A stretch of 64,000 nucleotides of DNA from Anthoceros angustus (Eukaryota > Plantae > Anthocerotophyta): contig VJWM01000106.1 in NCBI GenBank assembly GCA_010909165.1, forward strand, positions 372,001 through 436,000. The letters are read 5' to 3'. Each line of letters starts with the position of its first letter. Position 1 is the first letter of the stretch. The position numbers and the translations under genes were made by a program. The notes beneath the pieces were generated by a model that saw nothing but the letters and a program-made list of their open reading frames with translations, was not told where the DNA came from and made no database searches. Below, in pieces: positions 1-64,000 of the stretch.

Positions 1-156
1 TTATAAGTAGAGTACGTCCGTTCCGATATATTCAAAATAGGCCTCATGGCCAGACACATAACAACTTAGTACTGGAAGATCCGGCATGACAGCAACTCCA
101 AAGACAGCGCCCCCTACGACATACAGTGCACAGTAACACGAAAATGTTTTAGCCAG

Positions 157-1309
157 CTAAGGAAGTTCAGGGTCCGAAGATTCAACTACACACAAACCGG
201 CTACACTATCGGGAACTGAGGTCACGTTTCTAAGACGTTCTTTGTCTGCCTCTCCGAAAGTGTCAACATCCATCATCGCCTGGGCGTCATCGTCTTCCTT
301 CCCGTCAACTTCAGACGTTGAGTGCCATATAGCGTCCAGTGTCTGTTGCCCCTCATTGAGAGGGTCTCCAGTCCTTTCTTTCATTCTCTTCGACCCTAGG
401 GGCACAATTTGAGCCTTCCCAAAATCCTTCTCGCTCATGCAAACCTCCTTGGCCTAGAATTGAGATGGACCTCGACGATGCGGCTCGTGTGTCAGCTCCT
501 CCTCCGCATCCGGCAGTACTTCATATCCATGTACATGCTGTGGAATGAATTCTGCACATCTCTTGTCTGCCTCGATAGAAAGACAATTGCGGCCAGACAA
601 CAAGGCAGCCATCAAAGATGTACCGCTACCTGCACATGCATCCAATATCCATTCCCCTTCCTTGGAGAATGTCTTGATAAGCTTCATCATCAAACCTAAA
701 GGCCTGTAGGGTAGGGGCAGACAACAAGTTTGTCAAGTGAATGGTATACCAGCTTTTTCACAACAGTATGGTGGGCAATCACCGACCGACCATCATTGAA
801 AGTGCCCTGCAAAGCATTAGGTAACTTGACAGTCCGCTACAACTCGAGCTTTTCTTGAGATAGCTGACATACCCCACCGTATCGAACCCACCCTTGTCGT
901 TGTTGACATTTGTCTTGTCCCACACAAATGAAACAAGTCCACGCCTCTGGCACCACTTCCGCATAGGCTCCTGCACAATATGTGAATCTTCCACATCATG
1001 CATTATGATCATCCTGAACTGCTCGCATTTAGTTAAGTCATGGAAGGAATGCAAAACATTACCCACTTGCCAAGCATCAAACCTTCCATCCTTAGGGCCC
1101 TTGTCGAATCCACGTGGAACATCCATCACAAGCAAAGAGTACCTCCTCTTCCTCACAAAACCTCGCATATCCTGGACATCTCGAGCATGAATCGTCTGCA
1201 CTTTTTCTCCGTGGGTGGACGTGAATTTGATCCCTCTTCTATGTCCCTATCTGCGAGCTCCCATTGCTCATCCTTCAAGCCCTTCCATGTGTTGACCTCA
1301 TAAATAAAG
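157..1309 (-). pseudogene. Beta-class DNA amino-methyltransferase (N6_N4_Mtase-like), intron-containing, disrupted as assembled
   Basis: Motif IV-like YSLLVMDVPRG (DVPRG at 1109-1123), FVWDK, VVCPY-(frameshift ~705)-RPLGLMMKLIKTFSKEGE, SAM-binding motif I WILDACAGSGTS (616-651), then GRNCLSIEAD. Motif IV before motif I is the beta permutation. A GT..AG intron lies at ~808-872. An in-frame TAG at 454-456 precedes an acidic tail ending at 157. Confidence 0.8.
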
Positions 1310-1721
1310 CTGAAAGTTTTCAAGGTACAGTGAGGACTTCAATGTTTTTGTTGCACAAAAGCAGGTTGTTTGTCGATATTTTAATGGGAGAGGGACTTCA
1401 CGCATGCCCTCCCGCAATAGGCCTCCGGGTTCGGGCCCAGGTATGCGGCGCCTCCCTCGGGCTACCCCTCGGCGCCCCAACTTCCCACAATGGTGTAGGC
1501 GGCCGGCATCTCGGCGCCCCAAGCGAATATGGAAAACCGGGCGTAGGGAGGGAGGAAGGAAGAACAGCATAATATTTTAAGCGGCTAAATATACATCAAG
1601 CAACTTTTGACGTGAATATACGCGAAACGGGGTTTTCGATGGGCATTGAAATGCGTATTCAACCGCTGAAAACCCTAAACACGCCGTAAGTGACACACCT
1701 AGGCGCCGGCATGCCGGCGCC

Positions 1722-3519
1722 CAAGTCATGCCCAAAGGCTACGTGCCTTGGGCGCCTGCATGCGGCGTCCAGGATTCCATGGCCTTTGGCAATGAATGCT
1801 GGACGTCGGACAAATACCCTCCTTCTACTGAGAAACTACTTGAACCGTAATGGCTTCTCCGGACTGCTCAACATCGGTTAGACACCCTAGGCTAATGGCT
1901 AAGAAACCACCTGAACCGTGATGGCTTTTCCGGACTGGCTATTAAAAACAAGGAGCATGGGGGAGCATAAGGGCATGAAGAAGAAGAATGAGGGCATGAG
2001 GGCGCCGTCATTGCAACATATCATTTGTGCTTCCAATTACTTGCGTGCAAAAAAGTGAATGAAGTGGTAACACTCGAAAGTTATAAGCAAGAGGTGTTGG
2101 GTTCAAGTCTTCTTTCAAGGCGTCGAAAGTTATAAGCAAGAGGTCTTGGGTTCAAGTCTTCTTTCAAGGCGCCGGTATGCCCGCGCCATTTAAAGGGCCG
2201 GCATGAAATTACTAATGCCCTGAAATTCATGATCGCAAATTTTTGAATCGGAATGGTGAAGAGAGACATGACACGGCCAAGTTTCTTCCCTATTCTCGAG
2301 CTCCGTGTAGGCCACAACTATCTTTCTACGGAGGTCATAGCAATTGAATACGTTTTTTGTGCGTTGGACACCATCTTTGTGAGCGACCAAGGCTGCGTCG
2401 TGATCGTAAGTGTGAAAGGTGGTGTGTTTTTCTCATTCTCTTGCGGAAGCAAGCGGCGTGGCCTAATATATGTAAGTCATAATGTCATGGGTGCACGATA
2501 AGAGGTTGTAAGCCACGGTGTTAATGTGCACGGATCACAACTGCCGGATAAAACATAGGGTGCTAGCATATTGGCACCTTCATTGTTTCCTAAAGTTGGT
2601 AAAGTGGTAAACAACTCGGCTAAGAATCATAAGTCATGCCCAAAGGCTACGTGCCTTGGCAGATGCGCGTCCAAGATTCATGGCCTTTGGCAATGAATGC
2701 CGGACGTCGGACAAACACCTCCTTCTCGAGAAACTACCGAACTGTAATGGCTTCTCCGGACCGCCAACATCCTGTTAGACACCCTAGGCTAGTGGCTAAG
2801 AAACCACCGTGATGGCTTCTCCGGACCGGGCTATTAAAAACAAGGAGCATGGGGAGCATAAGGGCATGAAGAAGAAGAATGAGGGCATGAGGGCGCCATC
2901 ATAATATATCATTTGTGCTTCAATTACTTGCGTGCAAAAGTGAATGAAGTGGTAACACTCGAAGTTATAAGCAAGAGGTGTTGGGTTCAAGTCTTCTTTC
3001 AAGGCGTCGAAAGTTATAAGCAAGAGGTCTTGGGTTCAAGTCTTCTTTCAAAGCCTGTTCAACGCGCCATTTAAAGTAGCGACATGAAATTACTAATGCC
3101 ACAAATTCATGATCGCAAATTTTTGAATCGGAATGGTGAAGAGAGACATGACACGGCCAAGTTTCTTCCCTATTCTCGAGCTCCGTGTAGGCCACAACTA
3201 TCTTTCTACGGAGGTCATAGCAATTGAATACGTTTTTTGTGCGTTGGACACCATCTTTGTGAGCGACCAAGGCTGCGTCGTGATCGTAAGTGTGAAAGGT
3301 GGTGTGTTTTTTCTCATTCTCTTGCGGAAGCAAGCGACGCGTGGCCTAATATATGTAAGTCATAATGTCATGGGTGCACGATAAGAGGTTGTAAGCCCTG
3401 GTGTTAATGCGGATGCAGGCACACCGGCGCATAAGAGCATAGGGTGCTAGCATATTGGCACCTTCATTGTTTCCTAAAGTTGGTAAAGTGGTAAACAACT
3501 CGGCTAAGAATCATAAGTC
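1722..3519. repeat. Tandem duplication, ~0.9-kb unit (1722-2630 / 2631-3519), each copy containing an unknown minus-strand ORF and an internal 49-bp doublet
   Basis: Both copies start aagtcatgcccaaaggctacgtgcc and end ggctaagaatcat. The peptide VAHKDGVQRTKNVFNCYDLRRK occurs at 2190-2390 and 2965-3333. Confidence 0.9.
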
Positions 3520-3893
3520 GCGAGTTCGAGATCTAATTGTAGCCTTTATACTCGTTAAGTTGAGTTTCTTTTAGGGCGCCGGCATCCCGGCGCCCACACA
3601 CATGCGCCGTGCACCATACCTGGAGGCAAAATTTTGTCCAAACGGACCAAACCGCAATGAGGCAGTAACAAGACCCAAATGCGTAAACCGAGAACATTAA
3701 GAATCACGGGTTTTGGGACTATACGGTGAATCTGAAATTGGTCCAGGGTTTCTGAAAGCGGCTTCGTATACTCAGCCGCTTCAAATGTTATCGTGTTGAA
3801 GGGGTGGGCGCCGGCATGCCGGCGCTCTCTCCTTCCTCCTCCCTCCCTCTACCACATAAACTTCCAAAGAAACTAGCGAGTATGATAAATTAC

Positions 3894-4665
3894 CTTTCCC
3901 TCGAAAGCAGTCTAGAACCTGGCGACTACTTCGTCAGTAGCATATTGTGGGTACTCTTGTCTCACCATCTCAAAAGAGGAACATCCTAAGTGCTTCGCCA
4001 TGGCCACCTGGATGATACGCAGTTTCTTGCACAATATAATTTCATCTGACATACCCTTCAAATCCATGAGGCCTGTGAGAACTTTCTCTGTTGCACTAAT
4101 AAGCATTTGCTGCCTGCTCTCCCCTACTGGAATGCCTTGAAAGCAATGCCATGGCTTTGTCTGCATCTCCTTTGGCTTCACCAATACAACTTCAACTTCA
4201 AATTGTTTCGTGTGTTCCGCTGCCTTCCGTTTGCCTTTGCTCTTTTTGCTCATTCCTGCTGCCACATGTTTCTTCTGCTCCGGCAAGTCACAAGCCTCCC
4301 ACTTCGCAAAGATCTTGTCCACATTGTCCCATACCCTTCCTTCCAACTTCGCTATGCACAAGATGTGCGTCCTGTTGTTTACCTTGTTCTGGTTGTAGGC
4401 ATCATCTTCCCCTCCTTCATCGTCTTCGATAAGACCTAATACCTTATACATGTTGAACTTCCAATTCACGGACATATGCACGCCATCCCGCTTGGCTATT
4501 AGCAGTTCATCTCTGAGATATCTTACTTGCTCTATAAATGACATCTTCCGCCGTTTGTCCGACATGGTATTGCGATCAGTTGCCAAAACCCTCATCTCCT
4601 GTATGGTTAGCCCACAATACACATGTGCCTCTATTCATTTGAAACGCTCTTTCACTTGTGATATA
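3894..4665 (-). pseudogene. Fragment resembling the region just C-terminal to a eukaryotic ParB/Srx-like domain; possible upstream exon of the MTase gene
   Basis: ERFK*IEAHVYCGLTIQEMRVLATDRNTMSDKRRKMSFIEQVRYLR fits the pattern VY.GLT..E...LA..(H)N....MSF.(D/E).V...R. In-frame stops at 4635-4637 and 3912-3914. Splice donor AAG|GTAATT at ~3893. The 5' end is missing. Confidence 0.45.
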
Positions 4666-4667
4666 TG

Positions 4668-5206
4668 AGGGAAGTTCCTCAAAAGGATATGTATTTGGGA
4701 GCTCACCAGAATGCAGGTCGACAACAACAAGAAATAGAGATGTGAAAGAGGTAAGGAAGGGTATGTTCATTGCAACTCCATGCTCAAGAGATACACATAA
4801 CAGGGCTTTCTGGATTGGGAAGGTGGAAAGCGTAGACTTCGATTGTGCGAACCCATTTCTTATGGTCCACTAGTATAGGACTGAGCACACTCATGCATTT
4901 GAAGGGAAATATGTTGAGGAGTTCTTTGTTAGAGGACGGATAATCGGCGATGTGAAATGGGAAGAGAGTGGAAAAGAGAAATTTACCCAAAAACATTCGA
5001 AACTATTTGTGGATAAGACTATTATTCTCTATTATGGGTTCAACCTCAATGCAAGAAAGCACCTTTACGCTTCCGACAAGAAGGCTATTCGAGATAGAAT
5101 GAATCAGCTTCAACCTTATCTGCAGCCTGGAGAGGAGGACAGCGACCAGGAAGTGGATGACGGAGGTCCTTTGGTTGACGAAGGAATTCAGTATAGCGAA
5201 GACTAG
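4668..5206 (+). pseudogene. 5'-truncated C-terminus of a putative transposase/transposon protein (SH3/Tudor-like tail)
   Basis: One frame reads KGMFIAT...AFWIGKVESV...LMVH*YRT..GKY...IILYYGFNLN..KHL, with TAG at the expected Trp (4871-4873) and an acidic tail to the stop at 5206. No DDE core remains. Confidence 0.4.
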
Positions 5207-7059
5207 AGATTTGCGGTTTCTATGTTCATGATAGAGTCAGCGTATGTTGGGTTGCTAGTTTCATACTTAGCCGGCAATTAGTAGTTAGGTTGGCTGTGCA
5301 CTCCTCACACGTTTGGACATCGCCATCTAACGGTTCGGGTCCATGCTTGTCGTGTTCTACGGTTGTATTGCGGATGTACGGTGGAGGCGCGGGCATGCGC
5401 CTCCATTGACACCTACCCCGCAGTTCACTCCTCATATGTTTGAGCGTTTGTCGAAGGGGCTGCATTTCGGGTCCATGCGTCCTAGTTCTCTCAAGGTAAG
5501 TCACTTGTTTCTACTATTTGTAGAAGATATAAGCGATGGGCGCGGCATGCGGCGCTCTCTCCTCCTCCTCCCTCCTCTACCATAAACTTCCAAAGAAACT
5601 AGCGAGTATGATAAATTACCTTTCCTCGGCGATCTAGAACACAGCGACTACTTCGTGAGCATAATGGTACTCTTGTCTCACCATCTCAAAAGAGGAACAT
5701 CCTAAGTGCTTATATGGCCACACTGGATGATCACGGTTTCTTGCACAATATAATTTCATCGACATACCCTTCAAATCCATGAGGCTGTGAGAACTTTCTA
5801 CATTGCACTAATAAGCATTTCTTGCTCTCCCCTCTTGGAATGCCTTGAAAGCAATGCCATGGCTTTATACCATCTCCTTTGGCTTCACCAATACAACTTC
5901 AACTTCAAATTGTTTCGTGTGTTCGCCTTAGTTTGCCTTTGCTCTTTTTGCTCATTCTCACATGTTTCTTACGCTCCGGCAAGTCACAAACCTCCCGCAA
6001 AGATCTTGTCCACATTGTCCCATACCCTTCCTTCCAACCCGCTATGCACAAGATGTGCGTCCTGTTGTTACCTTGTTGGTTGTAGGCATCATCTTCCCTC
6101 CTTCATCGCCGTCTTGATAAGACCTAATACCTTATACATGTTGAACTTCCAATTACGGACATATGCACGCCATCCCGCTTGGCTATTAGCGGTTCATCTA
6201 CGAGATATCTTACTTGCTCTATAAATGACATCTTCCGCGTTTGTCCGACATGGTATGCGATCGTTGCCAAAACCCTCATCTCTGTATGGTTAGCCCACAA
6301 TACACATGTGCCTCTATTCATTTGAAACTCTTTCACTTGTGATATATGAGGAAGTTCCTCAAAAGGATATGTATTTGGGAGCTCACGGAATGCGGTCGAC
6401 AACAACAAGAAATAGAGATGTGAAAGAGGTAAGGAAGGGTATGTTCATTGCAACTCCATGCTCAAGAGATACACATAACAGGGCTTTCTGGATTGGGAAG
6501 GTGGAAAGCGTAGACTTCGATTGTGCGAACCCATTTCTTATGGTCCACTAGTATAGGACTGAGCACACTCATGCATTTGAAGGGAAATATGTTGAGGAGT
6601 TCTTTGTTAGAGGACCAGATAATCGACGATCGCGAAATGGGAAGAGAGTGGAAAAGAGAAATTTACCCAAAAACATTCAGAAACTATTTGTGGATAAGAC
6701 TATTATTCTCTATTATGGGTTCAACCTCAATGCAAGCACCTTCGCTTCCGACAAGAAGGCTATTCGAGATAGAATGAATCGACTTCAACCTTATCTGCGG
6801 CACGGAGAGGAGGCGACTGAGAAGTGGATGACGGAGGTCCTTTGGTTGTGAAGGTGTATAAGCGAAGACTAAGTTTGCGGTTTCTATGTTCATGATAGAG
6901 TCAGCGTATGTTGGGTTGCTAGTTTCATACTTAGCCGGCAATTAGTAGTTAGGTTGGCTGTGCACTCCTCACACGTTTGGACATCGCTATCTAACGAAGG
7001 CGTTTACCGGGTCCATGCTTGTACGTGTTCTACCAGTTGTATTGCAGATGTACAGTGGA

Positions 7060-7740
7060 GGCGCGGGCATGCCGGCGCCTCCATTGACACCTACCCCGCA
7101 CAGTTCACTCCTCATATGTTTGAACGTTTGTCAGAAGGGACGGCATTTCGCGGGTCCATGCGTCCACTAGTTCTCTCCAAGGTAAGTCACTTGTTTCTAC
7201 TATTTGTAGAAGATATAAGCGATGGGCGCCCGGCATGCCTCCATTGACACCTACCCGCAGTTCACTCCTCATATGTTTGAGCGTTTGTCGGAAGGGACGG
7301 CATTTCGGGTCCATCGTCCACTAGTTCTCTCAAGGTAAGTCACTTGTTTCTACTATTTGTAGAAGATATAAGCGATGGGCGCCCGGCATGCGCCTCCATT
7401 GACACCTACCCGCAGTTCACTCCTCATATGTTTGAGCGTTTATCGGAAGGGACGGCATTTCGCGGGTCCATGCGTCCACTAGTTCTCTCCAAGGTAAGTC
7501 ACTTGTTTCTACTATTTGTAGAAGATATAAACAGTGGAGGCGCCGGCATGCAGGCGCCTCCATTGACAATACCTACGCCGCACAGTTCGCTCCTCATATG
7601 TTTGAACGTTTGTCAGAAGGGACGGCATTTCGCGGGTCCATGCGTCCACTAGTTCTCTCCAAGGTAAGTCACATGTTTCTACCGTTTGTAGAAGATATAA
7701 ACAGTGGAGGCGTCGGCATGCCGGCGCCTCCATTGACAAC
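7060..7740. repeat. Tandem array, ~150-170-bp unit, ~4 copies, each with a GC palindrome
   Basis: ggtaagtcac recurs at 7181, 7334, 7493 and 7663. A further copy lies at ~5385-5545. Confidence 0.9.
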
Positions 7741-8454
7741 AGAGGCACCGGCATGTGGCCGCAACTTCACATCACTGTCTTTGTCAGAATGTTGTTCCGC
7801 CAGTAGGAAGGCGTATGGCGTGGACATGCTGGCGTCATATTATACATAGTGTGTCACAATTTAAAACATTGCCACCCATGACAACATTTTCAATCTCCTG
7901 TCTCTTCTGGAGATTTTTGTTCCCCTTGCCAATCTGTTTTCCCTTTGATAGCACTAATCCATGAAGAAAGTGGGACTCGATAAGTACAAAACACACACCA
8001 CAGGCATGCAAACGGTAATTGCATTCCATGATTTTGGGAAGATGGAAACAGGGACTCGCACCGCTGCATGTTGAATTTCCATTGTCATCTCCAATACTTA
8101 TTACACCCCCCTCAAAACCGTTTTTCCAAAACCATATACCCTTTATGTCTTGAATGAATAGCAAAGGCCTATCCGTGGCCTCTTACCGCTGTCAGAGTGT
8201 CATGTATGGGCATTATTTCAAGGTAAATGTGTGCCTCACTGAGGGCATCCTTTTCAGCCCAACTCATGGCATGTTCGGCTTCCTACACACACAGAACCGT
8301 ACTTTTAAAACATTTTTGTGGCGGGGAGCAGGCGTTTCGTGCCCATGTTCCCGCCGGTTACCAGTATATTCATTGGAAAAGCCGCTTCCTGTTTATTCCG
8401 ACGGTATGAATATTATGGTGTTCCATGGATGGGGAGGGCACATACGCACGTGTA

Positions 8455-9972
8455 TCTCGGTTTAGCGGTAGGCTTGGAACACTGACTTTGAGGGATTTCA
8501 AGGTGTATTATGGGAGTGTGGTCTCTAAAATGCGCTTGAAGCATGGTAGCAATTTCACCATGCATTATGCTTTTGAGCAGCTGGCAAGGTGGCTGGCTGA
8601 TGAAGCGCTGGATGTCTTTAGGATACACTTGGCTACTTTGCTGGCAACAGTGTCCTCGACTAACCCAGCATTTGCAGTAGCCATAGCCAATGTTCAAGCC
8701 TCGGTATTGCGATGCGATTCGTGACAGAGGCAAGGACCACGACGGTGACCTTGACTACAACAGGGCTAGCTGCAACCACAACTGGTGTCCCATCTACCTT
8801 GTCAACAGCTGCATTCCCAGACCCAGTGGCTACATTCTTTGCCATGCTGGAGAAGGAGTTCCGAGCAAAGAGCACCGACAAAATCAGGTCATTGATCAAG
8901 TTCGAACGCCTGAAGGAGGAGATGATGCAGATGATGTACCACCGCATCCAGCAGCTTAGGGAAGATACCAAGAGCATCACAGACAATGAGGATGCAGCTA
9001 AGTTTCTGGGTGCCCTAGAGTCTGAGCCATTCCTGCATTTCCAGATCTTGCAGTCAGTATTCGACAAGTTTGGAGACGAGTACACCCTTGATCAGGTGTA
9101 CTCAGTGGCAGGGAAACTGGACGTGGCAAATGCTCGCTATGCTGCCAATTCAGAGAAGGCCTATGAGTAATACAAGAACAATCTGCAGAATTTTCGATGT
9201 GCTCCAGCCAAAGTAAAGAAGCCAGCTAGTGGGACAACCAAGGTTGCATCAACAGCTGAACTAGGGGCAGCTTGCAACTTTTGTGGTGCTACAGATCACT
9301 ATGCTCCAGATTGCAAGGTGCAGTGGCACACGCTCACTTGCGTCACTTGCAACAAGATAGGTCATGTGGCTTCTATGTGCTTTGTGAGTCATCCAGAGAG
9401 GAAGAACATGAAGGTTCCCAGCAACTCTAAAGGATCTAGGCACCAGCGATGCCACAGCGGCTGCAACAGGAACACCGGGGACCACAGCAGATGCTCCTAA
9501 TGTGAATGACAAAGCTCAACAACGCCGGGACAAGAACAAGCAAAGGCGAGAGGTAGCCAAGGCTGATAAGGAAAAATTGACGGCAGAATTGGCTAAGGTG
9601 GCTGCAATGTCCGCTGAGTTGAAAGCTTTGAAAACCAAGATGAATGTCATCATGGCTATGGGGTCAGGACCTCGTTCCAATATGAGTGCAACATCACCTG
9701 GAATAGCTAGCACTTTTGGGAGTAACGTAGCCCACGCACCTGATTATGGGTTTCCATACCATGCATATGCTGGAGCTTGGTCTCAAGTACCGGGAATTCA
9801 AGCCATGCCATCAGCCAACGCCCAGGTCATGAACTTGGTGGTTTGTTGGAGTGGCGCAGAGGTTTCCAAAGATGCTATTGTAGTGGGAAGAGTGACAAGG
9901 TCTTCACGTAACTCAGCCGATGTTGAAGCAGCTCCCAAGACAAGGTATGCACGTACGGCCATGCTGAAATGA
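8455..9972 (+). mobile_element. Degenerate LTR-retrotransposon gag (probably Ty3/gypsy-like)
   Basis: Two CX2CX4HX4C knuckles, CNFCGATDHYAPDC (~9273) and CVTCNKIGHVASMC (~9339), after a helical gag-like region. Frameshifts and stops present; no pol or LTR seen. Confidence 0.7.
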
Positions 9973-10029
9973 TTTGTGCAACTCAATGCAGAGGAAATAT
10001 ATGGAATATCCAGCTTTGCTCAGACTCCC

Positions 10030-10970
10030 TCCATTCATCCCACGAGTTACAGGCCCCGAGTCAAGGATGCCAGTTAGTCAGCTAGCTGAGCTGAGGAGAA
10101 CCCCTGCAAGAGACTCTCGAGTATGTCCAGTCAGGATGCTAGGACAAGACTCAATGGCAATTTCCGTCTTTGCAGGCTCCAGTCTGTGGCTTCCTCCCTC
10201 CTTACTTGCGAGTGCGGCTCTGCCCTCGATGACTCTGGGGTATACCTTGCTCGTTATCCCCATGGTGCATGGGGGTCATCGCATCGCCACCCACGACGCT
10301 ATCCACAATGTCTTGTTTGGCCTAGCTCACGAAAGCAGCTACATGGTTTGGAGGGGGTGGGGTGTATACACTCTTCGTACAGGTCGCTCAATCACGGGTG
10401 ACTTGTATGTTGTTCGTGGCGACCAGGTTTCGGTGGCGGATGTGGTGGTTACCGTCCTCACGCACACCACCATCCCTGCTCGGGTCATCACCAACTTCCC
10501 AGGTTGGGATGCTGCTGAGCAGCAGCTCTCAAGGTCAGGAAGTACAGTGGGATGCAAGCAGGTCACCTCTTTATTCCGCTTGCAGTTGAAACGTATGGAG
10601 CGATGGCCGAGGACTTCGATAAATTTCTAATGTCCTGCACCAAAGCTTAGTTCTCTGTCTCTGAAGTATGCTGTGAAGTAGACAGGGCTGTCTCTTTCTT
10701 ACTTCACGACATACTTCAGACAACGAGTTTCACTTGCCCTCCAAAGGGCCCTCTCGACGGCGATTCTTCACAAGGCGGCGGCCGCAGGTGACGCTTCTTC
10801 CTCTTCCTTTGTAGTTTGCAGGCCATGTGTTCTTCATGCATAGGATGTTCTGGGAGCAGTAGGTGACTATAGGTAGGGAGCTTAGTCGCTCCTTTTCACC
10901 TTGACCCTCAAGGCCCTCTTTTGTTGTCCTTTGCTGGATGGGCTTTTCCCATCATTTTCTCCCCTTTATA
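10030..10970 (+). mobile_element. 3' fragment of an RLE-type non-LTR retrotransposon (CRE-like)
   Basis: Across frameshifts: CECGSALDDSG..GGHRIATHDAI (zinc knuckle), GDLYV..VADVVVT (restriction-like endonuclease), FIPLAVETYGA and RVSLALQRA, then a T-rich 3' UTR. Confidence 0.75.
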
Positions 10971-12445
10971 AAATGTAGAGAAAGTATGAAAGTAGATGTT
11001 AGTATCAATAGATGAATATAGGTCGCTAATAATCGGAAGTAGCAACAAAAATATTAATGTTGAAAACTATTTTATTACTAAAATATTTTTATTTCAATTA
11101 ATAAAAAATAACATCTAACAAGTTTTAGTAGGGTTGAGTTTGGAAGGTATCAAAACAAAGGAAATAAGGACTATTGACTGACTTCAATGTCAGGATAGAT
11201 ATACTTCGACTTTTGGGATTTGTCTCTCCTATTCTAGAGAATACATGGCGTATTAAAAAGAAAACCATAACACACATAACCTAGTCCCTTGAAAAAAAAA
11301 AGAGCGGAGTCACAGTTGAAACTCCTAACTTTTAACAACCAAACTTCAATAAGTTGAGGACTTAAAAATTAGCTGAATCTTTTGTCTAGATGATTAAAAA
11401 AATTCAAATTCCCGGCGACCGGATGTGACTAGGTAGGTAGCCCTCGGGCCAGTTCACGGCGTGAGACCTCCACCTTCAATCGGAATCGTAATTCCTGGCT
11501 AAGCATTAGCGGAGACAGTGTGTCGGCCAGCTCACTGCGCTTTGTCATCGGGTTGTTTAGTTCACCCCCATTTTATTTTTCAGTGGAGTATCTCCATGTC
11601 CAAAGGACACTATCCTGGGATCCCGGATCGTTTGAATCTCGAGGCCTCGATCCCCGTGGCTTTTCACACGTGGCTTCACAAAGTTTGGCTTCGGAGAAGT
11701 CCATATGGGGCTCCTGAGCCGGGAATTTCTTCAGCATCTCGTAATTATGCCGCTCACTAGAAGTTTGCAGCCCCATACCCTATGCCCTCGATCGTACAGC
11801 ATGCAATCCATGTATGTACAGGGATGTCTTTGGGTCCAGATCTGCCAGGTTACTGTTCACTGGTTCCAGAATCAGCCAGCTGGTTTCACAGAACCTGAGC
11901 AGCCCGCTGTAGGTCCCCTAATTCCGATCAGTCTTACACGAAGCAGCTCGACGCTTGGCTCCAGGTGGCACAGGACCGGCATCGAGGAGACCTGATCAAT
12001 TCAGGACCACTTCCAGAATTTAGGTTTCCTAGTTCATCTTTTCTTGCTGCTCACTTTCAGTCTACCTTCCTACAAGTTCCCGCGCCATTGGAGGCCTCGT
12101 TGATGGAACTGGTTTGAATCAGAGAAGTTCTGCCCTAGCAGCGCCCTGGCCTTGCTCGAATGGCCCTCCACGCTTTGCCGCTCTACCAAGTCGCAAGACG
12201 CGGATACTCCTTTTGCACCCAGTTGGCGATGATAGGCAGGTGGCGCAGGAAGGAAACATTTTCGTGCGGGCATATCTCGTAGATGACCACCAGGCTCGGA
12301 AGGTTTTAAGCTAGCCTTTACTGGTCTATTTATGTATGTATGGATGTCACGATAGTCTTAAAGGGCCGTCCGTCTCCTCGCGTTAGAAACTTGTGAGTTT
12401 GCGGACGAGTTTCCCCGAGGACTTGCTTGCGGAATTTGTGGGAAC

Positions 12446-14498
12446 ATGGCGGCTGCTGGGGGCAGGAACCGGAATGGGAACAGGAGTGTGGAAGAAGATG
12501 AGGATGCGATGATGAACTTCGAGACCAGCTCGGGCGTGGAGGTCATCTCTAGCTTTGACCAAATGGGCATCAAAGAGGAGCTGCTGCGGGGCATATATGC
12601 TTACGGGTTTGAAAAGCCTTCTGCCATCCAGCAGCGGGCTGTGATTCCCATTATCCAGGGGAGGGATGCCATAGCGCAGGCGCAGTCCGGCACGGGGAAG
12701 ACTTCTATGATTGCGCTTGCAGTTTGTCAGATGATCGAGACGACAACACGAGAGTGAGTGTGCAGGATTGGATGTCTGTCTGTGGGTTGCAGGTACTGAT
12801 TGTTCTGCCAGAAGATGAGTTGTTAGTTTGAGTACAATTTGAGGCTGAGAGTGGTCTGTATTGCTTCTGTGTAGGGTGCAAGCCCTAATCCTGTCTCCAA
12901 CCAGAGAGCTTGCTGCACAGACGGAGAAGGTGATTCTGGCCATCGGTGATTATATCAATGTCCAAGCCCATGCTTGTATCGGTGGTAAAAGCATCGGGGA
13001 GGACATAAGGAAGCTGGAGTACGGGGTGCACGTGGTTTCAGGAACACCAGGAAGGGTCTATGATATGATTAAGAGGAGAACTCTGAGAACCAGATCTATC
13101 AAGTTGCTTATCCTGGTATGCAAGTGTTACAGCTGATTTCCAGATGCCTGATATTCTGCTCATACAATATCTCGTTTACATTTTGGTGACGTTTGCATCA
13201 CTTGCAGGATGAATCTGATGAAATGCTGAGCAGGGGTTTCAAGGACCAGATCTACGATGTGTACCGATACCTGCCTCCGGACCTCCAGGTGTGAGCGAAC
13301 CCTGGTTGGGATTTATTCTTGTTTTCCCCCGTTGTCTGAAAGGAAACTTCGGGGCTTTAATGTAGCCGTACTGACGGTTTGTGCGTTGCAGGTGGTGCTG
13401 GTTTCTGCTACTTTACCGCATGAAATATTGGAGATGACAAACAAATTCATGACTGATCCAGTTCGAATCCTTGTGAAGCGTGATGAGCTCACACTTGAGG
13501 TCTGATATCCTCTTCCTTTGGGTTTTGTCTGTATGTCTGCATCCTTCTGACCTAGAGAGGGATTCATACCTCTAAGACGGCCCACACAAGGATGCACAAA
13601 TGATACCCGTGTCTTGGTGTCCTATTATTTGGAAGGCAGATGAAAGTCAGTATCCTGCTTGTGACTGAAGAACTGGGTATATTGCAGGGGATCAAGCAAT
13701 TCTTTGTGGCAGTGGAGCGTGAGGAATGGAAATTCGACACATTGTGTGACCTCTATGACACTCTGACCATAACACAAGCTGTTATTTTTTGCAACACAAA
13801 AAGAAAGGTTGGTTATTAACATGGAACTGTTTTCGTTCCTTCTCAGTTGTCTCCTTGCAGGCTGCCAACATGGTTGTGTGCATATTTTGAGTTTGTGCAT
13901 TTCAGGTTGATTGGTTGACAGAGAAGATGAGGAGCAACAACTTCACCGTGTCTTCCATGCATGGAGATATGCCACAGAAAGAACGGGATGCCATTATGGC
14001 TGAATTTCGATCAGGCAATACCCGTGTATTAATCACCACTGATGTCTGGGCTCGTGGCCTTGATGTTCAGCAGGTCAGTTTGTGTGACTTAGTGAAGTTC
14101 ACGCTTGATTGCAGTAGCCACTGCTGTTTCTCTATTGTTTCTCGTGGCTCAACATGTTGCGCTCTTCAATTGACTCAGTTTTTGCAACAATAGGTCTCAC
14201 TTGTTATCAATTATGACCTCCCAAACAATCGTGAGCTTTACATTCATCGAATTGGGCGATCAGGTCGTTTTGGTCGCAAGGTACTGTACCCAGATTGGTT
14301 TAGTCTTTTTTTGCCGGATGTGTTGCTGTGTTGGCAAAACAGATCTGTTCAAGCGCAGGTTTAACACAAATACTCGTGGTGTAGGGTGTGGCCATTAATT
14401 TTGTGCGGAGCGATGACATAAGGATTCTCCGTGACATTGAGCAGTACTACAGCACTCAAATAGATGAGATGCCCATGAATGTGGCTGACCTCATCTAG
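12446..14498 (+). CDS. EIF4A3: DEAD-box RNA helicase eIF4A-III (exon junction complex), multi-exon
   Basis: [60 protein letters not shown] and C-terminal MPMNVADLI*. Canonical introns, e.g. 12754-12874. Confidence 0.97.
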
Positions 14499-14962
14499 GT
14501 TGTGTCCTGGAGTGGACCTACGGAACGTAGACTCACCCTGAGCTGGGCGGATGTTGTCGTTGTACCCCGTTGGAGAGCCGCTTTTTTGGGAGCTGAACCT
14601 TGGAGAAGCGCCTTTATGGGGCTGAACCTTGCGGCATGGTTCTTCAATTGCTGTGTAAAGGACGCATCCACGGCACACTTCTTGGATACTATGTATCATA
14701 GGGTGGTTCACTGTGCTCACCAGTTGTTCCATGCATGTTGATCACTTTGTCTCTGAAATTTCCATCCCTTCATGGTATTCCTAGGAGCTGGTTGGTGGTT
14801 TTGGAATGTTTTGTTGTTTGGAGCACTGTTGAACTCAAGTGAGAAACCTGGGTCAGTTTTTTCCCTCGAGCACGAGGATGTATGTGAACGTGCGTCTTGA
14901 AAAGCGCTCTCGACGAAAAAGGCGAAGACACTTATGAAGATTCATGAGCCTCGTTGAGTAAA

Positions 14963-17900
14963 TCATTGATGATCTCCACAGGAACATAGTCCATCCTTGA
15001 AATGGTGCACGCGATGTGCGTCTCTGACAACGATCTCTCGCTTTTCAATCCTGGAGATCAGCTTCGTGCCCGTGTGGCAGTGCTCGCACATGCGGAGATT
15101 TTTCGTGACCAAAAGAGTAGAGCCTTCTGCTGTGTTGAGGAGACCAAACGCCAGTGCCAGCTTCTCGGCATGTGCACATAAGCTATCTTCCTGCTTCTCA
15201 TGCGACAATTGCCCGGAGGTGTCAGGCAAATTTTCTCGTTCCCATGTGTCTGTGTTCAGTTTCTTTAGCTTGACCGAAGTGTCTTCCCGTTCTTGCCCTA
15301 CAATGAAGGCTTGTACTGTGTTCTGCACTTCAATCAAAGCTTCTGCCGGCTTTTTCAAGACTCCAGCTTTGCCTCTCAGACCTTCTATAACCTGTGCACC
15401 CTCGAACCTTCCTGCGTCACTGTATATTCTTGACATAAGAACATATGCAGCAGGCTGTTCTGGATCAAACTTGACAATCTGCTCGTAACATCGTCGTCCT
15501 CTCTCAACATCAGCATATAATTTGCAGGCACTTAGCAGCGACATCCAACCCACATTGCATGTCTCAAAGGGCATTGTTTGCAGCAGGTTCTCTGCCTCAT
15601 CCAAGTGTCCTGATCGACCAAGAAGATCAACCATGCATGTATAGTGCTCGATTGTTGGCTCAGTACCAAGATCTTCTCGTATCATCTGGAAGTATCGCCA
15701 ACCTTCATTCACAAGGCCCAGATGACTGCACGCGACAAGAAGTGAGGTAAATGTTGCAGTATCGGGCTCCACGCCATGTTGCTTCATATTCTCGAAACAG
15801 TCTATGGCCATTTTCTGGTCATTATGATGACCATAGCCATTGATAAGTGCAGTCCATGTTACCACATTCTTCGTTGGTAATCTCATAAACAACTGCACCG
15901 CATCCGTCAAGCTCCCACATTTCACATACATGTCAATCAATGCACTTCCCACAAGCACTTCTGCTTCAAGTCCCCTTTCCAGAATCTGCATATGGATGTG
16001 CTTGCCTTTCTGGATGGCTCCTGACAGGCCACAGGCCTTTAAAATGGACACAAAAGTACCCTCATTAGGTGTGCCATAATGCTGTTGCATTGCCTCATAA
16101 AGATGAAGTGATTCTGTACCAAGCCCATGCTGAGCGTAACTTGAAAGCATGGCATTCCACGTCACCCTATCTTTAGTAAGCGATTTGTCAAACATCCTGC
16201 GTGCATCCTCCAGGCTCCCACATTTTGCATACATGTCCACCAGGGTGTTGCCAACTGTCACATCTGCTTCCAGGTCCAAGTCCAAAACTTGGGAATGAAT
16301 CTGTCGACCCTCTTGAATCGAACCCATGCTACTGCAAGCTTTTAGAACACAGGCAAGAGTGACATTGTTCACTGGCCATAGACCCTCCTGTTGCATTGTT
16401 GCATAAAGTTTGAGAGCTTCATGACCAAGTCCAGACTGACTGTATGCTGCGATTATACTACACCAGGTCACCAAATCTCTATTTGGCAATCTGTCAAACA
16501 CTGTGCGGGCATCTTCTAGGCTGCCAGACTTACTGTACATGTCCACCAGGGCACTGCCAACTAAAAGGTCTGTCTCCAGATCCCTCTCCAGAACACGTGT
16601 GTGGACGTGTTTGCCCTCCTGTAGAGCTCCTAGGCTGCCACATGCTTTCAAGGCACTAAGAAAGGTGACTTGGTTCACCAGGCTGTCGTCCTGTGGCATG
16701 CTGGCAAAAAGATCCAGAGCTTCCCGTGCAAGTCCATGCTGAGCATATCCCCAGATCATGGCACTCCATGTCACCACATCTCTGGTAGGCAATCTGTCAA
16801 ACAGACTGCGAGCAGCCTTCAAGCTCCCACATTTGGCATACATATCCACCAAGGAGCTTCCCAGGATGACATCAAATTCTAGTCCTGCTTTGCATATTTG
16901 AGAATGCACCCGCCTGCCCTCTTCTATATCCCGCAGGCTGGCACATGCTTTCAGAATGCTCAAAAAGGTCACTTTGTCTGGTACTAAGCCATCCTCATCT
17001 TGCATGATGGAGTAAAGGTTAAGGGCTTCTTCACCCAACCCACATTTAGCATAGCCTTCTATCATAGCACTCCAAGTTATCACATCTTTTTGTGACAATG
17101 TGTCAAACACCTTCCGAGCTTCTGCAAGGCATTCACACTTTACATACATGTCCAGGAGGGTGTTTCCGACAAAGACGTTCGATTCAAACCCACCTTCAAC
17201 GACGTCTGCGTGAATCACCTTGCCAGATGCCAAGTCCTTCAAAGTGGCACATGCTTTAAGGACAGCAACAAAGATATAGTCATTCGGTTTTGCATCAGAC
17301 TTTCGCATCTGGTGATAAAGCTCAATAGCCTGCACCCCATGTCCATGCTCACCATGCGCAGATATGATTGAAGCCCACATGAAGGCATCTGGTGCGGGCA
17401 CTTTCATAAAAACTCTATGTGCCTCCTCCAAAGATCCACACGAAGCATACATCCGGATAACATGATTCGCAAGAAACCTGTCCAACTCGTATCCGATTTC
17501 CACTGCAAGCTCATGCACACTCCTCCCCACCTTAAGATCATGCTTTGCAATGCACTCCTTAAGTAGTCGGTACACCCTATCTCTGGATATGTACACCCCA
17601 AGGTGGGCCATGATGTACGTTGCTTGAAATGCCTCATCGACCTTTCCCTCTTCACAGAGCTTGTCCAACCGTTCAAGATCAGTCGAAACTTCCCTGCATA
17701 CCAAGCTGAGCAGTTTGCAAGACAGTCAGAATACTGTTGTTCCATACATCCCAAAAAGCAAGTGATTCTGAAAACTTTCCCGGGCGGTACCTGCCAGGCT
17801 TCTGTCTGTTACGTCCCGGGAATTCATAAGAAGAGTCGAACGCTCCACATGCAACAATATCCTGGGATTGAGCTGATTTTGGAGCCCACAAAGAGTCGGG

Positions 17901-18326
17901 ACACGAATCAAGCGAACCGCGCTCCAATGTTCTGCTGTGTGCCAAATCCGGTTTTCTCTGTCAAGCTCACATGGTCAGCAGCAGTGTGCACCAAGCGGAG
18001 CCTGCCCAGAAACGAACGGAAACCCCACTGCTACCTCTTTTATGATGACTTCCTGCGATGTTGCCTTCCTCCAGACCACTGGATCCGACAGAAAACATTC
18101 CCACAACGGCGCCTTACCTGCTGCAGCTAATTGGGCTCATCAACTCAAAACGTGCAACTCGCAAAGGGTCAGCTGAATCGAGACGACCGCACTCACCCTG
18201 GTTCTGGCGACCCAACGATTCTGGGAAACCTGAGAGCCGCCTGTGGAATTCCGTCAAGGAGGGGCAGGAAAAACAGGAATTGCCGTTGCTGTTCCTCAGT
18301 CGAGCTACAATTCCATATCGCCTCAT
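14963..18326 (-). CDS. PLS-class PPR protein with DYW:KP-type deaminase domain; main exon 14963-~17694, 5' exon structure uncertain
   Basis: Long PLS array and E domains, then KKPAEALIEV, HAEKLALAFGL, KNLRMCEHCH and HHFKDGLCSCGDHQ*. A candidate transit-peptide exon MRRYGIVARLR... starts at 18326. Confidence 0.92.
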
Positions 18327-18448
18327 CTGGTTGGCAGGCAAGCGTGAAAAGACCCATCGAAGAAAGGACGGCCGACTCTCTCGAATTTTGGACGGCTCTA
18401 CTCATCACACCAAAGCAACAACACACGCCCTAACCTGGCAGTCTAGCA

Positions 18449-20069
18449 TCAACCGGCGGCTCTGCGTCTGTTGCCTTCGACTCTGTGAAGCACAGCGTCA
18501 AGAGCAAGATCAAATGCATCCTTAACTCGCATGACCTGCCCGTGCTCAGAATCGGGGCTGGCTGGGTACAGCCTGCGGACGTGAGCGTACAGGGTTCTTG
18601 GTATGAGCTCTGCTATCCTAGCCCGCATAGCGTCTACAACAGGGGCTGGAATGCCTTCTAGAATGCTGAACACGTTTTCTTTCTTCACGCGATCCATGGG
18701 AATGAAAACAGAGTACCCTTCGCCGTCCTCCGGCAGATGAGAAATGTACTGCGTCCAGGCGGAGTTCTTGTTGAAGATAACCGGGATACAGCCGGCCAGC
18801 ATAGAGTCGAAGAAAGAGCGTCGCGTGGGACTGTCTCCAGGAGGTTGAAGGCAGAACTGCGATCTGTGGAACACAGACAGAAGCAGGGACGGATCACCGC
18901 ACGAAGCTTGCAGTGTCTTCCCCTCAAACCCTAGACGAAGCTTGGTAATTCTCTTAGCTGCTCCGTCATCGTCACAGACGACATTGGTGCATCGAGCGTC
19001 TGATTCACACTGACTCATGACCTGCCTTCTCACACTGTCACCGATTCTTTCCGGCCTTCCTTTGCCGGCAAAACTGGCAAGTGAAGAACGCTGAGATGAC
19101 TGCAGCAGCCAGCTAACAAGATCTTCGATCTGCGAATCCGTAAAGGGATGGAAGTAGCTGGGATACGGCACAGCGAGCTCATTGTCGAATTGCGCAGTCT
19201 TGGATGTTGTCCTCTCAATCGTAAGTTTCACCATCTTCTGCCAGTCAGAGTGGAACATCATCTGCCAGAAATTACACTGTCAGGCTCCTCACCATCTCCA
19301 AAACGAAAGGCTCCCAAGACAAGGCAGACAAGCCAACTGTTCTGCACGCAGGAGGCACCTGATTTCCCCATGCGCTGCCATCTGCCCGGCGGAAGTCCGA
19401 TCCAATACGTCCCAGCACTAGGAAGTGGTCCAGGCCCCCGTTGCGCTGCCAAGCCGGTTCTGTCTTAAGCCATTCCAGCAAATCCAGGTGGAGCTTGTTC
19501 CGGGGCGAGCGATGTGAAATCCTGCGCATGAGATCCAAGCCTGTGAAGAAGGGCACAAAAAAAGCGCTGGCTTCCTCCTCCCTCGATGTCACACAAGGGT
19601 ACGTCTTCAAGCGCTGGAAAAAGTAGAGTTCCAGAGAGAACTGCCAGGTCCTGAACCACACTTCGCTGTCACTTTGATTCAGACTCGGCCCTCCAGCGTC
19701 AGCTCCAAACTCGAAGCCGCGTCCCATCCCATCGTTCTCCATACAAGGGCAGAAATTAGCATTTCTGGGATCTGTCTTCCGCCTCAGGTTCTTACAGTCT
19801 GCAACCAGGTCCATGTTGAACACAGTGGAGATGTTGTAGACAAAAATCCATCTCCCTTTGCAAGAATCCATGACAGACGGCTCCTTTGCAAACGTGAGCC
19901 CTGACGACACAACCTCACGGCCGGAGCTTGGTACGCATAGTTGCCAGAATATAAACAAGCTCATGCATATGGCAAGCACACCCACGAGAAATCTCATCCG
20001 AGCAGATGCAGGCAGTTTGTAAGCGTAAACATTGAAGCGGAAAGGTTTCCGTGTCCATCGGCCATCCAT
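18449..20069 (-). CDS. Exostosin-family glycosyltransferase GT47 (xyloglucan galactosyltransferase MUR3/KATAMARI-like)
   Basis: N-terminal TM helix, SCKGRWIFVY, WFRTWQFSLE, GGLDHFLVLGRI, VPYPSYFHP and FCLQPPGDSPTRRSFFDS. Intron at 19262-19358. Confidence 0.92.
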
Positions 20070-20279
20070 CTCTTACCAACACTCGCACTTGCGCATTCAG
20101 GCACGCAAGAAGTCCGCATAGCTGAACATGGAGGACGTGTACTAAACCGTGTTAGTTGATAGCTATGTAGGAAGCTATTTTTGCGACACTAAATTATTAT
20201 TTTAATATTAAAGTGGAATATAAAAATATTTTTCTGTACTCAGCTACCTAGATTTAGGTAAGACTCCTTCATAGCCTGA

Positions 20280-20300
20280 TATGGAATACCGATCTCGTCA
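20280..20300 (+). repeat. Left terminal inverted repeat; its inner 12 bp (ccgatctcgtca) recurs at 20414-20425
   Basis: Exact reverse complement of 43693-43713. Confidence 0.95.
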
Positions 20301-21989
20301 GGAAGCCCTTTAGGGTTTTTTTCCATTGTGACCAAAGAAGTTTTCCGGCCGCATACGGCGGAAAACTCTGTTACACACTTGACGACATCGGCCGCCGCGC
20401 CCGCCTCGTGGTCCCGATCTCGTCACTAAGCATGTGGTGTTTGTGTCGAATCTTTTGTGGTTGTGACACACAATGTTTTCGCTTTTAGGGTCGTGAGGGC
20501 ATGGGCCATCGGACATCCATTCGCATGACCCCATCTCGCCTGCTTGCTTTGCCATCACGAACCGTCACGAGGGCTTTATGGGAGATAGCGTGAGGAGAGG
20601 GCTCAGATGCGCAAAGGCATATGTGCCCTTGTGCCTCGATAGGCGGCGCCATATGCGGCTACCGGGCTATCGCAGCCCATCCAGCGTCAGGCGACAAGGC
20701 CAGCACAGCCTCCGAGCGCACACCATCTTCACAACCGGCCTTTACATTCCACCACAACAAAGCCACCACTGGCTCAACTCTCAAAACGCCGTAACAAACA
20801 AATCCAAATTGTCACCGCCTCCTGTGTCATGGTGAGCGACAATGTCACCGCCTCCTGTGTCATGGTGAGCGACAAAAACACTTTTCTCCAACACCTAGCT
20901 CACTCCCTGCAAGGGGCCACACGCCTCACACCTCGTGCACCATAGACCGCGGCGGGGTGATGGCGCCCACGCCCACGGGTGGCTTCACCTCCGCCCACCG
21001 GTGGAGGTATTCGGGCAATGCCCTCGTGCTCCCGCACTGCAGAGTGTTAGTGCCATGTGCACCGATACATGTCCGGAGGAAGTCCATGTCCCAATCCCTT
21101 TGCATATGCATTGTCCTCGCCATCCGCAGCTTCTCGACAACCCATGCAGCGGGGCCCATACGATTCGGGCCTCGCGGTGGCGCACACCATCTTCACAACC
21201 GGCCTTTACATTGCACCACAACAAAGCCACCACTGGCTCAACTCTCAAAGCGAACAAACAAATCCAAATTGTCACGCTCCCGGTCATGGTGGCACCGCAT
21301 CACGCTCCCGGTCATGGTGGCGCACAAAACAATTTTCTCCAGCCACCTAGCTCACTCCGGAAGAACCGCCGTCGGGCCACCGCCCCTCACACCTCGTGCA
21401 CCATAGGGCGGGGTGATGGCCGTCCACGCCCAGGGGTGGCTTGACCTCGTCCAGGTGGAGGTATTGAACAATCGTCCCACCTGTGCTCCTGCACTCCCTG
21501 CAGTGTTGTTAGTGCCATGTCGGCGATACATGTCGGGAGGAAGTCCATGTCAATCCCTTTGCATATGCATTGTCCCTCGCCATCTGCGGTTCTGCACAAC
21601 CATGGCCCCATACGATTGATTCCCGTGCACACGCACAAAATGGCGATCGCCCTCCCTCCACAATGTCAGAACTCTACAGACAAAATAAATGGGCAGGCGA
21701 CTGCGATTTGCTCACCCCGCCAAGAATTCTATGCCGTGGTGGTGGCATCTCGGGGCCACGCTTTGTGCATACCGAGGGCCACCACATCGAACTCCTCGCC
21801 ATCGCCCTCCCTCCACAATCTTTGCGCCTCTGAGACAAAATAAATGGGCAGGCGACTGCGATTTGCTCACCCTCGGCAATTCTATGCGAGTGGTGGCATC
21901 TCGGGGCCACGTTTTGTGCATCTTGAGGCCACCACATCGAACTCCTCGCCATCGTCCTCCTCACCCCCATATGCGGGTGCCACCCACCC

Positions 21990-22990
21990 TTGTAGTCGAC
22001 CTTCTTCTTGAATGCGATTGCGAGCACATGGCCGGAATGTCTGCCGGCTGCCCCGATCTTCCGCACCGGTGCCTATTCCATACCGCCTCCAACGCCGAGC
22101 TCCGCCTCATCGTGGGCATGAAGGTCACGTCACGGGGAATGGATGTGCTGGGTTGGTGATGTCCAGTCACGCTCCTCACCATATCCATCATGTACCCCTT
22201 GTAGAGGAATGCCCACTTCTCTCCCAAGGACCGCCAAATGCTCAATCCTCGCAACAATCCGCATTCATCGACTTACCGCCATCGCATAAGGAAAACGCAC
22301 CAACCTCCTAACTTTTACAGTTGTGCACGGAGGGGCGCGGATGAAGTTGCTTCCATGTGCCCTTGGCCTCGCTCGGTTCATATCGCCTCTATTAGGTTGT
22401 GCCGCGTAGTCCGACCGAATCCGCGGATGCCCAAACTTCCTCACCGCTTCCACATAGGCGTTGAAAATCGTCGTTCCCGCTTGTTATCCTCCAAGACCAA
22501 CTGACGAATGGGTTGCCCCATCTATGGCCCCATGCACTCAAGTAGAATTGGTACATCTTGTCATAAGTCGCAAGACGAGGCAACCCCGCCCGATTGCGCA
22601 CAACTCGCAATCACTTCTTCCACCGCGAACTGCGAACATCGCAGCCCTCCTCTCACGCACTTACAATCCATATGCCACATGTACATGGGTGTCGCATTGG
22701 TTCGACGCGCGGATGCGATCGCCGACCGTCGTGCCATGTGCTCCGGCTGCATCAAACGCAGCGCCTCCGTCACCTGCCTCCTAGGGATTTCGATTCCATC
22801 CAGCCTGCACCGCACGAATCGTATTCCGGCGTTCACGCCGTCTTGGGTGATGGGTGTGTGCGTGGCAATCGCGTGCACACCTCCTCCACGGACAACCTCC
22901 CATACACCCGCGCCATGCCGCCGTGCTGCAGAGCCTCGTCACCGTGCTCAAGCCGCAGCCTAGCTCCGTGGTAGGCCTTTCAATGGTCTC
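21990..22990 (-). pseudogene. DDE transposase, integrase-core (IS3/IS481-like), intron-containing, frameshifted as assembled; N-terminal exons duplicated at ~23030-23740 and ~24130-24720
   Basis: Motifs in order: GIEIPRRQVTEALR..PEHMARR; PMYMWHMD (22665-22678, D1); HGAIDG (~22508-22537); EDNKR..TIFNAYVEAVRKFGHPRIRSD (22409-22417, D2); SVHN (22319-22331) / RIE..W (22239-22249, E); VTFMP..WNRH (22069-22080). Confidence 0.85.
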
Positions 22991-25900
22991 CCCGCTGCAA
23001 GTGCACCGCCAAATCATACAGCGGTGTAGGCGCCACGCCCCTCCTCTCACGCGCACAATCCATATGCCACATGTACATGGGTGTCGCATTGGTGTCTTGG
23101 GCCGGGATCGCATCGACCGTCGTGCCATGTGCTCCGGCATCAACGCGGCGCCTCCGTGACTGCCTCCTTGGGATTTCGATTCCATCCGATTGCGCTCTGC
23201 ACCGCGAATCGTATTCCGGCGTTCACGCCGTCTTGGGTGATGGGTGTGCGTGGCAATCGGCGCACACCTCCTCCACGGACAACCTCCCATACACCGCCAT
23301 GCGTGTGCCGATCAGAGCCTCGTCCGTGCTCAAGTGCAGCCTAGCTCCGTCGGTAGGCCTTTCAATGGTCTCCACCAGTCTTTGCCGCCAAATCATACGG
23401 TTGCGGTGTAAGCGCGCAGCGTCTCCTATGCATCCTTCATCTCCACCTTCCAGCCCCTCATCCCCACGGCTCCTCGCACGAGAAATTGCCTCAAGTTTTC
23501 ACCGTCCGTGATGATGATGGGCTTCATGACCTCCTCGGTCGGCGCACCGCCACCATCTTCCTCCTTCGTCGCCCGGAAGGCCGCGCGCGCGCGCATGGGC
23601 ACCCTTCACTGCCGTTTTGCCCCACGTGATGGCCAAGGTGGAACTTGGTGGCCTCAACACCCTCCAGACCTCGCGCCGCCTACTGCATGGGGAGCGCTTT
23701 TCCTGCCCATGCGCCTTCCTCCCGTTCAAACCCCAAATGCACCTCTCGCGGCGCCGATTTGATCCTCCTAACACTTTCCCCGAGTAATGGCATGTCCGCA
23801 GCCAAGGGTTTCACAAAGTGACGGCTCGATCACCGTTAGCGTATGCCCACTCCGATTTTTGTTCCACGGACGGTCCGCGCGCGCATGGACGGGGTTTCAC
23901 ACCGCGTGATCCGCAGAGGTAGATCACCGCAAAGTTCGGCAAAGCCCGTAGCTATCACGCACTTTTGCTTCCTTGATTTCATTCATTGTTTGAAGTGCAC
24001 CGCAAAGAACACTTCCAAACCAACGACGCACCAAACACCGTCGTATGTGAACAATCTAGAATGGGCGCTTCACGGCGTGCGGGCAAACACACTTGCCCCC
24101 CATTTCGGGGCCATCGACAATTAGCGCGGCGCCTCCGTGACCTCCTTGGGATTTCGATTCCATCCGATTGCGCTCTGCACCGCGAATCGTATTCAGCGTT
24201 CACGCCGTCTTGGGTGATGGGTGTGTGCGTGGCAATCGCGTGCACACCTCCTCCACGGACAACCTCCCATACACCCGCGCCATGCCGTGTGCCGATCAGA
24301 GCCTCGTCACCGTGCTCAAGCTGCGGCCTAGCTCCGTCGGTAGGCCTTTCAATGGTCTCCACCTTGCAAGTCTTTGCACCGCCAAATCACGTTTGCGGTG
24401 TAAGCGCGCACCCGCGTCTCCTATGCATCCTTCATCTCCACCTTCCAGCCCCTCATCCCCACGGCTCCTCGCACGGTACACAAGTTTTCACCGTCCGCAT
24501 GATGATGGGCCGCCATGCGACCTCGATGCGGCCGTCTTTGGCGCACCCCCATCTTCCTCCCGTCGCTTTGGCACGGAAGGCCGCGCCAGCGTCCATGGGC
24601 ACCCTTCACTGCCGTTTTGCCCCACGTGATGGCCAAGGTGGAACTTGGTGGCCTCAACACCCTCCAGACCTCGCCTACCCTGCGGAGCGCTTTTCCTTGC
24701 CCCATGCGCCTTCCTCCAGTTCAAACCCCAAATGCACCTCTCGGTAGCGCGATTTCGATCCTCCTAACACTTTCCGCCCGAGTAATGGCATGTCCGCAGC
24801 CAAGGGTTTTCTGACGGGGCTCGATCTTAGCGTATGCCCACTCCGATTTTTGTTCCAGGGGCGTCCGATTCAAGCGCTTGCGGGGTTTTACACACGCATC
24901 TGCAGAAGTACTGCAAGTTCACGTGCGCCCGTAGCTATCACGGTTTACTTTTCGTTTCCGCATTTCATTCATTGTTTGAAGTGCGACAAGTGCACTCCAA
25001 ACACTTCAAACCTAGCGCACCAACACCTTGTCCGTATGTGAACAATCTAGAATGGGCGCTTCACGGCGTGCGGGCAAACACACTTGCGTCCACCGCCCAT
25101 TTCGGGCCGGCATAGGATGGCTGCCTCTCCCTATCTTCACTCTTGTGCCGCTGGCCGCAAACCCGGCAAATGGCGAACTGCGCCTTACCTCAATGCGCAG
25201 GGTTCCACGACGGTCCTCGGTGCGAACAAAAGGCATGGGATCTTCCAGCTATCGAGCGTATCCCGCGACCCCCATTGTGTGGCATGCCACGATAATCGTC
25301 ACATGCTTCGTTTGGAATACTCCCTCTTCGTTCGATTCAAGTCCATGTAACATATGAAATGCTCCGTCTGTTGTACACGAACGGCAATGAGCGTGACCCA
25401 CAAAAATTGTGTTGATCCAACTCCACAGGAGGATGCTCAATGTCCCAACCGCCGACAAACGAGCCTCACGCATGTTCCAATCACCGTGTGGCCCGGTCCA
25501 GCACATGTGACGCCGGTCCCATTCCGCCCAACCGCCTCACCACTAGCTTCCAACTCCACTTCTCCGATTGCGAACATCCATCGCTATCATTCCCTCCACT
25601 GCGACCATAGGGTGCCATCCAACTGCTTTCCTCCACTTTCGAACGACGGTGATTGCGAAAAGGCGTCCTTCTCACGAAAACTCCCACGAAGCCTCCATTG
25701 ACTTCTCACGAGCATGGTCACGGTGGCGTTCCTATCTCGATGGTCGCACGCAGATTGCAATCCCGGCTCGCGAATTGCATCCACAACGGCACCAACGTGC
25801 CATGCCGATTCTTTGGCTCCAAAGATTCCGTGCCACATGACACCGCCACCGAGGCACCTTCACTCCACCTCCAACCTCACCTCAATGGTCAGGCCACAAT

Positions 25901-28369
25901 CGCCTCTCCACGGCGAAAATGAAATCTTTGTGCATTGCGGACAATCGGAACCTCCAATACCATGAGTACCCATTTCCCGGACCAGATCGCACACATTTCT
26001 CGCCTCCCGGGTACCATGTACGCTCGACATGCGGAGTCGGAGTGGATTTGCCGGGACTCTCCCACTCCCACACCGGCCGCCCGGCTTCCGCGAGCCACCG
26101 CCGCTTCCACGGCCTCCTCCGCGCCCCCGCCGTCGCGCATGTGCCATCGTCGCCGATTGAGCGCCCGGCGAGGCGTTCGGCGCGCTTCGGACGGCCATCA
26201 CTAAAACCGCCGCCGATGACCACTCGCCACCGAACCTCCGGCCGGCACAATATCGCTGCACGCCGGCCGATCATCTGCCCGCCGCCTTCCTCCACTTCGC
26301 CGATCGCGCTGCCCGGCCCGGGCGCCCGACCATCCACCTCGCCGCCTCGGATCGCCCTGCAGTGGACGACGCGCCCATCGCCCACGCTCTCGTGTCGGTA
26401 GCAAACTCGAATGGATCATACCCACCGCACAAGAGTTGTGAGGCTCGAGACGCCGACCGCAAAGCTTACATTTCGCACTGGAGGCCACATAGCCCCGCTG
26501 CACTGCCGCTGCCAGGCGGCGAGTCAGACGCCCTTCTGAAAGCCGCCAAGCATGGCGTGGGCAATGGAGACCGCCGCTGTGTGCAATCCACCGCAATCAA
26601 TAGCGAGGTTTGAGAATTCATGGTGACCCACGCAGATGCGATCGCGCACGGCCGAGCACCTGCTCCACTTGTAGGTGCACCTCCACGAGATCCACGTCAA
26701 AACGCCTCCCAAGGTGGGTGCGCCAATCGGTTGATCTCGCCACCGCGCCGGGCTTCCACTCCACCTTCCGCTCGGACGATCGCACGGGTTGTCCATGGCC
26801 TCTCCCACTCCTCCTCCGCCGCCGCCATGGCTCCTTCCGGCGCCGCGCCGCCGCACCTCCTCCTCCATCGCCTCCCGCTTCAACGCACCATCATGGCGGG
26901 CATTGAATGTGCACGGAATCATAGGTATACTTGCACGGCCTCGGGATCGTCGAGATCCCCGACACCGCCTTTACGCCGCCGCCCGCACTCGCATCCGCAT
27001 CCGTCCGCAGCCGCAGTATATGCCATGTTCCGCCACCGCACTTCCGCCCGCGCGCGTGTGCAATTGCGATGCCATGCGTGCCACATGCGATTCTCGCCAC
27101 ACCGTGCATTTTCAGCAAACATTGAATGTGCAATCGCGCACGCCGCACACCTTACAACGATCCGCAACTTAGCGGCACACCATCGACGCGGACCGTGCAG
27201 ACCGCAGAAGCCGCCGCCTCGCAACCCTTACTTGCTGGCGTTCACCATCACTGTGCTCCGCACCATCACGCCATTCCCAACCGCAACCAAGATTACAATT
27301 TTGTGCCTTCACGGCCGCACTTGGTTCGCTTCCACCGCCTGCACATCCTCGCCAAGTACTCGAACATGGTTCTCCGTCACGGTTGATATCCCGGAACAAC
27401 GCTCCGTCTTCTCATTCCATTCCATTTCTCCATACCGCACGAAATCAACCAATTCATAATACCTCATAGGCCACCTCTCCACAAGGTCGGTGGCACTCGA
27501 TGCGTGCACTGGAAAACCAAATCCTAAGGTCGCCACACGCAGCTCTCCTTTCCGGTACCTCTTCCATCCCGACGGCGCCAACGCCGAACACTTGGTGCAT
27601 GAAAATGTGGCACTCCACCGCCCGGTACACTCGCAGAATTTGTCCACCGCCACTCCATCCGGCCCTCACGGCAGTCGACAGACGGCAAGTTTCTGGATAG
27701 CCCTCTATGCGCAGACATCGGCTTTGATGGTCCTCCACAAATGCCAAGAACTCGACACCCAGTTGATGGGAACCATAGGCCACGCAGAATGTACTCGCCG
27801 AGCTTTGCATCTCCCATTCCTCCGCCGCCCCTTCCACGCCCGCACAAGGCCGTGCCGCCAGACCGCAAACATGCGCATCCGGCACCGTGATTTGCGCGGT
27901 CATCTGACATGGGCTCCTACTACTCACCGGGCCACCTTCCACTCTTCAAGCGCAACCGCCAGAGGAACACACCAACCCACGGCCGCCGCCACGCCATCGC
28001 CGCCACGATCTTGTGTTCCTCATCCTCCTCCACGGCACGGGCCGGGCGCGGCGCACCCTTCCACCCACCACCGCCACCCGCCGCCTTCCTTGCACGTAAT
28101 GCGCACCCGCTTTCCCTTCCACCACCCGCAACCGCCCCTTCCACCGCCCCTTCTCCGCACGGGTTGCGACCGCCGAAAGCGATCACGGCACCCGCTCCAA
28201 ACCCAACCGACACCGCCGCCACCACTAATTTCCCCTCCCTTTGGTGGCGTGGCAGTCCTCGCACATGTACCAAACCCTTTCACTTTGAGGCGCCATACAC
28301 AACCTCCCAATTTTCATTTCCAACCAATCCATCTTCCGGCGTCAGTGGTGTGGTTTTGATATCTGCCGG

Positions 28370-29920
28370 ACATACCCAGGAAAGAGGTCGCAAATCTATA
28401 TACAAAAACAAAAATCATAACCCAAGGAAAAGGTGCACATGCACATGGTATGTATGCATGATGCATGGTTGCAATCGGATGCGTGAACATGTCTACCTAG
28501 ATCCGTGTCATAGCGCAATCCATCTATCCGCATCGATGTCTATATGGCACTACGCATGACACATATAGGTCATCGCATCTACATAGAAAAAACCGAAACA
28601 CCATAACCCAAGGAAAAGGTGCACATGGCATGCACATGGTATGTATGCATGATGCATGGTTGCAATCGGATGCACGTGAACATGTCTACCTAGATGCTGT
28701 GTCATCGCGCAATCCATCTATCTGCATCGTGATGTATATATGGCACGGTACTATGACACATATATAGGTCAGCAAATCTATATACAAAAAACCTAAACAC
28801 CATAACCCAAGGAAAAGGTCCACATGACATGCACATGGTATGTATGCATGATGTATGGTTGCAATCGGATGCACGTGAACATGTCTACCTAGATCTTGTG
28901 TCATAGCGCAATCCATCTATCGCATCGTCATGTCTATATGGCACGCATTATGACACATATATAGGTCATCGCATCTACATAGAAAAACCTAAACACCATA
29001 ACCCAAGGAAAAGCGCATACGTTGTTAAGTGCATACATATCATTTGTTCAAGGCCAAGGACAAGTATGATAATAAATAAACCCAAAGTTTCGACATTCGG
29101 TGTGAGGTGGCACGTGATTCAACCTGTTCCTTGGGCTTGACATACGCTACCGTGAACATGTCTATATATGTGGCTTCCTTCCCAATCATAATTCGATTGT
29201 AGAAGTTTGTCCGCATGGAACATATGCCCCGGGAGGTTCAGGTCAAGTAGACAAGGTCTTGTCTTCTTTCTCTCTTATGTCTTGTGGGATCCGCATTTTC
29301 CGGTGGGAGCCTCGGTCCAACCCCTTCTGTGACGTGTTTCCTTGGTCTTCGACTTTAGCGAACATGTTGTCATACCACTTGCCATATGCCATGTGATTTG
29401 GTAGGGGTGCATGTGATGAGGGCTGTGCATTGAATGTATGGCATGCACATGGTGTGTATGCATGAAGTATGGTTGGCATGTTGTGTATGTGAACATGCCT
29501 AGGTAGATGTTGTGTCATGCCACAATGAATCCATGTGCATCGTGATGCATGTGACGCACGGTACCATAATAGATATATAGGGTTGCGAACACATATATAC
29601 AGAATACATGAACAACATAACCCAATGAAAAGGGCGAGTACGTTCTGTACTGCATACATATCATTTGTTCGAAGGCCAAGGACAAGTAGGTTTTTAAATA
29701 GACCTATAGTGCCTACCAGCAGGTGAGAGGTGGCACGTGATTAACCCTGTTTCCTTGGTCTTCGACATACGGTACCAGTAAACATGTCTATATATGTGGC
29801 TTCCCTACCCATTCATTATTCGATTGTAGAAGTTTGTCTGCATGGAAAGGCATCCATACTTCGGCCATGCACCTGGGCTTCTTTCTCTCTTCTGACCTTT
29901 GGGATCTAGTGGGAGCGTTA
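28370..29920 (+). repeat. Internal repeat block, ~190-bp tandem unit (ATGC/CATG-rich)
   Basis: cataacccaaggaaaag at 28416, 28602, 28801 and 28997, with a variant at ~29616. Confidence 0.9.
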
Positions 29921-30959
29921 GGCAACCAACTTGATCAGGGCCAGCCTCGGTCAAATGCATTGCTTTCACCAGTTGCCTTGGTCTTGGACATAAGGGACCA
30001 TTGTTCATGTGTTCATATAACGAATATGCACCCTCCTTCATTATTGTCATTGTCATTCGAGGAGGGAGCTGCCGGAGGCAGGCCCTGCAACGTCATCCTC
30101 GTTTCGAACTGCAAGTGCATTGTGTTCTATGGCAGGTCGTTCGCTGTCCAATTGCACATTCAACCTCGTCCAGTTGCACATTCAACCTGCAATTGCCTTT
30201 TTTCGCATGTTATGCATTTCACCAATGTAAGGCATTGTATGCGCTGAGAAATTTCGCGTTAGGCATTGTTGGTTCGTGGTCGGCATTTTCCTTCTTTGGT
30301 TTGTTGGGTGGGGTGGGTTGGGGCGGGGTTGAGCCGGTGGGGCCGGTTTGTGGTGGTGGGGCGGGGTTGAGCCGTGGGGCCGGTTTGTGGTGGTGCCGCT
30401 GGGGTGGGTTGGTCTTTGGGTTGGGTTGGGGCTGGTTGGTGTGGGTTGGGGCGGGGTTGGTAGTGGGGCGGTTTGTGGTGGTGGGGCGGGGTTGAGCCGG
30501 TGGGGCATCTTGGTGCGGGCTCACGCCGGGCCGGCAGTCGCCCTCGTGCGGCCGCGGGCGGATGGCGCGTGGGCTCGCCTGCTACCGTCCGTGGAGCGGG
30601 CCGGTAAGGCGGGAGGACCGGCCGCTGGATGGGGTCGGATGTGGGAGTGACCAGACAAATCTCCGAGCCATGAGGCCGCTGGAAGGGCCAAGGCAACCAT
30701 GCCATCGAAAAATGTGAAGTGATGATGGCTATTGGCGCCAATATGGGCCATGCTCACGGATTTCATGGCAAGCAATATGGGATGGACTTCATGAGCCGGA
30801 CCGGACCATGGCGACTACGAAATACCTTATAAATGCATAGCCGTGACTCGCATGCTGCGCAATGCGACCATAGACATCGGATGAGAAGGGCATTTGAATA
30901 AGCCAGGGGCACAATGAATTGCTTCCACAACGTCAGGTATTGGTGTGCGGTCCGGACAC

Positions 30960-31530
30960 CAATGCTCGGAGGCGGCGCAGTGATACCGCATCATTTGCAC
31001 TATGCGGCCCACTATGTTATTGCGGACCATATCGGACCCAATATGTTAGTGCGACACGTTTGTGCACAGCATCTTCGCACATGTGACGCGGGAAGGAACC
31101 ATGAACCCTCCGCATACCACTGACATGTTTGGCGGGCGCCAGCGCGGGAAGTCAAACGCCGGCGACCCACTACGTCATGTCCTCTGCACAACCAGGCGGA
31201 AGTGGTGCGGTGAGCGGCAACGCGATGAGGGTGTGGAGTGGCTTGGCCGCAGCGCATGGGCTGCAATATGGCGGCGGCGCGGCTGCAACTTGTGGAGAGT
31301 ATTGCCATAGCGCAACGCAGCAATCATGTTTTATGAGCCAAAACTGGCAATCGCACCGCCTCGTAACTCAACGATGTACCGCATGCCGCGTCAAAAAGAT
31401 GTCGTATGATACGGAGGATTATGGACAATGATTTCAGCTTTCCGGCTGCAACCCCCACCCTTGAACCGCCACGCAATGCTTGCGACATCACCGCCATCGA
31501 TCTCCTGCACATGCGCGTCTCGTCCCACAC
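30960..31530 (+). pseudogene. Probable Ulp1/C48-like cysteine peptidase remnant (transposon cargo)
   Basis: Across frameshifts: SD..I.HYAAHY...MLV.DTFVHSIF, THYV (31165-31176), MPRQKD.YD.GG (31383-31417) and ITAIDLLHMR, in the order of Ulp1 motifs LND.II.FY / dtFF / HW / PQQ.D..DCG. The catalytic Cys is not recoverable. Confidence 0.4.
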
Positions 31531-33527
31531 AACCGAGGCGCCCGCATCGGTAGGGCAGCGCAGTGGACATAAGGTATCGAGCTACCGCGGATCTTGCACA
31601 GCTCCATGGCGCCTAGCGGAAGACACGTGAGCATTGCACATCACAACCCGCCGGGGCAGCGTAGAAGAAATTGTGGGCACGCCTGGCCGGGGCACGAGGG
31701 AGAAGACGATCCGCGGATGGAGGCGGATGGAGGCGGCCGTGTCGGCTGCCCTCGGCGGATGGAGGCGGCGTTGGCACACAAAGCCGCTCCGCCATCGCAG
31801 CCGTTCGCGCCGCGGCCCAATTGCGCCGACCGCCAGCACTTGGCGCCGCCACGCCCAAGATCGCGGACCGCTGGACGGCACTCGCCGCGCCAAGCCGCCA
31901 TCGCCGGCGGAGGTTCAACGTGGTCGTCCCAGGCGGCCCTTCCACATATGGCGGGAATGGGTGGGAGGATCCTCTACGCATTCCGCGCCACGCCAGATTG
32001 GTGGGAGGAGGGAGACGGCGCGCGCAGGAGAGCCAGAGGCCGCCTCCCTGCGGGCCGCCGTTGGGACAATCCCATTCACGCAGCTGCGGAATCACGGGCT
32101 GACGGGTATAGGCCCGCGGAAGAAGCAAAAGAGCTGCGGGAGCACCGTCGGTGCTTGCGGAGGCGGGCGTTGGCACACAAAGCTGCTCCGGATACAAGTA
32201 CCGCTGGACAAGGCTTTCCCCAAGGTCGACTTGGGAGATGGAGAAGGCGGCCAGGTTGTCTTCGTGTCCGCGCTCGACCTCACGCAGGTGGAGCTTACGG
32301 TGCCCTCGGGCATGCCGGTGGGGGCGACGTACAACGGAACGCCGTTCGCCGAAGGAACGGTGTGTGCAGCCATTGTTGATGCGTGCGAGGCTCTATTCGA
32401 CAAGCCCGTGGCGTCGGGACCGGCCGCTTTGTGGTCCGTGATGTCGCGCTATGCGCGCACACACAAGTCCGTGTATCCGACATTCTGTCAATTTCCCCGG
32501 CAAAGACAAACACAGAGGCCGACAGTGATGCAAATCTGTACATCCGGGACGTGACGCAATTTACACCTCTGCATGCGGAGGTGCGAGGAGCGCGGCGCCG
32601 GAGGTGTATGACTGGGTTCGGAGGAGGAAGAAGTGGATGTCCCGAGGGATGGAGGGATAGCGGCGGTGGCGCGCGGCGGCGGAGGAGGAGAGTTCAACAA
32701 CGCCGACGTCCGCATCCCCGACCTTGAGGCACCCGCATCCCACCCGCCGACTCGGGACATGTGGGAGGAACAATTTCCTCTCCCTCAAGGCCAGCGGCGG
32801 GTAGAGCCTGCCGCTGCGGAGGCGGGCGCGAAGTCCCGGCGCGCGGCGGCGGGCCGCTGCACGCCTGCTGATGGAAGCGCCTCGCGGCGGGGAGCGGAGG
32901 AGGCTCTCCGACGCATGGCAACGGACCTTCTTAGTTGTGGAAGAGCTCCGCACACACCACCGCAGGTGGGAAGGCCAGCGTCGGCGACCGGCCATCGGCA
33001 GAGTTCTTTTCTTCAAATTTTGGGTCACTTGCGGAGAAGGCGGAATGGCGATCGCGAAACAGATGCGGCGCGCTTGCAAGGCTGCAACATCGTGGACACG
33101 GGCGCAGTACGAACTCGGAAGGGCTCGCGCATCCGATGGTCCAAGGCATGGACGGGCCGAAATGTTCGACATCGCCACCATCCAGGGGTTCTTCGCGCGC
33201 AGGCGTCTCACCGGGCTGCGCCTTCGAGGACATGGACGATGGACTAGACCTTCGCCCATGACGGCGGAAGAGTTGCGAACGCGGCAGCACCAACTTGAGG
33301 TTCGCGATGGATGAGGACGAGATGCTCCGATCGCACCGCAGCCACCGCAGTGGGTCGCTTCAGCGAGGCGGCGGTGAGAAGGCGGAGAAAGAACGGCGTG
33401 ACGCGCGCTGGCATTCCGAGCGGTAGGAAGCGGACGATGCCGCACGCCATGCGATGCGCCGTTTGCGTGAAGGCTCAGATGCCGTCCGAACGAGGGAGCG
33501 GCGATTCGAGGACATCCTAACCCTCCG

Positions 33528-34723
33528 GTGAGTGCGAAGATGCCATTAATTGGTACCGGGGCACGCGAACGCAACGCGGTGGTGATTGCAGTTGAGGCGG
33601 GCATGGAGTGCCAACAAGCTCGACAATTTCGAGGCCGAGGGGGGACCTTTCCACCGCTTAGAGTGCGATCGCACTGCACGGACGGTGATGTAGTCCACGA
33701 GGTTGGAGCGATGGGCGGGCCTACGAGGCGGCGATTCGAGGCCGAAGTACTCGGAGTCGCCATTTGTGGACGGCGTGTTCGAACGCAACGCGTCGGCGGT
33801 ACACATTACCACATCGCCCGAGTGCATCCGACCCCTACGAAAGATGGTAAGATATATGGTCAATTGATGCAAAATGTGCGTGACGGCAGATGCCTCCTTG
33901 CGAGCCATGTTCTTGACCACGCTCTACATGCCGCCGCAAATGGCATTGAGGTGAGCCGTCCCATGACATTTGCCACACTCGCGCACTAGGGAGCCAAAAG
34001 GATGGCGTGCACAAGGAGTGGAAGGATGCGGGCACAGAGAGGACGTTGAAGAGGGCTTTCAAGACGGATATGTTGACAACCCACCCACAGCTCATGGCCA
34101 TCCTCCAAGAACTGAAACGCGGGGCTCGGCTGGGCCAAGAGGAGCAGCAGGCTGCGATTTCCTCGGCCGTTGGTCTGATGGCAGACAGGCTCCCGGATTT
34201 TTTCAAGCATGTGGCCGACCTGAAGCCCTCGCATGTCCTGGGGCGGCAGGTGGCGCGCATTCGGAAGAAGGTGCAGGACCAGCTTTTATTCACCGGTGCG
34301 ACGCTTGGCGGTGGGTGGGAGAGGGGTTCCGGCATGTGGTGCACAGCCTGGACAAGAGGGCCATGTTGGAGTGTCTAGGGGAGTGCACGTTTGAGAGTGT
34401 CACCAAGTTCTTCACTGCCACGCATGGATGCAGGGCAGACGCGTAGCGGAGTGAGATTCGAGGCCTGCTTGCCGCAGTTGAGAGAAATGTTCTGTGAAAT
34501 CGTCAGAGAGATGTCATTCGGCGATAGAGCGCGCCTGTTCACCTTCATCACCGACAGAGTTTACTTCTCGGAAGCAGTGCCAATGGTGGTCGAGCAAGTT
34601 CCTCCGCATTTGGGCACCGCCTCCGAGGACGTGCTCGCACTCTCCTCCCGCCTATGTCTCAAGCTCGTGATGGCCACGCGGTGAGAAGCCATCCGCATGA
34701 ACTCCGTGTATGGGAACGCTTGA
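33528..34723 (+). pseudogene. HECT-domain E3 ubiquitin ligase (transposon cargo), frameshifted as assembled
   Basis: N-lobe EVGAMGGPTRR (~33699-33731) and KIYGQLM. C-lobe EIVREMSFGDRARLFTFIT, RTCSH (Cys codon 34632-34634), PAYVS, and terminal EAIRMNSVYGNA* (stop 34721-34723). Confidence 0.72.
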
Positions 34724-36339
34724 AAGGCCGGCCTCGAGTCGGACTGCTTCATTAGAGACCGCAAGTGGTTTCGGTTGTGTTTGTCCCGGCCCCGCACAAG
34801 AGGGCACTAATGTGAAGAGACTTTGAGCTGTCCGCACTCACGCTTGGTTTGCGATGGCGACACGAAAACGAGGCACGCACCAGAGAAGACGCCTCGACGT
34901 GAATTGCTTTCCGTCACCAATTGAGAATGGATGTAAACAAGGTCGGGCGCAATAATACGGAAAATGAGGGTTGGCGGTGGCATTTGCGCCGTCGAATGGC
35001 GCGAACCAAGTGCACCCGCCGAGGTTCCAATCGGCCGCGCGCCCGACAACCACATTGGGAAATGGAAAGAGGTGCGTGAGGTTTTGGAGGCGGAAGGTCT
35101 TCCAGGTGGGCGTGCATACGCATGGCGGCTGCGGTGGTGCACGCAGCAAGGTTGTTGTCATTGCGACAATCCGAGGTGGACAGCTCAAAGTTCTTGCTGA
35201 CATCGGATGCGAGAGTCGGGACACGAAGAAGACAAGCTGCAGAAGTGTGTGCGACGTGCGGTCATGCGGTTCCGGGTGCTCCTCGATGAGACAGCGAGGT
35301 TTGGGCCACCGCATTCCGCCGGTGAGGTGCCGGGCATGACGCCGAGGAGTTTGATGCGTGTGGAAGACGGGGATGCAGCGCAGGCGCGGATGCGGAGGAA
35401 GGCGCTTTGGTGCATCATCGCGATGGTGAGCCCACTCGCACGCACACCATCCGCCTCAGCGCCGCGTGCCTTATGCGGTGGGAGGAAGGTCCTTCAATGC
35501 GCAGTGGAGGCGGGCGGCGATCGGACGGGCGAGAGGCGCAGGAATGGCCTCCAAAGGGAGGTGATTGCGCCGCCGCAATCACCGGAGGCATAGCGTGAAC
35601 TTGCTCGGGTGGCGATGGCGGCGGCTGCTCATAATAGCAATGGCCGCGATCGCGAGTGGAAGAGTGGTTGTGGAATGGCGGTAGCAAAGGGCACTGTTTT
35701 ATACTCCTCCATAAGTTTGGTGTTTCGCAAACCAAGGACAGGACTGTCGCAGTGAATTGTAATCGGTCCAAAGCCTAATGACGAATTTGCCTGCCTGTAG
35801 TGGTCAGGGGTCCAAAGCACAACGACTTCGGTGTTTTCGTTTTTTCATGTGCTGTATCATGGCCGGAACTAGTCCTCGGCCTATGGCCCAATGACGAAAA
35901 CAACATCGCTTGTTCCATTCGCCTTAGGCCGAGGACTAGTTCATGACATGATTTTTTTTCCGTTGACGCCCAAAGGCCAAGGACTAAAATGTACTCGGAT
36001 TGACGAATGGTCCGAATGTAAGGTCCGATTCAAGTGTAGGAAGAAAATCCATTTCCCAACTACACGGTACTTGCCTATCCCGCCTCGCCGCCTATATATA
36101 CGAAGACAAGGCCTTCCCTGGACCATCCCGACTGGCCATGAAAGGGAAAATACTCATTGGCCTTTGGAGCTTTCACATTGGCAATGAAGGGAACAAAACT
36201 CCTTGGCCTTTGCACCAATATGTCAATCAATGAATGGAAGGAAGACCTTGGCCTTTGGACCAAACCGAGAATCACCAAATGAAAAGTACTAAGACATTAG
36301 CGGACCATTGGTGGCCCATTACATAAAAGACAACAAGGA

Positions 36340-37560
36340 ACCGACGCTCCCACTAGACAATGCGGTTCCCAAAGGTGAGAAGAGGGAAAAGAGAAAAGAA
36401 GGGACAGTATGGCTGCCTATCCTTTATGACAAACATGTACAATCGAAGAATCATAGGTTGGGTAGCCCATATATAGGCAAAACCACCGGGACTCTCGATG
36501 AAGCACCACCGCACTGATGGTAGGCACTATGATCTATTTAGAGTCCTACTTCTCCTTGGCCTTTGAACAAATGATATTTATGCGCTTAACAACCTACTAG
36601 CCCTTTTCCTTGGTTTATGATTTTCAGTATTTTCTATATAGGTGCGTGACCTATATGTGTCGAGTACCGTGCCTTACAAACATCGCGATGCACATAGGTT
36701 GATTGTGCCATGACACAACATCTAGGTAGACATGTTCACATACACCACATGACGTGGTCCAAAGGCCAAGGACGTTTCTTCCTATATATAGGTGTAGGCG
36801 GATAGGCAAGTAGCGTGTAGTTGGTAGTCCATGGTTGGGTAGCCCATATATAGGCAAAAACCGGAACTGTTGATGGAGTGCCACCTCACACGATGGTAGG
36901 CGATTAGGTATATTTGTAATCCCACTTGTCCTTGGCCTTGAACAATTGATATTCATGCAATCAAGAACGACCGCCTTTTCCTTGGGTTATGGTGTTTACG
37001 TAGTTTGAATATAGATGCGACCTATATATGTGTCATAGTACCGCCGAACATGCATCACGATGCACATAGATGGAAAAGGTGCCCATGACAGAGCATCTAG
37101 GTATACATGTTCACATACTTCACATGTCAACCATCCATCCCACATGCATGCATACCATGTGCTTTCCATGTGCACATTTTCCTTGGGTTTTGATTTTTAG
37201 GTCTTTTGTATATAGATTCGCTGACGATGTATGTGTAGAGTCGTCGAACATATATCACGATGCACATGCACATGGTATGTATGCATGATGCCCGTTGATG
37301 TGATGCATGTGACCATGTCTACGTAGATCTGTAGTGGGCACCTTTTCCTTGGGTTTTGATTTTATGTCTTCTCTATATCGCACGTGACCTTTATATGTGT
37401 CATGGTACCCTTCCGACATGCATGACGGTGCACATACATGGATTGTGCCATGGCACAAAGATCTAGGTACAAATGTTCGATGCATCACATGTCAACCAGC
37501 CATCATGCATACATACCATGTGGATGCCATCCATAGGCAATGCACATGTGACATTGGTCC
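36340..37560 (-). repeat. Inverted copy of the 28370-29920 repeat block (repeated again at ~38930-39960)
   Basis: ttttccttgg at 36604, 36976, 37177 and 37343. acttgtccttggccttgaaca (~36924) is the reverse complement of ~29045. acgctcccactaga (~36344) is the reverse complement of ~29905. Confidence 0.85.
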
Positions 37561-40500
37561 AAATGCGAAGGACTTTTCTTCCTATTTATAGGCATGCAAG
37601 GCGGAAAGGCAGGCACCGTAGATGCCATGGATAGATGGCGTGAACACATCGGAAAAGGCGGAAGTGGTAGGTTGACTAGCGGTCAACGATCGTCCGGACT
37701 CAAGCAAGTATAACCTTAGAAGGTTGGAGCTGCTGCAAGCTGAAGCGGCGGTGGCAACATGCAGCTGCCATCAACGCAGTGGTGTTGGAATCTGCGCAGC
37801 TGCGGTTGCGAGCGGCCAAAGCAGGCTGGTGGCGGATGATGCATTGGGGTGCCAAATGCCGGTATCTGAACAACAGGCGGCTTTCTTGATTTAGGCGCAA
37901 GTTGGGGCTCTTCACTCAAGAACTCCAAGTGCCACTTTTCAAAGTGGAAGCTCACGAGCATAGGCGCGGGATATGGGCGGCGGCGGCGAGGTGGAAGACA
38001 TGGAGCTCGACACACCCATGTCGGCCGGGGCGGAGGAGGAGGCGACCGGAAGGCATGGCGGGCGGGCGGCGGCGGCGGTGGCGGCGATGAGGAAATGGCC
38101 GATGCGGCGGCGGGCGGCGAGCATGCGGCGGCGGCGGCGAGCATGCGGCGGAGGCGGTGGCGTGGAGGGCTGCAGCCCCCACTGAGGCGCAGTAATGCTT
38201 GAAGGCTGCCCACGGACGAGGCATGCAAGGCGGGCAATCAGTGTAGATGCCATGGATAGATGGCGGGGAACACATCGGAAAAGGCGGAAGTGGTAGGTTG
38301 ACTAGCGGTCAACGGCGGACTCAAGCAAGTACGCAGTTAGAAGGTTGGAGCTACTGCAAGCTGAAGCGGTGGCAACATGCACGACCATGCAACCGCAGTG
38401 GTGTTGGAAAGAATAAAGCGGCGGTGCATGCGGCGGCAGCCAAAAAGTGCGCTGGTGGCAGTGATGCATTGGGGTGCCAAATGCGGTGAAATCTGAGACA
38501 AGCGCTTTCTTGATTTAGGCGCAAGTTGGGCGGCTCTTCACTCGGCAACTCAAGTGCCACTTTTCAAAGTGGAAGCTCACGAGCATAGGCGTTTTGCGAT
38601 ATGGGCGGCGGCGAGGTGGAAGACATGGAGCTCGACACACCCATGTCGGCCGGGGCGGAGGAGGAGGCGCCGGAAGGCATGGCGGGGAGCCTGCCGCCGA
38701 GGCGGTGGCGACGATGAGGAAATGGCCGTCTGGCCGGCGGGCAATCGCTTCTGCTCCGGCGGCGGCGGCAGGCGGAGGCGGTGGCGGCGTGGGGCGGCGG
38801 CCGGCGAGGCGCGCGCGAGCAATGCTTGAAACCGGGCGAGCATGCGGCGGAGGCTCGCCGCTGATGCAGAGGCGCGGGCATCCCGATGCCGCCGGTGGAG
38901 CCCTCCGCAGCCTGGCACCACCTCACCGATGGTAGGCACTAGATCTATTTAGAGTCCTACTTCTCCTTGGCCTTTGAACAAATGATATTTATGCTTAACA
39001 ACCTACTAGCCCTTTTCCTTGGTTTATGATTTTCGTATTTTCTATATAGGTGTGACCTATATATGTCGTAATCGCCTTACAAACATCGCGATGCACATAG
39101 GTTGATTGTGCCATGACACAACATCTAGGTAGACATGTTCACATACACCACATGGCGTGGTCCAAAGGCCAAGGACGTTTCTTCCTATATAGGCGGTAGG
39201 GCGGGGATAGGCAAGTAGCGTGTAGTTGGTAGTCCATGGTTGGGTAGCCCACATATATAGGCAAAAAACCGAACTGTTGATGGAGTGCCACCTCACGATC
39301 GATGGTAGGCGTTAGGTATATTTGTAATCCCACTTGTCCTTGGCCTTGAACAATTGATATTCATGCAAGAACGACTAGCCCTTTTCCTTGGGTTATGGTG
39401 TTTACGTAGTTTGAATATAGATGCGACCTATATGTGTCATAGTACCACGAACATGCATCACGATGCACATAGATGGAAAAGGTGCCCATGATGAGCATCT
39501 AGGTATACATGTTCACATACTTCACATGTCAACCATCCATCCTACATGCATGCATACCATGTGCATGTGCACATTTTCCTTGGGTTTTGATTTTTAGGTC
39601 TTTTGTATATAGATTCGTTGGCGTATGTATGTGTGAGTCGTCGAACATATATCACGATGCACATGCACATGGTATGTATGCATGATGCCCGTTGATGGTG
39701 ATGCATGTGACCATGTCTACGTAGATCTTGTCGTGGGCACCTTTTCCTTGGGTTTTGATTTTATGTCTTCTCTATATCGCACGTGACCTTTATATGTGTC
39801 ATGGTACCCTTCCGACATGCATGACGGTGCACATACATGGATTGTGCCATGGCACGACATCTAGGTACAAATGTTCGATGCATCACATGACAACCAGCCA
39901 TCATGCATACATACCATGTGGATGCCATCCATAGGCAATGCACATGTGACATTGGTCCAAATCGAAGGACTTTTCTTCCTATTTATAGGCATGCAAGGCG
40001 GGGAAAGGCAATCTGTAGATGCCATGGATAGATGGCGAAACACATCGGAAAAGGCGGAAGTGGTAGGTTGACTAGCGGTCAACGTCCGGACTCAAGCAAG
40101 TATACGTTAGAAGGTTGGAACCGCAAGCAAGCTGAAAGCGGTGGCAACATGCACGCCATCTGGCCGGTGGTGTTGAAAGCGAATAGTGCAGCTGCTTGGG
40201 AGCGGCCAAAGCAGTGCGCTGGTGGCAGTGATGCATTGGGGTGCCAAATGCCGGTGAAATCTGACAGAGGCTTTCTTGATTTAGGCGCAAGTTGGGGCAG
40301 CTCTTCACCAAGAACTCCAAGTGCCACTTTTCAAAGTGGAAGCTCACGAGCATAGGCGTTTTGCGATATGGGCGGCGGCGAGGTGGAAGACATGGAGCTC
40401 GACACACCCATGTTTGCCACGGGACGGAGGAGGAGGCGACCGGAAGGCATGGCGGGCGGGCGGCGGCCGCGGTGGCGGCGATGAGGAAATGGCCGATGCG

Positions 40501-41300
40501 GTGGCGGCGGGCAGAACCTGCTCCGGCTGGCGGCGGCGAGGCGGTGGCGGCGTGGAGGGCTGCAGCCCCCACTGAGGCGCAGTAATGCTTGAAGGCTGCC
40601 CACGGACGAGGCATGCAAGGCGGGCAATCAGTGTAGATGCCATGGATAGATGGCGGGGAACACATCGGAAAAGGCGGAAGTGGTAGGTTGACTAGCGGTC
40701 AACGGCGGACTCAAGCAAGTACGCAGTTAGAAGGTTGGAGCTACTGCAAGCTGAAGCGGTGGCAACATGCACGACCATGCAACCGCAGTGGTGTTGGAAA
40801 GAATAAAGCGGCGGTGCATGCGGCGGCAGCCAAAAAGTGCGCTGGTGGCAGTGATGCATTGGGGTGCCAAATGCGGTGCTGAGACAGGAGCTTTCTTGAT
40901 TTAGGCGCAAGTTGGGCGGCTCTTCACTCGGCAACTCAAGTGCCACTTTTCAAAGTGGAAGCTCACGAGCATAGGCGTTTTGCGATATGGGCGGCGGCGA
41001 GGTGGAAGACATGGAGCTCGACACACCCATGTCGGCCGGGGCGGAGGAGGAGGCGCCGGAAGGCATGGCGGGGAGCCTGCCGCCGAGGCGGTGGCGACGA
41101 TGAGGAAATGGCCGTCTGGCCGGCGGGCAATCGCTTCTGCTCCGGCGGCGGCGGCAGGCGGAGGCGGTGGCGGCGTGGGGCGGCGGCCGGCGAGGCGCGC
41201 GCGAGCAATGCTTGAAACCGGGCGAGAGCATGCGGCGGAGGCTCGCCGCTGATGCAGAGGCGCGGGCATCCCGATGCCGCCGGTGGAGCCCTCCGCAGCC
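36516..41300. repeat. Tandem duplication, ~2.4-kb unit (36516-38925 / 38926-~41300), each with an internal ~0.63-kb doublet
   Basis: gatctatttagagtcctacttctcc at 36531 and 38942. gccacttttcaaagtggaagctcacgagc at 37931, 38556, 40323 and 40942. Confidence 0.88.
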
Positions 41301-43692
41301 TGGCGTGCCACCTTGGCGATCCCAACAAGCGGCGGCGGAGGCGCTGCTTGCAGCCACAAAGGGCTGGGCATGGGTTTGCGCCCGCCCAAACCGGAGGCGG
41401 AGGCGGCGGCGAGCATGCAGCCCGCCAATGGCCGCAGTGAGGATGGTGGGGCAAGCGACACCGAGGGTCGCAGCAGCGGGTTACCGCAGCGGAGGATGAC
41501 GGCCGCGCCGCAGCCGACGCCAGGGGTGGATCGGCCGACGCAATGGCCGCAGTGAGGGTGGCCGCATGCGCCAATGGTCGCCAGTGGGCGAGCATGCAGC
41601 CCGCCAATGGCCGCATGCGCCCGGCGGCGGCAGCGAGCGGCGAGGCGGCGGACATTCGCTGCACCACCAACGGCGCAAGGCAAGGATCGCAACCCATGTG
41701 GTTGCGGCCAAGGCGAGGTCAAACACAGAGGCGCATGCGGGACGGAGGACGGGCATCCCTTGCGCCTCCTTCTCGTGACGTGCCTGGGGGGCGAGGGCGA
41801 GGGAGGCGGAGGCGGCGTGAGGATGGTGGGGCAAGCGGCTGTGCCGGGAAGGAGCCGTGCGGGCGCCCGGAGAGTGGAGGAGAACGAAACCGAGGAGGGA
41901 GAGGAGGCGGCGGCAGCGAGCGGCGAGGCGGCGGCAGCGAGCGGCGAGGGAGCACGGACAACAATCGGAAGACTCCGATGGTAAGTGAACGCACAATCCG
42001 CGTGTTGCAATGTGTTTGACAATGCCGGTGGGTTCGATTGTCATTGTCATGCCTCGTAATGCCGGTTGCAAGTGGTGAACTTTGCCATGCCCGGTACTCA
42101 TATGTCTGCGAGTTGGGTTTGCAGGTGTGGACGGAGTGGACGAGACCAGCCCTGCTGTGGTCATCTACGAAAAACGGAACTTCGCTCGATCCGCTATACG
42201 GACGTGGAGCGCCGCCAAGATCGAACGAGACCGGGCGCGCGGCGCTGAGCGGAGGCAGCAAGGCTGAGAGAAGAGCTGGCCGAGCTCATCGTTGAGCTCG
42301 AGGCAGCCGGCGTGGGCACCCGGAAGAGGAAGAGGGTGCACCAATGGGGGGCAGACCTAGCGGGGCGGAGGCGGGGCGCCTGTGGCCAAGATGCAAGGCG
42401 AGAGTGCCGGAGGGCGAACCTGCCGCCGAGAGGCGTGAATGGGGCCAGCACCGGTGGGGAGGGGGCCACCGCCCAAGGCCGCAACAAGGTGGGGCATCCA
42501 CCCAATGGAGCTCCGAGTATGGTAGCAACGCGAAGTCCAATGCAGTAATCGACGCCGCCATGACGGGCGCCATCGCCCTTCTTGAAGTGGTGGAGAAGGT
42601 GCGCAACCCGAGGTCCATGACCGACATGGAGGGAGTGATGGATGACTCACGATCGCCGACAACGCAGCCTGGAATGATCGGTCGCTCATGGAATACATGA
42701 ACGCAGAATGGCCGCATCCTCCATGCCATCGGGCCAATGTGCAAGTGCGGTTGCCGGTGGTGGATACCACCCTCTCCGAATCGCCCCCGCCACGCCTTCC
42801 AGCTCGGTCCCCTTCCCATTGGTGCCGGGATGAACCCGCCCCCCAACCTCACAGGATGGTGCACTGCCCGCCATGGCACACGGTGCACCTCCCATGTCCG
42901 GTGCGGAGGGACATTCGGCCCCTCCACAAAGAAAAGACAGGGGCGAACGGAAGTCTGAGGAGGAGGAGCCAAGTTCGGAGCACAAGAGGATGGAGGGGCC
43001 CGCCGAGGCTCTTCCGCGGCGGGCGTGGGGAGGTGTTTTTGTTTAGGAGCGCCCCACCATGAGGTGTGAGCGCAGACTATGTTCGGATGTTTTTGGTTGA
43101 ACGGCGATGCGCCCGCGGTGTGTCCGTAGGACCGGAAGTGGATTTGTAGGACGCAGTGACATTGCCTGCTTGATGAGGTTGAGGAGGGATAGTGTGAAGC
43201 ATGTTCGGATCTGTAATGCCCGTGCATTGCACCGGTTTCCTTCGGCAATGTGTTCGGTTTGAAAGGTGAAGTTACGATCATCTTCGTCCGTCGCCCCATA
43301 CATCCAATCGCAAGCACAACACAAGCATGTTAGTAGGCAAGCACACCGAACGTAGGGATCGCTCCCACATCCTTCCCGCATATATAGTGAAAGCGGCATG
43401 TGTAAGCGGAGGATTTGCGCTTTCGAACGCGGCCATACCGCGAACAAAAGTTCACTGTGTATGTGTTGCCCGCCATGTTTGTGTGTAGACCCGATGAAAA
43501 CCCTAACACCGTCATCAAAAAACATGTGTTACACCATCAACATGAACGGTGATAGAATGTTTTTCCCCGACGAACCCGTGAAGTCGATGTGGCACGATTA
43601 TACGTGTATTATACGTGAGTATCGAAAAGATTCCGTGGCATATCCTCGTAGCGTACACCGAAAAGAAAGAAAGTCACACACAGACTCCCATG

Positions 43693-43713
43693 TGACGAGA
43701 TCGGTATTCCATA
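43693..43713 (-). repeat. Right terminal inverted repeat
   Basis: tgacgagatcggtattccata, followed by the TSD gcctga. Confidence 0.95.
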
Positions 43714-44166
43714 GCCTGATCTTCTAAGACGTTATGTCTATCAACTATAATTCAAAGGGAGTACAATATGAGTTGCGAAATCTTTTGTAAAGCTGATTAC
43801 TCGTAGGAGCAGGTTTCTTTAGCGTTTCATACGGCACCCTCGTGTATGCATGGTTCCCGTGTGCGAGTGTACCCAAAAATCATGCATTACAGATAAGTTA
43901 CGGGAACGTGTGTGCCTTCAGCAATGGCGAGGCATTGCCCATCACATATTATAAAACAGTATTGTAATTTGATTTCCATAGCAATTGTACAGGAGCAAGC
44001 TCAAATGCTTGCTTTCCCTTGCCCACTCTCTCGGCCTTCTAGCGACTACCCTAGCGTTGGAGCCAGAAGACTGCCTGAGTGACTATAGGCTGGTCCTTGG
44101 TTGTGTGTGCAAGGACGGCTGATGTGGAGAACGCCGATGCTCGTCTTGTTCACCACTGTACGCATC

Positions 44167-44298
44167 TGTGAAACAGGCCTTATTGCTGTGAAGGGATCCT
44201 TGTGTCTCTGTGAAACAGGCCATATTGGTGTGAAGGGGATCCCTGTGTCCTTGTGAAACAGGCCATATTGCTGTGAAGGGGATCCCTGTGTCCCTGTG
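44167..44298. repeat. Minisatellite, ~43-bp unit x3
   Basis: gtgaaacaggcc.tattg.tgtgaaggg at ~44168, 44210 and 44253. Confidence 0.85.
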
Positions 44299-44857
44299 TC
44301 AAACTGATTGTAGAGTAGCCCCAATGCACGTAGGCATATGTCCATCCGCTTGGATCACTGTAGCACATCGGCACACCCATTAAGCATGTACGTCTGTATG
44401 TCTTCGCCATAGCCTGTTTTGCCAGACTTGTGCAGAGACATGGATGACAAATGAGACGAGCAGATACTAACCTCGGATGTACATGAGCGTGTAAGTCTGT
44501 GTTGTCCCATTAAGTCAAGAGCAGACTTAACAATGGCACCCCCGGCGGGACTTGCTTGATCTTAAGGAAGACTTGGCTTTCTGACGATTCCACTTTGCTT
44601 GGATGCTCCTAACCATCTGCCTCTTTGTCCACTTAAGCAGGTCTACGAACAAACATTTCCTTAGATCAAAACCAACGAATCAAGATAGGAGTCGTTTCCC
44701 CATCTAACTGTCTTCCTTGTGCATGGTGTGATGATGATGGCTTAGAAGCGCGCCCCTTCTTCCAGTTTCTGGCTTGCTGAGTAGAGTTTTGAGAGTGCTC
44801 ACTTTGCATTGGCTCCTAGTCATATCATGCAACAGAGTCTGGTCATTTACATCTGAT

Positions 44858-44964
44858 GTGCTGATCCTTGTTACAGATGAAAAGACTTAATCAGATGCTG
44901 ACCCTTGTTACAGATGAAAAGACTAAATCGGATGCTGACCCTTGTTACAGATGAAAAGACTAAC
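44858..44964. repeat. Minisatellite, 37-bp unit x~3
   Basis: cttgttacagatgaaaagact at 44867, 44904 and 44941. Confidence 0.85.
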
Positions 44965-45130
44965 TCTTCCACACTTGTTTCTGCTCTCGTTGAGATACTG
45001 ACCGGGAACATTGTGCTGTGAACTATTGCCACTAACCAGAACTGCTGTGTGTCCAGGCTGGGGACTGTCACAGTCCTTTGATAATTGCAGGCAACCAAGT
45101 TCCTCCATTACCCCCCGCCCCTCCGCCCCC

Positions 45131-45372
45131 ACATGATTTAGGCCTCTGAGTAATCAGACCTTGGAGGTGAAAGCTATAGCAAAAGCTGCTTGGACCATAT
45201 ACAAGCGGCATCATACGGTACCTAGGTCGCAGAAGGTGACCAACTCCTTACTCACTAAGCTATGGGGACACTCAACCGGATCTTCCTCCATCCCCACCTC
45301 TGCCTTCTCACCAGGGGTAGTCACGTCTTTTGTCTCCAGAGTCTTCTCCACTTTCGCCTGTAGCTTCTCAAC
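45131..45372 (-). pseudogene. Partial duplicate of the RanBP1 3' coding end and 3' UTR
   Basis: 45131-45288 matches 45790-45948 and 45294-45372 matches 46029-46109. The segment with the stop codon is missing. Confidence 0.8.
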
Positions 45373-46011
45373 AGGGTGGGGGAGGGGGGCGGAGGAATCT
45401 TTGCGTGCAACCGAGCTTGTGCCCTGTGAGGCATATCCCTTCCATTAAATTATTGCCCACTTCACAGGAGGACCGATGGAAGTGGTAATCAACAAAAAAG
45501 GAGAACTTGTCCAATAGCCTCGAGCCGCAAGAAAAAACCAAACAGAACAAACAGGAGTGCGACCAGACAGTAGAATAAATTCCAAAATGAGATATTATGT
45601 TGCCCCGCTAGTAAGCGGACGGTCAAATAACCACTAGGTGTATGACGAGAAACTCGTACACCTTACAGTGTGACATGGGAAGCCAACAAAGGACCCCGAG
45701 CCAACAGAGTTCACAAAACAACAATCAGAATGTTGTCTAGGACATATGTAAGCAATTCGTGCACCTGACGGCCTAGAACAACGTAGGGCACATGATTCAG
45801 GCCTCTCAGTAATCAGACCTTGGAGGTGAAAGCTATAGCAAGAGCTGCTTGGACCATATACAAGCGGCATCATACGGCACCTAGGTCGCAGAAGGTGACC
45901 AACTCCCTACTCACTAAGCTATGGGGACACTCAACCGGATCTTACTCCTTCCAATATATATTTGCTGTCCTGACCCGAGCTTCATGCCAAGAGCATCAAA
46001 CTATCACTTAT

Positions 46012-47177
46012 CTACTCGGCCGCTACCGCCACCTCTGCCTTCTCAACAGGGGGATTCACGTCTTTTGTCTCCAGAGTCTTCTCCACTTGCACCTGTAGCT
46101 TCTCGACAGTCTCCTCTGCCTTCGCATCCGTGGGCTTCTCGGTGGTAGCTGCTTCTGGTGCCTTCTCCACGGTGGCGGCTGCTTTTGGAGTTTCTTCTTC
46201 TGTAACCCTCAAGTCGTCGAGTAAGTCGGCAGCCTCATCTACAGCCTCCTCATCCTCTTCTTTGACAGGTCGTCCACCTGATTTCTCTTGAGCAGCTTCA
46301 TACGCGTCCTTGAACTTCTGAGCGTCTGGTGAATGCAACATCGTTCGTCCATGAAAAAGAGAGCCTGGAGCGGCAACCAAGACCAAAAACACCACAAACC
46401 ACGGGAAAGAACGTACTCTCGATGCTCCCAAACCGAATGCAGAAAAGCTCCGCCTGGAGTTTCCCCTCCGAAAAGTCATTGGCATGCCAGACCCACGACT
46501 TGTCGCTGCCAGCGTGCTCCTGTAGAGTGGCCGCTGGCGAGACTGCAGCAACACGAACATTTCCGGATTCCTCATCAGCCACATCATAGATAAACTCAAG
46601 CACTCCAGAGACGTGTCACACGATCATATATATAAAATACCAACAGTCTAAATAACCTAACATTCAGAAACACCGAAACGACACATGTCGTCAAAATCTC
46701 CACCAGTCACAGCAACCCTATCAACAAACGCAAGAGATTCACTCATTCGAATGCTCTCCACCAAAACCGCAGACAATTACCAAGATGATTTGCGCAGATC
46801 TTAAGAGTTCTGTTCTGCCGCATCAGCAGACGGATCTTCTTGTTCTCCTTGTGCTCAAGGAGCTTAATCTGGCCCGCGCCCCGCTCCTTCCACTGATTTC
46901 CTTCCTTATCAAACCGGTACAACTTAGCCTTCCTACACACCACAGCACACTGGCATCAGAATCGGCAGCAGCACGCAACCACAAGACCTCAAATCCGGCA
47001 ATCGGAATCCCCGACATCCACACCGGCCACTCACAAGTCAATGAGAACGTCTTCCTGCTCTTCGCCAGTGGTGACAGTCACCTCGTCAAGCTTCACGATA
47101 GGTGCGATCTGCGCACCGGTGTCCTCCTCCTCCTTTCCGGCCTCATCGGCCTCCTCCCGATCCTCACCTCCTCCCAT
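46012..47177 (-). CDS. RANBP1: Ran-binding protein 1, multi-exon
   Basis: [66 protein letters not shown] and LFCIRFGS. Confidence 0.95.
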
Positions 47178-47459
47178 CTCCCTTCCGTTCCACGATCCGC
47201 ACGGCCGCTCTGCGAGTGAGAGCGCAACTCCACCTTTCTGCTTTCGGTAGCAGGGTCCCCTAACCCTAGCGCCGCCCGACTCTGTTCTCGGTATGTGAAA
47301 GGAAAGTAGGGACCATCTGCCTTCTGGCTATTTATGTAGGAGTCAGCGTATTAACTGCCCACTGCTTGGAACTTCCAGACACACGAAGCGTTAGGCTTTC
47401 CCCTGTGGTTTTAGCGTTCGTTATCAAAGGAGGAAGAAAAATCGCCTCGTCGGCCAGCC

Positions 47460-48768
47460 ATGTCGTCGCTTCGAAATGCCGTCAAGAGGAGGACGCACAA
47501 AGAGCGGTCGCAGCCGTGAGTGCCTTGGCTCGAGCTGCTTCTACCTGCTGCTGTTGCGAAGCATGTGCGAGATGCTCACGCCTGTGGCTTCTACAGGGCC
47601 GCGAGAACCAGACTAGGGCTGTTGGAAAAGCGCAAAGACTATCTCCTTCGGGCCAAGGATTTTCACAAGAAAGAGCAGGCCATCCAGGTAGAGCCCCAGA
47701 GGCTCGCTATTTGGTTTTGGAAAAGGGTGCTCATGCTGTGAATATGAAAGATTTGCTCGTTTTGATGCAGGTGTTGAAGGAGAAGGCTGCGCGGAGGAAT
47801 CCGGATGAGTTCTACTTTGATATGATCCGTTCTCGGACGGTTGACGGAGTGCACCGGCCACAGTAGGTCTTTTCTGCAGGGACTGTGTGTCTGAGGCAGT
47901 AGCTGCGGTGTGTGATTTCTCAACTTGGAATCTCTTTTGCAGAAGTAACGCGAAGAAGTACACGCACGAGGAGCTGCGATTGATGAAAACGCAGGATATA
48001 AAGTATGTGCTGAATAAAGCACAGGCAGAGAAAAAGGTACGAACGTGGCCCGTGTTTTCTCTTGAACTTTTCATTCTGGCGCGTTGGTGGATTTTGTTCT
48101 GAGCGTTTCGTATTGCCCTCAGAAAGTGGAGTCTATCCGTGGTGTGCTTCATTTAACTTCTCAATCACCATCCAACAAGCACGTCTACTTTGCTGAGGGC
48201 AGGTACACCTGGGTCAGCTTTGTGTACTGAATCTACGGCTCAGCTGTGAGCATGGTAACGAGTTTAGTATACTGGTTGTAGGGACGAGGCACAACAGCTG
48301 CGACCTGCGTTGGCAAGTGAGCCAGTTGGGGCAGGAAAGGAGGCTCGATTGCCGAGGAAAATCTGGAAGTATGTTGCATGTATGGCGCTCAGCTTAACCA
48401 TAAGCGCGCTAGGTACCTGTATGGGTGCTTCTATTTGTCTTCTAACTCTGTCCTTGAATGCAGAGCACGCGAGTCTGCATATAGAGAATTGACCGCACGA
48501 ACCGAGAGGGCAGAGAAACTTCGAAGTATGGTGTCAACTATGACCTTGGAGAAAGAGTTAATGGTGAGTTGTTTGGTGTCCAATGTTGCCGTGCATGCGT
48601 ACAAGAAGTGACGCCTTGCAATCAGAAATGTTGTGATCTGGAACTTGCTTTCACCAGGGAACTTCTGTTCCGCAGGGTAAAGGGAGGAAACGGAAGCTGA
48701 CTGATACCGAGTTGGCGAAACCTGGAGCAGAACCTGTATACAAGTGGAGGCAGGAAAGGAAAAAATGA
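47460..48768 (+). CDS. UTP11: U3 snoRNA-associated protein 11, multi-exon
   Basis: MSSLRNAVKRRTHKERSQP, GLLEKRKDY, RNPDEFYF, MKTQDIKY and C-terminal VYKWRQERKK*. Confidence 0.95.
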
Positions 48769-49166
48769 GCACTGTCAAACGCTATTGTAGACAGGAAAGG
48801 AATACAATGAGCCGTTCAGCCATCAGGAATCGGCCTGAAGTAGAGAAGTTAATCGCCTAAAAATGTGCTGGAGGAGTTCATCAAATGAAGGCACGGTCAG
48901 TGCGAGATGATGATACCCCGGAGATGCGAAAGACAAGGTGTTTTAGTACAAATACTTTCACCTCCAAAAGTAACTGGAGCTGCGTAGTCCGTTCATGAGC
49001 ATGACGGAAAAATGAGACAAAGGAGGCTCGACAGTCACCTATGATACAGGAGAATGGATCATGACCAACTATTTGCCCTTTGGAGGCTGCCAAAGAAGGA
49101 CAATCATCTCCAGCCCCAGGCTAGGGCCCTTGTGGGGGCGAGACTACAGCGGTACCACGATTGCTT

Positions 49167-51959
49167 TCAATTGTTGATAGCATCCAGTAGGTCACTATAA
49201 GTGACGACGTCCCTGTGTTGGTCCGCTTGTCTAATTTCATCTAAAACAGCACGGGCTTCTTTCCACCGATCTGCTCTCCCTAGTACATGTATGAGAGCAC
49301 TATAAGTGACAAGACTGGGTTGAATTCCTTGGCTCTTCATGTTTTCAAACAACTTCAAGGCTGAATCAACGTCCCCGTTAATTCCCTGCCCATGAATGAG
49401 AGATGTACAGGTAAACACATCCGCTTTCATTCCCTTGTCTTCCATTTCGTAGTAATATCTCCAAGCCTCGTCCAAAAGCCCTGCTTGGGCCAGTTTGTCA
49501 ATGAGTGTGTTGTACGTGAAAATGTCAGGAGCAATTTCCTTTCGTTGCATCTCCTCAAAGAGCTTTCGGACTTCATCCATATCACCTGCCTTCCCATACA
49601 CTCCAATGAGGGCATTGTAGGAGACCACATCCAGGGCCACACCTTGAGCCTCCATTTCCTTCACCAGCGGCTTCACTTCATCCGCGCCAAGTTGACTGTT
49701 ACCAATTGCATCAATAAGGGAGTTGTAAGTTACAAGGGTCGGAGATATACCGTTGGTCTTCATCTCCTCAAACATGCTAAACGCTTTATCAATCTGACCT
49801 GCCTTGCCCAGTCCATCAATGAGAGTATTGTACAACACTACATCTAAGAGATGACCTTCTTCCTTCATGTCATCCACGAGCTGGAAAGCTTCGTCAAGCT
49901 TTCGGGCTTTAAGCAATCCGGAGATGAAGGTGCTGTATAAGTACGAATCGGGTGTGTGGCCTTTCTCTTGAAATTCCGCGAACACCCTTCGAGCTTGATT
50001 CAGCTTCCCCATCTTACAGAACCCATTGATCAAAATGGTGTAACTGACCACATCAGGTTCGCAACCACTCTTCTCCATCACTCTAAACAGATTAAGCGCC
50101 TCATCGACTCGTTTCGCCTTACACATCGCATTCATAAGCGCAGTGTAGACAACAGCATCAGGTACTATACCATTTTCTTCCATCTCCGCATACACCTGCT
50201 TCGCCTCATCCATAAACCCGCCCTTGCCCAACCCGTCAATGAGTATGCTGTACGTGATCACATCCGGAGCACAACCCTGCTCCTTCATCTCCTCGAAAAG
50301 CTCCAGAGCCTGCGTTATCCTCCCTGCTTTGGACAGCGCCATCATGACAGAACTGTACACAGCCTGATCAGGTTCACACCCGCCCCTCCTCATATCCTCG
50401 AACAGCTTTACGGCCTCATCCACCTGCCCTAACTTCCCTAGCTCACTGATAAGCACGTTGTAGATGAAAGCAGTGGGCGCAAACCCATCCCCTTTCATCT
50501 CTTCAAACAACACCAAGGCACGGTTCAGTTGGCAGCCACACAGCGTTTGTATCAGCAATGCGTAAGTTGAAAGCAGCGGGCGCACTTGATTCACCCTCAT
50601 ATCCCGAATCAGCGAGCAGGCATCGTCCACTTTACCTGCCCCGACGAACTGCTCCAGCAAAGCTCCACAAGTAGCTGAGCTCGGAAAATGCCCTTGCTCC
50701 TTCAACTCCCTCACCAGCTCGCAAGCCTCCGCCAGCTCCCCCTCCTGACTAAACCCCCGGATCAACGCGTTCAAAGCATGATGGTCCGCCACCAACCCCT
50801 TCCCCCCCATCTCCTTATGCACATCCACCGCAGCCCTAAACATCCCCCCCGTCACCAAAATCAAAATCAAACAACTGTACGCCCTCGCATCCGGTTCGCA
50901 CCCAATCTCCTTCATGTACTCAAAAACCCGCACCGCCCCCTCCGGATTCCTCGCCAAGCTGTAGCTCACCATCACCGTCGTATACACAAACGCGTTCTGA
51001 AAACACCCGTCACTGTGCATTTTTTCAAACAGCACCCACACCGCATCAAACTGCCTCGCCACTCCCAACATCTTGATCATCTTGCTGTAAGTATACTGGT
51101 TGTGCGAAAACCCCGTCTGCCTTGCAGCCCATTTGAAGAACTCCAACGCGACCCCCGCGTCACTCAGCTGCTTCAACACAGCCAAAACCAAAAACTGATC
51201 CACCTTGAATTTCAGCCCCGACAGCTCAGCCTCCGTCCCCTCATCCCATCCTCTATCCAGAATCTTCCGCAGCCGCTCCACCCTCCTCTCATTCTTCATT
51301 CTCGGCCCATCCAACTTGGCCTTGAATTTCCTCGTCGCCCGGGCAGACCCCTCCCCCTTCCCCTCCTCCTTCCCTTCCTCCTTCTCCTCCTCCCCGTCCG
51401 AGTCCGAATCCGACTCCCACGACTCAGACTCCGAGTCCCCGGCCTCCCCGCGTGCGTCCGTCAGCCTGGCCGCCAAGTCCCATTCCGGGGTCCGGAGGCC
51501 CGCCCGCCGCCGCCCGGCCTGCTGCAAGGCGTCCATTTCCGCGGGGGCCGAGGGATACATCCTCTCCGCCTCCACAGCCACCAGCTCCAGCTGCCCCGGG
51601 GTCCGGCTCCGCGACAGGGCTGGCCTGCCTCGCCCCCGTCCCCGGCGCGCGCCCGCCCCAGCTGCTTCCCGGAAGCTTCCCCGCCAGCCGGCCATGGCCT
51701 CGGCCAGGGGATCCCGACTCGCCAGGGACCCGAATGCCGGACCCCGGCCAGGCTGGTGCACAAGCTCCTGCATCCTAGACCTACGCACGATCCTTCCCCC
51801 GGCGGCAGGAAGCACATCTCCATCGCCGCGCACAAGAAAAGCAGGACTGTCAGGCGAGAGGCCTCCGGGTCTGAGTCCTCACAGCCCGCTTATCCGCGCC
51901 GCCGGCCCAGTGCTGCTCAGGCTGCTCCATCTCCGACGCGCGGGATTCCGGCGTCGCAT
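49167..51959 (-). CDS. P-class pentatricopeptide repeat protein (start uncertain)
   Basis: ALEFFKWAARQTGFSH followed by many 35-aa P repeats. Probable first exon MRRRNPARRRWSS at 51959, with an intron at ~51782-51882. Confidence 0.92.
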
Positions 51960-52203
51960 TGTGGAGATGGAGAGGCTGGCGGGCAAGTGCTGCGCCCACA
52001 GTATCACCAGCTGGTGGAATGGTGGATCGGCGCGACGGCCATGGTTACGGGGGAGCACTGCGTGGCGGCCTCTGGGCTGCACAATTTGAGTTTTTTTATA
52101 TTTGAGTTCGGAAATCACATTAGGGAGGAAGATTGAAACAATATGCATTACAACCGGAGAGAGGGCGGATGGAAGAGGGGGAGAGAGAAGGAGATGGGGC
52201 TCC

Positions 52204-55130
52204 TCACACAGAGCCGTAGGTGCTGTCTGAGGTGCGAGGAATTGCTCTGCCGGTGCCGGATGATGATGATGATGAAGGACGCTCCCTCGTCAGAACAGTG
52301 GCGTCTTCGGCTCTCGCGTAGCCCGCCCCGCTGCGGTCTCTGCTGACCTGAATCAAGGAGCCCATGAGGAGAGACAGAGGGATGAGTGTGGGCCTTGGGA
52401 TGGTGAGGAGGAGCGGGACGAGTTTCGTTGGGGACATGACTTACCAGATCAAGGCAGCTTGCGAGGGTCTGGATCCCTGGGAGGGCGTCTAGGCCATGCT
52501 GCAGGGACAGTTGAGAGTTAGAGGAAGTTAGAACTGAGAGAGCAAAACAACAGTGTGTGTGTATTTCACCTTGTTTTCAACTCGAGTTTTGTAGCAGAAG
52601 CCACCACAGCACCCAGCCAATGTGACTAGAAAGAAGCTGAAAGATACGAAATTTTGCGACCGATCATTCTTTGCTGGGGACACGAGTCATGAGATGCTGG
52701 TAGCCTGCTAGTCAGATCACAGTGCGGAATGGATTGAACTGGTTACTCACAAGAAGGAGAGAACACCAAAGGTTGTCCATCCACTTGAGCCTGATTTCTC
52801 GGTAACCTGCTTATATTCTGCAAAGCCCATTGTCAGGCTAGGAAAAAGGTCATAGGATATGCTGCATCTTAAAGCATCAACAAAAGCAGGTAGCGTGTAA
52901 GAACTTACGGCATCCCTTGCCCAAACTGAAGACAACAGGGTCGTAGTCCTTAACCGGAATGCTCACATTTACGACATAAGGACCCGCTTGGGCTGTACTG
53001 CCTGCAAGATCCAGAAACCATTGCCCACTTCGCTGGGTGCACAGAGCAGATTCGACCAGCCAGCCATCGAAGTAACAAAAGCTTAACAGACTATAATCAG
53101 GAAGTTAAATGTAGTACACTGCCACAGCACTTCTAGGACGCTGGGAGACTCTGTTGTTGGGGCTGTGCCACCAGTTGCAGAGCCGGACAGCTGGACATCC
53201 AATCCCTTTTCTGGAGAAACCTGCAAACATCCAATCATAAACAAAAAGAGTGACTTGTGGCTCAATCTTTGGATGGATGCACCAGGAGTAACCCAGAAAC
53301 CACTGCTTGAGTCACTCACACTGTAGATCGGCTTTCCAACGTTGCTTGCAACCTCACTTCGTGCCGTCAGATACAAATATGTCCGCAATTGCTCCGTCCC
53401 AAAACTGGGAGACACACGCAACCGACACTATGAATGCTAATCGACAGAATGTTCACATAAGTTGCAAACAATGCGCTTGAATCTAAACTCCTGCATCGGC
53501 TCTACTAATTACCTGTAGTCACTACGGAATGAATCGAATCCCCACTGCGTAATCCCATTCTCCACCTGTCAAGCACCTACCCAGCGTGAATAGGAGAAGG
53601 AGAGGTGCTTACATATTCTACCATCCAAGGACTTCAACACTTGGTTCAAAACTGAGATCAGAGCTCTCAGATAACAAGCCGTGCTGAAGAGGTCATAACT
53701 AACCACTTCCTTGCCCCTTGGACTGAAGCCAACTGTGAAGCCACTGAAGACACGAGGTCCTGATTTAACACATGACACGGCAATAACTGCACTTATCCTG
53801 TCTCCAGAAGCACGTGCTTGTCATGTCAGAATATCCCCTGACTGACAAAGAACGTAGCAGAAGGGGAGCACACCAAATCCAAAGAACCCACATGCAACTT
53901 GAGGAATCCAAGCTGACACTGCAGATACATCCATATTCATCTGCCATTGCACAGCACAACACATAAGTTTTCTTTCATACACTGATGGATCTCTTGGCAA
54001 ACTGTTACCAAATGCCCGACACATTCAAAAGGGCACCACCTCTGCAACTGATCGATCCTGGGCAGCTTCCACAAATAATAGCTACCTGAGAGCATTAAGC
54101 TAACTGGTCAGATTCAGGTGCGTGTTGTTGCACCCATGCAGATGAAAGATGGCTTCTAACTGGCTTGCCAATTACCTCAGCAGAACGGCCACTCATATCA
54201 AAACCTTCAGTTTCACAACCTTTCAAATCCCCATACCGATACTCCTGCACAATGCATGAGATCAGACGAAGAGGAGGAGGGAGGGTGGGGGGGTGACCTA
54301 AACATCCGACATACAACTGAAAACTTGGATATTTTGACAAACACGAACAAGGCTGAAAGCAAACACAACAATCAGTACAGGGGAATTCAGCAGTTTAATG
54401 TTGGTGAGCTCCCAGATACTCACTCACTTGAACAAAATCGACTCCACTGCTAGTGCTTGGCAGGAAAGCTGAGTAACGGCCATAATTGATGTAGGCCTAA
54501 TCTCAAGACATGCACAACTCACAAGTTAGTCTGTATGTAACCTAACCCCTCCGGAGGTGCAATCAAGCACCCCCGTCAAGTAATACTTGAAACCACTACA
54601 GAAAAGGCCTGGCATGCTTCAAACAAGGTCAACAGTAAATGAGAAGGGTTTCAAAATACTAAGTATACGACATTACCGAATCTGAAGACCTCTTCTGGAA
54701 ATCTTTGCAAAAACGGATGGTGTATGTGGAGCCCTGTGCAAGGTGGAATGAGGGTGGGAAATATGCCAGGAGAATGAAAAAACCATAGAAACAAGCTCTG
54801 TAAACGGCAATGCTTGCTTACTTCTTGATCATAACTGAAGTCCTTCCCTACCCAACTTGTCTGCCCTGGAGGTTAAAGATACAATCGCAAAAAACAGCGG
54901 TCTCTGGAAAACCTGCTCGACAGCAGCTCTCAGATTTGATATGAGGATACGAAGTCGTAGAGGTGATTGTCCTTGCTCAGAGAGTAACAATTCGATGCAG
55001 GTAAGGTAAAAGCTTCCACAACAAAAGATGGCGCAATAAGCAGGAGCGCTGCACAGAGAAGAGCAGAGACCACGATCCCGCTCCGCCCTGTGGCCACAGC
55101 TCCGCTGTCATCGCTTGACCTGGGCGCCAT
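52204..55130 (-). CDS. Conserved plant single-pass membrane protein (At4g36440-like; function unclear), ~16 exons
   Basis: Signal peptide, SNCYSLSKDNHLYDF, RFCKD, YGDLKGCE, GCICSV, GPRVFSGFTVGF, GWTTFGVLS, CCGGFCYKTRVE, GLDALPG and terminal TYGSV*. Confidence 0.82.
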
Positions 55131-55888
55131 ACCTCTAGGGCTGCACCGAAGGTCTTACCGACTTGCAAGAATGCTCAATCTGTTTGGGAACAAAACACAG
55201 ATTCTGCCCACACGGTCGTAGTCATTCTGCTTCGCACCGTCTCGTCCCTGATCTTCCCACCCCGACTTCAACAGATCATGAATGCCAGCATGTTCCTCCC
55301 TTTGGTTCAACCGGGCCGGGGACAAAACGTTTGCCCTACTTGCCGCTATCGACGATCTTCACGGCTGGTGCCACTTCAGCCGGCTACACCTGCGCACGAT
55401 TACGTTCTGCCCCACTTAGACCGTGTAGGCTGTCCTCTACCTCGTGTGTATCGCCTATTGCGCATCTTGGTACTTAGACTCTAGAGTTAACCTTGAAAGG
55501 TTCAAGAGCTCGTGCCTTGAGGCTACTACGGCGCATCCTCATACGAAATACAAAGAGTCATCGGAGTCTTTCGAGAGGGAGCCAATCATCTGTAACGTTC
55601 TCAGTAAAAGAACAACCTCTCACGAAGCCAGAGGCAGAAAATCTGGCACAACCTCAGCCGATCCAGCGCAAGGATGTCTGCAGAGGCAAATTAACAAAAT
55701 TGAACAGCCAAAAAGCTGAGAGAGCAGTAATGCTCACAACATCCTAAAATTTGTTCCTATCAGAGAGCCTCGACTGCGGATTACCGCTCTCAGTTCCTCC
55801 AAGGAACGGCCGCCTGAGGTACTCCGCGGAGAACCAAAACTCCACAGCCTCGCCACCACGAGACCGCAAGGCAGAAAGAGCTGCATTC

Positions 55889-56344
55889 CTACAGCCGGCG
55901 ACCTCTGCGTCCTCCCTTTCTCCTCGTGCTGTCAGTGGGAATAGGCGTGACATCTTCAATACGGCCAACTCTCATCCCGGAGCGAGCAAGCGCGCGCAGC
56001 GCCGACTGAGCCCCGGGCCCGGGAGTCTTAGTCTTGTTCCCGCCGGTGGCCCTGAGCTTGATGTGCAGAGCCGTAATTCCCAGCTCCTTACACCTCTGCG
56101 CCACGTCCTGTGCCGCGAGCATGGCCGCGTAGGGGGACGCCTCGTCCCTATCCGCCTTCACCTTCATCCCGCCGGTCACCCGAGCAATGGTCTCCTTTCC
56201 TGACAGATCAGTGACGTGCACAAAGGTGTCGTTGAAGGAGGCGAAGATGTGTGCCACTCCGAACACATGCTCCCCTTCTCTCACAGTCGGCCCCAGCGTC
56301 ACATTCTCTTCCTTCACCTCGCGCACCTTCTTTTTCCCCGACAT
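55889..56344 (-). CDS. RPS14: 40S ribosomal protein S14 (uS11), intronless CDS
   Basis: [23 protein letters not shown]...[14 protein letters not shown], 151 aa uninterrupted. Confidence 0.98.
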
Positions 56345-56466
56345 GGCGAGCGCCTGCCTGCTCCCGCTGCTGGTCCGCTTCCTCCCGCTCCTGACAGTCT
56401 CCAGCCACAACGAGGCGACAGACTGCGGCAACTGCGATCTTAGACTGAGCACCAAAAGACCCGATC

Positions 56467-56474
56467 TAGGGTTT
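56467..56474 (-). promoter_or_regulatory. Telo-box (AAACCCTA) upstream of RPS14
   Basis: tagggttt on the + strand, ~120 bp upstream of the ATG. The element is typical of plant ribosomal protein promoters. Confidence 0.6.
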
Positions 56475-56855
56475 CTGCAACCTCATGTAAGAAGCTTGAC
56501 ACTGAAAGGGTGCCCGACGTACATATCAAGGAACCACGTTACTCATACATATATTCAACACCTGAGAAGAAACGAGATAAAAACGAAACGAATCGAAACG
56601 AAATATGTAGGTGTATATAGTAGGTACTACTGACTACCTACGTATTCAATTTCGGCCTCGGTAGGGCCTGAGCAATGAGGTTGTCCGAATATGGAGGTGT
56701 GGAAAAAGATGGCAACGTCCACACAGTCCCACAAAAGACACGGACTTGCTGTCTTCTGCATGCTACGATGTGTCCGAGCATGTGTCGTGCAGAGGCGCAA
56801 CATCATCAGTAGTAGGAAGCTGTGTGGAATTTAGTGAGGCTGTGTGCAGGCGACC

Positions 56856-58154
56856 ATGGAAGACGACGAGGAGTATGCTTATCAGCTTCAGCTCACAGAA
56901 ACCTTACGTGCATCCATGGACCAAGGTATTGCTGCTACGACAAGTACTGTTCCACTCACCCGTCGTGTAGATGTGGGTAGACCTTCAATCCGAGTTGCAC
57001 CAGCACCAGTACCAGTACCCTTACCAGTATCGAGGAGAGCCGGGAAGGCAGTTGCAGAGGAGGACCGGAAGGCAGTTGCAAAGAAGGATCGGAAGGGAGT
57101 TGCAGAGGAGGATCGGAAGGGAGTTGCAGAGGAAGACCGGAAGGGAGTTGCAGAGGAGCACCGGAAGGGGGTTGCAGAGAAGGCTTCGGGCAGTGACAGC
57201 GGAAGGAGGAGAAGCGGGCGGCTCAAGGAGAAAAGAGACAGAGAATTGGAGGTTCCAGGGAAGGAATCGGAGTTAGGAAAGAAGGAATCGAACAGCAGCT
57301 CGAGGGAGAAGAAATCCAGAGAAAGGGGGAGGGAGGCGGTTGCAGAACCTCCGGTACCGGCTCGGAGGACTTGTGCAATTTGCATGCAGCTCAGGCCAGA
57401 TTTGAGCTTTCGTAGTACCAGAGGTTGTGAGCATACTTTCTGCGTAGTCTGTATGAGCCAACATGTAGAGGTGAGAGTGAGGGATGGACAGGGACCTGTG
57501 AGCTGCCCGGAGCCGGACTGCGGGGGAGTTATCGGCAGTTTGGAGTGCCGAAGCCTGACTTGCTCAATGGAGACAGTTGAAAACCTTGAAAAGCTTGAGG
57601 TTTTGTCTTGCATCCCGGAAGTTGAGAGATTCTACTGCCCGTTCCGCGATTGCTCGGCCATGATGTGCCAACCGGGTACTGGTAGCAGTTCCTCCCACCG
57701 CTCAAACGGGCAGGGGGGGGGACGGATAACGTCGGTGGAATGTTTCAGTTGCCATAGGTTGTTTTGTGCTGACTGCAAAGTGCCATGGCATGCGGATCTG
57801 ACCTGCAAGGACTTCCAGCGACTCTTGAAGAAGAAGAACGCTGATGCGACTGATGTGGAGTTCCACAAGCTGGTGGCGGCTAAGAAGTGGAGAAAGTGCC
57901 CGAATTGCAAGTTCGTGATCGAGCTTAGGGAAGGATGCATCCACATGACCTGCAGGTAAGTTTGATGTCAGACGGCCTAGTTAGTTTCTTTAGTTTCTGT
58001 ATGCATGTTACCGGATGCTTACCGAAATGACCGATCTTGGCATGTCAGGTGTGGCCATCAGTTTTGCTACTCATGTGGACGGAGATGGAAAGGCGATGGC
58101 TGCGATTGCGCGCCCCCCGGTCCCATGACGATACCACCGGTGTGGCGTCTTTAA
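56856..58154 (+). CDS. RBR-type (RING1-IBR-RING2) E3 ubiquitin ligase
   Basis: CAIC..GCEHTFCVVC..CPEPDC, FYCPFRDC..CHRLFCADCKVPWH, WRKCPNC..EGCIHMTCR|CGHQFCYSCG. Intron at 57956-58048. Confidence 0.93.
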
Positions 58155-58390
58155 AAGACGAAAAGAACAAATCTCTTTCGTCCACTTTTAGGATATCGCA
58201 GAGGAGCCGGAGGAAGCTGCAGATGTAGTTTAGGAGCGCAGGCGGCGGCAGGTGACTTGACTGAGGTGCTTTCGCGCCGGTTTAATTTATTAGGGCCGCT
58301 ATCCGGGAGTGGGTTTTGCACTCGGTATATCCTTATGAGCCACAACGATTTATCAAAAGTCGTCACTTTTTTTTTTGTTGAGAAGATGAA

Positions 58391-58421
58391 CCAGGCCCTT
58401 ATGCACGCTGTGAGCGTGCAT
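58391..58421 (-). mobile_element. Possible Helitron 3' terminus
   Basis: 9-bp-stem hairpin atgcacgct-gtg-agcgtgcat (58401-58421), followed on the minus strand by aagggcCTGG|T. Confidence 0.4.
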
Positions 58422-58569
58422 TAGGTCACAACCAACGAGGAAGAAGATCATCCCGAGTTGAAGACAACCTAGAAGAAGGTGACAACAACAAGGTGGCAAA
58501 CGATCAAGGTGGCAGTGGACAAAAACAGAAGACCATAGCGAGTACGAGCAACGGCGACGAGCATGGTGG

Positions 58570-58880
58570 AAAAAGGTGACAACGAGCAAACACAGCGACA
58601 ACAAACAATGTAAACAAAGACTTGCAGCAACCACGAACAAGGAGGAAGAAGACCACAACGACACTAAACGACGATCGCAGCGACAACAAACAAGGTAGGT
58701 GATCATGAAGATCTAAGAGGTATGGAGTAAGGCAACAGCGAGCAAATACAGCGACAACAAACAATGTAAATTAAGACTTGCAGCGACCACGAACAAGGAG
58801 GAAGAAGACCACAACGACAGTAGACAACAATCGCAGCGACAACAAACAAGGTAGGTGATCATGAAGATCTAAGAGGTATG
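58570..58880. repeat. ~155-bp tandem doublet
   Basis: acagcgacaacaaacaatgtaaa at ~58593 and ~58748. Confidence 0.8.
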
Positions 58881-60129
58881 AAGATCGTACAAACAATGAA
58901 CACGGTAGACAAAGATCTATGTGGTAAAATATATACACTTCGAGATATGGTGTATGAGTGGAAGCTTTAGCGTATGTACCATGGAAAATATTTGTCACCC
59001 AAGCAAAACACCACATTTGTGCCCATTGTGCCACCGCTTAGTTGCATAAAGGGGGGAAACGCCACTTCATGTATATTCTGCCTCTTTGAATATTATGGTA
59101 TTTTGAGCATAGAAAGGGGCATGACTTACTTCTTAGAATGAAGAATATTTTCAAGTACCAAGTCTTTCAAAGACCTACTGACTATCAAAGTTGTAACCAA
59201 GGTAACCTATTACTTTGACCTTGTTGGTTTTTTTTTGGTTCTAGAATAATTGAGGCTTGTTGTCAAAAGAAAGCGATGAAGTAAAAATTTAGACAAAGCC
59301 GTTTTACTTTCAGGTGCTAACTTTGGTTTCGGGGGATACCGTATAAATTATCATAATGTAATACTCAAACTCTGTTTCAAGAAATTGTTTTAGGGGGTAC
59401 ATGTATGGATCTGTCATATACTTAGGGGAGCATGGTATCAAGTATCTATTAATCAATGTGATATTATAGGCCAAAAAAAGATCCAGGTCTCTAGAGATGA
59501 AGTTGTAGGTATATATTCTCTTGAGAAAAAGGATTTGATGTGGTATGGCCAATGATAATGAGCCAAGGTTATTGAAAACAACTTTACTAAACACCTTTGA
59601 AGCTCACTTGCCATCACATATGGCTACTGTGGACGGTTTGAAGGTCCAGGAATAATGAGCCAAGGCTATTAACGACAACTTGGCATAGAGATTACTAAAC
59701 TCTTTTCTAGCTCACATGCGACCAAGTCATTTGGCTACTCCGTTACTCTATATGGGAAGGTAGTAACAATAGTTTACCTTACTTATTGTGTCCTCAAACC
59801 TTGTATATTATGTGACAAGTTTATCAATATGGGGTTGTGCATGCGTTGTAAATTGAAATATGCGCACTTGGCTTTGATCCTCATTTGTTTCTAGGGTGCT
59901 TGGAAGCGTTTTCGAGGCATGAGTCTAGATTATTTGAGTACAATGGAAATCAAATCCTTTAATATATATATTTTGAAACTGCATAAAATGTTTTGAGGTT
60001 TCTAAAAACTTTCAAAATAACTTAGTTGGTTAGAAGGTCGTACTAATAGTGCGAAGGTTGGTTAAAGTGTCATACTAGTAGTGTGAAGGTTATAAATATC
60101 TAACGTATCTATATATCTAGCTAAGTTAT

Positions 60130-60950
60130 ATTCTTAGTTATAATAAATATCTCAGTTGGTTAGGGTATCGTATGATTGATGCGAAGATTGCGAGATCAAA
60201 ACTTGCATGGGCCATTATTGCGACCCATTTGAATGCAGTCTTATTTTTCACTTGATTTTTTGAGTTCAACCTACATAGGCCATAGTACACTTGATTTTTT
60301 GAGTTCAACCTACATAGGCCATAGTACGGGATACATATGGAGTGCAACCTTGTTTTTCACTTGACCCTGCATAGGCCATAGTGTTGATACTACTACCATG
60401 TACAATTATATATTGTACATTGTATAGGCCTGTTAAATCAAGTTGGTTAGAGTGTTGTACTAATAGTGTGAAGGTTGCAGGTTTTGATGGTTGCAGGATC
60501 AAAAACTGCATAGGCCATTGTGATGACCCATTTGTATAGGTCAATATTATGATCCATCTGTATAGGCCATTGTTATGAGCCGTTTGCAGTGCAACCTTAT
60601 TTTTCACTTGATTTTTTGAGTTCGTAGGAACTTGCATAGGCCATAGTACACGACACATCTCGAATGCAACCTTATTTTTCACTTGATTTTTTGAGTTGAT
60701 CAAAATCTGCACAAGCCATAGCACAAGACATACTTGGAGTGCAACTTTCATAGGTCATAGCACAGGTCATATCAAACGATTTTCACTGTGAAGGTTGCAT
60801 GCAGGATCAAAACTTACATAAGTCGTAACACAATTTATATGAAGCATCATAGTACAATCTTTTTTTTCAATCTTTTGAGTTCATAAGAACTTCTGTGCAA
60901 AGGTCATATACTTAAAGAACTTGCATAGGCCACGTAATGCATACATAATA
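60130..60950. repeat. Degenerate AT-rich tandem repeats, probably TE-derived
   Basis: Recurrent cacttgattttttgagtt and cataggccatagt modules. Confidence 0.7.
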
Positions 60951-61341
60951 TCTCATACCATTTTAAGATATTCTATACTACTCCTTAACAAACAGAAGGA
61001 ATGTTTAACTTACCAATGAATATAAATTATTTAATGTGCCTGCTTAAGAGGATGGCATTCTTGGATGGTCAATTCTCAAAACCGTCCGCCAGAATGACAA
61101 TATTGGGCACCCTGTAACGGATACTAAAACCATGTTAAAAAATGTGTTTCTGGCGTGTTCTGGTGAAACACGCGCTTCTTGCTTTGAAGGGAACCCAAAA
61201 AGGGTTGGCGTGATGTCCAGGTCTCCCAAACCATGTGATACATCAGGCATGACGATATTGTGCGTCACGATGGAGTCGAAGAGTGACCAACTAGATTTGT
61301 GATCTACTTTCTTTACTAGGCATGTGCCCAGTGAGAGACTA

Positions 61342-64000
61342 TCAAGAAGCAACACGCCCGAAGAAATGTTCCAGTTGCAAGTGCCCTTGCCTGTTGGTGC
61401 TACGAGAGTCTGTTAACTTCGAGCGCTTTGGTCGAGTGGGTTTGCTTGGAGTGGCCGGAGAAGTTATTCCCTATTGTAAGGCAAAGAAAGTGAGGAAGGT
61501 TTTTGTTTCAAATCCATAGCCACGTAGCAACAACAGATGATTTTTTCACCTACCTGTCCCACAGAAGTCTGAGACGGTTTCAGTATTGTCACACGACCAC
61601 CACGTCCATCAGCTCCTGAAGAAATATACTTCCCGCTGGAGACTCCCTGCAAGACTGAAGTGATTCCAGTTGAACGTATTTTCTTCGAGTCCAAGGGGAT
61701 GCTGGGTCTGTTGTCTTCGTGATATACTGTCTTGGACATGTTGATGAAGCTCCTTGCGCCCCCTCCATGGCCCTCTTCCGCGGCATCTGAGACAAAAGAG
61801 GTCCTTGGGCCTGGAAAGCTAAACAGTCACTCACTAGAAGATGGAGGTTGTTCATTCAATCATGAATATTCGGGTGAGGCAGCTCAAATAATGGCTATCT
61901 TACAAGATAATAGCGAGGAGGGCTTGTACACAGCAGGTGCTTACTTGGAGATAGGAAGCGGGGGCTGGAGCTTTGTGCCCGTGGGCTGGAACCCTGTGCC
62001 AAAGACAGCTCTCTTCTTATAGGAAGGGAAAGCCCAGCTTCTAATTCGTCGGGTTGCTGGTGCATCATGGACTTGGAGCATGTGGTATCGTCATTGTTGT
62101 TCCTGGGCCTGGATGGATCACAAGTGAAAACAGGGTGGGACAAGTGCCCTCCAAATTTCGGAGAAGAGCTGTATGCCTCTGCGTTAGACCTTTCCGTGTC
62201 GGAATATCCCACATCAGACACCGCCCTTACTGCGAAGGTCTTGCTTCTGCTCGGTACCAAGACGTCCGTCTCGCATTTGCTAACAGGAAAGGATCTTGTC
62301 CTGAGTACTGGGGATGTACCGAAGGTGCTGCTCGGGCCCTTATCGAGATAAACAGGGAGACGTCCAGTCTCTCCATGCACACCTAGTGTTGCCATGGCAC
62401 TTGTCATAGTACTCGTAGCGTGCATGGAAGATGAGTTTCTAAGCATGCCATCATCACCAAGAAAGGTTTTCGGAGTTTCTGTTCGGCTGTCGGAGCTGTC
62501 ATCCATTGGCATCCCAAGCACGTCACCCATTTGCTGCCGGGTACAACCTGTTTCCTGTTCGAAACCTCCAGATGCAAGACTGGCAGATAGCCTAGTAATT
62601 TTCGTCAACCTCTCCCTGCATAAGGCTGCCGAAGTAGCTGGCTCAGTTTGATGTTCAACTTGCCCTGTAACTCCTTCCCTGGGTCCGTCACGTCGCAGGA
62701 TAGACCTTAACTTAGCGTTCTCTTGCTCTTCCAGCTTTCTCTCCAGTTCTTGAACCCTGGCCTGCACTTTCCACAGTTTTAGCGGAAACTCTAGCTTGCC
62801 ACAACACCATCTGACTGTTTCCAGATCTTTGGAACTAGGATAGCTCACCTTCAGCTTCTTCATCTGTTCAAAAGACTTTTCACACTTCCGAACAGCTTGC
62901 CCCTCACTGAGGCCCAGCTCGTTGCACCTTGCCATTAAGTCCTTGTAGGTCCTATTACAACCAGTTCCTCGATGAGGCCACATCACCATTGCACACCCAG
63001 CACGCACTTCATGTCGACGTTTCGTACCTGTTTCGTAGGACCAGAGACTTGGTGAGAGTATCTATGATGTCCTCCTTGTTGGAACTCCTACCTAAACTTG
63101 CCAGCCTTAACACGTCCTCCTCAGCTATATCTGTATCTCCAATTCTGCCATAACAAAACACCCCGTTCAGAAAAAGTGCTGGCTTGTACCTTTCCCTGCC
63201 AATGCCTCACTCTACACTCGACACTCACAATTTGTGGGCAGCAAGCTCCTTAGCCATGGCTATGTTCTTCTCAAGCAGCATAGACCGCTCCATCATCGAT
63301 CTTCGCAACTCCTGTGGAACACAAAGGAAGATGTCAACCAAAATGGAGCAAACCTGCAGTCCAGCTGGCCAAATGCAGCCAAAGAAACTGGCATCACCTC
63401 TTGGGTTCTGGCAAGAGCTTCTTTGCAATATGATCTCTCTCTGTTAGCTTCGGTACGTGCAGCTTCAGCCTTGTCAACTCTCACTATATACTCTGACAGC
63501 TGCAAACGGCAAATCACATTACTGCCACTTACACCTCTTCACAAACCCATCACTTTGCATCCATTTAAACCACCAATGCCAACCTGGCTATCGAGGTCCG
63601 TCAGTTGCTCCTGATAAGAGCTCAAGGCAGCTTTTGCAACGGAGAGCTGGCCTTCCAGCTTGGTGACAAGAGCTTCATCGGCCTGTAAAAATAAAGCCAT
63701 GCACATAAAGCCATAAATCATAGGCCAACCTAAACGCCAGGACAAAGAAAAAAGGTGGAAGACTAACCACAGATCTCTCAGCGCAAGGCGGAGATTTTGA
63801 GGTCACTCCCAGCTGATTCCTAATCTTGGCGGTGTCGGCAGCGGATTGGAAGTACAACCTGTGCGTCTCCTGACTGGTGCATTCTTTCTTACACAAAGGA
63901 CAAGTCGCCTTCCTTCCGCGCGGCGTATACTCAATCCACTGCTGCAAGCTTCACAGCACACACACACACACACACACGACACATTGTACATTATCCTCAC
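61342..64000 (-). CDS. TRAIP-like RING E3 ligase (5' end outside window)
   Basis: RING tail QQWIEY..TCPLCK..RLYFQS, coiled coil, GADGRGGR motif, and last exon GHLQLEHFFGRVAS* (PIP-box-like). Confidence 0.85.

What the first reader, a model, noticed from the sequence alone, without database searches (positions are those of the whole stretch)
20274..43719. Complete ~23.4-kb IS3EU-like cargo transposon in a land plant
Seen: perfect 21-bp TIRs beginning TATGG, an exact 6-bp TSD, a subterminal repeat of the inner TIR, and a spliced DDE transposase with WHMD / HGAIDG / RSD / SVHN.RIE.W / WN.H motifs. Known: IS3EU elements have TAY..RTA termini, 6-bp TSDs and IS3-like transposases, and to my knowledge are described mainly from animals and fungi. 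Inference: a recently inserted, unusually large multi-gene member in a bryophyte-grade plant. Its GC/CpG richness suggests youth or horizontal origin.
Basis: partly seen in the sequence, partly recalled or inferred. Interest (0 to 1): 0.9.

Follow-up and report, generated by a model that had tools for sequence, protein, structure and literature searches.

The report
Giant GingerRoot/IS3EU plant transposon copy
This is a real 23.4-kb cut-and-paste jumping gene of the IS3EU/GingerRoot group, which was already described in mosses and clubmosses in 2019. Its enzyme gene cannot be read through in this noisy assembly and no passenger genes could be confirmed, so it is a sound but fairly ordinary find.

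Summary
The ends are as described. There is a perfect 21-bp inverted repeat (TATGG...CCATA) at 20280-20300 and 43693-43713, and an exact 6-bp duplication (GCCTGA). The left end holds three copies of a 12-bp motif. Short-read contigs of the same species diverge exactly at 20280, and the end region is about 15-40 times single-copy depth, so this is a multicopy family.

A transposase gene is present on the minus strand at 22851-22066. I built a profile from Pfam rva_4 "integrase core" proteins fetched from metagenomes. Three of those elements are complete, with TAYGG ends and 6-bp duplications. Its three best hits among all six-frame pieces of the window are adjacent and colinear there. A frameshift-tolerant alignment scores 181, against 66±8.5 for shuffles.

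As assembled, the gene needs about six frame changes. The sequence here is demonstrably indel-noisy, so whether the gene is intact cannot be decided.

No cargo gene was confirmed. 273 open stretches gave no Pfam domain, and there is no codon periodicity except one fragment near 33950-34681. The HECT claim got no support. The rest is nested tandem and inverted repeats.

IS3EU/GingerRoot is already published for bryophytes and lycophytes, so the claim of novelty in plants fails. This scan has already reported several 20-28-kb copies elsewhere in this genome.

The parts
20274..20279 (.). Left copy of the 6-bp target-site duplication, GCCTGA
20280..20300 (+). Left terminal inverted repeat, 21 bp, starting TATGG
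   Evidence: Seven short-read contigs of the same species diverge exactly here (loose ends at 20280).
20380..20425 (.). Two subterminal copies of the inner 12-mer of the repeat: 20380-20391 (-), one mismatch, and 20414-20425 (+). These are candidate transposase-binding sites.
   Evidence: 4 sites in the window against 0.18 expected.
20716..21960 (.). Tandem repeats: about 450 bp twice (20716-21165 and 21180-21617), and about 160 bp twice (21643-21810 and 21798-21960)
   Evidence: A short-read contig skips 20369-21557, so other copies lack this part (joints).
22066..22851 (-). Transposase gene remnant of the rva_4 / IS3EU type. The pre-catalytic region and WHMD lie at 22851-22666. HGAIDG...RSD lies at 22537-22409. 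SVHN is at 22331-22320 and RIE at 22249-22241. W...WNRH runs from 22239 to 22069. About 6 frame changes and 2 skips (101 and 61 nt) are needed.
   Evidence: profile hits with E 1.6e-7, 0.24 and 1.9, adjacent and colinear; tblastn with 28 relatives; frameshift-tolerant score 181, z 13.6 and 15.
23039..25106 (-). Tandem duplicates of the 5' part of the transposase gene. About 390-bp copies lie at 23039-23415 and 24125-24407, with a second WHMD at 23069. About 1-kb units lie at 23144-24109 and 24125-25106.
28385..29918 (+). Array of an AT-rich repeat of about 199 bp
   Evidence: TRF: period 199, 3.3 copies, 87%
33950..34681 (+). The only coding-like stretch outside the transposase: one frame of 244 codons with a single stop. 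The family is unknown and the HECT claim is not supported.
   Evidence: best amino-acid composition score in the element; period-3 power 6.0 at 33961-34320. Negative searches.
36344..37546 (-). Inverted copies of the 199-bp repeat array. A second set lies at 38918-39944 through the 2.4-kb duplication.
   Evidence: 71-85% complementary to 28438-29918.
36503..41304 (.). A 2.4-kb tandem duplication (36503-38916 and 38915-41304, 93%). It contains four copies of about 620 bp at 37590, 38219, 39987 and 40609.
43693..43713 (-). Right terminal inverted repeat, 21 bp, ending CCATA
43714..43719 (.). Right copy of the 6-bp target-site duplication, GCCTGA

Best explanation
The stretch 20280-43713 (23,434 bp) is one insertion of a cut-and-paste DNA transposon of the IS3EU/GingerRoot superfamily. 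It sits 205 bp upstream of the start of a GT47 glycosyltransferase gene in a land plant.

A DDE transposase of the rva_4 'integrase core' type would work as follows. It binds the 21-bp terminal inverted repeats, and probably the three 12-bp motif copies at the left end. It cuts the element out and joins it into a target cut with a 6-bp stagger. Repair of that stagger gives the GCCTGA duplication.

The element carries such a transposase gene near its left end, reading towards that end. In this assembly the gene is broken by about six frame changes. The local sequence is full of small indel errors, so the copy may be dead and moved by a relative's enzyme, or it may be better preserved than it looks.

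The other roughly 20 kb is mostly non-coding GC-rich DNA that grew by nested tandem and inverted duplication. It is not a set of cargo genes.

Shown here: the ends, the duplication, the multicopy family, the transposase homology and the repeat structure. Inferred: the binding sites, the mechanism (from the family), and the source of the enzyme.
For: Ends and duplication:
- establish the repeat, the 6-bp duplication and the subterminal motifs.
- The published signature of the group is a 6-bp duplication with TA..TA ends (PMC10045372) or TAYGG..CCRTA ends (PMC12730594). GingerRoot has a 6-bp duplication and occurs in bryophytes and lycophytes (PMC6839031).

Family:
- In a short-read run of the same species (flank contig without substitutions), depth at 20297-20493 is 171-435 against about 11 for a single-copy contig.
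- Seven contigs diverge exactly at 20280.

Enzyme:
- The pattern WHxDG...HGxIDG found at least 120 metagenome contigs, 113 of them with the same 65-nt span.
- Their ORFs are Pfam PF24764 rva_4, with E from 1e-69 to 1e-80.
- Three complete elements among them have TATGG or TACGG ends and exact 6-bp duplications.
- A profile of 28 such proteins ranks 22938-22564 (E 1.6e-7), 22483-22268 and 22537-22487 as the top three of 2586 six-frame pieces of the window.
- tblastn gives colinear matches at 30-40% identity.
- The frameshift-tolerant alignment scores 181. Shuffled profiles give 66±8.5 and other DNA of the element gives 57±8.

Noise:
- Short-read contigs differ from the window by about 60 gap letters against 18 substitutions in about 1 kb.
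- Internal repeat copies differ by as many indel events as mismatches: 58 against 53, and 64 against 35.
- The transition/transversion ratio between those copies is about 0.8.

Interior:
- No Pfam domain in 273 open stretches.
- Long ORFs are explained by GC content and TpA depletion.
- No GC periodicity by codon position.
- Period-3 power is 1.12 against an expectation of 1.0. Host PPR genes give 3-7.6.
Against: - No single piece of the transposase core reaches significance in Pfam.
- Nor does any in a phmmer search of 1.84 billion proteins; the two hits were spurious repeat proteins.
- Nor does any in the word-based searches.
- The homology therefore rests on my own profile. Its members were picked by two motifs that the window also carries, although most of the score comes from positions outside those motifs.
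- The 11 residues that relatives have between WHxD and HGxIDG are not recognisable here.
- Two candidate segments for the E-motif exist: RRLVR directly after SVHN, and RIE 70 nt further on.
- The inverted repeat is 21 bp, not the 100-150 bp of the Selaginella lepidophylla GingerRoot families (PMC6839031).
- Pfam missed the transposase itself, so piecewise domain searches have low power in this noisy DNA. A decayed cargo gene could be hidden.
- The repeat region may be mis-assembled, so the length is uncertain.
Confidence: 0.85

Rival explanations
1. An autonomous, possibly still active giant element. On this reading the transposase gene is really intact and spliced, and every break seen is an error of an unpolished long-read consensus.
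For: - Conserved residues persist on both sides of each break. For example, IRQLVLEDNK is readable in the alternative frame between HGAIDGAT and AGTTIF, which removes the apparent TAA stop.
- About 6 breaks in about 700 nt equals the indel rate of roughly 1% per copy estimated from the internal repeats.
- Against short-read contigs, gaps far outnumber substitutions.
- The ends and the duplication are perfect.
Against: - Substitution-level losses at well-conserved positions: the [YFW][ST]R after IDG, and the GxEN after RSD.
- The block between the first D and HGxIDG is missing.
- There is an unexplained 70-nt insert before RIE.
- No N-terminal DNA-binding region was detectable.
- No RNA run holds the stretch.
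- No contig was laid on 22267-25221.
Confidence: 0.3
2. One reading: a multi-gene cargo transposon that carries, besides the transposase, functional passenger genes such as a HECT ubiquitin ligase.
For: - The stretch 33950-34681 (+) is the most protein-like of the element by amino-acid composition and period-3 signal.
- A short stretch (EIVREMSFGDRARLFTFITD) loosely resembles what I recall of the HECT C-lobe. This is memory only, not a test.
- Cargo-carrying IS3EU elements exist in fungi (PMC12730594).
- Gene-fragment capture is known for GingerRoot (PMC6839031).
Against: - Pfam gave no HECT or any other domain, even at E up to 10, on the four segments and none in all 273 open stretches.
- PDB sequence searches, against a bank that holds many HECT domains, gave nothing relevant.
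- The Atlas and homologue searches were blank.
- The rest of the interior has no codon periodicity.
- Its long ORFs are expected from composition.
Confidence: 0.07
3. Not one element. Either two separate family members each contribute one end around unrelated DNA, or the long-read assembly has created or inflated the structure.
For: - The interior is a patchwork of tandem and inverted repeats in noisy sequence.
- No contig spans it.
Against: - An exact 6-bp duplication flanks the two ends. The chance of that is 1 in 4096.
- The two ends are in the correct inverted orientation and are the only two matches in 64 kb.
- Earlier notes of this scan list further copies of nearly the same length in the same genome. 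I did not check these.
Confidence: 0.05
4. A recent horizontal arrival from another organism, which would explain the high GC and the undepleted CpG.
For: GC is 0.57 and CpG observed/expected is 0.99 inside, against 0.48 and 0.68 outside.
Against: - The family is multicopy with variant copies in this genome.
- The nearest relatives found are only 30-40% identical in protein.
- Undepleted CpG has simpler causes, such as weak methylation (reported for some GingerRoots, PMC6839031) or GC-biased processes.
- No donor candidate was found: the exact repeat has no match in the metagenome collection.
Confidence: 0.04

Closest known systems
GingerRoot (Cerbin et al. 2019, PMC6839031), DNA transposons of Selaginella lepidophylla, with reads from mosses and other lycophytes
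   Same: A non-seed land-plant host type, a 6-bp target duplication, TA...TA ends, an integrase-related DDE transposase, frequent defective copies, and interiors that pick up extra DNA.
   Different: The inverted repeat is 21 bp here, not 100-150 bp. The length is 23.4 kb, against 3.9-12.9 kb, even though that survey allowed up to 30 kb. The extra length here is tandem and inverted repeats, not identified host-gene fragments.
IS3EU superfamily (Repbase; Kojima 2023 PMC10045372 and Kojima 2025 PMC12730594)
   Same: A 6-bp duplication and TAYGG..CCRTA ends, exactly as published for the Pucciniales IS3EU. The transposase has the WHxD / HGxIDG / RSD / SxHN-RIE / WNxH layout. IS3EU and GingerRoot form one clade with 99% bootstrap.
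   Different: The fungal cargo-carrying members encode identifiable TET/JBP and alpha-kinase genes. No such gene is recognisable here.
Metagenome elements L091 (4679-12146), L104 (2280-8259) and L011 (634-5776) with intact Pfam rva_4 ORFs
   Same: TATGG or TACGG ends and exact 6-bp duplications. L091 shares the first seven bases, TATGGAA. Their transposases match the window's remnant at 30-40% identity.
   Different: They are 5-7.5 kb, with one open transposase frame and no large repeat-filled interior. Their hosts are unknown.

Membership tests
IS3EU/GingerRoot superfamily | 6-bp target-site duplication | tested here: met
   GCCTGA at 20274-20279 and 43714-43719. Criterion from PMC6839031 and PMC10045372.
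IS3EU/GingerRoot superfamily | Termini TA...TA, in many families TAYGG..CCRTA | tested here: met
   TATGG...CCATA. Criterion from PMC10045372 and PMC12730594.
IS3EU/GingerRoot superfamily | Encodes a DDE transposase of the IS3EU/GingerRoot lineage (homology) | tested here: met
   A profile of rva_4 proteins gives E 1.6e-7 with colinear weaker pieces. tblastn results are. The frameshift-tolerant score is 181, z 13.6 and 15. The same protein family sits in elements with TAYGG ends and 6-bp duplications.
IS3EU/GingerRoot superfamily | Open transposase frame with an intact D, D, E triad (autonomous member) | tested here: inconclusive
   WHMD, RSD and RIE are present, but in different frames, with about 6 frame changes. 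The sequence is indel-noisy.
IS3EU/GingerRoot superfamily | Transposase falls inside the IS3EU/GingerRoot clade in a phylogeny with Repbase, IS3, IS481 and Ginger sets | not testable with these tools
   The Repbase and GingerRoot protein sets are not on hand, and the remnant is too broken for a reliable tree.
IS3EU/GingerRoot superfamily | Other copies of the family have the same ends with different 6-bp duplications | tested here: inconclusive
   Seven contigs diverge exactly at 20280 with unlike flanks. That fixes the left boundary and shows several insertion sites, but their duplications could not be read.
GingerRoot families of Selaginella lepidophylla (narrow sense) | Terminal inverted repeats of 100-150 bp; elements of 3.9-12.9 kb | tested here: not met
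   The inverted similarity ends after 21 bp, and the length is 23,434 bp. So this is a different family of the same superfamily.
HECT E3 ubiquitin ligase (claimed cargo at 33528-34723) | Recognisable HECT domain (Pfam PF00632, or similarity to solved HECT domains) | tested here: not met
   No hit at E up to 10 in Pfam on four segments. No HECT chain in the PDB searches. Power is limited by the noisy sequence.
Cargo-carrying IS3EU of fungi (TET/JBP plus alpha-kinase) | TET/JBP dioxygenase and alpha-kinase genes beside the transposase | tested here: not met
   Neither family appears among the Pfam results for 273 open stretches.

The most novel reading that the evidence does not exclude
The 20-28-kb, GC- and CpG-rich elements of this genome could be a distinct giant lineage of GingerRoot/IS3EU that still moves as a whole. 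In that case it would have a spliced transposase that is intact in reality, the breaks being assembly errors. Its large repeat-rich payload, including the coding-like piece at 33950-34681, would be conserved between copies and would somehow escape CpG decay.
Probability: 0.12. Interest if true: 0.45.

Novelty: new member of a known kind. Interest (0 to 1): 0.2.

Why it matters
It adds a well-delimited, unusually long member, about twice the published maximum for plant GingerRoots, to a superfamily that has few characterised plant copies. It sits in the promoter region of a GT47 gene.

The practical lesson is methodological. In this assembly the repeats are so indel-noisy that domain searches miss even the element's own transposase. 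'Dead copy' and 'no cargo' calls on this genome therefore need polished sequence.

It does not open a new question. The superfamily, its presence in non-seed plants, its ends and its habit of carrying extra DNA are all published.

Tried and rejected
Searches that found nothing useful:
- Pfam on all stop-free stretches of 90 aa or more (145), on those of 60-89 aa, and on all minus-strand pieces of 20 aa or more in 21900-23450 (128). The best E was 0.009-0.02, which is the chance level.
- Word-based homologue searches with the 72-aa and 125-aa transposase pieces and the 142-aa coding-like piece were blank. The length window of that tool excludes full-length relatives.
- phmmer of the 72-aa piece against 1.84 billion representatives gave two hits. 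Both were repeat proteins matched through low-complexity motifs and were rejected.
- The ESM Atlas gave no usable hit on two pieces.
- The exact repeat in metagenome contigs gave 0 hits. The motif pattern in viral contigs gave 0.
- Rfam and tRNA scans of the element found none.
- A text search for the printed motifs, or for the Pfam name, in papers found nothing useful.
- The GingerRoot supplements are not held.
- Exact look-up of the two PPR proteins, tried to identify the genome, found them not on record. The organism stays coded.
- A sequencing-run search found one DNA run with a small share and no RNA run.

Ideas rejected:
- Inverted homology between the two halves as the cause of the mirror-image GC skew: none found.
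- A nested transposon bounded by the inverted 199-bp arrays: no sharp ends.
- The N-terminal DNA-binding region and the C-terminal tail of the transposase are not above shuffles.
- The alternative 10-bp duplication CATAGCCTGA would put the inverted repeats out of register, and the left boundary at 20280 is fixed by the contigs.

Steps left out and other remarks:
- I sent no joined or spliced transposase model to any search tool; the pieces were searched by reference.
- The only read-through was a local protein-to-DNA alignment with frameshift states.

Full report
**1. The observation**

The 21-mer TATGGAATACCGATCTCGTCA stands at 20280-20300 on the plus strand and at 43693-43713 on the minus strand. 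No other match with up to three mismatches exists in the 64-kb window, and none in 100 shuffles. GCCTGA flanks both ends, at 20274-20279 and 43714-43719.

The inverted similarity stops after 21 bp. The inner 12-mer recurs at 20414-20425, and with one mismatch on the other strand at 20380-20391. That is four sites against 0.18 expected.

A 10-bp direct repeat, CATAGCCTGA, can also be read, because the left flank happens to hold CATA. I reject that reading. It would put the inverted repeats out of register, and the left boundary is fixed independently (section 2).

The element is 23,434 bp. Its GC is 0.572 and its CpG observed/expected is 0.99. The flanks have 0.48-0.49 and 0.68.

**2. It is a multicopy family of this genome**

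One public DNA run holds part of the stretch. It is the same species: a 3.4-kb contig matches the left flank without a substitution.

- Summed contig depth is 171-435 over 20297-20493, against about 11 for the single-copy flank contig.
- Depth is 16-77 over 20.5-22.2 kb.
- Seven contigs stop matching exactly at 20280 and run on into unlike sequence.
- One contig joins 20368 to 21558, so other copies lack the 450-bp repeats.

The left end is therefore the true end of a repeated mobile unit.

**3. The transposase**

Piece-by-piece searches failed:

- Pfam.
- Two word-based homologue searches.
- phmmer against 1.84 billion proteins, whose two hits were repeat proteins.

I therefore fetched natural relatives. 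The DNA pattern for WHxDG, a gap of 24-45 nt, then HGxIDG found at least 120 metagenome contigs. In 113 of them the match has the same 65-nt span, which chance matches would not show. Six of their ORFs are Pfam PF24764 rva_4 'integrase core domain', with E from 1e-69 to 1e-80, plus a weak rve match.

Three contigs hold complete elements around such an ORF:

| Locus | Coordinates | End | 6-bp duplication |
|---|---|---|---|
| L091 | 4679-12146 | TATGGAACGCC... | GCTGTG |
| L104 | 2280-8259 | TACGGTGG... | ATCTAC |
| L011 | 634-5776 | TATGGCGG... | CGATTG |

They tie this protein family to exactly the ends and duplication that the literature gives for IS3EU: TA..TA ends with a 6-bp duplication (PMC10045372), and TAYGG..CCRTA ends (PMC12730594).

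A profile built from 28 of these proteins was run against all 2586 six-frame pieces of the window. The three best hits are neighbours on the minus strand, in profile order:

- 22938-22564: E 1.6e-7, profile positions 9-74.
- 22537-22487: positions 86-92.
- 22483-22268: positions 109-133.
- 22272-21964 follows weakly: positions 170-232.

A full-length profile gives the same result. Most of the significant score lies upstream of WHMD, outside the motifs used to pick the relatives.

tblastn with the 28 proteins gives colinear matches at 30-40% identity. A protein-to-DNA alignment that allows frameshifts covers profile positions 9-228 over 22851-22066, with 79 of 204 aligned residues identical. 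It scores 181. Forty shuffled profiles give 66±8.5, and twenty other stretches of the element give 57±8. The homology is real.

**4. Is the gene intact?**

Not as assembled. The alignment needs six frame changes and two skips of 101 and 61 nt.

- The 11 residues that relatives have between WHxD and HGxIDG are not recognisable.
- SVHN and RIE are 70 nt apart in different frames.
- A degenerate RRLVR directly follows SVHN.

Splicing alone cannot join the motifs, and no RNA run was found.

The breaks are, however, of the kind the assembly itself produces.

- Against the short-read contigs the window shows about 60 gap letters and 18 substitutions in about 1 kb.
- The internal repeat copies differ by as many indel events as mismatches, mostly 1-2 bp and mostly outside homopolymers.
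- The transition/transversion ratio between them is about 0.8.
- Conserved residues persist across the breaks. The apparent TAA stop at 22486-22484 disappears if the four codons ...LEDNK are read in the neighbouring frame, where they match the family's ...LE..NNK.
- Six breaks in about 700 nt equals the noise rate estimated from the repeats.

I therefore leave autonomy open. I put about 0.3 on a gene that is intact in reality.

**5. The interior**

Self-comparison shows nested duplications:

- 450 bp twice and 160 bp twice near the left end.
- Three copies of the transposase 5' part, and a 1-kb unit twice, over 22.6-25.1 kb.
- An AT-rich 199-bp repeat array at 28.4-29.9 kb, with inverted copies at 36.3-37.5 and 38.9-39.9 kb.
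- A 2.4-kb tandem duplication at 93% identity.
- Four 620-bp units.

None of the 273 open stretches has a Pfam domain. The long ORFs, up to 414 aa, are what dinucleotide-preserving shuffles give: 392±83. They show no GC periodicity by codon position, unlike the host genes.

Period-3 power tolerates occasional frameshifts. The values are:

| Region | Mean period-3 power |
|---|---|
| Expectation for noise | 1.0 |
| Whole element | 1.12 |
| Transposase region | 1.7 |
| GT47 gene | 1.8 |
| The two PPR genes | 3-7.6 |

One place stands out. The window 33961-34320 has power 6.0, and 33950-34375 is also the most protein-like stretch by composition. With 34379-34681 it forms one frame with a single stop.

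This is where a sister note places a HECT ligase. Pfam at E up to 10, three PDB sequence searches, the Atlas and a homologue search all gave no HECT or other relative. It may be a captured gene fragment, which GingerRoots are known to carry (PMC6839031), but its family is unknown.

One caveat applies to all of this. Pfam missed the transposase too, so negative domain searches are weak evidence in this sequence.

**6. Comparison with what is known**

GingerRoot was described in 2019 from Selaginella lepidophylla, with reads from 18 moss and 3 lycophyte species. It has a 6-bp duplication, TA..TA ends, sizes of 3.9-12.9 kb and inverted repeats of 100-150 bp. In 2023 it was shown to form one clade with IS3EU. 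Fungal IS3EU with real cargo genes were described in 2025.

The present element meets the defining features of the superfamily. It does not fit the narrow S. lepidophylla families, because its repeat is 21 bp and it is about twice as long.

This scan has already reported further elements of 19.6-27.9 kb with the same ends elsewhere in this genome. I used those notes as leads and checked the literature and the noise claim myself.

**7. Context and verdict**

The host is a land plant. A DYW-type PPR gene, a P-type PPR gene, a GT47 gene and an RBR-type E3 gene lie in the flanks. The insertion lies 205 bp upstream of the GT47 start codon at 20069.

Verdict: a real, well-delimited, oversized member of a known superfamily. 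The cargo is unconfirmed and autonomy is undecidable from this assembly. Nothing supports horizontal origin. Interest is low.

Noticed in passing
window 18449-20069 (-): The GT47 (exostosin) gene next to the insertion is split into two ORFs in different frames. They overlap by a few bases near 19262-19279 and cover Pfam profile positions 2-127 and 124-290. This is a frameshift rather than an intron: either a pseudogene or an assembly indel.
   Followed up: partly
window 20280-43713: GC skew is mirror-symmetric inside the element: negative from 20 to 28 kb and positive from 29 to 43 kb, switching at the AT-rich repeat array. The G-rich strand therefore runs from the centre towards each end. Yet the two halves share no inverted homology apart from the 199-bp repeats. 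Unexplained.
   Followed up: partly
L091 4679-12146; L104 2280-8259; L011 634-5776: These are three complete IS3EU-type elements in metagenome contigs, with open rva_4 transposase frames, TATGG or TACGG ends and exact 6-bp duplications. Their hosts are unknown.
   Followed up: partly
window 20368-21558: One short-read contig of the same species joins 20368 directly to 21558. Other family copies therefore lack the 1.19 kb that holds the 450-bp tandem repeats.
   Followed up: no
window 30302-30504: A G-rich imperfect repeat of about 19-40 bp (GGGGCGGGGTTGAGCC... units, seven copies) lies inside the element (family D5).
   Followed up: no
window 14963-17704 (-) and 49167-51833 (-): These are two long intact PPR genes. 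The first has a DYW deaminase domain, as an RNA-editing factor does. The second is a P-type gene with very strong period-3 signal. They show that unique parts of the assembly are well polished, unlike the element.
   Followed up: no
window 56844-57959 (+): An ORF with RING (zf-C3HC4) and IBR domains, that is an RBR-type E3 ligase gene, outside the element.
   Followed up: no
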